Source of the DNA: a virus
Length of the DNA stretch: 64,000 nucleotides
IMG/VR virus record: IMGVR_UViG_3300045921_000267
Span: 5,100 to 69,099 of that record
Reading direction: 5' to 3' (one strand)
Numbering within the stretch: the stretch's first letter is position 1; every line of letters starts with the position of its first letter. This document shows, one piece after another, positions 1 through 64,000 of this stretch. A program made the position numbers and the translations under genes. The notes beneath the pieces are model-generated. The model was given only the letters and a program-made list of their open reading frames with translations. It was not told the DNA's origin and did not search any database.

Positions 1-193
1 CGGTCACGAAAGCGCGCCCGGTGTTCCGAGTAGCGTCGTGTTTCGTGAGAGCGAGTGAGACCGCGAGACGCGCCTCTTGCGAGAGATCATCGCGATCGTA
101 GCCGGGCACGTAGCCGATGCGACTCACCTCGCGTCGAACGATGTCCTCGAACGACGCGAGACGTGCGCTGGTTGCGGTCAGAGCGAGACGCAT
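1..193 (-). CDS. sigma-70 family RNA polymerase sigma factor, N-terminal part (runs off window edge)
   Basis: Not in ORF track. Manual translation from ATG at 193: MRLALTATSARLASFEDIVRREVSRIGYVPGYDRDDLSQEARLAVSLALTKHDATRNTGRAFVT; DRDDLxQEA..A...HD..R matches sigma region 2; start overlaps the end of the vWA gene. Confidence 0.7.
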   Translation of the reverse strand, partial: MRLALTATSARLASFEDIVRREVSRIGYVPGYDRDDLSQEARLAVSLALTKHDATRNTGRAFVT

Positions 194-2448
194 TCGACTT
201 CCGTCCGTCCTTCCGTGATCACCGACGCGAAGCTCTCGAACGCGACTTCCATCAGATGCTCGACGGAGTTCGCAACCCAAAACCTCGGGTAGAAGTGCTT
301 CACGGCGTCCGTTTCGATACCAATGCCGTAGACCTCGATCCCAGATGCGATCACGCGCTGCACGCACTCGGTCAAGAACTGCATTCCAACGCGGTCGCTA
401 CGCGCACCGACAGGCATGCCGTCGGAGAGCACGAACATCACGCGTCGCTTCTCAGGCCGAAGGGTGAGCCGGCGAGCCTGCCACAACACGGCTTCGCCAT
501 CCAAGTTTTCATGGATGCCGTACGCGTACCGAAGGCCGCGCGCGTCATTCACGCCGTAGGGCTTGAAGATGGCATGCACGGGCACGAGCAGCGGCCACTC
601 ACGCAACGCATCTTCGGTGGTGGACGCGTGCGCACGACGCGCCGAGAAGCCGCGCGGCGCGTGCACTGCACCTTTCTCCCATCGCCACAACTCGCGAGCA
701 AAGAGATCGGGATCACTGCCGTGTGCGTGAGCCTCGCGCAGCGCTTCGCGCATGCGCGCGAAGTGCGCGTCGAGGTTCTTCATGTCGGCCGTCCACGGAT
801 GGAATCTATGATCCGCGCTCGATGCGGTAGTGAAGCCGGTGATCTCATGCTCGATCGAGCACGAAGAGAGCGCGATGTGCAGCGCGTAGGCGACTCGACG
901 CGCGAGGTAGTCGCGCGAGCGCACGCCGCCACGGCGCTCGCTACCCATCGAGCCCGAACAGTCGAGCATGATCGCAACTGTCACGTCGCGATCATCCTCA
1001 GCGATCCACTGACGGAAGATAGTATCGACGGGCGCAGCCCCGACGGAGAACTCGCCAAGCAAGTCGAGATCGACCTCGCCTTCGTCGTTGCCCGAGACGG
1101 GACGGCGCTCGCGGCGCGCCTTCAGCGCGACCTCGAACGCTTGCGTGAGCGCCGAGCTAGCGATGCGAGCATCCCGCTCGATCACTTCAGGCTCGTCATC
1201 GAAGTGTCTGTTCGCTTCGTGTGGCGGCTCATCGTAGAAGTCGCGCACGATGTCAAACTCATGCGAGAAGACACGGTAGACGTCCGAGCCTTCGTAGTGG
1301 CGCTCCATGAGTCGCGAGATCGCCTCTTCGGGGTTCACGACGTCGGAGCCCCTCTTCCATGCATCGAGACGAAGCTCGCGCACGGCGCGATACGGATCAA
1401 CCGTACCACCAGCGGGACCCGTGTCCGCGTCCTCGCCCCTTGCAGACTTGCTGGAGCCCTCGTCGCCCTCGGAGCCGTCCTCGCCCCTTGCAGACTTGCT
1501 GGAGCCCTCGTCGCCCTCGGAGCCGTCCTCGGAGCCGTCCTCGCCCCTTGCAGACTTGCTGGAGCCCTCGTCGCCCTCGGAGCCGTCCTCGCCCCTTGCA
1601 GACTTGCTGGAGCCCTCGTCGCCCTCGGAGCCGTCCTCGCCCCTTGCAGACTTGCTGGAGCCCTCGTCGCCCTCGGAGCCGTCCTCGGAGCCGTCCTCGC
1701 CCCTTGCAGACTTGCTGGAGCCCTCGTCGCCCTCGGAGCCGTCCTCGGAGCCGTCCTCGCCCCTTGCAGACTTGCTGGAGCCCTCGTCGCCCTCGGAGCC
1801 GTCCTCGGGCGGCGGGGGCGGCGGCGGGGGCGGCGGCGGCGGGGGCGGCGGCTCACGGAAGCGCGACCACAAAGCAACCGAGAGCCTGTAGACCGCCTCG
1901 CTAGTCGCAAGCGTGTCGAGCGTGTCGAGCCCGTGATGAATCGCCGCACGCAGAAGGTCAGCGACCTCCGGGCGCACGGCCCCAATTTCGGGCAGCGTCA
2001 CGCTCTTGCGCACGTAGAGCGTCGCCGCGATGCAGAACGCCGACCACACGTCAGCGTGAGCGAAGTTCTGCTGCCACGCCGAATCCTCCCAGAACCATCG
2101 ATTCTTACGGTGCAGATTCTGCCTGCACCCGATGTACTCTTCGCCCAGAAGCCGTTCGACTCGCCCATCTTCGAGAGCGTTGAAGAGCGCGGCGAGCGCC
2201 TCACCGCCCTTCTTCTTCGCGCGCTCCATGATCGAGTGATCGGTGTGGCGCGCATGCCCGCACTCATGATCGAGCAACCCGTGAAGCATCCGCTCCGCGT
2301 TCGGCCCGAGATGCGTGTATGTCTCCGCGTTCGGGATCACGACCCGGCCGGGCACGCTGTACGCGCGCGTACCCCGCACCTCGACCTTCAGATCGCGGTC
2401 GTACGCGAGAATGCGTCCGAGCCGCTCCATCTCATGCTGCAACGTCAT
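178..2448 (-). CDS. CobT-like vWA domain protein with N-terminal HExxH metallopeptidase-like domain and low-complexity linker
   Basis: LDHECGH; FNALEDGRVE; MIDAS MLDCSGSM; NLDGEAVLW; FVLSDGMP; GIEVYGIGI; near a MoxR/CobS AAA+ gene. Confidence 0.85.
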   Translation of the reverse strand: MTLQHEMERLGRILAYDRDLKVEVRGTRAYSVPGRVVIPNAETYTHLGPNAERMLHGLLDHECGHARHTDHSIMERAKKKGGEALAALFNALEDGRVERLLGEEYIGCRQNLHRKNRWFWEDSAWQQNFAHADVWSAFCIAATLYVRKSVTLPEIGAVRPEVADLLRAAIHHGLDTLDTLATSEAVYRLSVALWSRFREPPPPPPPPPPPPPPPEDGSEGDEGSSKSARGEDGSEDGSEGDEGSSKSARGEDGSEDGSEGDEGSSKSARGEDGSEGDEGSSKSARGEDGSEGDEGSSKSARGEDGSEDGSEGDEGSSKSARGEDGSEGDEGSSKSARGEDADTGPAGGTVDPYRAVRELRLDAWKRGSDVVNPEEAISRLMERHYEGSDVYRVFSHEFDIVRDFYDEPPHEANRHFDDEPEVIERDARIASSALTQAFEVALKARRERRPVSGNDEGEVDLDLLGEFSVGAAPVDTIFRQWIAEDDRDVTVAIMLDCSGSMGSERRGGVRSRDYLARRVAYALHIALSSCSIEHEITGFTTASSADHRFHPWTADMKNLDAHFARMREALREAHAHGSDPDLFARELWRWEKGAVHAPRGFSARRAHASTTEDALREWPLLVPVHAIFKPYGVNDARGLRYAYGIHENLDGEAVLWQARRLTLRPEKRRVMFVLSDGMPVGARSDRVGMQFLTECVQRVIASGIEVYGIGIETDAVKHFYPRFWVANSVEHLMEVAFESFASVITEGRTEVECVSL
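1429..1851 (-). repeat. in-frame coding tandem repeat (7 x 48-bp unit, three with an extra 12 bp) plus poly-Pro tract
   Basis: Encodes P15 then (EDGS[EDGS]EGDEGSSKSARG)x7; units identical at DNA level. Confidence 0.95.
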
Positions 2449-3293
2449 GATGCACCTCCTTTCGCGCGCTTGGCGCGCAACTTCGCAGCGAGCGCGTTGT
2501 CGTCGAGCACAGACACATCGCCCGACGCAATTCGTCGGCGCCGCTCTTCTTCTTCGAGCCGTTCGCGCTCGCGCTGCTCTTCGAGCGCGCGAGCCGCCGC
2601 TTCAGCCGCCTTGCGCTCTTCCTCGCGCTTGCGCTCTTCCGCGGCGTGTTTCTCCATCCAGTGCAGCGCGAGACCATGCGCGATGCGCGCGTTCGTCACC
2701 GTGCCGAACGCATCGGCCTGCGCCGTCGGCGGATAGGCGACGAGTCGCTCATCGCCTTGCTCGACCTGCGTGTACCACTGCGTGAACGCTTTGCGCGCCG
2801 CAGACTCGACGGAAAAGACCGACGCCTGCACGCCACCATCGATCAATCCGTCGATCGCGATGCGACCGCGGATCGGTTCGATCGTGCCACGCTCGACGAC
2901 GAACCACGAATGCGAGCCGAGCGTGAAGCGCGTGAGCGTGATGAGGTGCATCGGTTGCTCCGCCACGAGAGGCTCCCACGAACGAGCCTCGCCACGTGCC
3001 CCGACAACCGCATTCGCCATGTCTTTGGCGTAGGTCATGTAGAAGCGCTCGACGCGCGAAACACCAGCATCGAGCTGGCCGAAGCTCTCGACGGGCAGAT
3101 CAACGAAAAGCCCGCGCTGAACCTGGCCCACGAGCGACGCAACCGAAGGCGCACCGTTCTTCGCGAAGTCGCGCCATCGCCCGAACGCGAAGCGCTGCGC
3201 CGGCGCGATCGGCTCCGCCAGCGTATCGAAACGATAGACTTCGATGGGATCGGCATCGGGCTTCGATCTCTTACCGACAATCCTGATCGCCAT
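2445..3293 (-). CDS. hypothetical protein with C-terminal charged coiled coil
   Basis: Start MAIRIVGK after GAGGAG; translationally coupled to both neighbours; EERKREEERK coiled coil. Confidence 0.7.
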   Translation of the reverse strand: MAIRIVGKRSKPDADPIEVYRFDTLAEPIAPAQRFAFGRWRDFAKNGAPSVASLVGQVQRGLFVDLPVESFGQLDAGVSRVERFYMTYAKDMANAVVGARGEARSWEPLVAEQPMHLITLTRFTLGSHSWFVVERGTIEPIRGRIAIDGLIDGGVQASVFSVESAARKAFTQWYTQVEQGDERLVAYPPTAQADAFGTVTNARIAHGLALHWMEKHAAEERKREEERKAAEAAARALEEQRERERLEEEERRRRIASGDVSVLDDNALAAKLRAKRAKGGAS

Positions 3294-3295
3294 CG

Positions 3296-4255
3296 TCACT
3301 TCTCCTCTTCGTAGCCGAAGATGCGACGAATCACGCTCCGCGCGACCGACGCATCCGTCGGCGACTCCAACTTGCGCAGCACCGCGAGATCCGCGGCGCG
3401 CAACACGTCGTTGTCGAGATCGTGAATCAGACGCGCCCACTGCACGCACCGTCGCGTGCTGAAATCGGCTTTGAACTTCTGATCCTTGCGCAACGCATCG
3501 GCGACACGAGCGATGCCCTCAGCGAAGTCGAAGTCGAGTTCGGGCACATTCACACGAATGCGCTCGCGCTCGACATCTTTGCTCGGGTAGTCACACGCGA
3601 TCACGACGCCGAAGCGATCGACGAACGCCGCGTTCATCGGATTCGTACCGGCGTGCCGAGCACGCGCGCTCGCACGAAAGCCGATCGTGTTGCCCGTCGC
3701 GAAGATGCGGAAGTCGGGATGCGCCGTGATCGTCTTCTTCAGTTCGGGAACGTGAAGCTCACGTCGGTCTTCTTCGAAAACGGGCTGAAGAACGAAGAGC
3801 ACACTCGGCAGCGCCGCATCGATCTCGTCCAGCAACACCCACCAGCCCTGCTCCATCGCTACGGCAAGATCACCGGGCGAGAAGATGAGCGAGAGCACCC
3901 CGTCCTGCGACGTCGGCTTCATCATGCCTCGCAAATTCGAAACGCGTGTCTCGCCGTCGCAATTGAACCGCACGAGAGGCATGTTCGTCATCGCCGCGAG
4001 CGCACCGATCACGCTCGTCTTGCCGCACCCCGTCGGACCGGTGAGAAGCACGTTCATGTTGCGTCGCACCGCGATCGCGATCTCCTCGCACTGCGCGGAG
4101 TCGAAGACGTACGGGCGTGGCTTCGGCACACCCGCTTGCTCATGCGCCGTGACACGCGCGCGAAACGTCGCGCCTCCGATGATGCGATCCTCGTAGCTGA
4201 TCGACTGCGCGGCATCTTGTAGACCGCGCGGCTTCCTCTTCATGCTCTTGTCCAT
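3296..4255 (-). CDS. MoxR/CobS/CbbQ-type AAA+ ATPase
   Basis: Walker A GPTGCGKT, Walker B VLLDEID, HPDFRIFATGN, NAAFVDRF, FSTR sensor motif. Confidence 0.92.
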   Translation of the reverse strand: MDKSMKRKPRGLQDAAQSISYEDRIIGGATFRARVTAHEQAGVPKPRPYVFDSAQCEEIAIAVRRNMNVLLTGPTGCGKTSVIGALAAMTNMPLVRFNCDGETRVSNLRGMMKPTSQDGVLSLIFSPGDLAVAMEQGWWVLLDEIDAALPSVLFVLQPVFEEDRRELHVPELKKTITAHPDFRIFATGNTIGFRASARARHAGTNPMNAAFVDRFGVVIACDYPSKDVERERIRVNVPELDFDFAEGIARVADALRKDQKFKADFSTRRCVQWARLIHDLDNDVLRAADLAVLRKLESPTDASVARSVIRRIFGYEEEK

Positions 4256-4291
4256 CGTCTCGTCCTTGAGCTAGGTACTGTTCAGGTTCGT

Positions 4292-5299
4292 TCATGGCAT
4301 CGGGCGCGGCGCGCGCCGCGCCTTCAGCGCAGCCAGCTTCGCTTCACGTGCCGCGCGCGCTTTCGCGAGGAACTCTTCGCGTTCACGCCACGGCAGATCG
4401 ATCGCCGCATCGAGCGTCGAAGTCAGCCACCGGAGCGAAAGAAGCAGCAACTTCGTCTGCCGCCACACCTCGCTCTTCTGCGCAGTGAGATAGTCGGCGC
4501 GACGGTAGAAGCGCAGTGCGTTGCGCATCGGCCTCACGAGCCTCGCGATGCGCGAGTAGACGTCGTGCTGCGTCTGCCCGAGCAGCATGATCTCGTGCTC
4601 GCGCCGACCGTAGCGACCGTAGTAGCGGAACTCATGCGCGAGGCTTTCGAGTCCCGCGTAGTGCTTCTCCATCTCGACGTGATCGGGATGCTCGTTGCGC
4701 CACGCTTCCTTCTTCCACAGAGACATGCACTCGCGCAGGTTGCGTTCGAGGATCGCTCTCGCTTCCTCGCTCGTCTCCGCGCCCCGCACCTTCAGCCCAA
4801 AGTTGATGATGCAGTTGCTGCCGACCCACAAATCACCCCCACCAGCGATGTTCTGAAGTCGGAAGTCATACTGCAACTTGTCGCGGTTCGATCCGTCGTC
4901 TTTCGAATCGCCTTTGCCGCAGAGGGCACACGACGCGATGCACGCGCCGTGGTTTCGAATGCTCGTGAGCGTCGGCACGAACTCGAATTCGCGCCGCACA
5001 CGTGCCATAACCTCATCGTCGAGTTTCGCGAAGACGTGTTCGAGATCGCTATCGTTCGCAGCAGAGAGATCGAAGTTGCACTTCTCGATCTCACGAAACG
5101 CTCGCTGCTCAGCCAGCGAGAACTCGCGGAAGACCGTCGAGTGCATCAGCAGCACGACAGTCGTGCGGACGTGCTTGTAGTGCAAGCCCGGCCCCTCATG
5201 GCCGAACATGCGTGTCTTCGTCGCGCTGCGCGTCTTGCGCTTCGCGATCTCGGGGTTCGCAATCGGCTCGCTCGTCTCGGTCACACTGTTCTTGTCCAT
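4292..5299 (-). CDS. hypothetical phage protein with Cys cluster (probable Zn-binding)
   Basis: Start MDKNSV after AAGGA; CALCGK...LWVGSNCI motif. Confidence 0.7.
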   Translation of the reverse strand: MDKNSVTETSEPIANPEIAKRKTRSATKTRMFGHEGPGLHYKHVRTTVVLLMHSTVFREFSLAEQRAFREIEKCNFDLSAANDSDLEHVFAKLDDEVMARVRREFEFVPTLTSIRNHGACIASCALCGKGDSKDDGSNRDKLQYDFRLQNIAGGGDLWVGSNCIINFGLKVRGAETSEEARAILERNLRECMSLWKKEAWRNEHPDHVEMEKHYAGLESLAHEFRYYGRYGRREHEIMLLGQTQHDVYSRIARLVRPMRNALRFYRRADYLTAQKSEVWRQTKLLLLSLRWLTSTLDAAIDLPWREREEFLAKARAAREAKLAALKARRAPRPMP

Positions 5300-5325
5300 C
5301 GTCTCATCCTTTCGAGCTACTGTTG

Positions 5326-5574
5326 TCAGTCGAGAATGAAGACCTCGGCGCTCGCGGCGTGCCCCCACGTCGCACGCTCGTTGCGCGCAACGTCGAACGC
5401 GACCGCATGAATCGCTTCCGCCAACGGAAGCTCGACGATGAACGTGCCTCGCTGATCGAAAAGCGCCACCATCACGCTCTTCAGCGGCGCGTTCGGGCGA
5501 CTCACGTGCAGCGCGAGAAGCCCTTTCGCGATCGACTCAGTGAGCAGCCCACGATGCCGAAGCTTCGTGCTCAT
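5326..5574 (-). CDS. hypothetical protein
   Basis: Start MSTKLRHRG after GGAGG; ORF-track start at 5667 lies inside an RNA hairpin. Confidence 0.6.
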   Translation of the reverse strand: MSTKLRHRGLLTESIAKGLLALHVSRPNAPLKSVMVALFDQRGTFIVELPLAEAIHAVAFDVARNERATWGHAASAEVFILD

Positions 5575-5616
5575 CACTCGTCCTCCATCTGCATCTCGAT
5601 CATGTTCAGCCTCCGA

Positions 5617-5708
5617 TGACGCACGGCCCCATGCCGCACTGACAGTGCTCGATGCGAGATCGATCACTGTCAGTGCGGCGCGAGCCGAAGCTCACGCCGC
5701 GCGCGTCA
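5617..5708 (-). ncRNA. candidate structured intergenic RNA element
   Basis: 15-bp perfect inverted repeat (5633-5647/5665-5679) with inner stem, adjacent C(UUCG)G hairpin, outer UGACGCGCG/CGUGCGUCA stem. Confidence 0.5.
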
Positions 5709-6365
5709 AAGCACTCCGGGAATGGAGAACTTCACGCGTCCTGCCCTCGTCAAGACGAACACGCCGCGGTTCCGCAAGGACTGCCACACGGCATCGGCAT
5801 CGCCATTCATATGCGACGTGCTCATGCACGCCCGCACGATGCGGTCTGCTTCATTCGCAGTCTCGTGTTCGCCATCTTGCAGATCGGTGAAACTGCGCGC
5901 GAGCATCGCCTCGATCTGCTTCTTGGAGCGCTTCGTCTCGATGCGAACGAAGCCGCGAGCTTGCAACGAGCGAATGAGCATGAAGTGCTCGTCGTCGCCC
6001 ATGTCGACGAGCGAGAGCTTCACGCGGTACTCGACGGGCGCCGAGAACGTGCCGCAGATGTACTCGCTCGGATTGTACAGACGGTTACCGATCTCGAAAG
6101 TCGTCTTCTCATACGGCACGCGCGGGTCGCGCACGCGCACGTCGAGACCGATCACACGCTCGAACGCGCGCTCGCTCAGCACGATCGGTTCGCGCGTGTG
6201 AGTGTCCGCCGCGAAGCGGACGATGTAACTACGCTCCAACGTTTCAGCGTCAAAACGCTCGGGGTAGCGATCAACGATCGCGAGCTTGTTGTCCCACGCG
6301 CCCCAACGCAGCCCGCCGCGCGCACTCGTGTGCGGCGGGAGTTCAGCGAGCCGTACCGTCTGCAT
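5706..6365 (-). CDS. hypothetical protein
   Basis: Protein-like composition from MQTVRL; co-oriented with neighbours. Confidence 0.65.
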   Translation of the reverse strand: MQTVRLAELPPHTSARGGLRWGAWDNKLAIVDRYPERFDAETLERSYIVRFAADTHTREPIVLSERAFERVIGLDVRVRDPRVPYEKTTFEIGNRLYNPSEYICGTFSAPVEYRVKLSLVDMGDDEHFMLIRSLQARGFVRIETKRSKKQIEAMLARSFTDLQDGEHETANEADRIVRACMSTSHMNGDADAVWQSLRNRGVFVLTRAGRVKFSIPGVL

Positions 6366-6402
6366 CACTGCCGCCCACTGAACGTTTCGGGCTCGGGTCA
6401 GC
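6366..6402 (-). repeat. degenerate (collapsed) third copy of the hammerhead repeat
   Basis: CTGACCCGAGCCCGAAACG identical to the 5' part of the full copies, followed directly by TTCAG-TGGGCGGCAGT; stems I/III and CUGACGA missing. Confidence 0.75.
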
Positions 6403-6916
6403 TCGCATGATTGACGATCAGACTCAGCGTCGCAGTCGCGACCGCGACCCACAACGTGAGGCTCTCGGGAGCATCGGCCGCTTCCGCGGCCATGATCTCC
6501 CGCGCCACGGCGGCAGCATCAAGGTGCGACGCTCCGCCGCCCACGGCGGCAAGCACCGCATCAACAAGACGCCAGGCGCAACCGACCCCGCACTCATCGA
6601 AGAGTTCGACGAGCACGTCCCGGACTTCACCACGCTCCAAAGATGCAGCAACCAATCGGTCCACCCACTGCTGAGGCCAACGTGGGTGGCAGGCGTCTCT
6701 GCCGGGTCCCGCGCACACCGGGGGCGGCGAGAGCGGGATGTCAAGCGTGTAGCCACGCTTGACGAGCGAGGCCGCGACGTCTGACGCCACGTGGTGCGCA
6801 AGCCACGCGTCTCGCGTACGCGAGAACTCCGCGCGGAGCTGTGCGCGGAGATCGGCGCGGTGGTCGCGACCATCTTCGGGGGCCTGCGGCAAAGTGAGAA
6901 CTTGTCCTCGCTTCAT
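6398..6916 (-). CDS. hypothetical early-type protein
   Basis: Strong AAGGAG RBS; bounded by repeat copies. Confidence 0.65.
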   Translation of the reverse strand: MKRGQVLTLPQAPEDGRDHRADLRAQLRAEFSRTRDAWLAHHVASDVAASLVKRGYTLDIPLSPPPVCAGPGRDACHPRWPQQWVDRLVAASLERGEVRDVLVELFDECGVGCAWRLVDAVLAAVGGGASHLDAAAVAREIMAAEAADAPESLTLWVAVATATLSLIVNHAS

Positions 6917-6941
6917 TTTCTTCTCCTTTCATCCAAAAGTC

Positions 6942-7020
6942 ACTGACACCCATCGTCAGGTCGCGCCTCACGCGACGACGGGCACCGCTCACGCGGTGCC
7001 CGTTTCGGGCTCGGGTCAGT
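6942..7020 (-). ncRNA. type II hammerhead ribozyme (copy B)
   Basis: Minus strand: ACUGAC-CCGA-GCCC GAAA C GGGCACCGC(GUGA)GCGGUGCCC GUC| GUCGCG(UGAGG)CGCGAC CUGACGA U GGGU-GUCAGU; full core, three stems, GUC triplet, predicted cut between 6977 and 6976. Confidence 0.85.
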
Positions 7021-7037
7021 TCCGGGTGCGGCGCATC

Positions 7038-7301
7038 TCAGGCTCTCTGCGCGCCTGCATTCAGTTCGGCGGCCAGAGCCTTGGCCTCCGCCGTCGCGCG
7101 CGCGAAAGCGCACCGATCCGTGAGCCCATCGAAGCACCGCTCCCACGTGCGGATGATCTTCACGACCCCGCGGGCACGCTGTGAGATCATCGCTGGCCGT
7201 GCACCACGCTCGACTTCGATCACTGCTACACGACCATAACGGCCCCAGCAGTTCGATGGCATCTTCGCACAAGCCGTCATGACGATGTACTCCGTTTCCA
7301 T
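7038..7301 (-). CDS. small hypothetical early-type protein between two hammerheads
   Basis: AAGGAGG RBS before METEYIV; 87 aa. Confidence 0.7.
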   Translation of the reverse strand: METEYIVMTACAKMPSNCWGRYGRVAVIEVERGARPAMISQRARGVVKIIRTWERCFDGLTDRCAFARATAEAKALAAELNAGAQRA

Positions 7302-7320
7302 CTTCGCCTCCTTCAATACT

Positions 7321-7399
7321 ACTGACGCCCATCGTCAGGTCGCGCCTCACGCGACGACGGGCACCGCTCACGCGGTGCCCGTTTCGGGCTCGGGTCAGT
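7321..7399 (-). ncRNA. type II hammerhead ribozyme (copy A)
   Basis: 78/79 nt identical to copy B; the single difference is a G-C versus G-U pair in stem II; predicted cut between 7356 and 7355. Confidence 0.85.
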
Positions 7400-7658
7400 A
7401 ACGACCGCCCACGTCGCAGCATCCGCAGCACGGCGCATCTTCGCAGATGCCGCGCGGCACGCTCATGTAGCGGTAGCTGCGGCGGTTGTACTGCAACGAG
7501 ACGATCGAGATGCCGTTACCACGGAAGAGGACTTTCGAAACAACCTCTTCCTTCGTCTCGCCGCTCCGCTTCAGCACGATGATCTTGTCACCAGGATTCA
7601 CATCTTGCGTGACCTTCGCCCCCCAAGTGTTGTTGCGAAGCTTGATGTAGGTCGCCAT
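7395..7658 (-). CDS. small hypothetical protein with C-terminal CEDAPCCGCC Cys cluster
   Basis: GGAGG RBS; first gene after the non-coding control region; its TGA stop lies in the hammerhead 5' arm. Confidence 0.75.
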   Translation of the reverse strand: MATYIKLRNNTWGAKVTQDVNPGDKIIVLKRSGETKEEVVSKVLFRGNGISIVSLQYNRRSYRYMSVPRGICEDAPCCGCCDVGGRY

Positions 7659-7659
7659 G

Positions 7660-7868
7660 GGTCCTCCGTCGTCCGGCCGAGCCGGCTAGGTAGGAGCGGC
7701 ACCGCGCCGCTCATGACCATCTAGTAGGTCCGGTCAGGGGGTCGGTTCGCAGGATTCGAGAAAAAAAGATGCGAACCCCAGTTTTCGTGGGGTTTTGCCA
7801 TCTCTTTTCTTCTCCCCCACCCCATCCCCACCCTGTGGATAACCACCTGCACCTACATGTAGTACATG
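7660..7868 (-). promoter_or_regulatory. intergenic control region, probable early promoter, with DnaA box and NrdR-box-like palindrome
   Basis: Longest and relatively AT-rich gap (A/T tracts); TTATCCACA on minus strand at 7834-7842; CTACATGTAG palindrome 7853-7862; leader hairpin GAGCGGC-GCGGT-GCCGCTC. Confidence 0.55.
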
Positions 7869-8900
7869 CTACAGGCGCGGGACCCACGTCACCGCGCGGG
7901 TGACGATGCTCGCGTTCTGCTCGCGAGTGAGTGAGCCCGCGTCATAGCCTGGTGGCGGAGCGCAGATCCTCACTTCCGCGTGCGCTGAAAGCTCACGCGC
8001 GATCGCTTCAGCGCTCGCCGCTTCGTCCGCCCCGTGATCGAGATAGATGGTGAATCGCTGCGCACGCATTCTCTTCAGTCGTTCGAGCTTCACGGGTCCA
8101 GCGACTTTGCCGAGCAGCGCGACCGCGTGCACGCCAACTTTGATCGCGTCGATGGGCCCCTCGCAGATCACGACATGAGGCTCGACACTCGCGCGCTCGT
8201 AGTTGAAAAGCACCTCGTGTGCCTGCACATCGTCACTCGATCGGATCAACGGATTGATGCTCTTCACGTAACCAGTACGTGCACGCCACTCGCGCTCTTG
8301 CTCTTTCGTGAGACCCGATGGAGGGTCCCACGTCGCACGCGCTTGCCAGTAGACAAGCGTGCCATCCATCCGACACAGAAAGACGATGCGATCTTTCGTT
8401 CGACCGGAGCGCCCGAACGCGAGGCCGAACTCGCGCACCATCGGCTCATCGATGCCGCGGCGCGCGAGGTATTCCCACGCGCGAGCGTGAGGCGCGCACG
8501 GCACGGTGAGGATCTCGGCACCATCTGGCCATGGCGACTGCGGCAAGCGGCGCACCGCAGGCTTCGGCGGCTCCATCGGCATAAGCGCCGACGAGAGCGC
8601 AGCCGCGTTTGAATCGCCGCCGATGTAACGCGAGATGAACCACTGCACCGCGCCAAGCTCATCGAGCTTCAGCACGTCGCGCACGAGCGCGAACGTGTCG
8701 AACCCTCGCTTGCACCCCCAGCAGATCCCCGCGCGCTTCTGCGCGTTGAACCGCAGGCGCGATGACGAACAGTGCGGACACGTGAAGAGCCACTCGTGCG
8801 ACATGGCGGAAAGGCTCTCCTTCCGGCCACCAACGGCGCGCGCAAATGGTGCGATCTGGAACGCCGCGACGGCGCGTTCAAGTCGATCATTCGTCGTCAT
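7869..8900 (-). CDS. DNA primase (Zn finger + TOPRIM)
   Basis: CPHC...CWGC zinc finger, YLARRGI, RIVF, YWQAR, ICEGPIDAIK, AVALLGK, IYLD. Confidence 0.9.
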   Translation of the reverse strand: MTTNDRLERAVAAFQIAPFARAVGGRKESLSAMSHEWLFTCPHCSSSRLRFNAQKRAGICWGCKRGFDTFALVRDVLKLDELGAVQWFISRYIGGDSNAAALSSALMPMEPPKPAVRRLPQSPWPDGAEILTVPCAPHARAWEYLARRGIDEPMVREFGLAFGRSGRTKDRIVFLCRMDGTLVYWQARATWDPPSGLTKEQEREWRARTGYVKSINPLIRSSDDVQAHEVLFNYERASVEPHVVICEGPIDAIKVGVHAVALLGKVAGPVKLERLKRMRAQRFTIYLDHGADEAASAEAIARELSAHAEVRICAPPPGYDAGSLTREQNASIVTRAVTWVPRL

Positions 8901-10266
8901 CACCGTTGCCCTTCTTCCTCTTCCTCCGACCCTCTTCCTTGAACTCGATCTGCTCCGCCGTGACACCGAGCTTCATGCGCTCGATGTCGTTCGTGAGTCG
9001 CCAAAGAAAGCCCATCGGGTTGTCGCGATGCATCTCCGCATAGAAGCGTGAGATGCCCTTCTCACGTTCGGCGCGCGTCGAGTTCAGCGAGCCCACGAAG
9101 TCCACGATGCGGATCTTCGCGTACGCGTCAGCGATCTTCGCCGCGCGGATCACGTGCTCATGCTCATCCGCATCTTCCTTCGGACGCTGCGTCTGCGAGA
9201 CCGTATGCGTGACAAGCGACCAGTTCAGCGTGAGTCGCTTCAAATCCCGCGTCGCATCAAGTTGATGCTGCGTCTCGCTATCTACGCGCTTGTTGCGTGA
9301 GCGCATGAGATCCACGTAGTCACAGATCAACATCTTCGGCTTGAATCCGCGCGCCGCGAGCGTCTTCAGCTCGCTCTCGATGTCGAGAGCCGTGACGTCC
9401 CAATCTGTCATCGCGCGGATCACGAGCAAGCCGCGCAGCCTCCGGTATTCATCGATCATGTCGCGGTAGAGCGACGGCGTGATCGAGCCTTTGCGCACTT
9501 CCGTATAGAACTCGCCGGAGAAGCGGGTGTCGTAGCGCGCCTCCGTCTGCTCGCGCTTGCCTTCGAGCTGGATGTGCAGAACGGGCTCGCGGTGCATGCG
9601 CAAGCATCGGAATCCCTCGTTGATGAGCCACGTGCTCTTGCCCGCCTTCGCGTAGCCCTGCACGAGCCACACTTCGCCCTCGACGGCACCCCCACCACAC
9701 GCATCATCAAGCGGTCCGATCCCCGTCGAATAGACGTGTTGAAAGCCCGTCGCGTTCTTGATGATGCGTTGCTTGTGGCGAGTCTCGAACTCCTCGAAGA
9801 AGAACGATCGGTTCTCGTCCTCGAACGTCACCTCGCGGATCCGATCGAGCGCGCGCTGCGTCACATCGTACGCCTCGATCGGCTTGCCCGCGTTGTACAG
9901 ATCCTGCGCCTGCTTGTGTGCCTGCGCGAAGACCGATCGCTTGCAAAAGTCGGCGAGCGCTTCGCGGATGTACGCGTGCTCCGTCACGTAGGTGATCGAC
10001 GTGATGGCGTCGATCTCATTCGAGTAGCTCGTGACGTTCTCAGGCTCGACGAAACGCAGCGCATCGCGCAACGGCACGTCGGTCATGCGCACCATGTACT
10101 TCTGCCAATACGCGTTCATCGTCGTCCAGACCCAGCCAAGCGGACGAGTCGTGAAGTACGACGCATCGACGTGCTTGAACGCACGTACTGCGAAGCCTTC
10201 GTCTAACATCGCGAGACGTGCGATCGATCGCTGGAACGCGACGTCGAAAGGGAAAGCTGCCGACAC
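8887..10266 (-). CDS. DnaB-like replicative helicase
   Basis: STGIGPLD, Walker A GYAKAGKS, IQLEG, LICDYVDLM, TVSQTQR; adjacent to primase. Confidence 0.9.
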   Translation of the reverse strand: MSAAFPFDVAFQRSIARLAMLDEGFAVRAFKHVDASYFTTRPLGWVWTTMNAYWQKYMVRMTDVPLRDALRFVEPENVTSYSNEIDAITSITYVTEHAYIREALADFCKRSVFAQAHKQAQDLYNAGKPIEAYDVTQRALDRIREVTFEDENRSFFFEEFETRHKQRIIKNATGFQHVYSTGIGPLDDACGGGAVEGEVWLVQGYAKAGKSTWLINEGFRCLRMHREPVLHIQLEGKREQTEARYDTRFSGEFYTEVRKGSITPSLYRDMIDEYRRLRGLLVIRAMTDWDVTALDIESELKTLAARGFKPKMLICDYVDLMRSRNKRVDSETQHQLDATRDLKRLTLNWSLVTHTVSQTQRPKEDADEHEHVIRAAKIADAYAKIRIVDFVGSLNSTRAEREKGISRFYAEMHRDNPMGFLWRLTNDIERMKLGVTAEQIEFKEEGRRKRKKGNGDDDE

Positions 10267-10293
10267 GAGCGGTCTATACCCGATGGTACTTCT

Positions 10294-10884
10294 TCAGCGA
10301 GACCGAGCACGCCTCACGTGCTCGGGAGCCTGCGCGATCTTGCCAAGGCGCAGCGCGATCACATCGAAGCCCTCACGCTCGTTCAGACGCTTCGCGCACG
10401 AAGCCGCACGCGGGCAAGCAGGACACCACTTCGAGAACGGATGATAGCCGCCAGAAAGGTTGATCTGCGCTTCACAGAGATCGGTGCGCCCATTCACGAG
10501 GTAGTCGCGCCGCACCGCCTCGTTGCCACTGTTGACGGAGATGAGTTCACGCTCGAACTGAGTGTCCATGAGCTTCTTCTGCGCGCTCTCCCACGACATG
10601 CGCTGGACCATCGTATGGTAGCGTGTGAGCAGCGCTTCGCTCGCCATCGACTGCAAGCTCGGGCGCGCACGAGACCCACGACCTACGCGCACGACACGGA
10701 AGCGGAGCCACATGAAGAGCTTCGGCTGCTCGACATGGTGCTCTCGACACCACCGGAGGAACGAGGATGCAGCGTTCCACGCGCCGCGTGACCGCGTGTA
10801 GCCGCCGAGACCTCCTGCAAGGCGATCAAACTCATCGAGTACTTCTTGCACCGTGGTCTCCTTCTCGTTCATCTCCGCGTGCAT
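10294..10884 (-). CDS. hypothetical protein with C-terminal Cys cluster
   Basis: GAGGAGG RBS; YHPFSKWCPACPRAASC; inside replication module. Confidence 0.7.
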   Translation of the reverse strand: MHAEMNEKETTVQEVLDEFDRLAGGLGGYTRSRGAWNAASSFLRWCREHHVEQPKLFMWLRFRVVRVGRGSRARPSLQSMASEALLTRYHTMVQRMSWESAQKKLMDTQFERELISVNSGNEAVRRDYLVNGRTDLCEAQINLSGGYHPFSKWCPACPRAASCAKRLNEREGFDVIALRLGKIAQAPEHVRRARSR

Positions 10885-10893
10885 GCTTCCTCC

Positions 10894-12330
10894 TCAGAGA
10901 CTGACAACCTGCGTGCCGATGCGTGTCTCGGCGAAGATCCGACGCCCCGCGGCGTGACGCTTCAGCGTCTCGGTGCCGTGGTTGTCGTGGAAGTCATAGA
11001 TGAGCCCGACGCTCTTGCCTTCGCACGCAGTGAGCGGGCGGAAGTACGACTGCATCATCTGCACGCTGGCGTCGCCGCCCGCGGCGTAGATGAGCGCGCT
11101 CGCCCGCGGAAGATCGACGCCTTCACCGATCACGCTCGTGCCGATTAGCACGTAGCCCTCGCCATCTGCGAAGCGCTTCACGGCTGCACTTGTGAGAGCA
11201 CCTTCGCCTCCCTTCACGACGACGCTCTCAGGGATCATCTGCCCGAGCAAGTCGGCGTGCGCGCGACGCTTCACGAGCACGATCGTCGGGATTCCGTTCT
11301 GATTTCCGATCGCGTGCGCGATCTGCGCAACGCGTGCGTTGCGACCCTCGTGCTTCACGATGCCGTCCTCGTAGGCTTCATCCCACGAGGTACCAGGCAT
11401 CAACCGCGCGCCTGGTACTGGAGCGAACACGATGCGCGGAGGTGCGAGGTAGCCTCCGCTAACGAGTTCTTTGATCTCGATCTTGCGCAGCACCTGCGAG
11501 CACACTGCGGCCATCGCGAGATCGTCTCCCGCAGTGCGAAAGTGCGTACCCGTGAACATGAGCCGGTAGTACGCCTCGGACGCAAGTTCGGAGATGCGAT
11601 GATATGTCTCTGCCGCAGCGTGATGGAACTCGTCGATCACAAGCACGAGGCGCGTCTTCCACCACGCATCAGGTTGCTTCGCCGCACTCGATGCCGTCGC
11701 GACGACAATCGGCTTCGTGATGTCCTTCTCGCTCGGCTTCGCGTCACCATCAAGCCTCGCCACAAAGTCAGGGCTCCACATCTTGCAAAAGACCTCGTAG
11801 GTCTGCCTCACGATCTGCAAGCTAGGCGCGACATAGACAGTTGGCAGTGCGATCGTGTCGATGGCGCGCGCAGCCATGAGCGTTTTGCCGGAGCGAGGTG
11901 GAGCGTCGATCACACCTGTGCCGTACGTGATGATGCGCTTGTGCACTTCGTCTTGGTACGGACGCCACGCCGCACGCACGCTCCACCACGGGATGTTGTC
12001 TTCAGGACGGACGCGAATGTCGTGAAGCTCGCACGGCACGCCGTGATGCTTCGCGAGTGCGAGCACGTACGGCGTCAAGCCGGCAGGTACACGGTTGTCA
12101 GAACGCACGAGCGAGCCCCACGGCATCCCCTCGTGGATGAAGACTTCGCCGAAGCGAGTCTCACGAGCGCGACGTTCCGCTGCGTCGTTCGTCGGCGCGA
12201 GTGGGATCGCTAGCTGCCGGCGGATCGCCGCGATGAAGCTCAACGGCGCACCGTGGATCTCGCTAAACGCGTTGCCTCGCCAGACTTGCACGATCGTCGA
12301 TCTACCCGATGCTCGTGACGAGCCGATCAA
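10894..12330 (-). CDS. SF2 DExH helicase (UvsW/Res-like)
   Basis: WRPYQ Q-motif, APPRSGKT, IDEFHH, FTGT, EGVDLP, QSYFRPL. Confidence 0.9.
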   Translation of the reverse strand: MIGSSRASGRSTIVQVWRGNAFSEIHGAPLSFIAAIRRQLAIPLAPTNDAAERRARETRFGEVFIHEGMPWGSLVRSDNRVPAGLTPYVLALAKHHGVPCELHDIRVRPEDNIPWWSVRAAWRPYQDEVHKRIITYGTGVIDAPPRSGKTLMAARAIDTIALPTVYVAPSLQIVRQTYEVFCKMWSPDFVARLDGDAKPSEKDITKPIVVATASSAAKQPDAWWKTRLVLVIDEFHHAAAETYHRISELASEAYYRLMFTGTHFRTAGDDLAMAAVCSQVLRKIEIKELVSGGYLAPPRIVFAPVPGARLMPGTSWDEAYEDGIVKHEGRNARVAQIAHAIGNQNGIPTIVLVKRRAHADLLGQMIPESVVVKGGEGALTSAAVKRFADGEGYVLIGTSVIGEGVDLPRASALIYAAGGDASVQMMQSYFRPLTACEGKSVGLIYDFHDNHGTETLKRHAAGRRIFAETRIGTQVVSL

Positions 12331-12965
12331 CTTCGCGCAGAATGCACCTTGCCCCGCACGTTCGGTTCGTCGTCGCCCTGCGCCTCGTCGTCGTTGGGTA
12401 TCGCATCCTCCCCGGACGTGCGGGGCTTCTTCATCATGGAGACCTCCGCCTCAGCCCACGCCTTCACGAAAGCGATCCGATCCTTCGTCGGGAGGTCGCG
12501 GTAGCTCGCGTCTGGATCCTTCAACATCTTGCGCGTGTGCTTCGTGAGTGCGCGCTTCGCGCGCTGAAGCCACTCGTCCGCGAAGAACGACTCCGTGGAT
12601 CCTTCGCCGCGCTCCGGGTGAGTGCTCACGAGCCCGCCGAGCTTGTAGACTGGGATGGACGAGCGCCACGAGATCATCCCGTGGACTTCGATCCAACCAT
12701 GGTCGCGTAGCTGCGCGATATGCCGTCGGATGCTGCGGTCGCTGTAGTCGAGGAAGTCGGCGATCTCCGCTTGCGAGAGTGAGCACACGAGATGTCCGCT
12801 TGCGTAGAGTTCGGCGAGCCGTCCTCCACGAAGGCCACGATCATCACGACATACGTGCCGACGCAACACGTCGTAGACCGCGAGCGCCTCCGCGCCGATG
12901 ATGCGAGGAACGCCCATGTCTACCGAAAGAAAGAAGTGGGGCACGTAGAACCCGAGGTCGGCCAT
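12327..12965 (-). CDS. winged-helix replication initiator-like protein
   Basis: Start MADLGFY; ALAVYDVL...SLSQAEIADFLDYSDRSIRRHIAQLRDHGWIEV HTH; heads the helicase/primase module. Confidence 0.75.
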   Translation of the reverse strand: MADLGFYVPHFFLSVDMGVPRIIGAEALAVYDVLRRHVCRDDRGLRGGRLAELYASGHLVCSLSQAEIADFLDYSDRSIRRHIAQLRDHGWIEVHGMISWRSSIPVYKLGGLVSTHPERGEGSTESFFADEWLQRAKRALTKHTRKMLKDPDASYRDLPTKDRIAFVKAWAEAEVSMMKKPRTSGEDAIPNDDEAQGDDEPNVRGKVHSARS

Positions 12966-13039
12966 GTCGTGCTCTATACACGATGAAAAGTCGGTCGTGC
13001 TGGTCCGGTCGCAAGGGCGGGGCCCTTCGATCTCGGTTT

Positions 13040-13140
13040 CCTTTCTTTGGGAAGAGAAGATCCGAACGTAGTGAGGATCTTCTCTTCTTTCCGTAGGACA
13101 AATTTGTCCGGGGGGTGCGGACAAATTTGTCCGGGGGTCA
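13040..13140. promoter_or_regulatory. putative replication origin or initiator operator (tandem palindromic iterons)
   Basis: GGACAAATTTGTCC perfect palindrome twice (13096-13109, 13119-13132), each followed by a G-run, next to AT-rich purine/pyrimidine tracts. Confidence 0.6.
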
Positions 13141-13150
13141 GGATGCACGC

Positions 13151-13506
13151 TCAATTTGCGAACGCGACTGCGAGAGCCACGGCTGCCCCGGTCGCCACGA
13201 GCGCGCCGACCGCGAACCACAACGGCGGGCTTTCGTACCATTCGCGCGTTGCGCTCCTCCGGCTGCGCTCGATCTCCGCGACGAGTTCGGAGATGCGGTC
13301 GCGCAAGAGCCCCTCGCGCAGTGTGAGTCTTCGTGCGCCATCAATTGCCCGGTGAACGGCGCACGGTCTCCCTGCCGGAGCAGGATGGGCTCAGGCAGTT
13401 GCACTGACGGAATTGCGTCTTGCGCGTAAGCGGCCCTAGCAGGCGCTAGGACGGCCGCGAGCACGAGGAGCATGGGGGTAGCCACTGCTTCACGGAACGC
13501 CTCCAC
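13151..13506 (-). pseudogene. frameshifted exported/spanin-like protein (signal peptide, coiled coil, C-terminal TM)
   Basis: Frame 1: signal peptide ...ARAAYA-QD..LRQGDRAPFTGQLMAHED; continues in another frame from ~13328 as LTLREGLLRDRISELVAEIERSRRSATREWYESPPLWFAVGALVATGAAVALAVAFAN*. Confidence 0.6.
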
Positions 13507-13543
13507 GGGGCCTCTCCGTGGCGGGAATCGGCCCTTCTGAACC

Positions 13544-13918
13544 CTAGCGCCGCCCCGCGTCTCTTAGCCGGCGGTTGAAGTCGCGGATGAACGCATCCGC
13601 GGCTTCGGGACCTCCCTCGCGCGCGGCTTCGTACTTCAGCCGTTGCGCTGCATCGAACGCCGCGATCTCCGCGGCGTGCTCGCGCTCAATCCGAGCGAGT
13701 TCTGCTCGTGCGTGTTGCGTTGCCGCGTCGAGACGATCCGCGATCGCGCGCTCTCCAGGACCAGCGTCGATGTCGGTCACGATTGGTAACGGACTCGGAG
13801 GCGTGCAGCCGCGCCCGATGAAGAACGCGATCACGACCGCGAGCACGAGCACCGCGACACCGCCGACGACGGCGAGCGCCACGGTGAAGCCTTCACGTGT
13901 TGGAGTCTTGTAACCCAT
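13544..13918 (-). CDS. putative inner-membrane spanin-like protein
   Basis: Single N-terminal TM followed by Ala-rich coiled coil; within a membrane-protein cassette after the tail genes. Confidence 0.5.
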   Translation of the reverse strand: MGYKTPTREGFTVALAVVGGVAVLVLAVVIAFFIGRGCTPPSPLPIVTDIDAGPGERAIADRLDAATQHARAELARIEREHAAEIAAFDAAQRLKYEAAREGGPEAADAFIRDFNRRLRDAGRR

Positions 13919-13963
13919 CACGTCACCAGTTCTCCGCAACACACGAGGTGTCCGCGCTCGCCA

Positions 13964-14449
13964 TCAATGGCGCGCCGCGGTGCCGTCGTAGGCGGCCTCT
14001 TCAAGGTGGTTGCCCCGGTACGGATTCTCGCCGCGAAGTCACGCGACGAGCATGCCTGCGCCGTAGATGGCCCACGGCAGCAGAATCCACACGAGCAGCG
14101 CTGCGATCCACGTCCACGCGAGCAGCACGAGCGCGAGCATGAACGCCGCGAGGCAGTTCGCCTCGAACTGCTCGACGTGGATTCGTTCGTGGAAGAGCGT
14201 GCGCGCGATCGACGCTTCAGAGTGAGCACCGTTCAACAAGATCCCGTGCCCGATGCACGTGCCTCCCCACTTCACGTACCACGTGCGCACGGGCCACGAG
14301 CCCGGTGCGAAGCGAGTCGTGAGCGAGCCATCGATCCATTCGAGATGCGAGCCCCACACGACGCGCACGAAGAGCACCACGAGCCAGCCGACGAGATCAT
14401 TCGGCAACGTGGCGACGTAGAGGCAGTAGCGGGTCCAGGGCTTCAGCAC
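13964..14449 (-). pseudogene. membrane-associated HExxH (zincin-like) protein interrupted by an in-frame TGA
   Basis: FHERIHVEQFE; TGA at 14041-14039 is followed in frame by LRGENPYRGNHLEEAAYDGTAARH*, which carries the typical distal Y..N..E..AY motif. Confidence 0.6.
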
Positions 14450-14895
14450 GATCCCTCCTCCAGGTCACCGTCTCGCGTTTCCACATTCGAGCGTCGCGTC
14501 GGCGTGTTGCTCGACCCTCCGAGACGATGCGCCCAATCGGCGAAGAATCCACCCATGCGGTCACCGAACGTGATGATGAACTTACGGATCGTCTTCACGG
14601 TGAGTTCGTACGCAACCATCGTGAGCGCGCCGAGCCCCGCGCCGGAGATCACGCGATTCGTGATCGTACTACTGACGCCATCGAAGAGCGGCACGTCCAC
14701 GACGATGGCGAACACCGCTGCGCACACGAAGATCGGATGGTACGCCTTCGTGACGTAGTAGACGCCTCGCCAGCCTTGATCGCCGCCCTTCGCTGCGATC
14801 AGTTTCTGCACCATCTCGCCGATCGCGCCCACGACGAGCATGATCGCGAGGTACGAGATGATGACGAGCGTGTTGTGGTCGAGCGCGAGCGACAT
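14443..14895 (-). CDS. putative holin (multi-TM small membrane protein)
   Basis: Three hydrophobic segments, charged C-tail, GGAGG RBS, position after tailspike. Confidence 0.5.
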   Translation of the reverse strand: MSLALDHNTLVIISYLAIMLVVGAIGEMVQKLIAAKGGDQGWRGVYYVTKAYHPIFVCAAVFAIVVDVPLFDGVSSTITNRVISGAGLGALTMVAYELTVKTIRKFIITFGDRMGGFFADWAHRLGGSSNTPTRRSNVETRDGDLEEGSC

Positions 14896-14959
14896 GACGA
14901 GACCTCCGAGATACCTGCGATCGTAGCAGGCACTTCGGAGGTCTCCGAAAGCGCGATGA

Positions 14960-17632
14960 TCAGGTGTAGGCGTTCACAAAGTTCAGGTTTTGGCTCAATC
15001 CGTCGAGATCATCGTCCGGCTTGTAGCCACGAATCGCCGTCGCACCAGTCTTGCGAATGTCCGCGTTGCTCCGGTTCCCGGAGCAGACACCGCCGCCCAT
15101 GTTGCTGAAGAAGATGAAGTCGAACCCAGCGCCAGAGTTGTGCAGGAACGAGTTGTTCGACACGACCCATCTGAGACCTGCGTTGACGAGCGTCATGCCG
15201 AGGTTGTTGTTGCTCGGGCCGCCGCGCATCTGGTTACCGTTGATGATCGGTCCTTGGTTCGGAGCAGAGCCGAGGAAGTGGATCGCGTAGTTGCCGTTCC
15301 CCTCGAACGAGTTCGACTCGATCATCATCCGCTCGCACACGGAGCCGCTCGGGACGTAGATGCACGCGCTCGTCGTCTGCGCGTAGTTCCATCGCGCGAA
15401 GTGGTTGCGCGTGATCCTCACGTCATCGCAGTTGTTGATCCACACCGCAGCATCAGTCGTCGAGCGGCCAGAGATGTTGGTGCCGTCGAACTCGTCACCA
15501 CGCATCGTACAGCCGTCGATCGTGACGTCGTTCACGTTCACGAGGCGCACGCCGCGCGTGCGCGAGCCGCCGACCCACTTGTGGATGAGGCAGTCGCTGA
15601 TGCGCACGTGCGCACCCCAGCCGCCTGACGTCGCACTGACCTGGATCGCGGTGAAGGTTTCGGATCCTCCACCGTGCGCCGAGAAGACGTTCTCGCAGTC
15701 GCGCACGAACGCACCTGAGATGTTGTGCAACCGTACGCCGCCCGCATCGACCGACTGCGATCCCCATCGACAGTTCTCGATCACGTGGCTCTGCGTGCCG
15801 GTCGTCGTGCTCTCGATGTTGATGGCCCAGCCGGTGCCCGACGTGCCGCCTTGCCCGCCGTTCACCGGGTGTGTGCCGTTGTTGACGCCGCTGAAGAACT
15901 GGCAGTCGCGCACGCGCCAGCCGAACGCTTCCCCCGAGAGGTGCGTGCGTGCGTCGATCGCGTTTTCGTTGATGCCGTAGCTGAACTGGCAGCCTTCGAT
16001 CGTGATGTACTGCGAGCTTCGCCCGTCGATCAACGAAACCGACAAGTTGTAGGGGCTACCCTCGCGTCCGACGAACGTGCAGTCACGGATCGTGAAGCCA
16101 ACCGCGACGTTTCGCGTCGTCGGCGTACCATCTTGCGTGAGCCTCACGTGCGCGGCTTCGACGCGGCAGTTCTCCAATACGCCGCCCGTGTAGCGAGGCG
16201 CAGCGATGCCGCCGAGATCGCCCACGTCGTAGAACTGCAAGCGTCCGCGGATGACACAGTTGCGCACGACGCTGCGGCGCGCGAAGCCCGTCGAGAGCAC
16301 GTAGCCGGCATCGAGAGCTGGTGAGGCAGGCGCCGTGCTCATGCGCAGGTCGCAGTCGTGCGCTTCGATGAAGCCGGTCGCTGCGAACATGCCACGCCCA
16401 TTCGCCGTCGTGCCGGTCCAGGCGACATCGAGCCCACGAAGCACGAGGTTGCCCCCGCCGGAGCCCGCCACGCTCAGTCCGTACTCGTTCGCGTTGAGGC
16501 CCGCGCCGTTGATCGTGATGCGCGGCCGACCGAAGACGCCGTTGTTCGCCGTCGTCAGCGTCTGTCCGCTGCGAATCGTGATCGTGCACGGCTGTAGGCC
16601 CGACTGCACGTTCTTCATCGACGTGATCGTGTAGCCGTTGCCGGAGAGCCCGCCGTGCACGACGATCTCGATCCGCTCAGGCTTCGTCGTCATCGCTGCG
16701 ATGTGATCGAGTGCCGCTTCGAGTCCGCTTGTTCCGTTGAAGTCGCCGAACGTCGTGACGCCATCTCCGACGGTGTACGTCACGACGTCGATCGAGCGCA
16801 GCGTCTTCGTCTGCTCGGATGGGAGCGATCCCATCGGATCGAATGGCTTGTAGATGCGTGAGAACCAGTCGAACACGCCCGAGTCATTCGGGCCCTTCAG
16901 GTCTTGGATCTGGCGCATGAGCGCGCGTATCGCGCTGCGCAGTCCGAAGCGCCCCACGTTCGAGGCACTGCGCGACGCCGAACGGTCGAAGTCTTCGACG
17001 CCGCCCGCGCTCGACTGCGTTGCACGCGAGTAGGGCGCCGAGCCCTCGAAGAGGAAACGGCGCAGGTCGGTGATGTTGCCTGCGGTCACCGTGCCGCCGG
17101 CCCATGTCACCGTTGCGAGCGGAATCCATTCGCCGCCGCTCGGCGCACCTGAGACAAATTGGATCTGCCATCCGCTCACGTGGCGCGTGTCCGTGATCGC
17201 GACGTACTCGCTTGCGGTGCCGTTGTCCCAGAACGCACGGTTGTCGCTCACGCCGTCGGTGTACCTGAAGCGCATCTCGACGGTGTACGAGCCGTTCGGC
17301 TGCCCAGCGAAGTCGAGGATCTGTTGCGTTGGCCCTTCGTTCAGGAACGACGAATCGCGATCACCGATCAGTTGCCCGTGGTCGAGCCCTGCGATCGTCT
17401 GCTCGCCACCAATCGCCGCGCCGCGCGCTTGCCCAGGAGGCTGGAGACGCACTCGCACGCGAGTGGTAGCGGGCGATTCAGGCTCGACTGCAAAGCCGCG
17501 CACGATGTAGCTCTCTTCGCCAGAGAGCAGCGTGCGCAGTGTCCGCCTGAACTCCCCGAGCGTCAGGAAGGACACGGCGGTGATGTCGGGAATGTCTACG
17601 CGCTCACTCGGCGCCCATCGTACGAGTCGCAT
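14960..17632 (-). CDS. tailspike / receptor-binding protein with right-handed parallel beta-helix (putative depolymerase)
   Basis: N-terminal baseplate-attachment-like region, TVGDGVTTFGDF, then pectin-lyase-like repeats (ITIEGCQF, VRISDCLI, VTIDGCTM, IINGNQM). Confidence 0.8.
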   Translation of the reverse strand: MRLVRWAPSERVDIPDITAVSFLTLGEFRRTLRTLLSGEESYIVRGFAVEPESPATTRVRVRLQPPGQARGAAIGGEQTIAGLDHGQLIGDRDSSFLNEGPTQQILDFAGQPNGSYTVEMRFRYTDGVSDNRAFWDNGTASEYVAITDTRHVSGWQIQFVSGAPSGGEWIPLATVTWAGGTVTAGNITDLRRFLFEGSAPYSRATQSSAGGVEDFDRSASRSASNVGRFGLRSAIRALMRQIQDLKGPNDSGVFDWFSRIYKPFDPMGSLPSEQTKTLRSIDVVTYTVGDGVTTFGDFNGTSGLEAALDHIAAMTTKPERIEIVVHGGLSGNGYTITSMKNVQSGLQPCTITIRSGQTLTTANNGVFGRPRITINGAGLNANEYGLSVAGSGGGNLVLRGLDVAWTGTTANGRGMFAATGFIEAHDCDLRMSTAPASPALDAGYVLSTGFARRSVVRNCVIRGRLQFYDVGDLGGIAAPRYTGGVLENCRVEAAHVRLTQDGTPTTRNVAVGFTIRDCTFVGREGSPYNLSVSLIDGRSSQYITIEGCQFSYGINENAIDARTHLSGEAFGWRVRDCQFFSGVNNGTHPVNGGQGGTSGTGWAINIESTTTGTQSHVIENCRWGSQSVDAGGVRLHNISGAFVRDCENVFSAHGGGSETFTAIQVSATSGGWGAHVRISDCLIHKWVGGSRTRGVRLVNVNDVTIDGCTMRGDEFDGTNISGRSTTDAAVWINNCDDVRITRNHFARWNYAQTTSACIYVPSGSVCERMMIESNSFEGNGNYAIHFLGSAPNQGPIINGNQMRGGPSNNNLGMTLVNAGLRWVVSNNSFLHNSGAGFDFIFFSNMGGGVCSGNRSNADIRKTGATAIRGYKPDDDLDGLSQNLNFVNAYT

Positions 17633-17642
17633 CTTGTTCTCC

Positions 17643-18881
17643 TCACACGAGCGTCGTGGTCACCACGACGCGCACGCCTGCGGCGCGCACTTGATCAAGA
17701 AGACACCGAACGATGGCGCTCGGGTCAGAGAAGTAGGGGAAGTAGTCGCCATCGGCAGGATAGCGATCCGTCTCGTCGGTTGCGAGGTAGTGAGCCGTGA
17801 ACTCGCCTGCATCGACGATCACGTCCTCGCCTCCCACGTAGACGCGTTGCACAGTGCCAGTACCTGCGGTGTACGCGTTGAGGATGGGCGTTGCGGGATC
17901 GACGACGAGCTGCCCCGTGTCGTTGACGTAGAGCACGGTCACGATCTCGTTCGTCAGTCCATCGACTAGCTGCACGCTGTACGGACCAAGCAGCGGAAAC
18001 GACCCGCTCGTGACGGGGCTGATCGTCGGATCGCCGGGCAACACGTTCTGCGCGAGCAACTCCGCCGGAGCCGTGGCGAGAAGATCGAGTACGGGGCCAA
18101 CGCGCGTGCCAGCGTAGATGTTCGGCGCGATCACCGGGTCACGCTCGCCACGCAGCACGACGTCGTTCCGGTAGTAGATGCCGCGCACCTCGTTCGGCTG
18201 GAACGCAAGCGTGACAGTTGTACCTCCACCGTCGATCTGCGCAGGCCACGCGCCGTTCAGGAAGAAACGCCCACGCAGACTGCTCGCCGTTGGGATACGC
18301 ACTTCTACGAAGACTACGTTCGGATGCGTGATTGGCTCCTCGTAGACGATGTAGTCATTGACGCCGGGGAAGACATCGAGCACGCGCTTGAAAGCGTCGA
18401 TCGGTTGGTTCGGCAAGTACGCCATCACTTGGATGAGCGAGCGCCACGTCTCCTCGTCGAGGCCGGCGCACTTGTGCAGACCGAGGTTGCGTCCGATCAC
18501 GTCGAGGTCTTCACCGCGAGCCGTGCCGACGAAGAGACCACGGCGTACGAGATCGACTGCCGTGCGGTTGCGGGTGAGGTCGTAGACCAGCGTACCGGGA
18601 GGATGGAGCGCAGGTGTCGTCGTGCGGACGCCACGCGAAAGCGTCGTGAAGCTCGTGAGTGTGCGCCCGGTCGCGAGGATGATCTCGCCGCCAACGAGCA
18701 CCAACGCGACGTTGGTGCCATCGACTTCTTCGCCGAAGCGGATCGTGCTCGCGACGTTCATGACGCCCGTTTCGTCGATCGCGAGAGGCGTCGTGAGTTC
18801 GGTGATGGCTTGGCCGGCGAGACGGTTCGCCTCGCCGATCATGGCGTCGAGCAACGCTTTCCAGAGTCCGCTCGGACGCAT
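17643..18881 (-). CDS. baseplate wedge / fibre-attachment protein
   Basis: TARGEDLDVIGRNLG..DEETWR motif and C-terminal RAAGVRV typical of wedge proteins. Confidence 0.7.
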   Translation of the reverse strand: MRPSGLWKALLDAMIGEANRLAGQAITELTTPLAIDETGVMNVASTIRFGEEVDGTNVALVLVGGEIILATGRTLTSFTTLSRGVRTTTPALHPPGTLVYDLTRNRTAVDLVRRGLFVGTARGEDLDVIGRNLGLHKCAGLDEETWRSLIQVMAYLPNQPIDAFKRVLDVFPGVNDYIVYEEPITHPNVVFVEVRIPTASSLRGRFFLNGAWPAQIDGGGTTVTLAFQPNEVRGIYYRNDVVLRGERDPVIAPNIYAGTRVGPVLDLLATAPAELLAQNVLPGDPTISPVTSGSFPLLGPYSVQLVDGLTNEIVTVLYVNDTGQLVVDPATPILNAYTAGTGTVQRVYVGGEDVIVDAGEFTAHYLATDETDRYPADGDYFPYFSDPSAIVRCLLDQVRAAGVRVVVTTTLV

Positions 18882-19372
18882 CACAAACCTCCAAGCAGCA
18901 TGCGGCGACCCGTCGCCCACACACGTGCAAAGCCAACGCGCACGCGATGAACTTTCAACTCCTCGGCGAACGGCTGAAAGTCGAGTGCATCTTCAAGAAC
19001 GGCACTATTGACTGAGTTCGTCACGCGCACGTGGTAGATGCCCTGCGCGAGCGCAGGCGTGCCAACGAACGCACGCGTCGTCGTGAGGTCGTAGCGCGCA
19101 TCGAACATGTAGCAGGTACCCACGACGGTGTACGGACCGCCGCTCGGGCCGATGAGCACTTCGACGGTGAGCGGATCCTCGAACTCCGTGCCGATGATTT
19201 CGATCACGTCACCGCCGAGCACATCTACGAGTTGCCCACCGTTCGGTGAAGGGCCTTCGGGCGAGATCACGGCGTCGATCGTCGGCGCCGAGACGGCGGC
19301 ATCACCTACACCACCCCACGGGTTGCCGTCGATCCCGCCCCAATCTCCTACACCCCAACCGTAGATGGGCAT
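18881..19372 (-). CDS. virion protein with IPT/TIG-like Ig domain
   Basis: PTIDAVISPEGP..GGDVIEIIGTEF..TPAL..G.YHVRVTN; N-terminal GWG repeats. Confidence 0.65.
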   Translation of the reverse strand: MPIYGWGVGDWGGIDGNPWGGVGDAAVSAPTIDAVISPEGPSPNGGQLVDVLGGDVIEIIGTEFEDPLTVEVLIGPSGGPYTVVGTCYMFDARYDLTTTRAFVGTPALAQGIYHVRVTNSVNSAVLEDALDFQPFAEELKVHRVRVGFARVWATGRRMLLGGL

Positions 19373-19391
19373 CTCGTCTCCTCTTCAGCGA

Positions 19392-19703
19392 TCAGCCTTT
19401 CGGACTTTCGCCGCCATCGCTCTCCGTTGCGCGCTGCTCGTGACACGTGCGCAACCTGCGTCGCACGATCCCCTTGCTCGCGTCGATCTCGATGACATCG
19501 AACTTGCCGTTCTCCTCGTACATCGAGCGTACCTGCGCGAGCACGATCTGAAGTTCCGTATGCCGAAGCTGCGCCAGCGTCTGCGCGCTCGTCACGCGTT
19601 CGCTCGCAAGTGCGATCTGTTGCGTGATGCTACCGTCGAGCGGCACCTCCGAAGGCCCGCTCTCAGGTGCTTTCACGTGATTCTTCCGCAGCACTCGTCC
19701 CAT
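19392..19703 (-). CDS. hypothetical protein
   Basis: GGAGGAG RBS; short coiled coil. Confidence 0.6.
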   Translation of the reverse strand: MGRVLRKNHVKAPESGPSEVPLDGSITQQIALASERVTSAQTLAQLRHTELQIVLAQVRSMYEENGKFDVIEIDASKGIVRRRLRTCHEQRATESDGGESPKG

Positions 19704-19733
19704 GGTGTTCTCCTCCGTCGTCGTTCTGCTCCG

Positions 19734-19928
19734 TCAGTCGGGAGCGATGAAGCCGAAGTGTACCGCGAGCGCGCGAAGAAGCTGCTCCTTCTCAGGAGGC
19801 GTGAGTTCGTCCCACCTCTTGTGGGCGAAGCGTGAGCGGATGTTTTCCGCGCTCTTCACGACCGCGCGCGCAGTGCGAGCCTGCTGCTGCGCCGCGGAGA
19901 GAGCTTCATCCTTCGATCGGATCACCAT
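19734..19928 (-). CDS. small hypothetical protein (tail fibre chaperone-like position)
   Basis: AAGGAG RBS; WDELTPPEKEQLL. Confidence 0.55.
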   Translation of the reverse strand: MVIRSKDEALSAAQQQARTARAVVKSAENIRSRFAHKRWDELTPPEKEQLLRALAVHFGFIAPD

Positions 19929-19931
19929 CGC

Positions 19932-20321
19932 TCACTGCTCCTTCGGAATGATGCGCCAACGATCGTAGGGGAGCGCACGCAGATCATTCGTGCCGGCAGG
20001 CACGGTCACGCGGAAGAGGTACGCAAAGAGCACGTACGGTCCATCGCGCGTGAACTCATAGCTCATGTCCACGCCATCTTGGATGTGCTCGTCCACGAAG
20101 AGCGCAAGCTCGCCGTCCTTCTTCACGAACACGAGGAAGCCGAAGATGAGCGTGGGGTACTCGCGCACGGGGATCGGCACCGTTTCGTCGGGCATGTCGT
20201 AGACGGTGCCATCGTACGTGACTTCGCCACCGTGCACGAAGATGGCTCCGTTGAGCATCTCGACCGCCAGATCCATGTAGTGCACGCGAGGATTCGCGAA
20301 CGTCGTCAGAGTCTGTTCCAT
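19932..20321 (-). CDS. hypothetical tail-associated protein
   Basis: Start MEQTLTT 4 nt after tail fibre stop; beta-rich. Confidence 0.6.
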   Translation of the reverse strand: MEQTLTTFANPRVHYMDLAVEMLNGAIFVHGGEVTYDGTVYDMPDETVPIPVREYPTLIFGFLVFVKKDGELALFVDEHIQDGVDMSYEFTRDGPYVLFAYLFRVTVPAGTNDLRALPYDRWRIIPKEQ

Positions 20322-20325
20322 CGGA

Positions 20326-23300
20326 TTAGCTCGTGTGGCTTGCGAAACGTTGCAGGCTCCAATCACCAGCGACTGCGACCTGCACGATCGCCGATCCGTT
20401 CCACTGGAAGTGGCGCACGCGGCACGAGTTCGCGCTGAACGTGTCCACGGTCGCCCATCGTGCCGTCGTGTTCGTCGTACCACCAGCCGTCGTGATGATG
20501 GCTTGTGTGAACGCAGACGTCGCCGCGTTGTGGAACGTGACGATCGCTGCCGCAGGCGTACCTCCATCGGACGCCACCGAGGCGATGCCGAAGCGGTCGT
20601 CGATGCCGAATGCGAACGCCTTCAGCCACGCCGACGGGACGTTCTTCGCGTAGAGCGCATTCGTTTCTGGCGCAGACGTACCAGCGATCTGTCCGTTCCA
20701 GAACTTCAGATGCGCAGTAGTGCTGCTCGACCCGGTGAAGTGCGCGACGAGCGTGCCCGTGCTGGAGACAGCCATCTGACCAGCGCTCAAGCGGTAGATG
20801 CCGGTGTCCGTGTCGCCAGTGAACGAGTAGGTCGGCGCAGTGACCGATCCGACTGGACCGATGAACGGCAGCGTGCTCGTGACTTGTGTCGTGCTGATCG
20901 AGAAACGCAGCGTGCTCGACGTCGAAAAGCCGAGCGTGTTCGCTGCGCTGCGGTACATGCCCGACGTGACTTCGCCGTTGAACGAGTAGGTCGGAGCACT
21001 CGCAGTGCCGAAGCCTTGAAGGAACGGTACCGCTCCGATGATAGACGCATCCGTGACGGTGATCCTCGTAACCCCGTTTGTTGCGATGGCGACTTGGTTC
21101 TTCACCGGATTGAACATGCCGTCCGTCGAGTCTTCGATGAACGAGTAGGTCGGAGCGGTAGCGCTGCCGCTCATCGCTCGCATCTGACCGGTGCCGGACG
21201 CCACGGAGAGGCGAGTCGTGTTTGCATCCTTCAGCACGAAGAGGCGCTTCGCACCGGTGCCGCTCGCAAGCGGCTGTATGACGTTGACGATGAACGCATC
21301 GAAGCCCGCAGTGCCGGTGTTCGAGAGCGAGGGGAAGAACTGGATCCCCTCCATGATGCCGGAGCCTGCGCTTTGCACACCAGCGAAGCGCGCGAACTCC
21401 GTACCTCCGTGCGCGAGCGCGGTCGCGGTGTTGTAGAAGATGCCCGTGCCGGTGTCCGACGCGAACGTGAGTGACGGCGCTGCGGCAGATCCGTTCGCCG
21501 CGATCAAGCGATTGATGAACCCATCGCGCCATGCCGCGGTCGTCAAGCCGAGGTCGTGAGTGTTGTTGGTGGACGGAATCACGTCGGTCGCCGCAACCAC
21601 CCGCCCGCTCGCTGTACCCTGCACCGCGAAGCGCAACGAGCCTCCTCGGCGCACATCGAGGAGATGCTTATTTCCCGAGCCAGTCGCGCTCTCGGAGATG
21701 TCGATCTCCAGACCCGCGTAGCCCGCAGTGCCGGACTGCTGGATGGTGCCTTCGACACGGACGAGCTTCTGTACGCCGGAAGCTGCGGCGAGGTTGTGCT
21801 GGTTGTTGAGCGTGACACCGATGGAGTCGACGCCGTTCGTCACCTTTCCACGCAGCAGCAGCGCTTGGTTGTCCACTCCAGACTGAATCGCTGCATCACT
21901 AGACGTGGCAGTGAAGGCGCCGTTGTTCAGCCGCCAACGCTCTTGCGCGCCAGCGACGAAGCCGACGATGCCTGCGGTTGGCATGTAGAAGCCTGCCGTG
22001 GAGAAGCCATCGTCGAACGCGATCGAAGGCTTCGCCGCCGTGCCGGTGTGGAAGATCGATTGATGATTGGTTCCATCGAAGAGGAAGCGCACGATGAGCG
22101 AACCGCCAGCACCGACTGCGATCGTGTCCGCGGCGGGGCGCCAGAATCCCGTGTCCTCGTCGCCGATGAAGCCGATACTCGGATGGGTGAGAGAGCCGCT
22201 TGGCAAGAGGGTCTTCGGGTTCGTGCCGGTGACGTTGCGCCACCGCATCACCTCTACGCCGTCTACGCTCACACCCATGCGATCGGCGCCCGCGTTGAAG
22301 AAGCCGTTGTCGCCGAAGACACCCCACCGGATCGACGGTGCCCCTGCGGAGCCATCGGTCATCACCTCAACAACGTCAGCGCGCAGCGTCGTTGCCTCGA
22401 AGATGTTCGCGTAGGCGATGTTCCATCGTTGCGTCGGAGCGCCAAGGTTGCGCGTGTTCGTCGCGTCGGGAAGCCAGTGCGTCGAGAGGATGCTATTCGT
22501 CGCCGAGAAACGCGCACGTTCGGCGCCGTTCGTGGAGAGCGCGATCACGCCTGCGCTCGGACGGAAGATGCCCGTCGTCTGATCGCCCTCGAATGAGAGC
22601 GAGGGGTTCCCTGCGGTGCCGGGTTGGATGATCGCGCGAGGTACGCCTGCGACACCCGTGAGCAGCAACGGGCGTACGCCCTCCGCGTAGAAGGCGAGCC
22701 CACCATCCAACGTCATGCCCGTCGTCGTCGCGCTCGCGAACGAGTAGTGCGGCGCAGCGTCGGGGGCTGTACCAGTCTGCATCCGAATCTGCGGTCGATT
22801 GGTACCCGAGGTCGTGAAGCGTGCGACCTCGTTACCATCACTAGCGATCGCGATCGCACCTCCGACGGGATGGAAGACGCCCGTGTCGGGGTCGTTCTGG
22901 AAGACGAGCGAAGGTGAGGCGGCGGAGCCATCAGGCAGTTCGGGTTTTGCCGTCGCGCCGTTGAACCGGAAGATGGTTGTGCCACCTTGCTGAACGGCGA
23001 ACACGCCGCCCCCAAGCTCGATCGTTGGCACGCGATCGAATGCGGTCTGAAGCCCGCCGATCATGTAGCCGTGGGTGTCGATGCTCTCGACCTCGCGAGC
23101 CGTCGCCCATCCGCGTACGGGATCGACCTCCGTCGTCTCGCCCGCCGCCGGTTGCCTCCACGCGAACGGCGCCGCTCGCAGGATGAACGCGATCTGAATG
23201 TCGGACGCGTCGAGAATCGTGCGCGCCGCATCGACGTACGTCCGCAGACGCACACGGTAGCTGCCTGGCACGTCCGCCGTGAAGCTCGGCGCCGGCGCGA

Positions 23301-23457
23301 ACGGAGCAGCGATCACTGCTGCACTCCCGATGGGACGGTCGAGCAGCTCCCAATGCCAACCGAGCACTCCCGTGTTGTTGAAGTTCGAGAGCGCGACGGT
23401 GCCCGCCGTGATCTGAAGCGGACCGGGGAGAGAGTTGAAGCGGATCGATGCTGCCAC
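20326..23457 (-). CDS. tail fibre protein with N-terminal PKD/Ig-like domain
   Basis: WHWELLDRPIGS..PSFTADVPGSYRVRL; ten G[ST]AxxP[ST]xxF...D.DTG[IFM][FY] repeats. Confidence 0.85.
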   Translation of the reverse strand: MAASIRFNSLPGPLQITAGTVALSNFNNTGVLGWHWELLDRPIGSAAVIAAPFAPAPSFTADVPGSYRVRLRTYVDAARTILDASDIQIAFILRAAPFAWRQPAAGETTEVDPVRGWATAREVESIDTHGYMIGGLQTAFDRVPTIELGGGVFAVQQGGTTIFRFNGATAKPELPDGSAASPSLVFQNDPDTGVFHPVGGAIAIASDGNEVARFTTSGTNRPQIRMQTGTAPDAAPHYSFASATTTGMTLDGGLAFYAEGVRPLLLTGVAGVPRAIIQPGTAGNPSLSFEGDQTTGIFRPSAGVIALSTNGAERARFSATNSILSTHWLPDATNTRNLGAPTQRWNIAYANIFEATTLRADVVEVMTDGSAGAPSIRWGVFGDNGFFNAGADRMGVSVDGVEVMRWRNVTGTNPKTLLPSGSLTHPSIGFIGDEDTGFWRPAADTIAVGAGGSLIVRFLFDGTNHQSIFHTGTAAKPSIAFDDGFSTAGFYMPTAGIVGFVAGAQERWRLNNGAFTATSSDAAIQSGVDNQALLLRGKVTNGVDSIGVTLNNQHNLAAASGVQKLVRVEGTIQQSGTAGYAGLEIDISESATGSGNKHLLDVRRGGSLRFAVQGTASGRVVAATDVIPSTNNTHDLGLTTAAWRDGFINRLIAANGSAAAPSLTFASDTGTGIFYNTATALAHGGTEFARFAGVQSAGSGIMEGIQFFPSLSNTGTAGFDAFIVNVIQPLASGTGAKRLFVLKDANTTRLSVASGTGQMRAMSGSATAPTYSFIEDSTDGMFNPVKNQVAIATNGVTRITVTDASIIGAVPFLQGFGTASAPTYSFNGEVTSGMYRSAANTLGFSTSSTLRFSISTTQVTSTLPFIGPVGSVTAPTYSFTGDTDTGIYRLSAGQMAVSSTGTLVAHFTGSSSTTAHLKFWNGQIAGTSAPETNALYAKNVPSAWLKAFAFGIDDRFGIASVASDGGTPAAAIVTFHNAATSAFTQAIITTAGGTTNTTARWATVDTFSANSCRVRHFQWNGSAIVQVAVAGDWSLQRFASHTS

Positions 23458-23464
23458 GTGGACC

Positions 23465-24868
23465 TCAGATCAGCGAGATGTCGTTCGCGGCGATTCGCGC
23501 TACTTGGTTTTCGAGCAGCACTTGATTGACGGGCGGCGACGAGCCCGTGAGGCTCGTGATCTGGAAGTCGCGCATACCGGTCACGTTCATCGCGACTTCG
23601 ACGATCTGCGCAACGATCACGTCCTCGCCGATGTTCAGCCCGTTGATGTAGTTCTGGATCGCCGTCGAGACCTGCGCTGCAACCGTGATCGTGTTGAAGC
23701 CGTCATCGACCGCGATGCCGGCATTCAGCGTCTGCGGCACTGTCTGCGGCGGAAGCACCTGCACCATCACACCGGCTGCGCGGATGCCGGGGTACGTGAG
23801 AGGGACGTTCGGATCGCCATCCATGATCCGCTGCACCTCGCGCACGAGGCGCGTGTAGAATCGATACTTCGCGCGCACTTCATCTCCAGGCGCGAGCCCG
23901 GTTGGGTAGCTCGCCGTCGTGAACGTGATCTGCCCAGTCGCGGGGTTCAGCACGTAGTCGATGCCACGCACCTGCGCGACGGTGTTCACTTCCAAGACGA
24001 ACGAGCCATCGTCTCGGATCGGCTTCTCCGTCGTGAAGACGCGTCGCTCGCCACCGAGCGCCGAAGCCACGATCACGTCGTAGTTCAAGATGTACGTCGA
24101 GCCGTCGAACGTGTCCGTGTTACCAGTACCATCGTCGATGTAAAGTTGAACGTAGCCGTTCTGAAACGGATTCTCAAACACCTTCGCGAAAAGCACGCGC
24201 GCACCATCGGTGAGCCGTGCATTCTTCGCCGTCGCTTCGAGCGCTGCGACGGTGCCTCGCGAGAGCGAGCGCACGAACGCTTTGATGCGCGCGCGAAAGT
24301 CCGCGTCGCTTTCACGGTCCTGCCCGTTCGTCACCGCGGTCGGGTTCGTCACCGCGGTCACACCAGCGATGCGCGAGAGTAGCCGCACGATCATGTTCGC
24401 ATCCACGTTGCCGCGCGTACCGGCTTCGACAGCGGTCACGGGAATCGGCGCGCTTTGCGTGTTGCCAGCGAGGATGGAGCCGGGCGCCGTGGTGCGGTAG
24501 CGAATCACACCCGCTGCATCGGCAGCGCCGACGATCGTTCCAGATGGAATCGGGATCGTGCCTACGATGCCGGGGCGCGAGAAGACCACGGTCGTGCTCG
24601 CGTAGAGCGCTTGGCGTCGAGTGACGGTGCCTGGCTGAATCTCGCGAGCGCGTGCATCGAGGTCTGAGCCCGTCGCGCGATCGACCGAGAAGAGTTCGCG
24701 AAGGCGCGCAAGCTGGAAGTACGCCTCCGCGATCTCGTCTGCCGTCGCGGCGAGCACGTGGTAGACGGCAGAGTTCCTCGTGAGCCCGGCGAGCGACGAG
24801 CGCGCCACAACACGAGCGACCATGTCGCGAAGGATCTCGACGCGGTTACGAGTGCGAAAGACGGGCAT
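23465..24868 (-). CDS. baseplate J-like (gp47/gpJ) wedge protein
   Basis: ATGSDLD, AVEAGTRGNV, VTNPTAVTNGQDRESDADFRARI, IQNYINGLNIGEDV. Confidence 0.92.
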   Translation of the reverse strand: MPVFRTRNRVEILRDMVARVVARSSLAGLTRNSAVYHVLAATADEIAEAYFQLARLRELFSVDRATGSDLDARAREIQPGTVTRRQALYASTTVVFSRPGIVGTIPIPSGTIVGAADAAGVIRYRTTAPGSILAGNTQSAPIPVTAVEAGTRGNVDANMIVRLLSRIAGVTAVTNPTAVTNGQDRESDADFRARIKAFVRSLSRGTVAALEATAKNARLTDGARVLFAKVFENPFQNGYVQLYIDDGTGNTDTFDGSTYILNYDVIVASALGGERRVFTTEKPIRDDGSFVLEVNTVAQVRGIDYVLNPATGQITFTTASYPTGLAPGDEVRAKYRFYTRLVREVQRIMDGDPNVPLTYPGIRAAGVMVQVLPPQTVPQTLNAGIAVDDGFNTITVAAQVSTAIQNYINGLNIGEDVIVAQIVEVAMNVTGMRDFQITSLTGSSPPVNQVLLENQVARIAANDISLI

Positions 24869-26652
24869 CAGGATCCTCCTGAGACGCGCCCAATCGGACG
24901 CACGAGCGAGACGGCGGTGCGACGCGACACGAGACGTGCGGTCATGTTTTGCGAGAGCACGTCGCCATCAAGCAAGACCTCCGACGATTCGATCGCTTCG
25001 ATGCGCGGGTCGGAGAGGATGGCTTCACGGAAGTTGAGAGCTGCGAGAATCACGTGGTTCAGCGTTCCCTTCGTCCCGACGCTGCGACGCACACCGATGT
25101 CAGGCAAGTAGACCGTCGAGCCGCGCTCCGTTTCGACGGTGATGAGCGTACCCTGCACCACGTTCGGGATGCCTCCGACAGTCTCGGCGTCGAGCGCACC
25201 ATGCGCAACATCCACCTTCAGGTCGAAGATGCCCGTGCGGTCGTAGAGGTCCATGTCGATCGCGAGGTCACGACCGTAGAGCAACACGTCGGCGGGCAAG
25301 TAGCCGGAGCCGACGACGGCGCCCGTGTCGCGGTCACCTGCGTCAGCGACAGGGATCAACACCTCGTCGCCCGGTCCAAGCGTTCCTGCGCCGCCTGCCT
25401 CGGTGAAGTAGGGCGGCGCGAGGTCGTTGATCACGATGATCAGTTCGGGTGGCACTCCATAGCGTTCGGCGAGGCTGCGCAGCGAGTCGGTGCGCGTGAC
25501 GGTCACGCTGATCACTGCGCTGTAGTTGCCGAGGCTCAGGCCAGCATCACCTTCGCTCCCGTACGCGACGCGCGTACGTGTTCCGGCAGTCGCACCAGCA
25601 GTACCATCGAGCACGTCACGCTGCGTGATGCGTCGTTCGCCAGCGAACGCGCTCTCGATCGTGCGCACGCGGTTGTTCCAGTTCTGCTCGAAGCGATCGT
25701 GCCACGCGCAGATGCGCTCGAAGCTCGATTCGAGCTTGCGCATGTTGCGCGCCGCGTTCGCCGTTTCGTCAAGCGGTGCGAGAAGTGCAGCTTGCTCGAA
25801 GTCATCGGCGAGTTGTTCGAGCTGCGCGCAGACGTTCACTGCGAACTGGAACGGGATGTTGATGAAGCCTGCGCCCGTGCGGAGGAAGTTCGAGACTGCA
25901 TTGATCACGCTGCCTGCGTTCAGCATCACTGCTTGCAGGTTGCCGAACACGCCGCGTTGCACGTCATTCGTGAGGAAGACGTTCAAGTCGGCGAAGAAGC
26001 CGCGCGCATCGTTCAGTGCCTTGCTGATGTCACGCAACGCATCCTTGAATGCGTTTGTCTCGCTCGACACGGTACGAGGTGCAAGCACGTCATCGACGAC
26101 GCCGACCGCCGCGAGCGAGATGCGGTAGTCGTAGTGCACGCGCGTACTCTTCGCGTCGCGCGGCGTGGAGAACGAGCGTGGTACGACGATCCAGTGATCA
26201 TCTTCACGCAGCGAGTGAAAGCGCATCTGCGTACGAGGTCCCTGGATGGGATCCTGCTTCAGCGCGTAGTAGCGACGGAAGAGGTTGCGAAGCAAGCGGA
26301 AGTGCTCGTTACCGGAGATGGGGTTGCCGCCCGCCTGCGCGCCCTGGTAGCTGCTCGCGCGCTTCTTCGTGAGGCCGAACGTGCCCTCGATCGTGATCTC
26401 GCGGATGATGGAACCGAACTCCTCGGTCACGACGGAGTTGCCCTGCGTCGGCGTGATCGTGAGCGCATGCGGCTCGTCGAGCGTGTAGAGGCGCGGCGCG
26501 ATGGGAAAGACGAACGTCTCGATCGCGCGCTGAGGTTCGGAGAGTTCGACCAGCTCGAAGACGTAGCCCTGCCTGAACCCGAACTCGACGTCAGAAAGCG
26601 ATGTCGGAGTCGCGCTCGGATCAACACGACCTATGGTGAATGTCTCGGCCAT
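24868..26652 (-). CDS. baseplate protein: tube-initiator-like N-terminus, LysM and gp25-like domain
   Basis: FVFPIAP..EEFG..ITIEGTFG; LysM TDSLRSLAERYG..IIVINDL..GDEVLIP; gp25-like TERGST.YLPDIG..ILSDPRIEAI. Confidence 0.75.
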   Translation of the reverse strand: MAETFTIGRVDPSATPTSLSDVEFGFRQGYVFELVELSEPQRAIETFVFPIAPRLYTLDEPHALTITPTQGNSVVTEEFGSIIREITIEGTFGLTKKRASSYQGAQAGGNPISGNEHFRLLRNLFRRYYALKQDPIQGPRTQMRFHSLREDDHWIVVPRSFSTPRDAKSTRVHYDYRISLAAVGVVDDVLAPRTVSSETNAFKDALRDISKALNDARGFFADLNVFLTNDVQRGVFGNLQAVMLNAGSVINAVSNFLRTGAGFINIPFQFAVNVCAQLEQLADDFEQAALLAPLDETANAARNMRKLESSFERICAWHDRFEQNWNNRVRTIESAFAGERRITQRDVLDGTAGATAGTRTRVAYGSEGDAGLSLGNYSAVISVTVTRTDSLRSLAERYGVPPELIIVINDLAPPYFTEAGGAGTLGPGDEVLIPVADAGDRDTGAVVGSGYLPADVLLYGRDLAIDMDLYDRTGIFDLKVDVAHGALDAETVGGIPNVVQGTLITVETERGSTVYLPDIGVRRSVGTKGTLNHVILAALNFREAILSDPRIEAIESSEVLLDGDVLSQNMTARLVSRRTAVSLVRPIGRVSGGS

Positions 26653-26698
26653 CGCTGGCGAGTATAGCCCGCCGCGTACGAGCGCCCCAAGGTACCGA

Positions 26699-27733
26699 TC
26701 ACGACTTCTTCGTGCGCGCGAGATCCGAAAGCGCGGCGTCGAGATCGGTCTTCGCTTGCATCAACTTGCCCTGAAGTCCGGTGCCGGGTGTCTGGTACGC
26801 CGCGAGAACAGATGCGACTGTGAGTGCTCCGTTCGGAGGTGCCGGAGTCGCCGTGGCGAGCGCACTCGCGAATGCATCGATCGCGTCGATCGCACCCTTC
26901 AGTGCTGCGACTTGATCGTCGCCGAGCGGGATGCGCTGATCTGCGTTCTCGCCGAGATCGACCTTCACCTGCGAGCCGTCCTTCCACACTTCGAGCACGT
27001 CGGCACCGTCCATCTCCACCGTGAAGCGCTTTGAGTTCTTCACGCGGAAGCGAATCTGTCCGACGCTGGCGTTCGCGGTTTCGTCCACCGGGTCGTCGGT
27101 CGCGCCGACGGTCGAGATGAGCACATCGCCCTGCCCGTTGATCCGAAGCTCACTGCCCGCGTGCGAGATGAAGTATTCGTTCCGCCGTGGCGAGCCTTGC
27201 CGGTAGTCGCCTTCTTTCCACCCGAGCGATGCATCGGTGTCGTTCACGGAACCGATCACGCGCCGTCGGTTCTGGTCGTGCGAGAGCGCGCCGGTGATGA
27301 GCGGGCGATCGGGATCGCGCTCCATGAACTCGACCACGACGAGATCGCCATCGAGGTCGGAGTAGAGCGGTGCTTCGCCTTGCGAGGTGCCGCGCGATGA
27401 GCGCGTCGTGAAGTTCACCTCCGCACCCGTCGAGATCACGCGAGTGCTCGGACGCGGAATCCACGGCGCCCACGCGTTGTTGAGCCCGTGATTCATCTGC
27501 TTCACCGGCACACGCGCGAGGCGGAAGTTCGCACGTACGAGCAGTACATCACATTCGACTGCGACACCACTGCGGTTCTCATCCTCGTCGGTGACGTAGG
27601 TGTTCAGCACGATCGCGCGGTACGGCACGTCGGTCGCCATCTGCATCGGCGTCACGAACGCGCTTGGCCTCGCATCGAGGCCAGACTGGATCACCGCGCC
27701 TGAGCGCGTGCGCACTGGTCGGTTGCGTTTCAC
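26699..27733 (-). CDS. baseplate central spike (gpV/gp45-like)
   Basis: OB-fold GDLVVVEFMERDPDRPLITG; position after hub; C-terminal LGDDQ..L helix. Confidence 0.7.
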   Translation of the reverse strand: MKRNRPVRTRSGAVIQSGLDARPSAFVTPMQMATDVPYRAIVLNTYVTDEDENRSGVAVECDVLLVRANFRLARVPVKQMNHGLNNAWAPWIPRPSTRVISTGAEVNFTTRSSRGTSQGEAPLYSDLDGDLVVVEFMERDPDRPLITGALSHDQNRRRVIGSVNDTDASLGWKEGDYRQGSPRRNEYFISHAGSELRINGQGDVLISTVGATDDPVDETANASVGQIRFRVKNSKRFTVEMDGADVLEVWKDGSQVKVDLGENADQRIPLGDDQVAALKGAIDAIDAFASALATATPAPPNGALTVASVLAAYQTPGTGLQGKLMQAKTDLDAALSDLARTKKS

Positions 27734-29673
27734 GGTCGCCTTCCTCCCCGCGTCGTCGGCGGCAGTGGTTCCTCGGCACCGGGGCCCACGAGCGACGTTA
27801 GATCGACCGTGGGATTGTCGCCGGTCGTCGGACGGTCGGGAGACGTGAGTCGGTTGCGCGGATCAAGCATGAGCGCATCCACGAGGATCTCGTTCTTCAC
27901 CGCGCCACGGATCTCGTCGATCGTCACGTCGGTGTCTTCTGCGTCTTCGGGGGGCGAGACCATGCCTATGTCGCTCGCGCCGCCCGTGCGATCGACCGCG
28001 TGGACACCCGCACGGGCGGCGCCCGTGTCGGTCTCGACCACAACGGCGTCCCGCTGGACCACGTTCCCGCCCTCCGAAGGGGCCTCCAAGGCGTCTTCGG
28101 GCGGGATCGGTACGTCAGGGTCCCCCGCAGGCTGCGGAGCCGTGTCGGGGCTGCTGGAGCCCTCCGCGCCGGTATTCGGCACCGTGCCTGCGACCTCGAC
28201 GTCAGAAAGGGTCGAAAGGTCCACGCCCCGGTAGTACGCGTAGACGCGATCGAGGAAGTTGTCGGCCTCGCGTTGCCCGCGCGTGACGGTGAGCGTCGTT
28301 TCGCCTTCCTGCGGGTATTGGTAGCCGTGCTCGACGCCTTCGATGTAGTAGCTCCACACCGAGCCGTCGGCACGTGTTTCGCGGAGCCTCATGCCGATGC
28401 GTGCATCGGGACGCATGCGAGAAAGCGTGATGGTTCCGCTGAACTGGTATGGTGCGACCGCATACCAATCGTGCACGAGCCTACACCAGCGGATCGCGTA
28501 CTGGATGAAACTTGGGTCGCCCTTCTTGCCCGCAGGTAGTTCGAGGTACTTCGACTGCTGCGCGTAACGTCGCACGCCATGCTTGCGCATCGAGTCGAGG
28601 TTGTAGATCGGGATACCGCCGGGTAGGCCGTTGCCCTGCTGCATGAGCGCTTGTGTCTCGGTCGGCCCAGTGCTTACGCCGTTCGGCACGACCTCCCACC
28701 AGTTGAAGCGTGATGCGCCGCCGTCGCCTTGCACGATGCGACGGCGCTTCACGTCGCCTGGTCCGATCTCGATGGTGCGCAGCGCGTTCCATCGGCGCGT
28801 ACTCTTGATCGTCGGAAACGGTCGCTCGCGCAAGTAGAACGTCGGGCGCAGCGCGTCGAGACGATCAGCGCCATCTTCGAGGTCAGGGTCGATTCCGAGA
28901 TCAACCCACATCTCGTTCAGCAAGTTGTGGCTGTATTCTTGAAGTACATCCCACAACGATCGACCCATGAGCGGATCTGGCGAGAGCAGCGTTGGATCGT
29001 TCGCGAGCCTTCCCCGCAGTCCGTCGGAGATGTTACCGAAGTTGATCCAGTCGAAGAGGTAGCGCGCGCCCGTAGGTCCGCCACGCAGCGACGAAGGAAG
29101 CATCCATTGCTTTTCGGCCGTGCCACTGTTGCCGAGCCACATCTGCACGAGCCCACGCACGACTTCGTTCGGCGAGCCGAGCGGGAGCGAAAGATCCGCT
29201 GCCATCGCCGAATAGCTGACGTACTGCGGAATCGGAGGCCCATTCGCGGGCCAGAAGTTCACGAAGAGTTCGAGATGGTCAAAGCACTTGCCAAAGTCGC
29301 GCCCACTGACCGTGTAGGTCACGACCTGCGCACCATCGGGTCCGCGCGAGACCTCTTCCGTGATCGAGTCCACGAGCCCGATCATCAGGTCGTAAACCGA
29401 CCCATTGATGCGCACCTGCACGCGGACCCACACGTCTTCGGGATCGGCATACTGCGAGAGCAGCGGCGGCTGACCAGGCGGCACCTTGATCGAAAGCGAC
29501 CAGGTACCCGCGGCATCGCCGAACTGCTTGTGCGTGCTCGCGGCAACGATGTAACCGAAACCACGTCGTCCTTCACCGACGACGCCATCGAAGCCTTCGT
29601 CGGAATGGAACGACGCGAGCACACGCGTGTGCTCAGCGAACGGTCCTGCACCAGTGAGCGGGCGAAGCCCCAT
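27730..29673 (-). CDS. baseplate hub protein
   Basis: AGTWSLS, VSGRDFGK, NEMWVD, LRERPF, YYIEGVEH..TTLTVTRG; follows tape measure. Confidence 0.75.
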   Translation of the reverse strand: MGLRPLTGAGPFAEHTRVLASFHSDEGFDGVVGEGRRGFGYIVAASTHKQFGDAAGTWSLSIKVPPGQPPLLSQYADPEDVWVRVQVRINGSVYDLMIGLVDSITEEVSRGPDGAQVVTYTVSGRDFGKCFDHLELFVNFWPANGPPIPQYVSYSAMAADLSLPLGSPNEVVRGLVQMWLGNSGTAEKQWMLPSSLRGGPTGARYLFDWINFGNISDGLRGRLANDPTLLSPDPLMGRSLWDVLQEYSHNLLNEMWVDLGIDPDLEDGADRLDALRPTFYLRERPFPTIKSTRRWNALRTIEIGPGDVKRRRIVQGDGGASRFNWWEVVPNGVSTGPTETQALMQQGNGLPGGIPIYNLDSMRKHGVRRYAQQSKYLELPAGKKGDPSFIQYAIRWCRLVHDWYAVAPYQFSGTITLSRMRPDARIGMRLRETRADGSVWSYYIEGVEHGYQYPQEGETTLTVTRGQREADNFLDRVYAYYRGVDLSTLSDVEVAGTVPNTGAEGSSSPDTAPQPAGDPDVPIPPEDALEAPSEGGNVVQRDAVVVETDTGAARAGVHAVDRTGGASDIGMVSPPEDAEDTDVTIDEIRGAVKNEILVDALMLDPRNRLTSPDRPTTGDNPTVDLTSLVGPGAEEPLPPTTRGGRRP

Positions 29674-29676
29674 ACG

Positions 29677-31623
29677 TCACCGCCCAGCCGTGATGTTGAC
29701 CTCATCGAGCACAATCACGCGCGTCGTCGTCTCGACACGCGCAGCACCTCCACCTGGAAGCGGAATGTCGGCTGCGTCGGTCGATTCGGCGCCTGCGAAC
29801 CCTCGACGTGCGGCCCCTCGATCGATCGCACGAGCGGCCTCTTGCCGGAGAGAGCGCACCGTCTCGCCCTCAGGATCGGCGCCTGCGAACTCCAGCACGG
29901 ATGCCGCCGACTCGTTTAGCGCCCACGAGGCAGCGTCAAGTGCATCCATCGCAAGATCACCAGCGCTCATCGGAGCGCCGTTCTCGCCCGTCGGCAGTCC
30001 GACTGCATCCGAGATGGCGCGCCGTAGTTGATCGGGTAGGCCCGAGATCACTTCGGAGAGTCGCGACATGGCGTGTTCGAGCATGCCCATCACGCCACCC
30101 TCCTGGAATGCGTTGAAGAGCCCTCGCACCTCTCGCATGACGCCCTGCGCGAAGCCCTGCACCATCGGTTGGAAGAAGCGGATCATCTGAAGTTCGAGAC
30201 CGCGATACTGCGCGACCGTGCCCGCCATGCCGGCGCCGATGCCCGCGCGGTTCGCTTCGTAGCCTGCTTCCATCTGCGCGGTGCCGAGTGGGCCGCTGAT
30301 CTGCGAGCGCTGGCGCGCAAGGAAGTCTTGCACGAGCGCGTCACCGTCGCCCGTCGCGCCGGTCATGTTCGCGAGGTCGTCGTCGCTCATGTTCGCAAGT
30401 TGGTGCGCTTGCTCGCGCGAGATGTTGATCCCCAAGCGCTGGAACTGCGTGCGCAGCATGGTCTCGAAGCCACGCGTGCCGCGGAAGCGCGAGAGCGATC
30501 CCATCACCGCGCGAAACGCCTCGACGGGGTTGCTTTCGATCGCGCGCGCCGCGGTCTCGTAGTCCTCGCCGTGCGTCGTCATGCGATGTCGAATCGCGAG
30601 CGCGGACATGGCACTCTCGCGGTCGGCTGCGCCCGCAAAGCCGCTCGTGATCGACTGCGCCGCCTGCACGCCGGCTTCGCCGGCGAAAGCCCCTCCCATC
30701 AGTCCGAGTCCGCGCATGAGCGAAAGCGTCTCGCTCACGTTCAGCATGATGCCTTGTGAACGCATCTGCGTGACGCTTGCGCCGATCTGCTGGAGCGCCT
30801 CACCGATCCGCGCCTCACGGAGACCTGCCGAGATCCCGGCCGCGACACCTTCGGTGATGATCGTGCTCGCCTGCTCTTCCGCGTCGAGATCCACACCTCC
30901 CGTACCTGCGAGCACAGAGTTCACGAGCGCCCCGGAGGCTCCGAGGTCGATGCCTCCGAACGTCTGCATGCGCAGCGCGTCCGGTGCGATGCTGCGCAGC
31001 AAGTGCCCACGGACACCACCACTCTGCGCAAGCTGCGCCAGCATACCAGGCAGCTCGGTCGGGCCGATACCAAGGCGCACGCCCGTACCTGCGAGCCCGC
31101 TGTAGTCCCCGATGCCAGTCGCGCCGAACGCGCGCGTGCGAGCGATCTGCTGCGCGGCGAACGACTGGTAGAAGTTCATCGCGCCGCCGACCGCACCAGC
31201 GAAGGCGGGACCGATGACCGGGATCGCGGAGAGCATCTGCGGCAGGAAGCCCTCGCGGTACGGCATCTGCCCCGCGAGTTGGTTGCCACGCATCATGACG
31301 TGCGCGCCGAGTGTGCCTGCGAACGAGCCCTGCGCGCTGCCTGCGCGCGTCTGGTCGCGCATGCGTCGCTCTTCCTCGCGGCGCCTTCGGTCGTCCTCAC
31401 GAGCGCGCGTCGAAGCTCGACGAGCTTGCTCGTCGAGCAGCTTGCCGAGCTTCGTCTGCTGTTCGACCATCTTCATGAGCGCAGCGGTCGAACGCTCCAT
31501 GCTTTTCTCGAAGGCTTCGGCGACCTTCGGGTTGAGCGCTCGCTCCATCGTCGGAGCGAGCTGCCGGAGACCGCGATCGTCTACGCCGATCTCCAGTACG
31601 GTGCGATGTCGCGTCTCCGGCAT
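29677..31623 (-). CDS. tape measure protein
   Basis: Ala/Gly/Met-rich helical protein directly after the chaperones. Confidence 0.8.
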   Translation of the reverse strand: MPETRHRTVLEIGVDDRGLRQLAPTMERALNPKVAEAFEKSMERSTAALMKMVEQQTKLGKLLDEQARRASTRAREDDRRRREEERRMRDQTRAGSAQGSFAGTLGAHVMMRGNQLAGQMPYREGFLPQMLSAIPVIGPAFAGAVGGAMNFYQSFAAQQIARTRAFGATGIGDYSGLAGTGVRLGIGPTELPGMLAQLAQSGGVRGHLLRSIAPDALRMQTFGGIDLGASGALVNSVLAGTGGVDLDAEEQASTIITEGVAAGISAGLREARIGEALQQIGASVTQMRSQGIMLNVSETLSLMRGLGLMGGAFAGEAGVQAAQSITSGFAGAADRESAMSALAIRHRMTTHGEDYETAARAIESNPVEAFRAVMGSLSRFRGTRGFETMLRTQFQRLGINISREQAHQLANMSDDDLANMTGATGDGDALVQDFLARQRSQISGPLGTAQMEAGYEANRAGIGAGMAGTVAQYRGLELQMIRFFQPMVQGFAQGVMREVRGLFNAFQEGGVMGMLEHAMSRLSEVISGLPDQLRRAISDAVGLPTGENGAPMSAGDLAMDALDAASWALNESAASVLEFAGADPEGETVRSLRQEAARAIDRGAARRGFAGAESTDAADIPLPGGGAARVETTTRVIVLDEVNITAGR

Positions 31624-31626
31624 GCT

Positions 31627-32017
31627 TCAGCCTCGCTTCACGGTCACGGGTCGTCTTGGTAGATCGCGAAGAGGGTCCGTCTCCATCAACTCGATCGCGT
31701 CGAACTCGGGGTCGCCCGTGAGGTGCGGGCCTGCGAGAGCTTCTGCTTCTTCGCCACGGATCTCCTTCACCTCAGGAGGTCGCTCGATGCCTGCACGGTC
31801 CTCCGCTGCGCGTTTGATGCGTTCAGCCTTCTCCGCCCTGAGCGCCTCGACGAGCAGCACTTGCCGAAGCGCTTCGTGCAGAGTCAGTCCGGTGAACCGT
31901 TCGTCGCTCGACGGGAGCCTGAAGGTCTCCATCCACATCGCTTCGATCAGGAGCGGAGTGCTCGTCCGAAGCCTCTCGCGCATCTGCTGAAGCGTTGGAA
32001 TCCGGCTCGCCGCGAAA
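31627..32017 (-). CDS. tail assembly chaperone, downstream (GT-like) frame, probably reached by +1 frameshift
   Basis: +1 frame open from CGA TTT CGC (32020-32012): FAASRIPTLQQMRERL...FRLPSSDERF. Confidence 0.65.
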
Positions 32018-32407
32018 TCGACGGGCGTACGCCGTCGCCTCCGAGTAAAGCGCCACGATGGGCGTCACGTCGTAGAACTCCAGCGGCTTCCACCACTTCG
32101 GAAGCCGCTCGCCCTTGTCGCCCTTCTGGATCGTGACGTCGAGGTACGCGATCATCTCGGCCAGCATGATCGCGTTCGTGTCGTTCACGACCGAAACCGG
32201 AAGGAGCAGCGACTTGCGACGCCCGATTTCGATCTCGTCCTTCATCGTGGGCACCTTGAAGACGAAGGCGCCCTGGTAGTGGATGCCGCGCTTGTCGGTG
32301 CAGTCGATCTTCAGTGTCGTGATCGGCGGAAGCTCTTCACCCGTAGGCTCGGAAGCTTCGCGCTCGTCTTCGAAAAGCTCGTGATCGTCAGCCAGCTTGT
32401 TTCGCAT
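31823..32407 (-). CDS. tail assembly chaperone (G-like)
   Basis: Between tube and tape measure; YQGAFVFKVPT..LDVTI..PKWW; GGAGG RBS. Confidence 0.75.
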   Translation of the reverse strand: MRNKLADDHELFEDEREASEPTGEELPPITTLKIDCTDKRGIHYQGAFVFKVPTMKDEIEIGRRKSLLLPVSVVNDTNAIMLAEMIAYLDVTIQKGDKGERLPKWWKPLEFYDVTPIVALYSEATAYARRFRGEPDSNASADAREASDEHSAPDRSDVDGDLQAPVERRTVHRTDSARSASASAARRGAQGGEG

Positions 32408-32445
32408 CTTGCCTCCTCTCGTCGTCAGGCATGACCATCATAGCG

Positions 32446-32486
32446 CAAAAGCAGAGAGCCCGACACCGCGAGGATGCCGGGCTCTC
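32446..32486 (-). terminator. intrinsic terminator after tail tube gene
   Basis: GAGAGCCCGGCATCC-TCGC-GGTGTCGGGCTCTC followed by TGCTTTT; a TATGAT -10-like hexamer follows. Confidence 0.7.
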
Positions 32487-32535
32487 GGTCGCGTATGCGG
32501 CGCAGCGCGTGATCGCTCGTTCGAGCGCACGCCGT

Positions 32536-32970
32536 TCAGGCGATCTCGCTCTCGTCGCGGACGCGGATGCACACGAAGTCCACGTCGGTCATGACGATCC
32601 CGCGCGCGGGGACCGCCTTGCTGTAGCGCTGCGCCTTCACGCGTTCGACGTTCGCGAGCACAGTGCCAGTCGCGCGGTCAAGCAGAGTCGCTGTCATCTC
32701 GGGCGCGTCGAGGATGTCTTCAAGACGCGGGAAGATCCTCACACCGTCGCGCAGCTTGATCGGGTTCGTGATGACCCGAACGAACTGCGCCGAAAGCGAG
32801 CAGCGGTAGCCCGTCGGCACGAACTCGGCGGTTTCGAACTGATCCAGCGGATCGACGGGATCCTGCTGGATCTCTTCCGAGAGCGAGACGTTGGTCGCGT
32901 ACATCACCTTGACGCCTTCGATCAGGAAGATCGCTCGGGCGCCGCTCAGAACCAATCCTCTTCCAGCCAT
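32536..32970 (-). CDS. tail tube protein
   Basis: 144 aa directly after sheath; VLSGARA..EFVPTGY. Confidence 0.8.
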   Translation of the reverse strand: MAGRGLVLSGARAIFLIEGVKVMYATNVSLSEEIQQDPVDPLDQFETAEFVPTGYRCSLSAQFVRVITNPIKLRDGVRIFPRLEDILDAPEMTATLLDRATGTVLANVERVKAQRYSKAVPARGIVMTDVDFVCIRVRDESEIA

Positions 32971-32995
32971 CGTTGCCTCCTACGCCACTTCTCGC

Positions 32996-35272
32996 TCACG
33001 CCGCCGCGCGGAAGCGCGTGAGGTGGATCGTGATGGGGATGAAGTTCGTCGGTTCGACCGGGGCGATCTCGATCGAGACGGGGAACGTGTCGCCGATCTG
33101 ATCGACTTGGAGAGCACGGAACGCGACGATCACCTCATCATCGACCAGACGCGAAGCGACGTCGTTCGCAAGCCCTTTGATCGCGCCTGCGCTGCCGGCG
33201 AGCGAACGCCGCCCGATGCGTTGTTCGAGCGCACTGCGGAACTGGTAGGCGAACTGATCGGCCGACTCGTTCGCGCTCATCTCCGTGTAGATCGGGTTGT
33301 TGTCCGCGATGTGCGTCGTGATCGAGCGGACCCACCGGATCCCCTCGCCCTCGCGCTTCTCCGCGAACATGAGCCCTGCATCGATCATCTCCTCCGCATC
33401 ATCCACGACCGACCACGATGGGTCGTTGCGGATGTCGAGCACGAATGGTTTCTTGTGCGTGAGCGGCTCGCCGATCGGCGAGCCCGCCTGCGCGCCCGCG
33501 CAGATCGCAGCGTGGTAGATGGGTGAGAACCACTTGCGCTCACCAGTGTCGGGATCGAAGCGCTGTACCTCTTGTGCGACCGCGCTGATCGAGCGCGACT
33601 GGATCGCGACGATCTGCGACTTCAAATTCGCGCGCGTCTCGCCCGAGCCATCGGCCTTCGCGAGCCCGATGTAGCCGTTCGCTTCGCTGCGCAGCGTGCC
33701 CGCGCGCAGACGCAAGTGCTGGTTCAGCAACGCGTGCACCGCTGGGTCTCGCGTGAGCGGTACGATGATATTCACGCGCCGCTCACGCAGCAGGCGGAAC
33801 GCCTGCTGCCACTCGTTGATCGTCGGCGTGCCTTCGCTACCCCCGGTGAGGTAGACCGGAGCGGTGAGGTTCGCTGGCACGAGGCGCCCATTCGGCGCCG
33901 CGACGCGCTCCGCGCTCACGAGCAGCGAGCCGGTGTTCAGCGCGACGATGAACTCGTAGAGGTCGGCGAAGAACTCGCCAGCGATCGCCTGGATGCTCAC
34001 CGCGGTTGCGCGATCCATGTCACGCGAGAGGAACGTCGTCGGGTTCGACGCGAGCGGCGTCGCCAGAAGGCCGGGCAGCACGTTCACTGCATCGACGATG
34101 CGCTGCACCGTCGAGAAGGTCGCGTAGAGCAGCGTGAAGAGGCGCACCGCGAGCGTCACGGTGCGTGCTGCTGGTACGTCGCCGAGCACGAGGTACTTCA
34201 ACCGCGTGCCTGCGCCCGTGAGCGTGATCGGCGTCGCGGAGGAGAGATCGACGCGTTGCATCAACTCGGCACCACTCGCCGCCGTCGTCACCACGATTGC
34301 GTTCGCACCCGGGCTGCCGACATCGATGGCGATCGTGCTCGCGCTCGGCACGATCGGTGCGTTCGTCATCACCACCATGCCGCGCGTGAGCACGGCGGGT
34401 GGGAGGGTGAAGAGCGTCACCGGGACCGTGCTGCGCACCGTGATGGTGCCAGCCGTCGCTGCGCTCTTCACGCAGCCAAGCACCGACGCGAACGTCGCGG
34501 AACCGGCAACGGGCGTGGTGCCGTTCAGCGTACGCGTCTCGACGATGGGGTTGTTCGAACTGTCGAGCCCGTAGACCGTCACCTGCTGCGTCGTGTCACC
34601 CGCTGCACTGGAGAGATACTCCACGATGCCAGGCGGGGTGATGTCGGCGCTTCGCTGCGAGTCGAGACCTGGACTCGCCTTCGTGCCGTTCGCGCGGAAG
34701 TCGGTCGTGCCGAAGAGCGCAGTCACGCCCGTGTAGCCCTCGGCTCCCGGCGTGTACTGGACGGTGAGCTTCGCGTCTCCGCCCACGTCATCGAAGCTCT
34801 CGGTCTGATCCTCGAACACGAGCGTGATGAGCTTGCCGGTGTTCGTGCCCGGCTGGACGTCCACGTTGATCTGCGTGGTGAAGAGCCCGTAGTCGCGCGA
34901 CGTGAGCACGACGGCTGGGTCATTGTTCGCATCGTTGAGCGTCACTTGCGACTGCGTGGCTGGGTTCACCTTCACCGCGACGATCCGCTGCGCGCCTCCT
35001 GGGATGGCGTCATCGTTCGCAGGCTCGAACGCAAAGAAGCCCGCCGTGCGCAGCGGCGAACCCGGACGGTAGCGCGTGATGAGCGAGTCACTCCGCGTGT
35101 GGTCACTGTCCTCGGGAGCGATGGAGAGCGGCTTGCCGCCTTCCGCCGTGCCGATCAGCGCGACGATGCCGACTGCGGCCGGCGAGACGGTCGAGAGACC
35201 GCTCACATCGAGTCGCGAGTAGGCGCCGGGGATGTTGATTCGACGCCCGCCGAAGAAGATCGAGGTTGCCAT
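32996..35272 (-). CDS. tail sheath protein
   Basis: IPGAYS, ALIGTAEGGKP, KVNPATQS, SRDYG, LTGGSEG, IGEPLTHK, RSITTH, PTNFIPIT. Confidence 0.95.
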   Translation of the reverse strand: MATSIFFGGRRINIPGAYSRLDVSGLSTVSPAAVGIVALIGTAEGGKPLSIAPEDSDHTRSDSLITRYRPGSPLRTAGFFAFEPANDDAIPGGAQRIVAVKVNPATQSQVTLNDANNDPAVVLTSRDYGLFTTQINVDVQPGTNTGKLITLVFEDQTESFDDVGGDAKLTVQYTPGAEGYTGVTALFGTTDFRANGTKASPGLDSQRSADITPPGIVEYLSSAAGDTTQQVTVYGLDSSNNPIVETRTLNGTTPVAGSATFASVLGCVKSAATAGTITVRSTVPVTLFTLPPAVLTRGMVVMTNAPIVPSASTIAIDVGSPGANAIVVTTAASGAELMQRVDLSSATPITLTGAGTRLKYLVLGDVPAARTVTLAVRLFTLLYATFSTVQRIVDAVNVLPGLLATPLASNPTTFLSRDMDRATAVSIQAIAGEFFADLYEFIVALNTGSLLVSAERVAAPNGRLVPANLTAPVYLTGGSEGTPTINEWQQAFRLLRERRVNIIVPLTRDPAVHALLNQHLRLRAGTLRSEANGYIGLAKADGSGETRANLKSQIVAIQSRSISAVAQEVQRFDPDTGERKWFSPIYHAAICAGAQAGSPIGEPLTHKKPFVLDIRNDPSWSVVDDAEEMIDAGLMFAEKREGEGIRWVRSITTHIADNNPIYTEMSANESADQFAYQFRSALEQRIGRRSLAGSAGAIKGLANDVASRLVDDEVIVAFRALQVDQIGDTFPVSIEIAPVEPTNFIPITIHLTRFRAAA

Positions 35273-35287
35273 CGGGTCAGTCCTCCA

Positions 35288-35530
35288 TCACCCGCGCGGC
35301 GCCGTGAGCCACGCGTTGTACTCGTTCTGCCAGTCCTCTTGCGTCATGCGCCGCATGGGGCGGAGCTTCTCGCATGAGAGGAACACCTCACCGAGTTCGT
35401 GATCCTTCACGGAACGCACGAAGCGCTCCACGGTGATCAGCGGAGCTTCGTCACGCTTCCGCGCCGCAGTGGAGTCACTGTCGCTCTGCGACGGGGCCTC
35501 TTGGAGTGTCTCACGGTTCTTCTTGTTCAT
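35288..35530 (-). CDS. small pre-sheath protein
   Basis: ITVERFV...MTQEDWQNEY; position just before sheath as in SPO1-like phages. Confidence 0.6.
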   Translation of the reverse strand: MNKKNRETLQEAPSQSDSDSTAARKRDEAPLITVERFVRSVKDHELGEVFLSCEKLRPMRRMTQEDWQNEYNAWLTAPRG

Positions 35531-36290
35531 CGTTGAACCTCGTCGGCGTGATGCCGCCGCGCACCCCATCTACTACCACGTCGTCTCTGTAGAGCCCAAG
35601 TACACGGAGACGACGGCGATCGACGAGCGCGAACTGCGGCACGGTGAACATCGAGTGCCCGCTCACAGTGAGCGTGCGGAGGAACATGTTGTCGGGCAGG
35701 TACTGCTCATCAGGAGCGACTTCGCCGCCACTGATCGACACGTCGGTCATGCCGTTCGCGAGAAAGAGCGGCTTCGCACCGAACACAAGCATCTTCGCAA
35801 AGTAGTAGAGGTAGAGGCATACATCGGGATGCTGCGCGTAGACGTAGATGCCGTAGCTAGCGGTGCAGAGCACACCCGCGTATTCCATGTAGTCGTCGGA
35901 GTCTTCATCGTCTTCGGTCTCACCCACGAAGTCGCCGACGAAGTTCTGATCCTCCGAGTCCTCTTGCAGGATGACGGCAAAGCACGGGAACTGCGTGCTC
36001 GTGCGCGGGTAGCCGAGCACCGTCTCCGGCGGTTGTCGCACGAAGTTCGAGACGAACTCCTCGCGCTCTTCTGCGCCAACAAGCGGATCGAACATATGCG
36101 CGAAGAACTTGCGCAACAGATCGGGGTTCTCGCGGAAGCGATCGACTTCTGCGCGGAAAAGCGCAACGATCAGGCGCTCGATGTTGATGACGTTCGTGCG
36201 CGCCGCTGAGAGCGCCGGCACGTTGCGATCGATGCCGATCGTGCCGCCGAGGTTCTTCGCGTCGCGACGCCTGCGAGTCTGATCACTCAT
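35511..36290 (-). CDS. tail completion / terminator-like protein
   Basis: VLGYPR..FPCFAVIL.EDSE..FVGD; LRTLTV. Confidence 0.7.
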   Translation of the reverse strand: MSDQTRRRRDAKNLGGTIGIDRNVPALSAARTNVINIERLIVALFRAEVDRFRENPDLLRKFFAHMFDPLVGAEEREEFVSNFVRQPPETVLGYPRTSTQFPCFAVILQEDSEDQNFVGDFVGETEDDEDSDDYMEYAGVLCTASYGIYVYAQHPDVCLYLYYFAKMLVFGAKPLFLANGMTDVSISGGEVAPDEQYLPDNMFLRTLTVSGHSMFTVPQFALVDRRRLRVLGLYRDDVVVDGVRGGITPTRFNDEQEEP

Positions 36291-37069
36291 CGCGTCTTCG
36301 ATCCCTTCGGTGCCGTCGTCGTCGCGAGAAGCGCCTTCACGATCGGTTCGACTTCACGTTGTACGCGTTGTGCGAAGTTGCGCGCACGGATGCCAGGATG
36401 AAGCCAGTGCTCCTTCGCACGACGCACGTTCGAGGAGATGCGGCGGAACGTCGTGTACTTGTTCTGTGTCGCCTTCGCGTACGTCTTCTGCTGGCGCACC
36501 ATTCCGAGGTAGGTCGAGCCCCAATGCCAGGGTTTCTCCTTCGTGCTCAGGATGGCGCGCGCTGCACTCGACATCCGCATGCCGGGGTGGATGCGTCCTC
36601 CCCACTGCGTGCCGCCTTCGGGCTTCGAGAGCGTCGGCGCGAGCTTCTTCGCGATCGTGTGGATCGCTTGGGGCATCGGACGCCCGACGTTGCGACCTCC
36701 ACTGCCTGGCGTGCCGTGCCCGAAGGGGATCGTGTTGTATCGGCTGCCATCCTTTGCGGTCCTCGCGTTTCGAGCGCCCAGACCGAGCAGCGTCGTGCGA
36801 AGGTCGAATGCGCTCATGCCGTTCTCGACGAGGTTCGGCACCACGCCAACGAGCACGACACGCGCGACACGATTCTTCACCTCGACGGGTTGGATGCCTG
36901 CCACGTAGTCGCGTGCCGTCGTGCGCAGGTTTTGCTGCGCGAGCGAGACCCATCGCTGGTGCACGACTGCGCTGACTCCGCGAAGGAGCCGATCGACATC
37001 GTTCGGTCCTGCCGCGATCGCGATCATCGCGCCTTTCATCTTCGAGAGATCGATCTTGATGAGCGGCAT
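36287..37069 (-). CDS. neck protein
   Basis: ENGMSAFDL, YNTIPF, YTTFRRIS...WLHPG. Confidence 0.75.
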   Translation of the reverse strand: MPLIKIDLSKMKGAMIAIAAGPNDVDRLLRGVSAVVHQRWVSLAQQNLRTTARDYVAGIQPVEVKNRVARVVLVGVVPNLVENGMSAFDLRTTLLGLGARNARTAKDGSRYNTIPFGHGTPGSGGRNVGRPMPQAIHTIAKKLAPTLSKPEGGTQWGGRIHPGMRMSSAARAILSTKEKPWHWGSTYLGMVRQQKTYAKATQNKYTTFRRISSNVRRAKEHWLHPGIRARNFAQRVQREVEPIVKALLATTTAPKGSKTR

Positions 37070-37995
37070 CAGGTCTCTCCCATGCGCCGGCGCAGCGTGG
37101 ACGGACACATGCTCGGAAGCGGCGTGTTGATGTCCGAGAGGTAGTCGAGTTGCACGAGCATCTGTACGGGGAGCGCGAAGACCGTCTGCTGCGGCACCTT
37201 CGTTTCGAGCGTCGCCTCACGCGTTGCGTGCGGGTGAGAGATCACGAGGTAGATGGGGTGGTATTCGTAGATCGCGGAAAGGTACTCTTCATCTTCAACC
37301 AACTCAGCACCGCGCGCGAGCCATTCGATCCATCCGTTCTCGTTCACCTTGAAGTGGTAGCCCTCTTCGAGCTTCGTCGCAGGCACGTCTGGTGCGGGCT
37401 TCCAGACCAGTGCAGTCATGCGCGAGATGCGGTAGCGCAACGAGTCGCAGTTCGCGGGGAGCTTTGATCGAAGACCTCGACGATCACCCTTCTGGAACAG
37501 CTCCGAGTGCACCATCACCGAGTCACGCATCTCGACACGATCGCGGTGCCCCATGCGATACTGCGGCTCGACGGTGAGCGTCGATGAGCCTTCGATCCAC
37601 GCGCCCGTTCGATCGAACGGGCGCGCGTTGCGCTCCATGTTCGTCATGATGCCACGGATCTCGATCGGGTCATCGTAGTAGAAGCCTGAGCCGTCGCAGT
37701 CGCCGCAGTTGATGCGCGCTTGGTTCGTCATCGAGTTCACGCACGGGCAGAGTAGTGCCTTCGTCCAGATGAGGTAGTAGCCGTGCTGCAAGATGGCACG
37801 TTGGAACTCGATCTGCCTGAACTGCGCGCGCGTCTTGCGCGTGTTCACGTCTTGCCCTTGGCGCTGCGCAACGCCACGCGCATCGGGCGCATATGGATCC
37901 GGTCCCGTGCTCGTCGCGGGCACGTCTACCCACCGACGGTACGGACCATCGTTCTTCAGCACGATCGGTGTCGGCCCTTTCGGCTTCGTGCTCAC
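37069..37995 (-). CDS. neck / head-closure protein
   Basis: WTKALLCPC...CGDCDGSGF, MGHRDR; SPO1-like neck synteny. Confidence 0.75.
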   Translation of the reverse strand: MSTKPKGPTPIVLKNDGPYRRWVDVPATSTGPDPYAPDARGVAQRQGQDVNTRKTRAQFRQIEFQRAILQHGYYLIWTKALLCPCVNSMTNQARINCGDCDGSGFYYDDPIEIRGIMTNMERNARPFDRTGAWIEGSSTLTVEPQYRMGHRDRVEMRDSVMVHSELFQKGDRRGLRSKLPANCDSLRYRISRMTALVWKPAPDVPATKLEEGYHFKVNENGWIEWLARGAELVEDEEYLSAIYEYHPIYLVISHPHATREATLETKVPQQTVFALPVQMLVQLDYLSDINTPLPSMCPSTLRRRMGET

Positions 37996-39068
37996 GCGAC
38001 GACTCCTCGGATGCCCTTGTAGTAGCGCCGCAAGAGCGGGATCTGATCCTTGATCTCCTTCGTGTACTGGATGATCCGCGCACCGTAGCCGGCGTTCGTC
38101 GCACTGCTCGTCGTGCCGATGTTCTGCGAGAGCCCATCAATCGAGAGGGAGACCGTTGCGATGCCTGCGCCTGCGATCAAGTCACCGAAGATGTTGAACG
38201 GCCCGAGCGACGCAGCCTTGCCGATCAGATCAAGGATGTTCGCTGGCACGCGGCAATCCTCGAAGCCTGCCGTGTAGCGCACCTCGAAGAGATGCGGGAG
38301 CGTGTACAAGCCGTTGTAGATCGCGGGTAGGTACGAGCCTCCCTGCCCGATGAGAATCTCGGAAAGCGTGCCCGCGGTCGGCACGATGCGCAGTTGCCCG
38401 TGCTCGCGATCGATTCGGAGCCACTCCTCCGGGAACTGCACGACCGTCTGTCCGGTCGGGTACTGCACGTTGAACTCCTCCACGCTGATCAGCGGGTAGT
38501 TGTCCAACTGGATGTAGTTGTAAGCCTGGTAGTCGTTGATGTAGTAGTCGTGCTTCTCGACGAACGTCGTTTCGAGAAGCTTGATGTCCAACTGGTGCTC
38601 GAACCACTCAATCGCCGAGAGGATGTAGAACTGCAACGTGCGATCATCGATCGGTTCGCCCTGATCGTTGCGCAGGTCCACACCGAAGAGGTAGCGGTTC
38701 TTCAATTGCGGCACGGTGAGGATGCACGACGTCGCGAGCCCGAGCCCTTCGATCGGATCGCTCGGCTCACTCGACGCTTCATCGAAGCTCTCGCCGTTCG
38801 CAAGGCGCTTCGTGTCGAGATAGCGCGTGCGGTAGATGAAGAGAGGTGCACCGGAGCGGTCGATCCACGAGTAGCTGATCTTGCCCTTCTCCAGCACGGG
38901 CCGATCGGCAGGTAGCGTGACCTCACTCCACGTGATGCCCTGGTTCACCGAGCGCTCGATCACGAGGCGGTCGAACCCCATCTCGATCACGGAGTCGATG
39001 TCGTCGTCCGTGACGCTGATGCGGATCACCCGCCCAAGTGCCTTGCTGCCAAGATCGACCAGAGTCAT
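37992..39068 (-). CDS. head-tail adaptor with N-terminal FN3-like domain
   Basis: YLFGVDL, EHQLDI, GAGIATVSLSIDGLSQ..TTSSATNAGYGARI. Confidence 0.8.
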   Translation of the reverse strand: MTLVDLGSKALGRVIRISVTDDDIDSVIEMGFDRLVIERSVNQGITWSEVTLPADRPVLEKGKISYSWIDRSGAPLFIYRTRYLDTKRLANGESFDEASSEPSDPIEGLGLATSCILTVPQLKNRYLFGVDLRNDQGEPIDDRTLQFYILSAIEWFEHQLDIKLLETTFVEKHDYYINDYQAYNYIQLDNYPLISVEEFNVQYPTGQTVVQFPEEWLRIDREHGQLRIVPTAGTLSEILIGQGGSYLPAIYNGLYTLPHLFEVRYTAGFEDCRVPANILDLIGKAASLGPFNIFGDLIAGAGIATVSLSIDGLSQNIGTTSSATNAGYGARIIQYTKEIKDQIPLLRRYYKGIRGVVA

Positions 39069-39075
39069 CGCGCGT

Positions 39076-39675
39076 TCACTTCTTCTTCGGCGGGACTTTC
39101 GGCGCCGGCATGACCGGGAGCGGAGGTGCCGAGCGCTTCAAGCCCATCTCTTTGTAGAGCGCCGTGAGTTCGTCGGCGAGCGCACGGTTCTGCTTGTACA
39201 GCGTGCCGTTTTCCATGCGCACGCGTTCGATCTCCTCGCGCAGCGCATCGTTCTCTTCGCGCAGGTCTTCTTGATCACGCAGAAGAACGCGATGCTGATC
39301 GAGGAGGACCGCGTAGTTCCGCTGGCACTCGTCGGCTTCGCCTTCGACCTTCTCGATCCGAATGCGCAACGTTTCCTCGCGCTTTTGCATCTGTTCACGT
39401 TCTGACTTCTCGCGCTCTTCGAGCGCAGCGATGCGCGCAAGCATGCGCTCCGCGAAGTCTTTCGTGATGTCGATCTTCTTCTCCTCGACCTTGCCGCTCT
39501 GTTCTTGCTCCTTCAGCTTCCTCTTGTGATGGTGCTTCCACGCCTCGCGTCCCCACGAGATGAGCGCGAGTAGCAGCCCGAAGAATCCGGCAACCCATCC
39601 CGCGATTGCCGACGAATGCTCGTCGTCATCCATGCCGCTCACTGCTCCGTGCGAAGGTAGAGTCGCCTCGATCAT
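39076..39675 (-). CDS. membrane protein with single TM and long coiled coil
   Basis: IAGWVAGFFGLLLALISW followed by heptad repeats; start may be 39633. Confidence 0.6.
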   Translation of the reverse strand: MIEATLPSHGAVSGMDDDEHSSAIAGWVAGFFGLLLALISWGREAWKHHHKRKLKEQEQSGKVEEKKIDITKDFAERMLARIAALEEREKSEREQMQKREETLRIRIEKVEGEADECQRNYAVLLDQHRVLLRDQEDLREENDALREEIERVRMENGTLYKQNRALADELTALYKEMGLKRSAPPLPVMPAPKVPPKKK

Positions 39676-39749
39676 GTCACGCCTCTCACGTTTCAGAGAG
39701 CGACGACGCGCAACATGGCTCCCCTCATGAAGCGCATCGCCGGTTATCC

Positions 39750-40142
39750 TCACGCAGGCGGGAGCTTCCTCGGAACACGGCTGACCTGAGTGACGTAGAC
39801 TGTTGCGGTGCCGCCCGTGGTACGCGCAACGATGCGATCGTTGTGATCCTTCCTCACGTGGATCTCGACCCACCCTCGGATGAGCGGAGTCGCAGGCGGC
39901 GCAGCAGGCTTCGCGGCCCACGAAGCGGTCTCGTTCTTCACGAACGGCACCGCGTCGATGAACACGAGGTCCGTGCCTCCGGGGCTCGTGGCCTGCACAA
40001 GGTACTTGCCCGGAGGCAAGGGTCCGTTCGCGTCGTTGGTACCGCCGCTGGACACGACGGAGGCCGCGACCGCAGCGAGCGCCACCGTGCGCCCGAGGTC
40101 GTGTCCGTAGAAGTCCTGAAGGTCGTCGGGATTCGCTGCCAC
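39750..40142 (-). CDS. hypothetical virion-associated protein
   Basis: GAGGTG/GAGG RBS; beta-rich; in head module. Confidence 0.6.
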   Translation of the reverse strand: MAANPDDLQDFYGHDLGRTVALAAVAASVVSSGGTNDANGPLPPGKYLVQATSPGGTDLVFIDAVPFVKNETASWAAKPAAPPATPLIRGWVEIHVRKDHNDRIVARTTGGTATVYVTQVSRVPRKLPPA

Positions 40143-40179
40143 CTCTTCACCTCACGTGCGCCGTGGGAGCGCGTTCAGG

Positions 40180-40668
40180 TCACTCGGGCTTGGGCGCCTT
40201 CAGGCGTCGCCCGCTGGCGGCTTTGGGCGCCCCGCTGGCGCCCTCGGACACCTCGGAGGTGCTCTCGACCGTCTCGACCGTCTCCGGGCCGCTGGCGAGC
40301 GCCTGCGAGCCGAGGCGGGCCTTCAGGTCGGCGACCTCGGCTTCCAGCTTCGCGATCTTCGCGTCGCGCACCTGGATGTCGTTTTGCGCGTCGTGCAGCG
40401 CATCCTGCATCTCGTTCGCGAAAAGGCGAAGATCCTCGACGTCTTTCTTCGTCGGCCCACCAGGCCAAAGAGCGCCGTCGGGCGCACCCACGGCGGTGCC
40501 TGAAAGCGAACGCGGCGAGCGCGCGACCGCCTTGAACCCGTGCGTGAGCATGAACTGCGCGTCGGCTTCGTTCTCGACCTCGATGCAGCCCTCGTCATCG
40601 GCACGCACACGAGCACCGCTGCGAAGATTGATCTCCATGTTGCGGAAGTTCTCGTTCTTCAATCGCAT
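40180..40668 (-). CDS. hypothetical protein
   Basis: AAGGAG RBS; small N-terminal domain plus coiled coil. Confidence 0.65.
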   Translation of the reverse strand: MRLKNENFRNMEINLRSGARVRADDEGCIEVENEADAQFMLTHGFKAVARSPRSLSGTAVGAPDGALWPGGPTKKDVEDLRLFANEMQDALHDAQNDIQVRDAKIAKLEAEVADLKARLGSQALASGPETVETVESTSEVSEGASGAPKAASGRRLKAPKPE

Positions 40669-40686
40669 CCTCTTCTCCTTCCTTCA

Positions 40687-40725
40687 GAAACACGAACGGG
40701 CGGACGGATCACCCGCCCGCCCGTC
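40687..40725 (-). terminator. intrinsic terminator after capsid and decoration genes
   Basis: ACGGGCGGGCGG-GTGAT-CCGTCCGCCCGT followed by TCGTGTTTCT. Confidence 0.6.
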
Positions 40726-40747
40726 AGCGTACGCCATCGACGTGGCT

Positions 40748-41071
40748 TCAGGCCGCAGGACCGACGAGCGAGCACTGACCGGCGAGCCCGCCGATGAACA
40801 CGCCCTGGAGTCTGCGCGCCACGGTACCATCGACGATCGCCGCGAGTTCGGGCGCGCCGTACGTGGTGTCGAGCGTGCCGTAGCCCGCGACGGGGGCGGG
40901 GAAAGTCACGGTGATGTCCACCGTGCCGTTGTTGTTGACCTCGGCGATCAAGCCCGTGAAGGGCCCCTCGCCGTACACGTTCACCTCGTTCGCGGTCGGC
41001 AGGTACTGGACCCGCCGCCCCGGCCGAAGCCTCGCTCGCTGCCTGTTCTTCGTGTTCACGACGATCGCCAT
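40748..41071 (-). CDS. small protein after capsid gene (possible decoration protein)
   Basis: GGAGG RBS before MAIVVN; PGRRVQY..GLIAEVNNNGTVDITV. Confidence 0.6.
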   Translation of the reverse strand: MAIVVNTKNRQRARLRPGRRVQYLPTANEVNVYGEGPFTGLIAEVNNNGTVDITVTFPAPVAGYGTLDTTYGAPELAAIVDGTVARRLQGVFIGGLAGQCSLVGPAA

Positions 41072-41157
41072 CTTTCGCCTCCGGCTCGTGGTCGTCAGGA
41101 AAGACCCTGCGAGCACGCGCGCGGAGGTTTGCCTCGACGCGCGCGTGCTCACGAAGA

Positions 41158-42567
41158 TCAGATCGAGTTCGGCAGGCGACCGATGTTCTTCACCACGACG
41201 TTCTTGGCCGGGGTGTACATCTTGATCGCGCCGTAGATCACCTGCGCCCAGCGGATCGAGGTGTCGATCACTGCGAGCGGGATCCGCGTCATCGGCAGAA
41301 GCTGCGACCACGCGAACGACCGCTGGTTCTGCATGAGCACGAAGCCCTTGCTCGTGCCAGGGATGTCGGCGTTGCGATCGACGATCACCTGCGTGGCGCC
41401 CGTCCGGGGCACCTTGAACGCGAGCTTCGCATCGCTCACCGGCTGCCCCGGACGCGTACGGTAGACCTCGTAGTACGAGGTGCCCTGCCCGCCGTCCGTC
41501 ACGGTGATGCTCACCGCGTCGCCCGCCGCGACCGCCACGCCCGCACTCGTCACGGGCGTGCTGCGCCCGTAGCGACCACCTGCGACGATCTGGTAGATGT
41601 ACGTGCCCGCGTCGGCCGCGACGAACTGCGACAACGCATCCGGTGCCGCCGTCGGACCTGCGCTGATCGCCGGAGCGAGTGGGCGCTTGCTCGGCGAGCC
41701 GAGACCCGCCGCGATGGGAGGACCACCTGGGAGGATGAACACGGAGTCGTGCAGATTCACGCGCCCGTGCTGGCCCTGGAATGCCTTCACCGTCGCGCCG
41801 AGCACGCCAGGCTCGGGGCTCACGCTGAAACGCTGCCGGTCGTAGACCTGCTTCGCCACGTCCGCGAACGGACCCGTGTTGAAGTACGCGTCCGTGGCAA
41901 CGCCGAAGTTGTCGCGGACACGCAGCAGCATGTCGTTCAGGAGTTCCTCCGTGAGCGCGCCGCCGCGAAGGTCGATCACGTTGTCCGGCGCGCCGTCGGA
42001 GATGAGCTTGTAGAGCCCGTCGAACTGCTCGGGCAGCAGCGAAGAGTCGCCGAAGAAGAGCGCGTTCTCCAGTTGCTGGAGCAGCATCATCGTCTTGTTC
42101 ATGGTCTCCATCGCGATCACGTTGCCGTGAGCGGGACGGATCACCGACGCGACGTGCGTGACGCGCCCGACGATGCCGAGGAACTTGATCAACACGGTGA
42201 CACGCTGGTAGGTCGAGTCCTCCTCCTCGGGGAGATCACCCTCGGTCATCCATCCGAGGTCGAACTGCCGAGCACCGCCGCGCGAGTACGCGAGCAACCG
42301 GTTGAACTCCTCGACCGTGTTCGAGGCGGGGACCTTCGGGATGCTCTTGAAGAGCTTCACCTCGTCCATCTCGAACGTGAGATTCTTCAGGGTCGCTTCG
42401 AGCGACTCCGTGCGCAAGGGGAATCCCTGGCCAGGCGTGACGCCCGGATCGTTCACATCCTGCCCGGCGAAGAGTGCCTTGCGGAGGTTGGCGATCTCCT
42501 CCGGGCTGGCGATGCCGTGCCCGTTGAATTCGCGGTAGTCCCGCGCGCCGACGAAGGGGCTGATCAT
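41158..42567 (-). CDS. major capsid protein (Herelleviridae-like)
   Basis: LRKALFAG..LRTESLEATLKNLTF, ASNTVEEF, EGDLPEEEDSTYQR, ENALFFGDS, QFDGL, NVIDLRG, QLLPMTRIPLA. Confidence 0.95.
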   Translation of the reverse strand: MISPFVGARDYREFNGHGIASPEEIANLRKALFAGQDVNDPGVTPGQGFPLRTESLEATLKNLTFEMDEVKLFKSIPKVPASNTVEEFNRLLAYSRGGARQFDLGWMTEGDLPEEEDSTYQRVTVLIKFLGIVGRVTHVASVIRPAHGNVIAMETMNKTMMLLQQLENALFFGDSSLLPEQFDGLYKLISDGAPDNVIDLRGGALTEELLNDMLLRVRDNFGVATDAYFNTGPFADVAKQVYDRQRFSVSPEPGVLGATVKAFQGQHGRVNLHDSVFILPGGPPIAAGLGSPSKRPLAPAISAGPTAAPDALSQFVAADAGTYIYQIVAGGRYGRSTPVTSAGVAVAAGDAVSITVTDGGQGTSYYEVYRTRPGQPVSDAKLAFKVPRTGATQVIVDRNADIPGTSKGFVLMQNQRSFAWSQLLPMTRIPLAVIDTSIRWAQVIYGAIKMYTPAKNVVVKNIGRLPNSI

Positions 42568-42617
42568 GGTCTGCTTCTCCTCTTCTCTCGTTGGTTCACA
42601 CCATCACGCGCGGGCGA

Positions 42618-43646
42618 TCAGGCGTAGCTCTTGGCGAGGCCCGCCTCGCCGGGGTGGCGACGGAGGAAGTTCTGGACCTCTCCGAGGATGTTGCTCGGGA
42701 CCTCCGCACTGCTCTCGACGAGCGGCACGAGGTCGGTGGCGATCTTGCGACCGCCGATCTCCTTCACGCCCTTCTCCAGGTGCATGTAGGTCAGCACGCT
42801 CGCGATCTCGCTCTTCTTCAGCGAGCCCAGGCCCCCGGCCTCGTTCGGCATGCTCTTCTGCATCGGCTGCGCGCCCGAGAGCGACGTGACGCCCTTCGGC
42901 GCTGCGACCGGCTGCCTCTCGACGACGCCGAGCCGCTTGCCGAGTTCGTTGATGACGTGCTGCTGACTCTTCACGAGCGCGCCGAGCGCGTGCACGGTTT
43001 TCGCCATCGCGACGAACTGCTCGTCGCTGCGTCGCAGCGACTTGCGCATCCGACGATCGAGCGTGTCGAGCGCTTCCGTGGTGCGCGAAGTGAGCGTCTC
43101 CAGGAATGGCGAGACGTCCACGACCTCGCCGATGTCGGGGTCCCGGCGAAACTGCGAATCGAACGACGCGCTCTTGCCCATCCGGCGCTTGCCGCGCATG
43201 CCGACGGGCTGCTCCTCGTCCTCGTCTTCGTCCTCGTCTTCGTCCTCGAAGTCGTCCTCGTCGTCGAGGTCGTCCTCGGCCGCACCTGCGAAGGGAGGCA
43301 TCTTCGGGCCGCGCGCCTTGCCGCTCATGCTCGGGCTCGGACGCTGATGCTGGAAGAACGAGTCGCCGCCGACGTCCTTCATCATGCCCACGATCGTCGC
43401 CGCTTGCCCGGCGTTGAAGCCGGCCGCGGTGAGCTTGCCGATCATGAGGTTCTCGATCGAGCCGGCGTCGGACATGCTGCCCTGCCCGCCGCCCTGCATG
43501 CCGTCGCTGCCATGCGTACCACTGTTGTCGATGTTCACGCCGTCGCCCTTCACGAGCGGCTCGCCCGTGACTCGCGACGCAGCCTTCAGCAGGTCGTTCA
43601 AGCTCGCGTCGAGAGCGTCGAGCGTCGTGGTCTGCTCGTTCTCCAT
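42618..43646 (-). CDS. capsid scaffold protein
   Basis: Between protease and MCP; acidic tract, coiled coil, many K-S/K-A sites. Confidence 0.75.
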   Translation of the reverse strand: MENEQTTTLDALDASLNDLLKAASRVTGEPLVKGDGVNIDNSGTHGSDGMQGGGQGSMSDAGSIENLMIGKLTAAGFNAGQAATIVGMMKDVGGDSFFQHQRPSPSMSGKARGPKMPPFAGAAEDDLDDEDDFEDEDEDEDEDEEQPVGMRGKRRMGKSASFDSQFRRDPDIGEVVDVSPFLETLTSRTTEALDTLDRRMRKSLRRSDEQFVAMAKTVHALGALVKSQQHVINELGKRLGVVERQPVAAPKGVTSLSGAQPMQKSMPNEAGGLGSLKKSEIASVLTYMHLEKGVKEIGGRKIATDLVPLVESSAEVPSNILGEVQNFLRRHPGEAGLAKSYA

Positions 43647-43659
43647 CTTCTCTTCTCCT

Positions 43660-44523
43660 TCACTTCTTCGCGGCGCCCTTGAAGTGGAAGTCCGCGATTG
43701 CCTCCGCCTGCTTCAGCGAAAGGCCGGGCGCCATCGTCTGAAGCAGAACCGCCGTTTCGAGTCGCGTGATGGGCTCGCCAGCGAGCGCCTTGTCGAGCAC
43801 GCGTTGCTCGATCTCCGAGAGCTTCTTCTTTCGCTTCTTGATGCGTTCGATCGTGGGGCTCGTGCTACCCTGTGCCGCGGCTTCGACGCTGCGGCGCGCC
43901 ATCACACGAGCACCGCCGTCGCCTGTTGCACTTGCCGGAGCGATTGCGACGGGAGCGCTGCCAGCCGAGAGCGACTTCGCGAGCACGTGCAGCGCCGTGT
44001 TCGTATTCACTGGGCATCGGGTGATCGCGACCTCGCGCACGACCGCCTTGCGGATGACCGAGGGGTTCTTCGCGTCGCGCGCAGTGACACTGCCCTCGAC
44101 GCTGAAACCGAGTCGGCGATCGGTCTTCTGGAGCGCGTTCGCCAGCATCCACAGAGCGTCGGCCCGCGGGTGCCCGTCGAGCAGATAGCCCTCGACGTAC
44201 CATCCCTTGCGCATGCCCATCGTGCGGAACTCGGCGCGCGTCGGGTAGCCGACGACTGCATCCGTTGCGGGATCGTGGTTGTCGTTGAACCAACCATCCT
44301 TGAGGAACGGCGCGAAGTCCATCCCGTCTTGCAGGATCTTCTCGGCTTGGCGATCGAGGTCGTCGGTCGAGCAGATCCCACCGATGCGGCGATTCGTCGG
44401 AGCGCTCGTGTCGCTCTTCGTGAAGACCTCGGCATCACACTCGAAGCGCCACGCGTTGCCACGCCCGATGGGCGAGAGCGGCGTTGGGAAGACCTCGATC
44501 TGTGCTGCATCGAGAAACATCAC
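43660..44523 (-). CDS. prohead (capsid maturation) protease
   Basis: IGGICSTDDLDRQAEKI, GWFNDNH, VGYP, RLGFSVEG, VAITRCPVNTNT. Confidence 0.92.
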   Translation of the reverse strand: MMFLDAAQIEVFPTPLSPIGRGNAWRFECDAEVFTKSDTSAPTNRRIGGICSTDDLDRQAEKILQDGMDFAPFLKDGWFNDNHDPATDAVVGYPTRAEFRTMGMRKGWYVEGYLLDGHPRADALWMLANALQKTDRRLGFSVEGSVTARDAKNPSVIRKAVVREVAITRCPVNTNTALHVLAKSLSAGSAPVAIAPASATGDGGARVMARRSVEAAAQGSTSPTIERIKKRKKKLSEIEQRVLDKALAGEPITRLETAVLLQTMAPGLSLKQAEAIADFHFKGAAKK

Positions 44524-44530
44524 GTCTCCA

Positions 44531-44600
44531 GAACGACGAAAGGCGCGGAGCCCGACTCAGGTTCCGCGCCTCTTCTGCCCTTCTCCGCAGAGATCGGGCT
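44531..44600 (-). promoter_or_regulatory. two-hairpin leader (terminator- or attenuator-like) before the protease gene
   Basis: GCCCGATCTC-TGCG-GAGAAGGGC and AGGCGCGGAACC-TGAGTCG-GGCTCCGCGCCT-TTCGTCGTTCT just upstream of GGAG RBS. Confidence 0.5.
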
Positions 44601-44640
44601 AGGCCACGCGTGGAGTTATGACTGATACTCCATCCGCTCG

Positions 44641-44886
44641 TCAAGTACGACGCACGACGAGCTTCGGCTGCGACGCATCTTGGGCCTTGCGCAGCACGAT
44701 CGGACCGGGCGCGAGGACGAGCGGGATCAGCACGCCGCGCGAGCATGATGGGCAATTGATCTCAACCTCGCCGCTCTTGTACAGAACGAGGATGCTCGTC
44801 CGCGCTTTCACACGCGTACCATCGTGTGAAGCGCGGAAAAGCTGCGCCGCGCAGTGCGGGCAGCCGAGGTCGGGGTTCTTGTTCAC
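44641..44886 (-). CDS. small zinc-ribbon protein (Com-like)
   Basis: CPHC...EINCPSC. Confidence 0.7.
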   Translation of the reverse strand: MNKNPDLGCPHCAAQLFRASHDGTRVKARTSILVLYKSGEVEINCPSCSRGVLIPLVLAPGPIVLRKAQDASQPKLVVRRT

Positions 44887-45179
44887 GTCGGGACCACCAC
44901 GCCGAGCATGCGCGCTTGCACGACGGCACGCGAAGGCAACGGCACGCCGTGCGAGATGCAGGCGCGGAAGACGGCACGCTTCATCCGGTTGATCTCATCT
45001 TCAGTGTGCACCTTGCCAAGCGTGAGGATCGCGGCTGGGTTCATGATGAGGTCGAGCGCTTCGATCGCAGCGCTCGCGTTCGGGAGGTTCATGAAGTAGT
45101 CGAGCTTCACCCCGTTCTCGATCGAAAGGTCGTCGATCCCGGCACCTCGGAACACATCGGTATAGCGGTTGCCCATCAC
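44883..45179 (-). CDS. hypothetical protein
   Basis: AAGGAG RBS; overlapping start/stop with both neighbours. Confidence 0.65.
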   Translation of the reverse strand: MMGNRYTDVFRGAGIDDLSIENGVKLDYFMNLPNASAAIEALDLIMNPAAILTLGKVHTEDEINRMKRAVFRACISHGVPLPSRAVVQARMLGVVVPT

Positions 45180-48100
45180 GCATCTCCTTTGAACTTCGAG
45201 AACGGGATGAAGAAGCGCGAGAAGCTCTTCTGCGTCATCGCGGCCTTCTTCGCGGCACGCGTAGCGGCAGCCTTCTTCGCCGCCTCCTTCCGCTTCTTCG
45301 CATCCCTCTTCGCCTTCTGCGCCTCGAACTTCACCTTCATAGCGGCCATCTTCGCGGCCAGCTTCTCCCGCTTCGCCTTCCAGCGAGCAAGCATCTCCGC
45401 TTGCTTTTGCTGCCTCTTCGAGAGCGGAACTGCCTCGACGATCTCGCTCTTTGCGGTTGGCACCGCCGGAGGCTGGGGTGCTTCCGCTGCGGGCTTGCGC
45501 TCGCGCGGCGGCGCGCTCGGAAGCTGCGACATCGCGGCGAGCGAATGGCCCGTCGTCGGCAGGAAGTCGTACTGCGTCTCCACGGGCACGCCATCCTGCA
45601 CCGTCTTCATGAAGAACTCGAAGGGCACCTGCTTTGCGCGACCCTGCGTGAGCTGCGAGAGTTCCGCTTTGCTGGGTACCTCAGGCACGACATCGCCAGT
45701 CGGCACGCGGATCTTCTTCTTCTCGCCCGTGTTGGGGTCGGTGATCTGCACCGTCCTGAAGACGGGCATGTTCACCGACGTGGTGAGCCGCTTCACGTTC
45801 ACGAGGTACTTCCTCGACTTCAGGATCTCTCGCTCGAACGGTGAGAGATGCTTTTCGAGGATCTCATTCATGATGTCAGCGTTCGTGATCTCCGCAGGCT
45901 TGATCTGCCGTTCGATGACGCGCACAGCGCCAGTGACCGGATCGACGCGCTCGACGGGTTCGAGCTTGCGCCCGTACTGACGCAGTTGATCGCGCACCTT
46001 CGGACGCATCTCCGCGATCTTCGAGAACGCGCGATGCGCGAAGAATGCCTCGGCTGCGACCACGGGGTTGAAGCCCATGCTCATCGCCTGCGACTTCTCC
46101 GCTTCGTCGAGCGCCTCCCACGCTTCGTGAATGATGCTCATCGCGCTTTCCATGCCGGAGTACTCGGCGAGCCCGTTCTTCGCTTCGATCTCGCGCACGA
46201 TCTCGCCGAGGCGATCGAAGACGGGCTTCGCCTTGTCCGGGATGATGGCGTCGAGCATGCGCGCGGCGCGCGTGATCCGCTGCCACTCTTGCATGGGCGA
46301 GTGCAGCGAGTCGTACATCACGAGTTCACTTGCGTTGCCCCAGTTGAGCCCGACCTGCGCAGCATCCGACGCGATCATCATCTTGCAGTTGTTGAAGACG
46401 TCGATCTGGTGCGTCGAGAGCGGCGCACGATCGGTCACGTACTTCTGGAAGATGGCGTTCAGTTGCTTCGTGAATACATCCTTCTTCTCCAGTGGGGCGG
46501 CGTTGCGGCGCTGCTCCAGTTCCTGGATGAGCTTCCGATCCTTCGCGCTGATCTCGCTCTCGTAGACGTAGCCAAGGCGCGTCTCGTCACCGACGACGCG
46601 CGTGGTGACGCGCATGGGCACCTCGATGCCTCCCGTGCCGTCCGGGCCGGCGAAGAGACGACTGATGCGCTGGCGCTCCGCGCGAGACCAGCCCTCGAAG
46701 AACTCGCCAATCTTCGGCGGCTTGCCAACGCTACCGGTGAGCGTGCGGTGCACGAACATCGACGTCTCCGTGTCCTTCCCCATGTCGTCCTTGACCTTGC
46801 GGAAGATTTCGGAGTTCACATCGCGGTCACCAAGCGTCGCACCCTTGCCGAAGTAGGTGACGAAGTAGCCCATCTTCGGACGACGCTTCTTGTCCTCGTC
46901 GGACGAGTAGCCAGTATCCTCGTGCCCGAGCGCTTCGTTCACGTCCATGTAGCCCATCGATCGGAGCTTCGATTCCATCGTGCGGCACGACGAACCGATC
47001 CGGTTACCGAAGAGGATGAACTGCGCGTCGGGGTTGCCTCCCGTCGCGGTGTTCGTGCGCTCGCGGATGTAGCGTTCGAGTTCGTCGGCCTTCGCGTTGT
47101 TCGCAGTCATCGCCACGTCGAACATGGCGCGCTCGCGACGACGCAGCGGCGAGAGCTGAATGGAGAGCTTCGGATCCTTCGCCTTCTGCTGCTGGAGACC
47201 GGCCTTCTTCTTCTTGTCGCCTTCCGCTTCTTCGACGCTCTCATCGTCTTCTTCGTCGTCACCGCCCTCCGCATCGTCGGTGAACGTGCCGTTGAAGTCC
47301 CAATCGTCCTGGTGGTAGTAGAGACCCGCTGCCTTCTTCGACGGATCGCGGATGAACTTCGTGCCGATCGGTACTTCGATGCGCTCGCCGTTCCACTCCG
47401 CGACGAGAGGCTTCAGGTTGCCATCGGCGTCGAGGTACCCGCGCGCGATGCCGCCCTCAGGACCGTAGTCCGGGTTCGGGATCTTGCCCCACGACGTACC
47501 GTTGACGAAGCCCTTCTTGATGTCAGCGAGCAGCGCCTTGTCGATCTCGGTGCCTGCGAGCTTGTAGTAGTCGATGCCGAGGATCTGCGTAACGTAGAAC
47601 GAGAGCACCTCGAACTCACCCTCCGAGATGCGACCCTTCTCGACGTCCTTCGCGCTCGGCCACTTGCCGCCGAAGCCGTGCGGTGGCTTGCCCGTACATC
47701 GCTTGAAGTCGGGCAACATGAAAACACGCTCGACTTCCTTGATCTCCGTCTTGCCGGTCTTGCCCTTCTTCTCGGCGATCTTCTCGATGTACGTGACGAA
47801 CTCGCGCTGATCGGGGGGCTTGTAGCCCGGCGAGTTTGCGAATGCGCGTGCGACGTTGACCTTGCGACGCATGCCGCCAGAGAACGCAGCGGCTTCATCG
47901 GTGCCGAGCGCGCCCGCCTCTTCGAGCTTGATCATCTCTTGCTCGGTCATGGCGGCCATCGCCAGACGGTAGACTTTCTCCTGCATGCCCGTCATGTGAG
48001 CAGGCTGGTTCTCGTCGAGCAACACCGCAGGCATCGTCTTACCCTTCACGTCTTCCGTGAGAGCGACGTGCATGCGCGTCGCAAGGTACGACGCGAGTTC

Positions 48101-51100
48101 GGAGGCACGCTGCGGATTCAAATCCGTGCGCGGCGGATTCTTCGAGCCGTTCGCCACCATGACGGCACTCGGCGCGAGGTAGCGCTGCGAGAACTGCTTC
48201 TCGGTGCCGAACGGGCTCTTGCCGTTCGTGAGGAGATCGAAGTACCGCGGGATGGTGTTCAGGCGATTCGTGATCGGCGTCCCCGTGAGCAGCAGGAAGA
48301 GGTTCATGCTCGGGTTCCAACGCTCGACTGCGCGCGAGAGTTCGTTCTCGCGCGCGATCGCATGCGCCTCGTCCACGATGATCCCATCGAAGCCGCCATG
48401 CATGCGCAGGTCAGCCTCGTTGTCGCGAAAGTACTCGAACGGGATGATCACGACGTCGTTCTCTTTGTCGGCCTCGGGATCCCATCCGCTGGGGTTCTTC
48501 TTCAACCACTCGGCGCGGGCCTCAGCGACGCGTCGTGCATAGGCTTCCTCGCTCTCGCCATCCTTCTTCGGCGGCCAGTTCTTTGGCGAGAACGCCTGCA
48601 CGGCTCCGGCAAGCGTGTTCGCGCCGATGAGCGTCGCGCCCTTTTCCGTGAAGTCGATCGCGGCGCGCTGCCACTGCACCGCCGTGTTGAGCGGCACGAC
48701 GATCGCAACGCGCTTGCGCGGTGAGCCCTCGATGGGAGTGCCGTCGGGCTTCTTCGCGTTCTTCATCAGACGGATCGCGGCGAGTGCTGCGATCGTCTTG
48801 CCAGTGCCCATGAAGTGGGCCGCCATGCAGCGCCCCTCGGCACGTGCGCAAAGGCGGAGGAACTCCTCCTGATGCGAGCCGAGCTTGAAGCGCGATCCAT
48901 TCGCGAGGGTCGGCTTCAGTCCCTTCAGTAGCCCACCGTTCTCCTCGTCGGTGTTCACGCCGCCATCGGGGCTCGTGATCTGCGACGGCAGCACGACATC
49001 TCGCTGCTTCGCGCGTTCGACGTTGCGCTTCTCACTCCTCATGAGATCGTCGAGCAGTTGCTGCACGTACGAATCCATCACGAAGCCGCCGAACTCCTCA
49101 CGGAGCACGGAGATGTCGCGCAGGTCGATGAAGGGTCCCGTGTCGTCACTGCGCACCGCCGGGAAACGGCGGATCTCCTCAATCGAGATCGATCCATCGC
49201 TTGGGAGCTTCAGCCTCACGGTGCCGCCGCGGAGCTTGCCATCCGCGTCAAAGCGCAGATTGTCGCCGTAGAGCAGCAGGTGGTTCTTCATCGGCATGAC
49301 GTCGCGTCGTTGGCGCGTCACGTCATTGCGATCGACCGCGGTCGTGACCTTCTCCGCATCCTTTTCGCTGATGCGTGCGATCTTCGCGAGTCCGGTACCC
49401 TGCCCTTTCAGCGGTTGCACCTTGAACGTGCTCTTGCCCGGAATCTTCTCATCGTTCTCGTCGAAGGCATCCTGCACCTCGACGATCTCGCCGTAGACGA
49501 TCCGCTCACTCGTCGGGTCGCGGTACTTGATGAGAGCGCCCTGTCCGAACTCGATCGTGCGCGGCGGGATCTCGCGCACACCCTCGACGTTGATCTTGTT
49601 CTTCGAGTCGAGCAGCGAATCCACTCGCGCTTGCTCAACGCCAAGGATGCGATTCCAGTATTCGCCTGCGAGCAGCGGGTTGCCGCCGCCGTCGAACGTG
49701 ATCTTGATGTGCGCGTAGCTCGGGTTCTTGTCGGTGCCCGTCTGCACGGTGACCCACGTACTCGCCTGCGCCTTCGCAGCATCGCGCATGAGCCTCACGA
49801 GGTCACCCTCGTTGCGGATGCGCTCACCAAGCGGGTTGATGAGCTTGGCGAGCAACGGATCGGTGATCTGCCCTGCCTCGATCTTGCCGTTCTTGTGCAG
49901 AAGCATCTCGGCGGTCGTGCCAAGATCACGTGCGAGCTTCGCTGGCTCCAGTCGATCCCATCGAAGCTCGGGCCATGTACCCGTCGCGACCTTGCGGAGC
50001 TTGCCGCTCTTCGTGCGCTTCCACGCGAAGGGCTTCTCCTCAGGCGTCAGGCGCCCGTCAGGCTGGATGCGGTACCTGATCCACCGCTGCTCCGTCACAT
50101 CGACGCCAGATGACTCGCGACGCGTCACGGAGAGCGGCAACACGAACCTGCCGCCGGGCACGAAGGGCTCGCTCTCGTTGACGGTGATCTTCGTTTTCGT
50201 CCCGTCTGGATTCGGCATCTCGTAGACCGTCGCAGCACGCACGGGCTCGACCTTGCCGGTGATGGGGTCGTGCGCAGTGACGACGACGGGGCGCTTCAGC
50301 TTCTTGTCGTAGACGCGCTTCAGCAGCGGTTGCTTCTCCGCCTTGCGCAGTCCTTCGAACTTGAAGGTCGGCGTGAGAGCCTCGAACTCTTCGCGGCTCA
50401 TCTCCAGCGGAACCCACTCATGCCGGTCCTCGCGAAGCTCGGCGCTCGTCTTGCCCTTCTCGCGCAACTTGCGGACACGCTCGCGCTCTTTCTCTTGCGA
50501 TGCACGCGACTCACCGAGCTTCGCGAAGATGATACGACCAAGGTGCGACTGAAGTTCACCAGGCTCCCAGCCCACCACGTCGTCGCCGATCTTCTCGTTG
50601 AAGTCCTCGTCGTCTTGCCGGAGGTAGAGCAGCGCCTGATGCGGCGTCAGCGCGTTCCCGTTTTCATCGTATATCTCCTTGTAGACCTGCTGCGACTGGA
50701 AGCGCGCAGCGGTCGGCGAGTCGTAGACGGGAAGCTCGGTCTCGGGATCGATCGTCGGAGGCACCGGCTCCCATCCCGAAAGCTCTGCATCCTTGTCGGG
50801 CGGGCCGAGTCGGAAGAACACGGCGCGCCCCTTGTAGTGCACCGTGTAGAACTGATCCTTCTCGCTCCGGTAGGCGCCGACGTAGCTCGGTTGACCTTCG
50901 ATCTCGCGCTGCGCCGCGATGCGGCGCGCTGCTTTGCTCGCAGGCTTCAAGTCCCACCAGCGAAGCTCTTCATCCGGTACCTTCAGCATCTTGTCGAGCG
51001 AAGGGCCGGGGATGAGGCCGTGCTTGCGGAAGAACTCGTAGCGCGCGGGGCATTGACGAGCCATCTGCTTCGGTCGCGAGATCATGCACGCGACCGACTC

Positions 51101-51976
51101 CGCCCAGTCCTCCTTCTCGTTCGTGAACGCGTAGTCGGAGATGCGCTGCGGATCACGCAGCGAGAGTTCCTTCCACTCCTCCCATATCGCGCTCTTGCTG
51201 CTGATCAACGCGTCGTGCATCTGGTGCGCGAGTTCGTGCCACACGATCTCTTCCGCGATCGTGAAGCGCGATCCGAAGCGCGGACGCCCGACGGGCTCAG
51301 CCGTGAAGCCTGGCGGGCTACCGTGAGTGCCAGGAGTCCCATCGGCGAGTAGATGGACCTCGCCGGTCTGCCCATTCGACCATCCCGCGGGAGGCACCGT
51401 GCCGTGCTCGGCCCAAAGCGCCACTTCATCTGGATCGTTGCGCGTAGTGATGATGATCTTCTTCAGTTGATCGTCACCGATCAGCGCACGCATCGGCTCA
51501 GGCAGCATCTGGAACGCGCGGTAGACACGCGCGAGCGGGAAGCGCTCGATCTCCTCGTCCGGCTGCGCCTTCTCCTTCGCCGCGAACGAGGCGTGGAAGC
51601 GTCGCAAGAACTCGGGGTGCAGATGCACCTTCACGCCCTCGATTCCAAGAGCGCGCACGAGCGAGTCTTCCGTGACCTCGCTCGGCTTCACGCGATTCTT
51701 CGCGAGGTTCTTGAAGAGCTTGTGGATGTTCGAGGTCAGTTCGTGCTCGTGATGAGTTTCGATCGCCTCGGTACCCTCGACCTGCTTCTTCCCAGCCTCG
51801 CGCACCTTGTCGTCGGCGTAGTAGTAGCGGTAGACGATGCGCCCGTTACGGAAGCCGACGAACTCGCGCTTGATGTACTTGTGACCCGCCGACGGTCCTC
51901 GCGAGAAGCCGGTCGCAGTGGCCTTGACGAGTTCTTCGCTCACGCCGAGTCGGCGGATCGGGACCACGAACTTCAT
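45176..51976 (-). CDS. large polyvalent protein: zincin metallopeptidase plus SWI2/SNF2 ATPase (2266 aa)
   Basis: True start MKFVVP after GGAGGAG; WHELAH..ISDYAFTNEKEDWAES; AHFMGTGKT, IIVDEAH, LLTGTP, SDAAQVGLN, QRITRAAR. Confidence 0.88.
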   Translation of the reverse strand: MKFVVPIRRLGVSEELVKATATGFSRGPSAGHKYIKREFVGFRNGRIVYRYYYADDKVREAGKKQVEGTEAIETHHEHELTSNIHKLFKNLAKNRVKPSEVTEDSLVRALGIEGVKVHLHPEFLRRFHASFAAKEKAQPDEEIERFPLARVYRAFQMLPEPMRALIGDDQLKKIIITTRNDPDEVALWAEHGTVPPAGWSNGQTGEVHLLADGTPGTHGSPPGFTAEPVGRPRFGSRFTIAEEIVWHELAHQMHDALISSKSAIWEEWKELSLRDPQRISDYAFTNEKEDWAESVACMISRPKQMARQCPARYEFFRKHGLIPGPSLDKMLKVPDEELRWWDLKPASKAARRIAAQREIEGQPSYVGAYRSEKDQFYTVHYKGRAVFFRLGPPDKDAELSGWEPVPPTIDPETELPVYDSPTAARFQSQQVYKEIYDENGNALTPHQALLYLRQDDEDFNEKIGDDVVGWEPGELQSHLGRIIFAKLGESRASQEKERERVRKLREKGKTSAELREDRHEWVPLEMSREEFEALTPTFKFEGLRKAEKQPLLKRVYDKKLKRPVVVTAHDPITGKVEPVRAATVYEMPNPDGTKTKITVNESEPFVPGGRFVLPLSVTRRESSGVDVTEQRWIRYRIQPDGRLTPEEKPFAWKRTKSGKLRKVATGTWPELRWDRLEPAKLARDLGTTAEMLLHKNGKIEAGQITDPLLAKLINPLGERIRNEGDLVRLMRDAAKAQASTWVTVQTGTDKNPSYAHIKITFDGGGNPLLAGEYWNRILGVEQARVDSLLDSKNKINVEGVREIPPRTIEFGQGALIKYRDPTSERIVYGEIVEVQDAFDENDEKIPGKSTFKVQPLKGQGTGLAKIARISEKDAEKVTTAVDRNDVTRQRRDVMPMKNHLLLYGDNLRFDADGKLRGGTVRLKLPSDGSISIEEIRRFPAVRSDDTGPFIDLRDISVLREEFGGFVMDSYVQQLLDDLMRSEKRNVERAKQRDVVLPSQITSPDGGVNTDEENGGLLKGLKPTLANGSRFKLGSHQEEFLRLCARAEGRCMAAHFMGTGKTIAALAAIRLMKNAKKPDGTPIEGSPRKRVAIVVPLNTAVQWQRAAIDFTEKGATLIGANTLAGAVQAFSPKNWPPKKDGESEEAYARRVAEARAEWLKKNPSGWDPEADKENDVVIIPFEYFRDNEADLRMHGGFDGIIVDEAHAIARENELSRAVERWNPSMNLFLLLTGTPITNRLNTIPRYFDLLTNGKSPFGTEKQFSQRYLAPSAVMVANGSKNPPRTDLNPQRASELASYLATRMHVALTEDVKGKTMPAVLLDENQPAHMTGMQEKVYRLAMAAMTEQEMIKLEEAGALGTDEAAAFSGGMRRKVNVARAFANSPGYKPPDQREFVTYIEKIAEKKGKTGKTEIKEVERVFMLPDFKRCTGKPPHGFGGKWPSAKDVEKGRISEGEFEVLSFYVTQILGIDYYKLAGTEIDKALLADIKKGFVNGTSWGKIPNPDYGPEGGIARGYLDADGNLKPLVAEWNGERIEVPIGTKFIRDPSKKAAGLYYHQDDWDFNGTFTDDAEGGDDEEDDESVEEAEGDKKKKAGLQQQKAKDPKLSIQLSPLRRRERAMFDVAMTANNAKADELERYIRERTNTATGGNPDAQFILFGNRIGSSCRTMESKLRSMGYMDVNEALGHEDTGYSSDEDKKRRPKMGYFVTYFGKGATLGDRDVNSEIFRKVKDDMGKDTETSMFVHRTLTGSVGKPPKIGEFFEGWSRAERQRISRLFAGPDGTGGIEVPMRVTTRVVGDETRLGYVYESEISAKDRKLIQELEQRRNAAPLEKKDVFTKQLNAIFQKYVTDRAPLSTHQIDVFNNCKMMIASDAAQVGLNWGNASELVMYDSLHSPMQEWQRITRAARMLDAIIPDKAKPVFDRLGEIVREIEAKNGLAEYSGMESAMSIIHEAWEALDEAEKSQAMSMGFNPVVAAEAFFAHRAFSKIAEMRPKVRDQLRQYGRKLEPVERVDPVTGAVRVIERQIKPAEITNADIMNEILEKHLSPFEREILKSRKYLVNVKRLTTSVNMPVFRTVQITDPNTGEKKKIRVPTGDVVPEVPSKAELSQLTQGRAKQVPFEFFMKTVQDGVPVETQYDFLPTTGHSLAAMSQLPSAPPRERKPAAEAPQPPAVPTAKSEIVEAVPLSKRQQKQAEMLARWKAKREKLAAKMAAMKVKFEAQKAKRDAKKRKEAAKKAAATRAAKKAAMTQKSFSRFFIPFSKFKGDA

Positions 51977-51978
51977 TG

Positions 51979-52308
51979 TCACTCCTCCGAAGCGAGCAGA
52001 CAGAAGGGGTCGGGCAGCGAATGCACCGCAGCGACGAAGTGCTCCTCGGTGCCTGGCTCGTGCTCGACGAAGCCCTCCCATGTCTTGCCGTCGCGCGTGC
52101 CACCGGTACGCGCAGTGATCTTGCGGCCGAAGTGAGCAAAGAGATGCGAGCGCTCCACGTCGGTGAGCGGCTGCTTCACGTTCGAGAGTCCGATGCCGCC
52201 GTCCTCACGGCGGCGGATGTTGAACGCGAACTTTGCATCATCGCCGTCGATCCGGCCAACGTGATAGACGCGCTTCGCAGCCTTCTTCAGGTATTCACTC
52301 ATCTTCAT
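51979..52308 (-). CDS. hypothetical protein
   Basis: ATGA-coupled to the upstream gene; 109 aa. Confidence 0.65.
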   Translation of the reverse strand: MKMSEYLKKAAKRVYHVGRIDGDDAKFAFNIRRREDGGIGLSNVKQPLTDVERSHLFAHFGRKITARTGGTRDGKTWEGFVEHEPGTEEHFVAAVHSLPDPFCLLASEE

Positions 52309-55172
52309 TCTCCGAGACCCGAGAGAAGCTCCACCGTTCGACGTGCGATGGTCGGCGCGTCCGCGATCTGCTCTTCAGGAGCGACCAGCAACCGCATCGT
52401 ACGCGGGTAGTTGATGGCTTCTCGAAGCATGCCGCTCGTGAGCGTAGCATCGGCGCGCCGCTTTTCCGAAGCCCGCGACTTTTCCATCTCGCGGTCTTCG
52501 GCGCTACGTAGATCGCGCAGCGTGCGCACACGTACGTTGCGCTGCGCACCGGTCGCGAGATCGGTCATCGTCATCACCATCGAGCCGTATTCGAACCCGC
52601 GAGGCGGCGGCACGTCTACGGTGATCGTCTGCGTCATGAGCCTTCGCATCTCCGCAGTCTCAGGTGCGATGCGCGTCGCAATCTTCATGCGGATCTCGTC
52701 CTCGCTCATGCGATCGACGCGCCGATACGCTTCCTCCGCAGCGCGCAGTGCATGCTCGTGCTGAAGCGCATTCGGCCCGCTCGCCTGCGAAGCGCGATCA
52801 CGAGATCGCTCCACGAGACCGGCGAGACGTGCCTTCTCCTCGGCGCGGTACTCCGCGATTTGCTTCGGCGTGACGTCGGCAGCCCTCTTACGGATGATCT
52901 CGTGCCACGTCGGACCGGAAACGACGGGTACGGGCGGCGTGAGCTTCTCCGCGGCGCGCGTCATGAGCGTCTTCGCGTCGCGGTCCTGCACCTTCTCGCG
53001 TGCGACGTTGATCGCGCGCTCGATCATCTCGCTCACGATCTCTTCAGCGCGACGTTGTTCGAGCTTCTTCCCGTTCGCGTAGATGGGCACCTGCTTCGCG
53101 ATCTGCGAGGTGCTCATCTCGTCATCACCGTACAGTCCGAGGCGCAGCGCGAGCATCTCCCCCGCGTCGCCCTTGTACGTGATCTTCTTCCTCCCCTCGC
53201 TCGTGAACTCGAACTCCGAGAGGTCGCCAAGCGTGCGTTGCACTGCTTGGCGAATCGCGACGCGCTCCTCGGGTGAATAGCCGAGCCCCATCCCGAGGCC
53301 GGGTAGCGCGAACTTGTCCTCGTCGAAGAGGTCACGAGCGCTCGCCTGCCCCTTCAGGAACGAGTCGTAGAGATGCGCCCATTCGAGCTTGCCGGGATGC
53401 GTCACCGTATCGCGCTCGACGCTTGCTTCGGTCGCGCCGACCTTCTCGCCCGTGCCTCGCTGCACAACGCCCTGCGAGCCCTCACGCACTGCGACGATCG
53501 TGTAGCCGTGCACCGGCACCGGCTCGTTCGCCTGAGCACCGGTGAGGTGGGAGTGCAGATGCCTCTTCAGAAGCTTGAAGTACGGCATCACTTGCTCGGG
53601 CGTCGGGTCATCGACACCGAGCGCCTTCGCAGCTTGTGCGCGCGCAGCGACGTAGCGCGCGATGTTGCGCTGATGCCTCATGGGTAACGAGACGCCGCCA
53701 AGCCGTTCGCGTGCAGCAGCGATGCGCACGTGGTCGCGCACAAACTGCTGCGCATGCGGGGTGAACGCGTTCTTTGCATCGTAGCGCTCGATCGCGTCAA
53801 GCAACCCTTCGATGCCGGCTCGCTGAAGCTCGACGAGCGTGGTGTTCACGGCGCGTCCACCCCGCACACCCTTTTCGTACTGCATCTGGAGCGCGAACTG
53901 CTTCGCGATCTTCTTCGCCGTGCTCGCGATGAGCGGCTCGAACTCCTTCACGAGCAAGTTCTTGCCGTGGTCAGACACCGCGATCGCTTCCATCTTCGTT
54001 TTGCGCTTCGAGCCGTCCTCGTTGACCTCAAAGCGCTCGATGACGCGCATGGGATAGACGCCGTTCTCGATCGCGTAGAGACCCGGCTGCGTCTCCTTGT
54101 TCGCCGTCGAGCCCCCGAACACGGGAGCCGTCTTCCCGGCCGCTGGGCGCCCGCTGGAGGGCTTCTGGCGCGTTCCTCCCGTCGGAGTCCAGGCCGGCTT
54201 CGTCTCGGCCTCTGGCGCCTCCACGCGAGCCCTGCGCAGGGGGTCGTGATCGACGCTGAAGATTCGATTGTGCTGCATCATGATCTTCGCGCCGTCGTCC
54301 ACGGCGCGAAGGATCGCGAAGCCAGGGTTCGTAGGGTCTTCGGGAACCTCGATGGTGTAGAGCTTCGCGAAGCGTCCACCGACTTTCACCGGAGCGTGGG
54401 AGTGCGGATCGACACCACCTGCGATCCACGGCTTCATCTCACCGCCGCTCACGCGCCAGTGCCAGTGCGTCGGGTCCTTGTCGAAGTCCCCAGCACGGAA
54501 CTGCTCCTCACTGAAGCGCGTCGCCGTCTTCCACTCGTGCGCGACGTGCGATGCCTGCGGCTTCTCCTCTCCTGGATACCAGTACTCCCATCCCGATCCC
54601 TTGCGCCGGCGGAAGCCGTGCTTGTGTCCACCTGGGATGGGCATCCAGCCCGCGCCTTCTGGATGCGCGGCCTTCACGAGGTCGGCGAGCGTAAGGATGG
54701 AGCGCACGAGTTCGCCACGGTTTTCCTTCTTGAAGACCTTCGCCTTGAAGGCGTCGATGTGCATCTTCTTCATACCACCGAAGAAGCGCGCGTCGTCGTA
54801 GTGCGCGAGATACGCGGTTTTCGCCTTCTTCGCGCTCGTGAAGCCGAGCATGACCTTCTGCTCGTCCACCTCCGAGAAGTCAGGCTTCTTCATCTGCGTC
54901 ACGACGTAGACGCTCTCGCTCTCCGGGTGAGGCCCGATGTAGCAGTCCACGTGATCACCGTCGGTGCCTTCGGTGCCGCGGATGTAGCCGTAGTCGTAGA
55001 GCATGCGCGTCGAGCCGTTCTCCTTGGAGTGTGGGTCGTACCAGTGACGCACGGTACCTCGCGCGTTCTCGATGCTGATCTGCATCCCGTGCACTTCGGT
55101 GCGACCGTGGAGCTTGCGTGCCTTGCCGTAAAAGTCGGCGATGACGCTCGTCTTCGGGATCACGTACTTCAT
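52305..55172 (-). CDS. fusion of inorganic pyrophosphatase-like (InPase) domain and sigma-70-like factor
   Basis: ISIENARG..YGYIRGTEGTDGDHVDCYIG..DEQKVMLGF; region 2 ELQRAGIEGLLDAIERYD..FTPHA..VSLP; region 3 DPTPEQV; region 4 LALRLGL..MSTSQIA. Confidence 0.85.
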   Translation of the reverse strand: MKYVIPKTSVIADFYGKARKLHGRTEVHGMQISIENARGTVRHWYDPHSKENGSTRMLYDYGYIRGTEGTDGDHVDCYIGPHPESESVYVVTQMKKPDFSEVDEQKVMLGFTSAKKAKTAYLAHYDDARFFGGMKKMHIDAFKAKVFKKENRGELVRSILTLADLVKAAHPEGAGWMPIPGGHKHGFRRRKGSGWEYWYPGEEKPQASHVAHEWKTATRFSEEQFRAGDFDKDPTHWHWRVSGGEMKPWIAGGVDPHSHAPVKVGGRFAKLYTIEVPEDPTNPGFAILRAVDDGAKIMMQHNRIFSVDHDPLRRARVEAPEAETKPAWTPTGGTRQKPSSGRPAAGKTAPVFGGSTANKETQPGLYAIENGVYPMRVIERFEVNEDGSKRKTKMEAIAVSDHGKNLLVKEFEPLIASTAKKIAKQFALQMQYEKGVRGGRAVNTTLVELQRAGIEGLLDAIERYDAKNAFTPHAQQFVRDHVRIAAARERLGGVSLPMRHQRNIARYVAARAQAAKALGVDDPTPEQVMPYFKLLKRHLHSHLTGAQANEPVPVHGYTIVAVREGSQGVVQRGTGEKVGATEASVERDTVTHPGKLEWAHLYDSFLKGQASARDLFDEDKFALPGLGMGLGYSPEERVAIRQAVQRTLGDLSEFEFTSEGRKKITYKGDAGEMLALRLGLYGDDEMSTSQIAKQVPIYANGKKLEQRRAEEIVSEMIERAINVAREKVQDRDAKTLMTRAAEKLTPPVPVVSGPTWHEIIRKRAADVTPKQIAEYRAEEKARLAGLVERSRDRASQASGPNALQHEHALRAAEEAYRRVDRMSEDEIRMKIATRIAPETAEMRRLMTQTITVDVPPPRGFEYGSMVMTMTDLATGAQRNVRVRTLRDLRSAEDREMEKSRASEKRRADATLTSGMLREAINYPRTMRLLVAPEEQIADAPTIARRTVELLSGLGE

Positions 55173-56986
55173 CGGTCGAGCCTCACGTTCTGCGGCATGA
55201 AGCGCGTTGCTGCGGGGTCCGGGCGGCGCCGCTGCGACACCGGACGGATGAGCGAGCGGTAGTAGCGGTGCACGAACGTGAACTGTCGCGGGAAGTCACG
55301 CATGAGCGTCATGCGATCGTAGAGATACATCCTCGTTACCTCCGCCGCGCACTCGATGGGGAGCTTGCTCGCGTACTCCGTGACGAAGCCCTCCTCTTTC
55401 GCGATCGCGAAGAGCTTCTCGTGCCATGCCTTCACCTTCTCGATGCTGCCAAGACGGTGCATCAGAAACACGTTCGGCACGTGCCCCATCTCGTGTTCGA
55501 GCACCGCGCGCAGCTTGTCGAGTGGTAGGTTCTGCATGATGCGGATCTCGTTGCCGGTCCAGTACGCGAGATCGTGATCGTCGAGGTGCGAGTTCTGCGT
55601 TGGATGATCGGTCGTGATCAGCGTGATGCCCGTGCGCTTCGTGAAGAGCGTCTTCGGCGTGCGCGCGATCACGTCGTCGATGATCGCAAGTCGTTCAGGG
55701 TCGCCGACGCGAACGACGACGCCATGCTCGGGCACCGAGTCGCCATAGGAGAGCGCCTTGCGCAGATCGTGTTCGAGCATCCACGCCTTGCGCGTGCGCT
55801 TCGGCACGAGATTGCCCGTCGTGTCGAAGCCCCATCCTTCCGGCACGTGGACGAGCGCGCATTCACACCACGGATGCGTCGGTCCGACGACGGCGCGCCA
55901 GTCACGAGCTTTGCGACCGACGTTCGTGCCATTCGCTTGCAAGTCCGCGAGCCGGAACACGCGAGGGCGTGAGCCCTGCCCTGCGGTGAGATGCAGACGC
56001 ACGCAGTGATCGCACGCCGCAGGCGTGGGCACCTTCGCAACGAGGATGTCGCGTGGGTTGCCCTCGCGCTTCATGAGTCCTTGCACTTGTCCTTCCTGCA
56101 TGGCGCGCATCTTCTCAGTTGCGGCGATGCGTCCGAAGTCACGCGACCAGTCCTTCGTCTTGTGCCCGAGGTCACTCTTCATCTTGCGCCACGTTTCACG
56201 GCGCTCGATGTTCTCATCGAGCGTCTCTCGGATCGCACGCTGCATGCGCTGCTGGAGAGCGCGGTCAGCCTCGATGGCAGTCGTCTCGAAGTCCTGCGCG
56301 ACACGGTTGCCGAGACCGCGCACGTGCGTCGCCGCGCTGCGGCGCGCCCACTCGCGGGCGAACTCCTCGTCACTCGTCATCGGAAGCGGTCGTGTGGCGA
56401 GTCTGTTCTTGATCCCCTTCAGCGTCATCGCCGGGATCTTCACGACACCATGCGCGACTTGCGCGTTCACCTCAGCGAGCAGTTGCCCGTACGCGTACGC
56501 GTCGTCGATGATCCCGAGCGCGCTCTTCGGAAGGATGCCCATCGCTACGATGCGCTTCACCTCCTCGGGCGCAACGCTCGACGCGCCAAAGAAGCCGATC
56601 GCGATCGCGGTGTGATGATCAAGGATGATCTGCACAAGCTCGCGTAGTTGCGCCGTCGTGAAGAGCGGACGCGGTCCTCGCGCCTTCATGAAGTCGGCGT
56701 GCTTCGCGATGTAGCGATCGATCGCACTGAGCATGCGATCGATCTGCGCGTCGTACTCTCGCATCGCAAGATCGTACATCTCCGCGAGCGGCTTGTGCGC
56801 CTGGAACGGATTCTCGTTCGCGCGTGGCTCCGCCTTCACGAGCCATCGCCCACCGACGACGGCTTGCGCGATCAGGAAGGGGTCAGCGTGTGCAGGTGCT
56901 TCAATGCGCACGCACGCATGGTGCTCATGATGCGCATGCCCACACCCAGGCCCAGTTCCGGGCTCGTGCTCGTCGCTCGTGCTCAC
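55169..56986 (-). CDS. MuF-like (gpF/SPP1 gp7) head protein with C-terminal zincin domain
   Basis: DWSRDFGRIAATE, ACDHC, GPTHPWCEC; then VLEHEMGH..VTEYA..ECAAE. Confidence 0.85.
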   Translation of the reverse strand: MSTSDEHEPGTGPGCGHAHHEHHACVRIEAPAHADPFLIAQAVVGGRWLVKAEPRANENPFQAHKPLAEMYDLAMREYDAQIDRMLSAIDRYIAKHADFMKARGPRPLFTTAQLRELVQIILDHHTAIAIGFFGASSVAPEEVKRIVAMGILPKSALGIIDDAYAYGQLLAEVNAQVAHGVVKIPAMTLKGIKNRLATRPLPMTSDEEFAREWARRSAATHVRGLGNRVAQDFETTAIEADRALQQRMQRAIRETLDENIERRETWRKMKSDLGHKTKDWSRDFGRIAATEKMRAMQEGQVQGLMKREGNPRDILVAKVPTPAACDHCVRLHLTAGQGSRPRVFRLADLQANGTNVGRKARDWRAVVGPTHPWCECALVHVPEGWGFDTTGNLVPKRTRKAWMLEHDLRKALSYGDSVPEHGVVVRVGDPERLAIIDDVIARTPKTLFTKRTGITLITTDHPTQNSHLDDHDLAYWTGNEIRIMQNLPLDKLRAVLEHEMGHVPNVFLMHRLGSIEKVKAWHEKLFAIAKEEGFVTEYASKLPIECAAEVTRMYLYDRMTLMRDFPRQFTFVHRYYRSLIRPVSQRRRPDPAATRFMPQNVRLDR

Positions 56987-56989
56987 CGA

Positions 56990-57403
56990 TCACGTCGTGA
57001 GATCGCCGACGATGCAGACCTTCAATCGCCGCACGTCGGTCGCACTCGGGTTGGAGACGAAGAGCGAGGTCATGACCTCGGTCATGAGCGCAAACGCCTT
57101 CAGGTTGGGTGCCTGCGTGTTCAACGGCGGCGCCATGCGCGAGAGCATGCGGGACTGCTGACCGATGCCGTTCACGCGGTAAGTGATCTCGCCATCGGCC
57201 TCGATGTAAGCGAGGCGCGCTTGCGTCACATCGCCGAACGAGACCGGCACGTCGGAGGCGTTTGGATCAAGCGCGATCGTCTGCGTCACGACATGCTCGC
57301 ACGTGTCGAGCAGCTCCGTCAGCGAGCGCTCGAACGCCGTGTCATCGAGGCGGTTGTCGAACCCGATCGCGACTTGGAAATCCACCTTTGTCCGCAAGCT
57401 CAT
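56990..57403 (-). CDS. hypothetical virion-associated protein
   Basis: ATGA-coupled to portal; beta-rich. Confidence 0.65.
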   Translation of the reverse strand: MSLRTKVDFQVAIGFDNRLDDTAFERSLTELLDTCEHVVTQTIALDPNASDVPVSFGDVTQARLAYIEADGEITYRVNGIGQQSRMLSRMAPPLNTQAPNLKAFALMTEVMTSLFVSNPSATDVRRLKVCIVGDLTT

Positions 57404-59130
57404 CGCGAATCTCCCTCTTCGAGATCCATCTCGATCACGAGCCTACCACGCTCCGTCTTGCGCCTCACGCTCTTCAGCAAGCGATCGACGCCACGCATGC
57501 TCCGTTCGAGTTCAGCCTCTTCGGGAAGCTCGTCCACTTCACCCGCCTGAAGCTCTTCTTCATCGGGCGGAGGCTCCGGTGCTCCGTCGTCGTCCTCTTC
57601 GCCACCGGGCGACGGAGCGCCTCCCGCAGCAGCTTGTGACTGCTGCTCTTGCATCATCTTCTCTTGCTGCTTCGCTTGCGCGAACTGGAGCCACGTCGGG
57701 TTGTTGATGCACTGCCCAAGGCCATCAGGCAACGGCGGCAGGTCGTCGTCTGCGCGCACCTCGTCAACCATGCGGTACGCGCCGACTTCCTTGATGCGTG
57801 CCTCACGCTCCTTCTCTTCATCGCCAGCGTCGAGCCCGACGAACGAGAACTCGAACTCAGGCTCGATATCCCACACGATGTGCCGATTCATGTTGTCGGC
57901 GATGTGGTCCATGAGCGGGCGCAGTCCCTTGTCCTTCGACTCAGTGAGCTTCGCTTCCTGCTTGCCCTCGTTGAGCGAGTGCGACTGCCCCGTGTTGCCG
58001 AACTGGAAGTTGATCTCGACGGGATCGGCTCCGTAGACCGCGCACGTAAGCTTCGTGAGCCAGTCCATCCACGCGCTGAACTCCATCTCGCGGTTCGTCG
58101 AGTGCAGCGACTGCCACTGAATGTCTTCCGAGTTCAGGATGGGCGTGCGCCATGCGTTCGTGACACCAGTGACCTGCGAGTACCACATACGTCGAAACGC
58201 ACGGAGTTGGCGATCTGGAATGGCGCCCTTGATGTTCAAGATGCCTTTGATCGCCGAGCCTTGTGAGAAGAAGCGCTGGTTGTACTCGAAGCCGAAGAGC
58301 CACGCGGTCACAAGGTGCATCAACTGCTCGACGGGCGAATAGCCGAAGCCGTTCACGCGGAGATCGCTGCGTGGGTTCATGATGCACCACGCGAGATCAT
58401 CCGACGAGAACTCAGCGATCACCGAGTCTTCGTAGACCTGCACGTAGGCGACGCGCGAGTGTTTCTCCTCGGGGTCAAGATGCTCTGCATCCGACACCGC
58501 AGGTCGGATCGTCTCGCTCGGAAGCGCGATGAAGCGCGAGACCTTCCCGCGCCGATCGCGAATCTTTTCGAAGCACCACTGGTCGTAAGTGAGGATGTCA
58601 CGCACGCCCTTCTTCACGAAGAGCGTGAACGAGTCTCGGTCGGCGGGCTTTTCGTCAGGCAGCAAGATGCCCGTCGTTTCGATCATCCGCTCGATCTCAC
58701 TCGCCCGCTTCTGCTCGGCGGGTGTCATGCTCTTCCACCGATCGCGGCGATCACGCTTGATGATGCGGTAGCCGCGATCGTACTTGCCCTGCTGCGGACG
58801 CGAGAACTGCGCAACCTGGTTGCAACGCAGCGTGATCAACGCAGCGATCACCGTGTTGCGCGCAGTCATCTGGCGGAGCGTCTCGTAGGTCAGCGACGAC
58901 GGACGCTCCCGCCAGCCTCCCCAGTCGATGATGCTGTAGGGGTCGTGGAAGAGAGCACGCGGCTTCTCGTCAGTAGCCTCGGGCAGTCCTCCGTCATCCG
59001 CAGCGAGCCCAGCGTCACGAAGGGCTTTCGCCATGTCGGCGTTGGAGACGTCGCCTCCGTCGCCGATCATGTCACCGATCCGCCGGAACGCACCGCCGAG
59101 CCCGGCGCGGATGTCGTCGAAGATGCCCAT
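57400..59130 (-). CDS. portal protein
   Basis: RDILTYD..FEKIRDR, NPRSD..GFGYSPVE, YNQRFFSQG..KGIL, GVTNAWRTP, EMEF..DPVEINF, SKDKGLRPL. Confidence 0.95.
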   Translation of the reverse strand: MGIFDDIRAGLGGAFRRIGDMIGDGGDVSNADMAKALRDAGLAADDGGLPEATDEKPRALFHDPYSIIDWGGWRERPSSLTYETLRQMTARNTVIAALITLRCNQVAQFSRPQQGKYDRGYRIIKRDRRDRWKSMTPAEQKRASEIERMIETTGILLPDEKPADRDSFTLFVKKGVRDILTYDQWCFEKIRDRRGKVSRFIALPSETIRPAVSDAEHLDPEEKHSRVAYVQVYEDSVIAEFSSDDLAWCIMNPRSDLRVNGFGYSPVEQLMHLVTAWLFGFEYNQRFFSQGSAIKGILNIKGAIPDRQLRAFRRMWYSQVTGVTNAWRTPILNSEDIQWQSLHSTNREMEFSAWMDWLTKLTCAVYGADPVEINFQFGNTGQSHSLNEGKQEAKLTESKDKGLRPLMDHIADNMNRHIVWDIEPEFEFSFVGLDAGDEEKEREARIKEVGAYRMVDEVRADDDLPPLPDGLGQCINNPTWLQFAQAKQQEKMMQEQQSQAAAGGAPSPGGEEDDDGAPEPPPDEEELQAGEVDELPEEAELERSMRGVDRLLKSVRRKTERGRLVIEMDLEEGDSR

Positions 59131-59155
59131 GCCAGAGCCTACCGCAGCCTGCGCT

Positions 59156-60151
59156 TCAGCGCTTCGGATTGATGCCGAGGTCGAGCCCGTAGACGTCCTG
59201 CATGAGCGCGAAGCGAGCGTGGTGCACGTTCGCCAACATCTGCACGGGGTTCACACCGTCGTCTTCGAGCTTCACGTTCTCGCTTCCGGCAAGCACGCTC
59301 ATGGTGCGCTCGACCGACTTGCGCATCTCCTCTTCGCTCGGGAACGCGCCACTGTCGGCCGAGAGCGACTTGCCGATGCCCGCCGCCGTCTGCTGCTCGG
59401 AGAACATGTAACCCTCCAAGAAGTCGCCGTTGACCTCGGAGCCGTTGAATGCAGGCTTCACGAGACCCATCGCGCGCAGACGTGACGCAACGAAGTCCTT
59501 CGTCGCGTTCAGCTTCACGCACGCACGCAAGATGTTCTCGTTCTTGCCGCAGTAGATCACGAGTTCGTTCATGACCCACTGCGCCCACCAGTCAGCCTCG
59601 TCACCGCCGATGCCGCCGTTCGCACCGTCGGGCTGCGAGATGCCCATGATCGCCGCGTTCTCGTCGTGGCATCGCTCGCGCTTCTCGTGCTCGTACGCTT
59701 CTTCGATGAACGCGTCGAGGTACGCGGCGAGGTAGTCGTCGGGGATCTTGCTCATCCCCTTGTAGCCAGGCTCGAACGCGTACAGGCCCTTCGCCATCAG
59801 GTCTTCCTGCGCGATCACCATCTTGATCTGCTCACGCAGTTCGGGGGTGCTTTCCATCATGTCGATCATCTCCTCATGCTGCGCGTGGTGCGCCATGCTT
59901 TTCTGCGTGTGTCCGCGGGCTTTCTTCTTCCCCCGCATGCGCTCACGCGCGGCCTCGCGCCCGCTCACGTGGGCGGCCTCGCCGTGATCACGGTCGTACT
60001 CCTCCTTCGAGTAGTAGTACCGCCACGGCTTCTTCGGATTCCACGTAGGAACGCGACGGTAGTACTTCCCGCCGCGGGCGATGCCCTTTGCGAAGTCATC
60101 GATCGTGTCGAGGGCAAGAGTCGGAATGTCGTCGAAGTCCATGCGCACCAT
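59156..60151 (-). CDS. hypothetical head-associated protein
   Basis: FAKG site, then GGKYYRRVP..WRYYY motif; several further K-S/K-G sites. Confidence 0.7.
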   Translation of the reverse strand: MVRMDFDDIPTLALDTIDDFAKGIARGGKYYRRVPTWNPKKPWRYYYSKEEYDRDHGEAAHVSGREAARERMRGKKKARGHTQKSMAHHAQHEEMIDMMESTPELREQIKMVIAQEDLMAKGLYAFEPGYKGMSKIPDDYLAAYLDAFIEEAYEHEKRERCHDENAAIMGISQPDGANGGIGGDEADWWAQWVMNELVIYCGKNENILRACVKLNATKDFVASRLRAMGLVKPAFNGSEVNGDFLEGYMFSEQQTAAGIGKSLSADSGAFPSEEEMRKSVERTMSVLAGSENVKLEDDGVNPVQMLANVHHARFALMQDVYGLDLGINPKR

Positions 60152-60166
60152 CCTACCACGTGATCG

Positions 60167-60586
60167 TCACTTGCCCTTGGGCACGACGAGCTTCGGCATC
60201 GGGCCGACCTTCACCGGCTGCGGCGGCTTGTACGAAGCGATGACGCCGCGACGCTTGCTCGATGCCAACGAGCGCCGCGGCGGGTTCTGCGGGAAGTCGT
60301 CGGTCTCATACCGGAGGATGGGCGTGCCCTCGGGGTCGGCCGTGCCGTGGAAGCCATACTTGCCTCGGTTCGCGATGCCCATCGCGCGACGTTGCGTCTC
60401 GCGTGCAGCGGCCTCGTCCTGGCGTCGCGGATCGTCGTCGGGCTGATAGTAGATGCTCGCGTAGTCCGGCATCGCGTCGTACGGTGCCGGTGTTGCCCCG
60501 GTGTTCGAGACAAGCGTGCCCTTGCTCTTGCCGTAGATGCGGCGAAGCCCTCGCTCGATCTCAGCATGTTCGCGAAGCTTCTTCAT
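60167..60586 (-). CDS. hypothetical protein
   Basis: Tightly packed and co-oriented; ends PKLVVPKGK. Confidence 0.6.
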   Translation of the reverse strand: MKKLREHAEIERGLRRIYGKSKGTLVSNTGATPAPYDAMPDYASIYYQPDDDPRRQDEAAARETQRRAMGIANRGKYGFHGTADPEGTPILRYETDDFPQNPPRRSLASSKRRGVIASYKPPQPVKVGPMPKLVVPKGK

Positions 60587-60589
60587 CTC

Positions 60590-62485
60590 TCACACGCCGT
60601 AGAGGTCGAGAAAGGTCATCGGAGCGCGCGCGACGTGGCGCATCGGCGCGACGTAGTGCACGGGCACGCTCTTGCGCAGCGTCGCGTCGAGCTTCGGCGC
60701 AAGCTTCAGCACCTCGCGCCACTCGGCGCTCTTCACGAGGTGCATGCTCTTCTCGACGGCGATCTTGCTCTTCTTCTGGCGCACGCCTTCGAGCGCTTTC
60801 CCTGCCTTCTCGCCGAGCGTGGAGAGCTTCGCCATCGCAGCCATGAACGCCTGAAAGATCGGGTTCGCACGGATGCGCTCGTTGCGAAGCAGCACTTGCT
60901 GGGCAGCAACTTCCTTCATGGCGAGCTGGTGCGCGTCTTCGAGCTGCACGATGTCATGCTTCGTTGCCGCGATCTCCGCATCGATCTGCGCGACCATGCG
61001 CCGCGCGAGCGGGTGCCCGCTACGCTTCACTTCGAGGCGCTTCGCCCGCAACGACGAGAGATGATCGTACGCCTGCGAGAGGTCGGCCATGATGTTGACC
61101 ACTTTCCCGATCTTCTCGCGCATGCCCCTCACGCTCTCGCTCTCGGGCACGAACCGCTCGCGCGGCTCGGCAGCGCGGGACTGCTGCTCGTCCTTCCCCA
61201 TCGCGCGCTCATGCTGCGACTCGACGGCGCTCGACGCTTCGTCGTCTCCAGCATCGGCGCCAGGGTAGTCTTTCTTCGGCTTGTACACCTTGCCCTGCAT
61301 CTGCGCGAGCAAGCGGTTGTGCTTGTCCGCGTGATAGTTCATCGCGTAAGTATGCGCCTTCGCCTTCTCAGCGTCGCCCATGCGCATCGCTTTCGACTTT
61401 TCCGTGCGATGCCTGCGGAACTCCGCAGCGTGGTGCTCATGATCGTCCTCCTTCCCAGCCGGGGTGTACGCCCACACCTGCGGATGGAACACGCGCTTCT
61501 CGCCGTGCGCGTCCTTCTGCACGTGCGGCTTCACCTGCGCAAAAGCGCCCTGCGGGCCGCCTGCGGCCTTTGGGGGCTCGCCTGGTACCTGAGGCGGAGG
61601 CGGACCGCCCGCGAGCTTCTGAGAGGCTCCATGGGGCGCGAGCGGGCCTTCCTGACCCTGCCCGGCGCCCTTGCCAGGCTTTCGCGGAACCGCCGTGGCG
61701 TCCGCCGCGCGCTTCGCCCGTGCGCCTCCCGCGTCGTCGGGGTGCGCCGTGCTCGTGATGCCTGCGCCCGGATACCAGTAGATCCAACCGTCGGCGCCGC
61801 GCTTGCGAAAGCCACCCTTGCGTGAATGCGGGATGGGCGAGAAGCCTGCGGGCGGCGTGCTCGCACCCTTCAACGCGCCTTCACCGGCTCCATCGGTCGG
61901 TGTCACGTTCAGGCTCTCAGGCATCGTCTTAGACTTTGCCTTCCGAAGCGGGTCACGGATGATGAAGCGCACTCCGCTCTTCGCGGTGATCAAGGTGTCG
62001 CTTCGCATCTGCGGTCGTTGCGGTGCACGCACGGTCGGCTCCTTCGCGTAGTCAGTCGGCTGCGTGTTGCGCCAGAACGCACGAGCCCTTTTCGCGATCT
62101 CCATCCGAGCATCGCTAGGCACGCCGTGGATGCGACGAAGCGACTCGGTGAGCGCGTTCACGGCGAGAAACACGCGCTGCGTCTGCCCCTTCGTCTGATA
62201 GGCAACGCCTTGCTCTTCGATCATCTTGAGCACGCGCGCTTCGGTCACGCGATCGAGCCCGAGCCCTGCGGTGATCGCATCAAGACTCTCGACACGACGC
62301 GGCAAAGGCGCGGTGTATTCATCGGCCTCGCGCGTGCGAAAGACACGGTTCGCTTCCGCTTGCTCCGCTGCGAGTTCGCCGCGTCCTGCCTGCGCACGTG
62401 CCGCGAGATTCTTCGCTTGACCGGGGATGGCCCACGGCGCGCTGTAGCCGGGCAATTGGGCGCTCGGATTCGGACGCTCGGGCAT
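60590..62485 (-). CDS. hypothetical head-associated protein
   Basis: Start MPERPN after AGGTGA; GFSPIP..GGFRKR..WIYWYP motif; coiled coil; clustered K-S sites at C-terminus. Confidence 0.7.
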   Translation of the reverse strand: MPERPNPSAQLPGYSAPWAIPGQAKNLAARAQAGRGELAAEQAEANRVFRTREADEYTAPLPRRVESLDAITAGLGLDRVTEARVLKMIEEQGVAYQTKGQTQRVFLAVNALTESLRRIHGVPSDARMEIAKRARAFWRNTQPTDYAKEPTVRAPQRPQMRSDTLITAKSGVRFIIRDPLRKAKSKTMPESLNVTPTDGAGEGALKGASTPPAGFSPIPHSRKGGFRKRGADGWIYWYPGAGITSTAHPDDAGGARAKRAADATAVPRKPGKGAGQGQEGPLAPHGASQKLAGGPPPPQVPGEPPKAAGGPQGAFAQVKPHVQKDAHGEKRVFHPQVWAYTPAGKEDDHEHHAAEFRRHRTEKSKAMRMGDAEKAKAHTYAMNYHADKHNRLLAQMQGKVYKPKKDYPGADAGDDEASSAVESQHERAMGKDEQQSRAAEPRERFVPESESVRGMREKIGKVVNIMADLSQAYDHLSSLRAKRLEVKRSGHPLARRMVAQIDAEIAATKHDIVQLEDAHQLAMKEVAAQQVLLRNERIRANPIFQAFMAAMAKLSTLGEKAGKALEGVRQKKSKIAVEKSMHLVKSAEWREVLKLAPKLDATLRKSVPVHYVAPMRHVARAPMTFLDLYGV

Positions 62486-62510
62486 TCGCTCACCTATCGC
62501 GCGTCTTCGC

Positions 62511-62591
62511 TGCGCGCTGCACTCGACCTCGGCGCTCGCACCTTCACGGTCGAGCGCAGCGCGCAGCGGCGGAGCATCACTGCTCCGCCGC
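62511..62591 (-). promoter_or_regulatory. tandem stable RNA hairpins (processing or stability element)
   Basis: GCGGCGGAGCA(GUGA)UGCUCCGCCGC abutting an 18-bp stem UGCGCGCUGCGCUCGACC/GGUCGAGUGCAGCGCGCA; no U-tract. Confidence 0.55.
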
Positions 62592-62598
62592 ACTCAGA

Positions 62599-63027
62599 TC
62601 ACTGGAAGCCGTTGTAGTTGCGGAAGCCGATGGCGAGCCACCGGATCGGCTGCGCGTTCTCGTTCAGGTCCGCATCGGTCCCGATCGAGAACTTCTTCTG
62701 TCCGTTTCCGCCGAGCGTGATGAGCCCAGCGGTATCGACCGTGACGGTGCCCGCCGCGACGGTCTTGATGCAGTCGTCGTCGGGGAGTCCGGGGTGCTTG
62801 ATCGCTTGGACCGGCGCGCCGGTTCCGGCGGTCTTGCATGCCCACACGAAACCGGGATCGAAGGGCAGCGCGACGTCGAACGCGGCGCCCGTGCCGGTGA
62901 CGGTGCCCGCTGCGACCTCGGCGTTGTTCGCAAGGATGCTGCGGACGAGTTCGAGTTTCGTCGCGTACGGCACATCGTTCTTGCCGGGCGGGACGTTCAG
63001 GACGAAATCGGAGTTGAGAGAGCGCAT
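62599..63027 (-). CDS. hypothetical virion-associated protein
   Basis: AAGGA RBS; GTVTGTG..LPFDP..IRWLAIG beta-sandwich-like pattern. Confidence 0.65.
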   Translation of the reverse strand: MRSLNSDFVLNVPPGKNDVPYATKLELVRSILANNAEVAAGTVTGTGAAFDVALPFDPGFVWACKTAGTGAPVQAIKHPGLPDDDCIKTVAAGTVTVDTAGLITLGGNGQKKFSIGTDADLNENAQPIRWLAIGFRNYNGFQ

Positions 63028-63083
63028 CTTGGTCCGTTCCTTTCGTTGCGCAGGTGGACCCTCACCTGCGTAGTGCGCCCATC

Positions 63084-64000
63084 CTACAACGAGTCGTCGC
63101 CGCGAGCACGGCTCGCCTTCATGCCGAACCAGTCGTCGTCGCCATCGTCTTCGTCGTCGCGCTCTTCTTCTTCAAGATCAGTGAGGCCCATCTCGCGCTT
63201 CCACGCGTCATCGGCCAAGCCGTCGTCGGTCGCGCCTACGATGTCGCCGTCCTCGCCAGTCTCTTCACCGTCGCCCATCGCGAACGTGAAGCCACCTGCC
63301 TTGCACGCCTCTTCGGCCATCCACCACGCCATCACCGTGTCGTCGTGCTCGCCGATCCCTTGCAGTTTTCCATCAACGAAGCCGAACTGCGCGCACTCAC
63401 TTTCCCACACCTGCACTTGCTCTTGCGTGTACGGGTCGGAGGAGAACGGGATCGTGTACTTCTCGTTTTCAAGCAAGATGCGCAGCGATGGGATGCCCTT
63501 GTCGAGCGGATTCTTGTTCTGCGCGTGCGTGAGAAACGGCTTCACGGGCAAGTCGGTCGTGCGTCGCATCTCGTCGCTGTAGATGCGCTGGAAGAGGTTC
63601 GCTTCGATGAAGATCAAGTTCGGGTCATAGCGACGCGCGACGCGCTCAATCAAGCCCAACTGCTGGCGGAACGGCAGTCCCTTCGTTCGCACGATGTCTA
63701 CGACGAAGCGTTGTCCGTCCGGTCCCTTCGCGATCACGAAACAGACGGTGTAGTCGGCGCCGACGCTCGCGGAGAGCGCGAGATCCACGCCCATGTACGT
63801 CGTCCAGCCGAGCTGCTTCATCACGCTTCGTTTCGGCCGGAGCGAAAGCGACGGATCATGCAGCGGCGGGAAGAGGTGCGACGGGAAGATCGAGAGGTCG
63901 TCGGTGATGGGCTCGCAGAGAATCTCACGCGCGAACGAAACGCTCCCGATCTCATCGCGCTTGCCGTAGAGCAGCTTCAGCGACCAGCGCTGCGGGAAGA
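63084..64000 (-). CDS. terL: terminase large subunit, C-terminal nuclease part (5' end outside window)
   Basis: Frame open to window edge (FPQRWS..FAREILCEP); MGVDLA..ADYT, IFIEAN.FQ, HDDTVMA. Confidence 0.92.
   Translation of the reverse strand, partial: FPQRWSLKLLYGKRDEIGSVSFAREILCEPITDDLSIFPSHLFPPLHDPSLSLRPKRSVMKQLGWTTYMGVDLALSASVGADYTVCFVIAKGPDGQRFVVDIVRTKGLPFRQQLGLIERVARRYDPNLIFIEANLFQRIYSDEMRRTTDLPVKPFLTHAQNKNPLDKGIPSLRILLENEKYTIPFSSDPYTQEQVQVWESECAQFGFVDGKLQGIGEHDDTVMAWWMAEEACKAGGFTFAMGDGEETGEDGDIVGATDDGLADDAWKREMGLTDLEEEERDDEDDGDDDWFGMKASRARGDDSL

Follow-up and report, generated by a model that had tools for sequence, protein, structure and literature searches.

The window, 64 kb out of a 69-kb contig, comes from an uncultivated myovirus of 63% GC. 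Its region 41158-62485 is the head-morphogenesis module of this high-GC phage (Table 1), and the large terminase marks the upstream boundary of the head-gene block. The gene order portal, protease, scaffold, major capsid protein (MCP) is that of HK97 and the Herelleviridae, but here portal and protease are separated by ~17 kb of cargo genes. The MCP is 31-34% identical to SPO1-like Herelleviridae MCPs, and the protease is distantly related to theirs too; the phage is not a member of that family, and the MAG labels found for two related contigs were not Firmicutes. A literature search found no proteomic or biochemical paper on this phage or a close relative.

Table 1. Genes of the head module, with candidate cleavage sites (window coordinates; a slash marks the predicted scissile bond)
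Feature	Position	Strand	Evidence	Sites and layout
Major capsid protein, 469 aa	41158..42567	-	phrog_752, 1.1e-83	K30 (codon 42478-42480), NLRK/ALFAG
Scaffold protein, 342 aa	42618..43646	-	9 strict motif sites	K21, K33, K158, K226, K264, K278, K292 (conserved, 3 relatives)
Prohead serine protease, HK97/S78-like, 287 aa	43660..44523	-	phrog_1028, 2.7e-46	K36 (44416-44418), K183 (43975-43977)
81-aa Cys-rich ORF	44641..44886	-	sequence only	ends VLRK/A, then 13-residue tail with KLVV
2266-aa HExxH + SNF2 protein	45176..51976	-	PF00176, 1.4e-16; database gene call P0241, 2266 aa	K18 (51923-51925), K1018 (48923-48925), K2053 (45818-45820), K2250 (45227-45229)
955-aa polyvalent protein	52305..55172	-	InPase PF18823, 1.7e-37	leader 1-17, K17 (55122-55124); InPase 18-167, K167 (54672-54674); 731-aa body with sigma-like stretch; tail after K898 (52479-52481)
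580-aa protein (605-aa ORF of the first-pass annotation)	55169..56911	-	database call P0001, 580 aa; start at VRIEAP	leader to K26 (56834-56836); linker site K76 (56684-56686); K385 (55757-55759)
Portal, 576 aa	57400..59130	-	PF04860, 9e-21	K553 (57472-57474), DRLLK/S
331-aa protein	59156..60151	-		K22 (60086-60088), K121 (59789-59791), K261, K278
139-aa protein	60167..60586	-		ends KLVVPK/GK
631-aa protein	60590..62485	-		junction K182 (61940-61942); C-terminal K579, K585, K605
Large terminase, nuclease half	63084..64000	-	phrog_31692, 3.7e-34; PF17289	cut by contig end

The first-pass annotation had listed a hydrophobic-x-Lys/small-residue motif in the MCP (NLRK/A), scaffold, protease (FTKS, LAKS), portal (MAKA, LLKS), and the 2266-, 955-, 605-, 331-, and 631-aa proteins. 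All of these strings were located in the translated ORFs, and the scaffold had LKKS and LEKG in addition to its seven listed sites. We compared counts of the strict motif, [LIVMF]-x-K-[SAG], with expectations from 500 residue shuffles per protein (1000 for pooled counts). The claimed density in scaffold (9 sites versus 1.45 expected, z 6.7) and protease (5 versus 1.24, z 3.6) was borne out. Enrichment was weak in the 331-aa protein (4 versus 1.28, z 2.5) and the 605-aa ORF (4 versus 1.52, z 2.1) and absent from the 2301-aa ORF of the 2266-aa protein (8 versus 9.70) and from the 955-aa protein (3 versus 3.44); a 667-aa ORF had 4 versus 2.69. Pooled, the MCP, scaffold, protease, and portal had 19 sites versus 5.2, a count reached in 0 of 1000 shuffles. 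Whole-protein density in the nine cargo ORFs was at background (25 versus 19.8, P = 0.13), which counts against processing by the prohead protease. The 39 downstream ORFs (tail, neck, and replication) had 16 versus 21.4 (P = 0.13); the reported rarity in tail proteins is thus an effect of composition, because lysine is scarce there (2.6% in the downstream/tail set versus 7.0% in cargo ORFs).

In the canonical substrates, a scan of P1 gave Lys at 5.1x, followed by Phe (2.5x), with Arg at 1.3x; at P1', Ser (6.9x), Ala (5.6x), and Gly (3.4x) stood out, every other residue reaching at most 1.4x. Motif sites were retained in at least 75% of relatives more often than eight control patterns (13/32 versus 17/115, Fisher P = 0.0026), and tail and neck sites were never retained (0/6). 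Several listed sites were poorly kept, including scaffold MRKS (0/3) and LAKS (0/3), ILPK/S (2/14), and LRK/A in the 2266-aa protein (9/51).

The canonical substrates tie the motif to documented cleavage. The MCP is predicted to be cut after K30; its L-x-K/A, the proposed equivalent of the Herelleviridae maturation site, was kept in 6/6 aligned relatives (5/5 in the retention test) and aligns with SPO1 K23/A. The analogy itself held: relative to the 463-aa precursor (5lii), the mature phage 812 MCP chain of PDB 9row is missing residues 1-24 and is 439 aa long, the phage 812h1 sequence reads VVK24/S25, and hhalign pairs the profile of the window protease with SPO1 gp3.2 (probability 99.87%, E = 1.7e-31). 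Proteases of SPO1 and 812h1 score above the PF04586 (Peptidase_S78) threshold; the window protease matched no Pfam family even with E values up to 5 allowed, nor any PDB chain by sequence, so its S78 membership is indirect, a point against the prohead-protease reading. Its H83 and S141 are invariant (151/151), and, as with HK97 gp4/Peptidase_S78 and the Herelleviridae enzymes, a Ser/His prohead protease is paired with an MCP site at Lys/small residue (K103/S104 in HK97, in passages of PMC10275583), with P1' broadened to Ala/Gly in the window's clade.

The protease is predicted to trim itself after K36 and K183. The K183 site was kept in 129/150, the N-terminal site lay within ±8 residues in 136/148, and 150 protease representatives together had 1024 motif sites versus 202.5 expected. 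Scaffolds of three relatives were similarly dense (8 versus 1.59, 8 versus 1.59, and 7 versus 1.06), as were those of SPO1 (11 versus 1.33) and 812 (gp95; 7 versus 1.38). The motif had been placed at both portal ends; the C-terminal half of that claim stands, 16/16 distinct portals having a strict site within their final 45 aa (background 0.159), and the N-terminal MAKA does not (K35 kept in 6/17).

In the cargo, conservation was concentrated at the termini and at some joints. The 2266-aa protein starts with an 18-aa leader, MKFVVP...ELVK/A (strict in 41/50), and in 49/53 members of its family a strict site falls within the first 32 aa (background 0.109); it ends with TQK/S and a 16-aa tail, K[SAG] occurring in the C-terminal 30 aa of 50/53 (background 0.364). 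The possible internal sites are partly conserved, with P1 often Arg (K1018: K in 33/52, K or R in 41/52; K2053: K in 19/52, K or R in 40/52), which weighs against cutting by the prohead protease. No universally conserved internal site was found in this protein, and family length is stable (2100-2500 aa across 52 homologues). In the 955-aa family, K17 was kept in 21/29, K167 in 29/30, and the site near the C-terminus, with an alignment offset of 7 residues, in 21/30; within the 731-aa body, no site was retained throughout the family.

The strongest retention was in the 580-aa family, where K26 was kept in 105/113, K76 in 107/109, and K385 in 119/119, with P2, P4, and P2' free. In an AF2 model (pLDDT 86.7), K26 and K76 fall within coil modelled at low confidence. 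K385 belongs to the interdomain segment that links a Cys-motif domain to the HEMGH zincin domain, at a point where a low-confidence helix ends; the predicted helical state of K385 would speak against cleavage there by the prohead protease. HEMGH is invariant in the family (H473, E474, and H477 in A2).

The proposed domain calls fared unevenly. Profile matches confirmed SNF2, InPase, portal, MCP, and protease (Table 1). The sigma factor call stands as a profile match of the sigma-like stretch to RpoS chains (E = 2e-5), below Pfam and NCBIfam thresholds, and the zincin call on HExxH motifs and weak fold matches, with sub-threshold Pfam matches. MuF was not upheld, having no Pfam match in the window protein or in 10/10 homologues.

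The InPase module had a strict motif at most 24 aa upstream in 76/120 proteins (74/118 after removal of two slicing artefacts; background 0.105) and at most 45 aa downstream in 85/120 (background 0.199), with binomial P < 1e-30 and persistence across shuffled fusion contexts. The 44/120 InPase proteins without a strict upstream motif are a point against the prohead-protease reading. In the 331-aa protein, L-x-K/G precedes the module after K121 in 10/10 relatives and the motif precedes the module after K22 in 6/6, K261 and K278 each being kept in 4/6. In the 631-aa protein, the strict motif lies at most ~25 aa past the N-terminal module in 6/6 relatives with differing downstream partners; its C-terminal sites, followed by a tail with HYVAP, were kept in L006 only (few homologues). 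Relatives carry the module of the 139-aa protein inside larger proteins, and gene ends in one phage are internal motif sites in another. Many leader and tail peptides carry a strand-like [KR]-h-h-[VIA]-P element.

On this sequence evidence, the motif is a genuine signal under selection, common to the canonical substrates of the protease and to the products of the genes lying between terminase and protease. In at least six of the latter, selection acts strongly on it at specific places: just after short N-terminal leaders, just before short hydrophobic C-terminal tails, and at some module joints (InPase/body, Cys-motif domain/zincin, and those within the 331- and 631-aa proteins). The first-pass placement at termini and domain boundaries therefore survives for termini and several module boundaries, and many of its listed sites are unconserved.

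Two other phages are informative. The cultured Bordetella phage PHB04 is syntenic with the window (MCP 28.6% identical, E = 2e-34) and its scaffold-position protein has 8 motif sites versus 1.32. Four of its cargo proteins (stand-alone InPase, RelA/SpoT, 2097-aa methylase, and 1518-aa helicase) begin with a hydrophobic leader of 6-8 aa that ends L-x-K/A. The protein at its protease position has similarity to the window protease no better than blastp E = 0.48, which counts against the prohead-protease reading. In Pbunavirus NH-4, portal and InPase form one fusion protein, and the InPase domain is part of the solved portal chain of 765 aa (9b41_L, E = 1.4e-28); NH-4 has no motif at the InPase joint and no Lys-Ser excess in protease and scaffold.

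The same Leu-x-Lys/small-residue motif occurs in cargo and in capsid, scaffold, and protease, and therefore the head protease probably processes the cargo. Alternatively, the zincin (MPTase) domains within the 580- and 2266-aa proteins could cut the joints in cis or trans, the likeness of the motifs being coincidental or secondary. Passages of Iyer et al. 2017 (PMC5512222) assign processing of polyvalent proteins to MPTase domains; zincin domains (of weakly supported fold) are present in two of the cargo proteins themselves, HEMGH is invariant, and the 580-aa family protein adjoins the portal in sampled relatives (16 matches). The site directly upstream of the zincin domain (119/119) is compatible in position with either enzyme. 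We consider this unlikely, since the same P3/P1/P1' pattern occurs in the MCP, scaffold, protease, and portal, and in SPO1 and 812 scaffolds and proteases, where a mature chain documents the MCP Lys cut; a zincin would need a specificity equal to that of an unrelated serine protease.

It is rather improbable that L-x-K-[SAG] is an uncut docking or encapsidation signal (binding, for example, protease, scaffold, or capsid interior) and that cargo is packaged as intact polyproteins. Phage N4 packages an unprocessed virion RNA polymerase (passages of Iyer et al.), the 2266-aa family keeps its length, and the NH-4 InPase remains within the portal chain. But the pattern equals documented cleavage sites (812 MCP and HK97), P1' is limited to small residues, as a scissile bond would require, PHB04 stand-alone genes and relatives' split genes start or end at the motif, and NH-4, with its fused InPase, lacks both joint motif and Lys-Ser excess. 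Chance in Lys-, Ala/Ser/Gly-, and helix-rich proteins, with hand-picked boundary instances, fits the background densities of the large and pooled cargo ORFs and is the right explanation for the non-conserved instances, but as a general account it is very improbable given the InPase flanks and the different behavior of control patterns and tail proteins, and for the conserved sites it is ruled out by near-universal retention while neighboring positions vary.

Processing of cargo by the head protease, which we favor with fair confidence, has partial precedents, among them the InPase domain within a solved portal chain. Passages on T4 describe one short consensus of gp21 (I/L-x-E; PMC12991175) cut in MCP, scaffold core, and packaged internal proteins, with short N-terminal leaders (CTS) that send cargo into the prohead and are then removed (PMC9024508). 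In contrast, the window has P1 Lys with a small P1' and not Glu, its protease is S78-like (HK97 type), and its cargo, known here from sequence, consists not of small internal proteins but of 300-2266-aa polyvalent proteins with internal joints and C-terminal tails. In SPN3US and phiKZ-like phages, one essential prohead protease cuts many head and ejection proteins, according to PMC10052503, PMC7411985, and PMC5694885, although protease lineage, motif, and phage group all differ. The P1 Dar system (DarB, DarA, and DdrB), as described in passages of PMC9024508, has a ~250-kDa helicase-type antirestriction protein encoded beside portal and protease; the N-terminal 30 residues of DarB suffice for capsid targeting, and the head protease processes the MCP at E120/S121, unlike the window's Lys site. 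The window giant differs in combining HExxH and SNF2 with no methyltransferase match, and in a leader ending in the protease motif.

By the usage of Iyer et al. 2017, the window cargo count as polyvalent proteins and share with that class the combination of InPase, SNF2, zincin/MPTase, and other effectors in large proteins of virion gene neighborhoods, extensive domain shuffling, and predicted delivery with DNA; a prohead-protease motif at the joints is not described in the matching passages of that paper. We propose that cargo would be recruited into the prohead, perhaps via leader and tail peptides, and that an HK97-type (S78-like) serine protease recognizing hydrophobic(Leu)-x-Lys/Ser, Ala, or Gly would then strip leaders and tails and separate a few modules. 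The earlier idea of cutting into separate effectors would apply to the InPase (~150 aa) and the zincin (~195 aa); the claim is limited to these two because the SNF2 protein and the 731-aa body have no universally conserved internal site, and both would stay largely uncut, with a tentative zincin-SNF2 separation at K1018. Rather than dicing the whole cargo set, the head-maturation protease thus probably trims and separates cargo proteins at leaders, tails, and some joints, and the processed products would exit with the DNA.

The window covers bases 5100–69099 of one linear 69,099-base contig, with a GC content of 62%–68% and nearly every gene on the minus strand. From high to low coordinates, the gene order is the large terminase (truncated where the contig stops), ORFs of 142, 631, 139, and 331 aa, the portal, a 137-aa ORF, the 580-aa protein, the 955-aa protein, a 109-aa ORF, the 2266-aa protein, two small ORFs, the protease, the scaffold, and the major capsid protein (MCP). 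We refer to the large proteins encoded between terminase and protease as cargo. The 580-aa protein is the 605-aa ORF of the first-pass annotation, with its start at VRIEAP in the database gene call, which also bore out the length of 2266 aa. Neck, sheath, baseplate, and helicase genes downstream of this block identify the window as a myovirus, and since the helicase genes follow the tail module, the contig is not solely structural. An 81-aa ORF between the protease and the 2266-aa gene has two Cys pairs (CPHC and CPSC) and ends in VLRK↓A plus a short tail with KLVV (the arrow marks a predicted cut after the P1 lysine). Coordinates are collected in the table.

Features of the window and their coordinates
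Feature	Position	Strand	Remark
DnaB-like (phrog_19, 4.7e-42) and SF2 (phrog_16, 8e-58) helicase genes	8887-12330	minus	past the tail module, same strand
Prohead protease	43660-44523	minus	
81-aa ORF	44641-44886	minus	
955-aa protein with InPase module	52305-55172		InPase at residues 19-143
Basic-aromatic element	51818-51886	minus	5-40 residues after a conserved K↓[SAG] site
Basic-aromatic element	54576-54629	minus	5-40 residues after a conserved K↓[SAG] site
Basic-aromatic element	60011-60073	minus	5-40 residues after a conserved K↓[SAG] site
Basic-aromatic element	61772-61822	minus	5-40 residues after a conserved K↓[SAG] site

Herelleviridae are defined by a Firmicutes host, a genome of 125–170 kb, and common core genes (ICTV profile). 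The window has an MCP 31%–34% identical to those of SPO1-like Herelleviridae and a homologous protease, yet its GC content is 63% and its 69-kb contig is incomplete. All 783 phage records matched in the MCP search were <60% identical. The relatives of the window are metagenomic contigs, the largest of ∼118 kb (100–118 kb), and a host look-up among them returned just two MAG contigs (labeled Gammaproteobacteria and Acidimicrobiia), which was uninformative. One related locus (L029) encodes a portal relative (68% identity over residues 186–467) located 3–25 kb from the end of a 469-kb Acidimicrobiia-binned contig; this placement may point to a prophage or to the host, or it may be an artifact of binning or assembly.

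The first-pass annotation had proposed that the prohead protease cuts packaged pro-proteins at a hydrophobic-x-K↓[S/A/G] motif, dense in head proteins and rare in tail proteins. Every motif string it listed occurs in the translated proteins. Compared with per-protein shuffles, the strict motif ([LIVMF]-x-K-[SAG]) was enriched in the scaffold (9 vs. 1.45 expected) and the protease (5 vs. 1.24), weakly enriched in the 331-aa protein (4 vs. 1.28) and the 605-aa ORF (4 vs. 1.52), and not enriched in the 2301-aa ORF of the 2266-aa protein (8 vs. 9.70) or the 955-aa protein (3 vs. 3.44). When pooled, the four canonical proteins (MCP, scaffold, protease, and portal) had 19 motifs versus 5.2, the nine cargo ORFs 25 versus 19.8 (P = 0.13), and 39 downstream ORFs 16 versus 21.4. 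Density by itself therefore backs the canonical substrates only: The claimed head enrichment held for these proteins but not for the cargo ORFs, which are at background. The rarity of the motif in tail proteins is explained by their low lysine content (2.6% in downstream ORFs, 7.0% in cargo ORFs), and we discarded raw density as support for cargo processing.

Conservation gave a different view of the same sites. In pairwise alignments to related loci, 13 out of 32 motif sites of the window were retained in at least 75% of relatives, compared with 17 out of 115 sites of eight control patterns at the same threshold (Fisher P = 0.0026). None of the six motif sites in tail and neck proteins was retained (controls, 11/77), a comparison that used more distant relatives (sheath, 38%–41% identity); cargo sites still hold at similar distances. 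The scaffolds and proteases of SPO1 and 812 are enriched like those of the window (11 vs. 1.33, 7 vs. 1.38, 8 vs. 1.57, and 6 vs. 1.53), and no enrichment was found in their MCP, portal, neck, sheath, and one RNR subunit.

The window protease matches a PHROG family (2.7e-46). It had no Pfam family at E ≤ 5, no NCBIfam match of note, and no match in sequence and profile searches of the PDB, and it did not reach the threshold of the S78 profile. The proteases SPO1 gp3.2 and 812h1 score above the PF04586 cut-off of 21 bits (26.7 and 23.7 bits, respectively), and a profile built from the window protease and six relatives aligned to SPO1 gp3.2 with an hhalign probability of 99.87% (E = 1.7e-31, 33% identity over 215 columns). 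Homology to Peptidase_S78 members is thereby established indirectly, by way of SPO1 gp3.2. H83 and S141 are invariant in 151/151 aligned sequences and form a candidate catalytic dyad. The clade is large, with 1435 representatives at E ≤ 1e-3 in a library clustered at 50% identity. Over 150 protease representatives we counted 1024 motifs where 202.5 were expected; a LAK↓S site after the catalytic domain was retained in 129 of the 150, and the N-terminal site was present within ±8 residues in 136/148. An unbiased scan of P1 ranked lysine first (5.1×), followed by F (2.5×) and R (1.3×), and the scan of P1′ returned S (6.9×), A (5.6×), and G (3.4×), with every other residue at ≤1.4×.

Among the canonical substrates, the L-x-K↓A site of the MCP is retained in six out of six aligned relatives. 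Seven of the nine scaffold sites are retained in two or three of three relatives, whose scaffolds are themselves enriched (8 vs. 1.59, 8 vs. 1.59, and 7 vs. 1.06). All 16 distinct portals carry the strict motif within their last 45 residues (background 0.159), set in an otherwise unalignable acidic tail. Several listed sites did not survive and were dropped, namely, MAKA at the portal N-terminus (6/17) and the unconserved MRKS and LAKS in the scaffold; a second MCP candidate, LFK↓S, was also dropped as not conserved among relatives. Capsid-protein cleavage in Listeria phage A511 was one of the precedents cited in the first-pass annotation. By analogy, the link from motif to real cleavage rests on three cases. 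The MCP of HK97 is cut at K103/S104 (PMC10275583); a 439-aa Staphylococcus-phage MCP chain (PDB 9row) aligns with an offset of 24 to the 463-aa precursor (5lii), at which point the 812h1 MCP reads VVK24↓S25; and SPO1 MCP K23↓A lines up with K30↓A of the window MCP. Motif statistics and conservation predict cleavage of the MCP and scaffold by the window protease.

The clearest cargo sites were found in the 580-aa family, for which we aligned the best 120 of 194 homologues (E ≤ 1e-10, down to ∼37% identity). The leader site (K26) is present in 105/113 and the linker site K76 in 107/109, the latter with Leu at P3 in 96 and Ala, Ser, or Gly at P1′ in 94, 10, and three, respectively, and with P2, P4, and P2′ unconstrained. 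K385, between a Cys-motif domain and an HEMGH domain, is retained in 119/119 (P1′ Ala 75, Ser 37, Gly 7). The fourth window site, ILPK↓S, was unconserved and dropped. In an AF2 model (pLDDT 86.7), K26 and K76 fall within coil blocks (mean pLDDT 63 and 68), and K385 is at a helix end between blocks of 63 and 77, flanked by two well-predicted parts. Foldseek against the PDB returned nothing at E ≤ 0.001 for this model, with weak zincin-type rows only. The MuF identity previously assigned to this protein was not borne out: The window protein had no Pfam or PHROG match to it, and Pfam MuF was absent from all 10 homologues tested (of 120). Some homologues (P0007, P0013, P0023, P0051, and others) carry intein/Hint domains (PF14890, PF13403) that the window copy lacks.

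The 955-aa protein carries an InPase module and a sigma-like stretch. Across 31 homologues with a common body, K17 was retained in 21/29 and K167 in 29/30, and a site ∼55 residues from the C-terminus in 21/30, aligned seven residues off the window MEK↓S; residues 168–898 had no conserved site. The sigma-like stretch has no Pfam sigma match and scores E = 0.066 against TIGR02479 (family cut-off 189.6 bits), and a profile of 25 homologues matched RpoS chains at E = 2e-5 over RpoS residues 123–223, with a weak second stretch at 273–308. The InPase module itself occurs in nine fusion contexts in related loci, with x-K↓[SAG] on both flanks. Among the best 120 of 572 InPase proteins, 76 have the strict motif no more than 24 residues upstream (74/118 without two slicing artifacts; background 0.105), and 85 have it no more than 45 residues downstream (background 0.199). 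Forty-four of these 120 have no strict upstream motif. Proteins without a strict flanking motif (including P0145, P0153, P0169, P0177, and P0181), many from 180- to 198-kb contigs and many with DUF5661, have other conserved flanks (…K-A/N-H/Y-K-L-Q-G… and …N-H-G-K-K-I/V-A…), and this subgroup may follow another processing rule. The InPase also matches residues 635–754 of the 765-aa "gp19 Portal" chain (PDB 9b41 chain L; E = 1.4e-28), which places this domain physically inside a capsid.

The 2266-aa protein, with HExxH and SNF2 domains, was compared with 52 homologues. Its leader site was retained in 41/50 by column and found within the first 32 residues in 49/53 (background 0.109), and K[SAG] occurs in the last 30 residues in 50/53 (background 0.364), followed by a hydrophobic tail. 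K1018, directly before the SNF2 domain, is Lys in 33/52 and Lys or Arg in 41/52; K2053 is Lys in 19/52 and Lys or Arg in 40/52. Five other internal sites, retained in four to 25 of 51–52, were dropped. Intein/Hint domains (PF14890, PF13403) are present in homologues P0270, P0274, P0285, and P0290 and absent from the window copy.

With near-duplicate loci (L002, L015, L025) left out, L-x-K↓G precedes the C-terminal module of the 331-aa protein in 10/10 relatives, and the motif precedes its small basic-aromatic module in 6/6. In the 631-aa protein, the motif follows the N-terminal module in 6/6 relatives, with differing downstream partners. The 139-aa and 331-aa proteins, separate genes here, are internal modules of larger proteins elsewhere, and the converse was also seen. 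A basic-aromatic element (H/G-K-Y/H-x-x-R/K-R ... W/V-x-Y-x-Y), with no library family match, recurs in the 2266-, 955-, 331-, and 631-aa proteins; at their shuffled joints, relatives have both this element and a second small one (GPFIGPKGG...HTIPW). Leaders of 17, 18, and 26 aa in cargo proteins end in h-x-K↓A. Within the first 14 residues, [KRQ]-h-h-[VIAL]-P was observed in three unrelated cargo families (43/120, 23/53, and 7/40; backgrounds 0.0025, 0.0055, and 0.0035), and the C-terminal tails hold similar elements; that these are loading tags is speculation.

Bordetella phage vB_BbrM_PHB04 (94 kb) is a cultured phage syntenic with the window, in the order portal, cargo genes, 2097-aa methylase, 1518-aa helicase, and proteins in the protease, scaffold, and MCP positions. 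Its MCP (28.6% identity to the window MCP, E = 2e-34) carries QELQK36↓AL, and the motif is frequent in the scaffold-position (8 vs. 1.32) and protease-position (6 vs. 1.37) proteins. Searching the PHB04 record with the window protease gave no relative (blastp to the protease-position protein, E = 0.48). The PHB04 InPase has a 169-aa gene of its own, with a leader of eight residues that ends in LLK↓A and a tail after MIK↓A; the RelA/SpoT, methylase, and helicase proteins have hydrophobic N-terminal leaders of 6–8 residues ending in L-x-K↓A, and in the portal LQK↓A is followed by the last 11 residues. Separate genes for RelA/SpoT and a Ser/Thr phosphatase lie between portal and InPase (6283–7556 of L040, the PHB04 locus), and the phosphatase has no motif within its first 45 residues. 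In Pbunavirus NH-4, unlike PHB04, the InPase is fused to the portal by a joint without the motif: Its gp19 has the same length as 9b41 chain L, with InPase at the C-terminus. The NH-4 protease and scaffold have no Lys-Ser excess, and NH-4 is the one contrast case for covariation between joint motif and protease specificity.

The most economical reading of these sequence data has five steps. An S78-like prohead protease would recognize L-x-K↓S/A/G; it would mature the MCP, degrade the scaffold, and trim the portal and itself; it would take short leaders and tails off the cargo proteins; some modules (the InPase, the zincin domain, and modules of the 331-aa and 631-aa proteins) would be freed; and the SNF2 giant and the sigma-like body would stay mostly whole. 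The original observation is partly confirmed, and its interpretation, a block of pro-proteins cut into separate effectors, appears partly supported.

Polyvalent proteins are thought to be a main route by which phages deliver anti-defense and take-over enzymes with their DNA. The 955-aa and 2266-aa proteins each have at least two effector-type domains per polypeptide, and the cargo genes lie among virion genes, between terminase/portal and protease, with shuffled domains; further domains present in homologues are SAM lyase, PBECR3, topoisomerase I, Zeta toxin, DarA_C, and LPD1. Such domain sets were described by Iyer et al. (2017) (PMC5512222), who proposed autoprocessing by the MPTase. Protease-processed, leader-targeted head cargo has precedents in T4 (PMC12991175), giant phages (PMC10052503, PMC7411985, PMC5694885), and P1 (PMC9024508). 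As in cargo with the T4-type capsid targeting sequence, the short N-terminal leaders here end at a protease consensus. Virion packaging and host delivery of the window cargo are predicted, with indirect support by analogy from the InPase in the solved portal chain. Our literature search found no paper tying polyvalent-protein joints to a prohead-protease motif, and none that describes lysine-specific cleavage of Herelleviridae scaffolds or assigns the processing of polyvalent proteins to a prohead protease; supplements lay outside this search, and prior art is possible there.

A cut after L-x-K before S/A/G at conserved joints predicts concrete mature products for this phage and a large clade. 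This cut rule rivals the published MPTase-autoprocessing idea, and experiments can tell the two apart, with PHB04 as a cultured system and SPO1 or K-like phages for the scaffold. It also suggests a short leader as a candidate tag for bringing foreign proteins into capsids.

A broader proposal, which taken as a whole we consider rather doubtful, would make the prohead protease, in place of the embedded zincins, the enzyme that generally processes polyvalent proteins in phages. Joints, leaders, and tails would then carry the code of the resident protease. Short strand-like peptides, of the form [KR]-h-h-[VIA]-P at N-termini and as hydrophobic tails behind K↓S at C-termini, would serve as a transferable tag for capsid loading, comparable to the cargo-loading peptides of encapsulins. 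If the broader proposal is true, the mature effector sets of thousands of uncultivated phages could be readable from sequence, and genes could switch between fused and split forms and stay functional, since the protease would yield identical products either way.

Follow-up and report, generated by a model that had tools for sequence, protein, structure and literature searches.

Why should a sigma70-family module be encoded among the head morphogenesis genes of a phage, inside a large multidomain protein? The phage is uncultured and is represented by a genome record of ~69 kb (IMGVR_UViG_3300045921_000267), rated 69% complete by CheckV; the window analyzed here is a 64,000-nucleotide stretch of that record, and coordinates refer to the window. 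The gene at 52305-55172 on the minus strand is a single open frame of 955 aa with an ATG start (P0001). Along this ORF (52305..55172) are found an InPase domain, an L-x-K|A motif, a hairpin, beta domains, the sigma70-family module at residues ~355-745, and a C-terminal helical region; the full-length AlphaFold model has a mean pLDDT of 77.7. The results suggest that this phage takes a promoter-recognition subunit of its own along in the virion and brings it into the cell.

The sigma70-family module

Three pieces cut from the ORF match zero Pfam families at E <= 10, and no sigma model. With NCBIfam the best match, FliA_WhiG, reaches 16.4 bits where the cut-off is 189.6 (no curated sigma model there reaches its threshold), and genome scans with PF04542 and PF04545 match other places, not the 955-aa ORF. 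A search of the PDB with the family profile gives, after an InPase match, RpoS at 1.9e-4 and then FliA and SigA, with a second collinear stretch in region 4.2. By hhalign, family columns 395-545 match FliA (94%, E 1.3e-7, 122 columns) and RpoD (69%, E 4.3e-5), while six controls for the same columns give E 0.25-0.59. Region 4 was rejected as evidence by sequence alone, its hhalign E of 0.036 comparing with 0.2-0.69 for controls; since that match is not significant, sigma4 is assigned from structure only.

The core of the module is sigma2 (regions 2.1-2.4; residues 400-492, 53697..53975, minus strand as for all parts of this ORF), recovered by profile search, hhalign and structure searches alike. 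Residues E455, G456, L458, Y464 and F470 are invariant or nearly so, and the three in region 2.2 (E455, G456, L458) are invariant or at least 90% conserved; nowhere is the family better conserved than in region 2.2, with its G-x-x-G-L-x-x-A pattern. The HMM and hhalign stretch continues from sigma2 into the start of sigma3 (regions 3.0-3.1; residues 497-545, 53538..53684; helices 498-518 and 525-531), reaching RpoS 207, FliA 135-150 and sigma70 485-487. A linker or insertion (residues 546-630, 53283..53537), partly disordered at 560-585 and carrying conserved VPxxxY and PGKxEWA, leads to sigma4 (regions 4.1-4.2; residues 631-745, 52938..53282). On the N-terminal side, a helix and beta-hairpin resembling region 1.2 (residues 343-397, 53982..54146) are joined to sigma2 by structure searches; 5h6x_B, a fragment of RpoS regions 1.2 and 2, aligns to model residues 355-489 over 88 of its 96 residues (Z 9.0, rmsd 2.6).

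The AlphaFold model of the module alone has a pLDDT of 87.8, and the best 50 rows of a Foldseek search against the PDB (ranks 1-50) are all sigma or holoenzyme entries, with probabilities of 0.93-1.00 over ~335-360 aligned columns. The VIA search of the module finds sigma28 (9wsf_A) at Z 10.4 and rmsd 1.8 over 77 aligned residues. When the full-length model was scanned by VIA against 48,161 chains, unfiltered, 37 of the best 50 rows were sigma entries by title, with sigma2 matches at Z 9-9.7 and 1sig_A at Z 8.8 (rmsd 1.7); for a helical domain, Z 9-10 is the range that the tool calls middling. Those best 50 rows also include seven sigma4 domains, isolated or from ECF factors, that match model residues 631-735, aligning over 57-69 residues, essentially their full length, at rmsd 1.8-3.0 A (2h27_D, 69/69, Z 5.7; 6ono_B, 68/69; 8jzt_A, 57/57, rmsd 1.8; 4g6d_A, 62/62; 5fgm_A, 64/65; 6dv9_F, Z 6.3). 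The original prediction of sigma regions 2, 3 and 4 with insertions is thus borne out by profile search, hhalign and two AlphaFold models, the insertions being the low-confidence stretch at residues ~560-585, which separates sigma3 from sigma4, and a pair of small beta-hairpins within sigma4, where the model has a hairpin insertion near the helix-turn-helix. The models support reading the module as a complete, highly divergent sigma70-family factor with sigma2, sigma3 and sigma4.

The order sigma2-sigma3-sigma4 and the region 2.2 pattern are those of bacterial group 3/4 sigma70 factors (FliA/sigma28, RpoS, ECF), and the closest bacterial matches are FliA (hhalign 94%; 9wsf_A), RpoS (1.9e-4) and, for region 4, sigmaE (2h27_D). 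Unlike these, the phage module is embedded in a longer protein, falls below all curated thresholds, carries inserted segments within sigma4 and at the sigma3-sigma4 junction, lacks the -10 melting aromatics, and is encoded in a head module.

The family comprises at least 67 sequence clusters, none recognized by any curated model. Most of its representatives (61 of 67) are at least 600 aa long; the six shorter ones measure 267-524 aa, and at least four of these look like fragments, the match running to the end of the protein. In 38 aligned members with identities down to ~30%, sigma2, sigma3 and sigma4 are all retained. With the sigma module as tblastn query (E <= 1), none of 50,697 phage records matched, hence no cultured relative, and a single-protein scan of genome contigs found no relative, hence no clue to a prophage or host.

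Flanking the module are a beta-rich middle domain (residues 220-315, 54228..54515, pLDDT ~90) and a C-terminal region (residues 746-955, 52308..52937) of long helices, a low-confidence stretch at 849-908 and a small helical end domain, which is conserved across the family. In ESM Atlas searches with residues 745-955 and 169-395 no TM exceeded 0.32. Neither region thus has a fold match there, an uninformative result that makes no argument for novelty.

Core polymerase contact and promoter recognition

When the sigma2 part is modeled together with E. coli beta' residues 1-350, the predicted complex scores 0.77 against 0.00 for the best of three controls, beta' here being a stand-in for that of the host and the pass possibly echoing solved sigma-beta' complexes, so that likeness is all it shows. 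(Of 80 solved complexes 58 attain the mark for this score, as do 2 of 110 mismatched pairs.) Contact agreement between runs is at least 82% and partner pLDDT at least 72. In the model, beta' 260-298 and 310-323 contact residues 444-462, and the clamp helices of beta' are the predicted docking site of region 2.2. This bears on the idea that the protein derives from a sigma factor but plays no part at RNA polymerase and serves instead inside the head or in binding DNA, its fold recruited to bind or organize packaged DNA or as an ejection protein. Both sigma2 and sigma4 have folds that bind DNA, a basic hairpin and long C-terminal helices are present, and the module is very divergent, all of which would suit such a protein; conservation, however, peaks at the polymerase-binding helix and not at DNA-contact positions, and it is this helix that the complex model sets against the clamp helices of beta', the controls scoring 0.00. 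We regard this explanation as very improbable.

In sigma70, Y430, W433 and W434 have a role in -10 melting; in the hhalign register these positions are H, Q and F, and the family consensus keeps an aromatic at the W434 position only. Classical -10 recognition is therefore unlikely on alignment grounds. Conserved in the family are D480 and R483, which align to -12-contacting residues of sigma70, and R708 in the sigma4 recognition helix; by analogy these may have DNA-contact roles. Three 20-kb scans found 0 sigma70-type promoter-like sites (shuffle means 2.6, 2.1 and 2.3), and a genome lacking such matches would need another specificity factor. No cognate promoter motif emerged from a direct-repeat search or from k-mers shared by 14 intergenic gaps, which gave GC-rich words only. 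The region 7660-7868, originally proposed as a place to look for early promoters, has a terminator-like hairpin at 7774-7794, and no recognizable repeated promoter was found in it.

A protein that binds core without initiating could act as a decoy, packaged and delivered like a sigma factor, occupying the sigma surface of core or displacing the host sigma, and so stopping host transcription. Such a protein would fit the strong conservation of region 2.2 and its modeled docking on beta', the loss of the melting aromatics, and the want of a cognate promoter motif. A decoy would not need all of sigma2, sigma3 and sigma4, yet all are retained in the 38 aligned members down to ~30% identity; D480, R483 and R708 are conserved as well (their roles being assigned by analogy), and the genome without sigma70-type promoter matches calls for some other specificity factor. 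A decoy is, in our estimate, unlikely.

Gene neighborhood, processing motif and partner domains

Just upstream of the ORF are the portal gene (57400-59130) and a MuF-like head-morphogenesis gene of 605 aa (55169..56986, minus strand) with a HEMGH zincin motif and LVK|A at residues 49-52; the MuF-like stop overlaps the ATG of the sigma ORF (ATGA). Downstream are a 2301-aa SNF2-helicase giant protein (45176..52081, minus strand), which has LVK|A near its N-terminus and then a hairpin-like motif, and the protease, scaffold and major capsid genes, with the head maturation protease at 43660..44523 (minus strand; phrog_1028, 2.7e-46). The placement in the head block after MuF and portal is thus as originally described. 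In six related IMG/VR loci, wherever the flank is present, the module follows the MuF-like gene and precedes the SNF2 giant and the protease.

The InPase domain, a family I pyrophosphatase-like OB fold at residues 22-145 (54738..55109), matches PF18823 (E 1.7e-37; 128.7 bits, cut-off 26.8; profile positions 11-133 of 135), in agreement with the prediction of an InPase made from DGDHVD; this acidic signature is at residues 71-76, and E35 and D103/E104 are kept in the family. The family profile matches the portal C-terminus 9b41_L in the PDB at 1.3e-26, that is, an InPase fused to a solved portal, and the VIA scan of the full-length model has, among its best 50 rows, eight pyrophosphatase rows (Z 5.3-6.3) on residues 5-159. 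By tblastn the whole protein matches 470 of the phage records; the 30 listed rows span query residues 10-179 only. Pyrophosphate hydrolysis had been proposed to aid sigma action, and this link is weak: the LVK|A site separates the two parts, which would become separate polypeptides after processing, the InPase accompanies the module in only 24 of 37 homologs, and 470 phage records have it but no sigma module.

The other partners among the 37 homologs are SAM lyase (7), DUF3293 (6), and Zeta_toxin, ART-PolyVal, LPD1 and Topoisom_I (1 each). Several unrelated effector domains per polypeptide, encoded beside portal and MuF, are the mark of a polyvalent protein, and the 955-aa ORF shows this arrangement. 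Passages of Iyer 2017 (PMC5512222) describe such proteins, including P1 DarB-type SNF2 giants and InPase fusions, as multidomain effectors beside portal and MuF, and treat architectures of this type as virion-packaged effectors. The likeness extends to InPase, ART-PolyVal, LPD1, Zeta toxin and SAM lyase in the homologs and to the SNF2 giant next door. In the main text of that paper (PMC5512222) "sigma" has 0 occurrences, and there is no sigma module among the domains named there.

A candidate prohead-protease site, LVKA at residues 165-168 (54669..54680), would be cut at about K168|A169; it sits in a disordered linker (pLDDT < 50 for residues 158-168) and corresponds to the DLVK|A site noticed at the outset, at about residues 164-168. 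LVK[ASG] occurs six times in all six frames of the 69-kb genome, every time in minus-strand head-block genes (the 667-aa ORF, the MuF-like ORF, the 2301-aa ORF, the 955-aa sigma ORF, and the scaffold twice). The broader L[VIL]K[ASG] has nine occurrences in 10 head-block ORFs and none in 34 other ORFs; shuffles average 1.31, and 0 of 1000 reach nine. At the linker site, [LIFY]-x-K-[ASG] is present in 36 of 38 aligned family members, and the positions are kept in orthologs. The head maturation protease is presumed to be the enzyme for these sites. At the very start of the protein, 17 residues ending YGK|A (55122..55172; pLDDT < 50 for residues 1-19) stand where, in an alignment of N-termini, homologs mostly show L-x-K-A, a weak hint of a short propeptide.

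Following the linker site is a Gly/Arg/aromatic beta-hairpin at about residues 173-200 (54576..54656; strands 187-191 and 194-198; occupancy of at least 90% in the family alignment), with the sequence GAGWMPIPGGHKHGFRRRKGSGWEYWYPG. The shared hairpin of the original description is confirmed: the same motif is present in the 667-aa ORF, and by eye the 2301-aa and 331-aa ORFs have less strict versions after K-[AG]. The unit of L-x-K|[A/S/G] plus hairpin, common to four head-block proteins, could be a processing and cargo signal for the capsid route, an idea that we hold tentatively and as one with the lineage-wide reading given below. Gene position, ATGA coupling, polyvalent-type partners and the head-block-specific L-x-K|[ASG] point to a protein that probably enters the prohead.

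The phage sigma factors T4 gp55, SPO1 gp28 and phiEco32 gp36 are stand-alone early or middle products made after infection, and all those known to us act in the cell that produces them. The present module is likewise of the sigma family and would reprogram host core polymerase; its top named rows in BFVD are phage sigma factors, with neighbors from Vibrio phage VAP7 and Aeromonas phage phiA8-29, and the T4 late-transcription complex chain 7d7d_F matches the model at Z 7.3. It differs in belonging to a 955-aa protein fused to effector domains, encoded between MuF-like and prohead protease genes, and bearing head-block processing motifs. Were it a late sigma that merely lies within the head operon, acting unpackaged in the producing cell (e.g. 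on very late genes), the precedents and the BFVD neighbors, ordinary phage sigma factors, would be in keeping. But a protein made alongside head proteins comes too late for switching on late genes, the module is always within long multidomain proteins, its partners are polyvalent-protein domains, the L-x-K|[ASG] motif and hairpin are common to it, the scaffold and other head-block proteins, and synteny is kept. This makes a late sigma, in our judgment, quite unlikely.

A candidate route into the host cell

Internal proteins of T4, and Alt, carry a capsid-targeting sequence cut by gp21, and Alt acts on host RNA polymerase. As in T4, the prohead protease would here process head cargo at a short consensus that the scaffold has too, before injection; the present case differs from T4 in its motif, L-x-K|[A/S/G] followed by a conserved hairpin, and in an effector that is a sigma-like subunit and not an ADP-ribosyltransferase. 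We give about an even chance to a sigma that undergoes processing in the prohead, is delivered by the virion and binds the core RNA polymerase of the host, and within that reading we infer the cleavage, packaging, ejection, binding of polymerase in the real host, and promoter specificity. Coupled at its start to the MuF-like gene, the gene would be expressed along with the head genes. The protein would go into the prohead, where the head maturation protease would cut at L-x-K|[A/S/G] to leave an InPase polypeptide of about residues 18-168 and a ~87 kDa product (hairpin, sigma and C-terminus, residues 169-955). Both would remain in the capsid and exit with the DNA at infection. Region 2.2 would then bind the beta' clamp helices of host core polymerase and sigma4 the flap, so that the host enzyme would read phage promoters ahead of any phage protein synthesis; later stages could fall to another gene of the genome with a weak likeness to sigma. 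A broader version, to which we give a little less than an even chance, is that in a lineage of uncultured ~100-kb myoviruses a sigma is packed into the capsid and enters the cell along with the DNA, turning host core polymerase to immediate-early promoters before phage gene expression, with L-x-K|[A/S/G] plus hairpin as the cargo mark.

Virion RNA polymerases (N4 vRNAP; the multisubunit enzymes of phiKZ/SPN3US and AR9) share the logic of a capsid-carried transcription component. According to passages of PMC5512222, such a component is packed in the capsid and injected for early transcription without new protein synthesis, and the SPN3US ejection proteins are described as cut by the prohead protease (PMC10052503 and PMC7411985). 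In contrast to those systems, the specificity subunit alone would travel here and the catalytic core would come from the host, so early transcription should be rifampicin-sensitive. The original suggestion of an alternative to a virion RNA polymerase fits this picture, but a record 69% complete leaves room for an encoded polymerase; a PF00940 scan of this incomplete genome gave no match, with its control also matching 0 of 14 genomes. A search of the literature, with supplements such as the domain tables of Iyer 2017 outside its scope, found no virion-packaged or injected sigma.

Recognized by no curated model, the family escapes routine annotation. In other uncultured phages, capsid cargo could be predicted with the help of the shared hairpin and of the L-x-K|[A/S/G] motif restricted to the head block, and the sigma module is an addition to the repertoire of polyvalent-protein domains. 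Early transcription in phages is known to start from host-sigma promoters, with an injected RNA polymerase (N4, phiKZ, crAss-like), or with an injected protein that modifies the host enzyme (T4 Alt). If the reading is true, delivery of a sigma would be a cheaper additional route in which the specificity subunit alone travels, and early transcription would be rifampicin-sensitive yet independent of protein synthesis, from early promoters unlike the host consensus.

Gene neighbourhood of the InPase-sigma fusion

The window spans bases 5100-69099 of one linear IMG/VR virus record of 69,099 bp, which CheckV estimates to be 69% complete, and the - strand carries almost all genes. Contigs of this phage lineage measure 92-115 kb. 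ORF 52305-55172 (-) is a single frame encoding the 955-aa protein P0001, which contains an N-terminal inorganic pyrophosphatase (InPase) domain, an LVK|A site, a hairpin and a sigma70-family module (residues ~355-745). It is flanked on one side by the large terminase (63084 to the window end, -), a 667-aa ORF (60590-62593, -) and a 331-aa ORF (59156-60151, -), both without family match, the portal (57400-59130, -; PF04860 9e-21, phrog_12 1.7e-51), and a 605-aa MuF/head-morphogenesis-like gene (55169-56986, -; weak match to phrog_2468, 0.0019, with a zincin-type HEMGH motif at the C-terminal end) whose stop overlaps the ATG of ORF 52305-55172 as ATGA. On the other side lie a 2301-aa SNF2-helicase protein (45176-52081, -), the head maturation protease (43660-44523, -), the scaffold (42618-43646, -) and the major capsid protein (41158-42567, -; 31-34% identity with SPO1-like capsid proteins). 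The original prediction, a fusion of InPase and sigma factor within the head block, downstream of MuF and portal, is confirmed by this gene order together with Pfam, hhalign and AlphaFold. The 2301-aa protein has SNF2-related, ResIII and Helicase_C domains, with LVK|A close to its N-terminus and then a hairpin-like GHKYIKR...YRYYY, and is probably an injected giant of the DarB type; the choice of its start codon is uncertain, since P0001 begins MKYVIP and a similar MKFVVP occurs inside the 2301-aa protein.

Several features lie at the other end of the window. A CobT/vWA-like 756-aa protein (178-2448, -) contains a proline run, and a tandem repeat of 48-nt period in its gene (1428-1847) encodes EDGSEGDEGSSKSARG units. 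Nearby is the gene for a MoxR-type AAA ATPase (3296-4255, -). Two 79-nt direct repeats (6942-7020 and 7321-7399), 99% identical, each beginning ACTGAC and terminating GTCAGT, bracket a small ORF (6940-7431, -).

Sigma identity of the module

Pfam searches of three cut pieces of P0001 at E <= 10 find no family in the sigma module, and its best NCBIfam match, FliA/WhiG, scores 16.4 bits, below the cut-off of 189.6. Residues 390-745, searched against 1.84 billion representatives, retrieve 67 clusters at E <= 1e-3, with no ordinary sigma factors among them; representatives are 600-2455 aa long in 61 of the 67, and the remaining six (267-524 aa) look like fragments, since the match runs to the protein end in at least four. 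A profile of the family alignment A1, built with 37 homologues taken from these clusters, hits RpoS in the PDB at 1.9e-4 (next after the InPase match), then FliA and SigA. RpoS 120-207 aligns with positions 440-527 of the profile, and region 4.2 shows another collinear stretch, which stays below threshold. In hhalign comparisons the whole of A1 scores 86% against E. coli FliA (E 5.1e-6) and 28% against E. coli RpoD (E 6.2e-4); the family columns of residues 395-545 score 94% (E 1.3e-7) and 69% (E 4.3e-5) respectively, versus not above 0.2% (E 0.25-0.59) for six controls comprising FliZ, Mug, and shuffled and reversed sigmas. Region 4 columns alone, at 1.4% and E 0.036, do not match RpoD significantly, and are placed correctly (sigma70 556-584).

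The AlphaFold2 model of the sigma module (mean pLDDT 87.8) gives only sigma or holoenzyme entries at Foldseek ranks 1-50 in the PDB, with probability 0.93-1.00 over ~335-360 aligned columns; the TM-scores stay near 0.2, a low value that is to be expected from superposing a compact model on an extended sigma. A second look by VIA is topped by sigma28 (9wsf_A, Z 10.4 with 77 residues aligned at 1.8 A rmsd), and 49 of its best 50 rows are sigma or holoenzyme, the lone other row (3les_A) being an epitope scaffold aligned to the stretch of chain on which sigmaA domain 2 (3ugo_A) also falls. The best-ranked named neighbours in BFVD are phage sigma factors. The most independent test of the predicted sigma fold is an unfiltered VIA scan of the full-length P0001 model (pLDDT 77.7) against 48,161 chains, whose best 50 rows comprise 37 sigmas by title, 8 pyrophosphatases and 5 others. 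Matches to sigma2 extend back to residue 355 (5h6x_B, RpoS regions 1.2 and 2, Z 9.0, 88 of 96 residues). Isolated sigma4 domains align in full on residues 631-735: sigmaE region 4 on -35 DNA (2h27_D, Z 5.7, 69/69, rmsd 3.0 A), SigA region 4 (6ono_B, Z 5.5, 68/69, 2.5 A), sigF (8jzt_A, Z 5.4, 57/57, 1.8 A), sigmaA domain 4 (4g6d_A, Z 5.3, 62/62, 2.4 A) and SigR region 4 (5fgm_A, Z 5.3, 64/65, 2.6 A), along with ECF sigmaL from an initiation complex (6dv9_F, Z 6.3, 72 aligned, 2.3 A). On the scale given by VIA itself, such Z values are middling; what counts is that sequence, order and coverage of complete domains all agree. The sigma identity of the module is solid. Homology is established for sigma2 and sigma3 and, on the modelled structure, well supported for sigma4, in line with the predicted sigma regions 2, 3 and 4, the last recognized through structure alignments.

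Probable polymerase binding, and promoters

Region 2.2 holds the most conserved residues of the family (E455, G456 and L458, then Y464 and F470). When the sigma2 part is modelled in complex with residues 1-350 of E. coli beta', the prediction scores 0.77 (best of three controls, 0.00), a level that 58 of 80 solved complexes attain, as do 2 of 110 mismatched pairs. Contacts agree in at least 82% between runs, partner pLDDT is at least 72, and the interface pairs beta' 260-298 and 310-323 with residues 444-462. The E. coli beta' stands in for that of the host, and the pass may reflect likeness, because sigma-beta' complexes have already been solved. Binding of RNA polymerase by the module is likely on this modelling.

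Sigma70 residues Y430, W433 and W434 have roles in -10 melting. In the hhalign register P0001 has H, Q and F at these positions, which argues against a classical mechanism. Sigma70-type promoter-like sites number zero in window positions 1-20000, 20001-40000 and 44001-64000, where shuffle means of 2.6, 2.1 and 2.3 lead one to expect about 7 in total, and no repeated intergenic motif is found in the record, which lacks about one third of the genome. The region originally proposed to hold early promoters contains, just past the end of the primase gene, a terminator-like hairpin that has a T run (7774-7794, -); a small ORF starts at 7657.

A second, only weakly sigma-like ORF of 721 aa (G000:C1:3301-5466 of the whole record, -; window 1-367 plus upstream) has an ECF-like N-terminus, after which come a lengthy low-complexity run rich in Asp and Glu and tails rich in Lys and Ala. 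Its Sigma70_r2 scores are 21.6 bits (genome search) and, for the part present in locus L007, 17.6 bits (hmmscan), both below the cut-off of 24; it could be a later-stage sigma.

The InPase domain and probable packaging in the head

Pfam InPase spans residues 22-145 of P0001 (E 1.7e-37, 128.7 bits versus a cut-off of 26.8), with its DGDHVD signature at residues 71-76, and the eight pyrophosphatases of the VIA scan align with the full-length model at Z 5.3-6.3. The family profile also matches the C-terminus of a solved portal (9b41_L, 1.3e-26) in a profile search of the PDB. All ten PHROG matches of P0001 are confined to the InPase part, and the families include minor head protein, virion structural protein and DarB-like antirestriction. 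By tblastn, 470 of 50,697 phage records match P0001; none reaches 80% query coverage, and the 30 best cover only query residues 10-179. The proposed InPase domain stands, but the suggestion that PPi hydrolysis aids the sigma is doubtful, because a predicted cut separates the two parts and because they also occur apart.

Five lines of evidence, each of them indirect, point to head cargo: the ATGA coupling to the MuF-like gene with conserved gene order, the fusion partners, the candidate processing motif, the hairpin and a precedent. InPase is present in 24 of the 37 sigma-module homologues, an S-AdoMet lyase domain in 7, DUF3293 in 6, and Zeta_toxin, ART-PolyVal, LPD1 and Topoisom_I in one each; a GNAT domain is additionally found in the sigma-module protein of the related locus L001. 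Passages of Iyer et al. 2017 (PMC5512222) treat such multidomain architectures as virion-packaged effectors. Six related IMG/VR loci were compared, of which L002 and L003 are near-identical, L003 begins within the gene and L004 ends within it; wherever flanks are present, the order is MuF-like gene, module, then SNF2 giant and protease.

The predicted cleavage motif is concentrated in the head block. All six occurrences of LVK[ASG] in six frames of the whole genome fall in head-block genes, the scaffold having two. L[VIL]K[ASG] occurs nine times in 10 head-block ORFs (6,837 aa; shuffle mean 1.31, nine reached in 0 of 1000 shuffles) and is absent from 34 ORFs outside the block (14,045 aa, where shuffling gives 1.45 on average), and the site positions are kept in orthologues. 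In P0001 the site lies within a disordered linker (residues 158-168, pLDDT < 50), and [LIFY]-x-K-[ASG] at residues 165-168 is found in 36 of 38 family-alignment rows. The MuF-like protein has WLVK|AE at residues 48-53, kept in four relatives as WL[VLI]KAE or VLLKAE, and the 667-aa ORF has LVK|S 48 residues ahead of its C-terminus. LRK|A at residues 28-31 of the major capsid protein would fit a processing motif, though the looser motif is common. The Gly/Arg/aromatic hairpin that follows the P0001 site recurs in the 667-aa ORF, with looser versions, judged by eye, after K-[AG] in the ORFs of 2301 and 331 aa; its occupancy in the family alignment is at least 90%, steadier than that of InPase. 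Passages on phage SPN3US (PMC10052503, PMC7411985) offer a precedent, its prohead protease cutting ejection proteins.

The main texts of the literature searched yielded no report of a virion-packaged sigma. P0001 is quite likely to be head cargo, and we infer that it would be injected and would direct promoter use; the original idea of a sigma factor that redirects the host RNA polymerase is supported in part.
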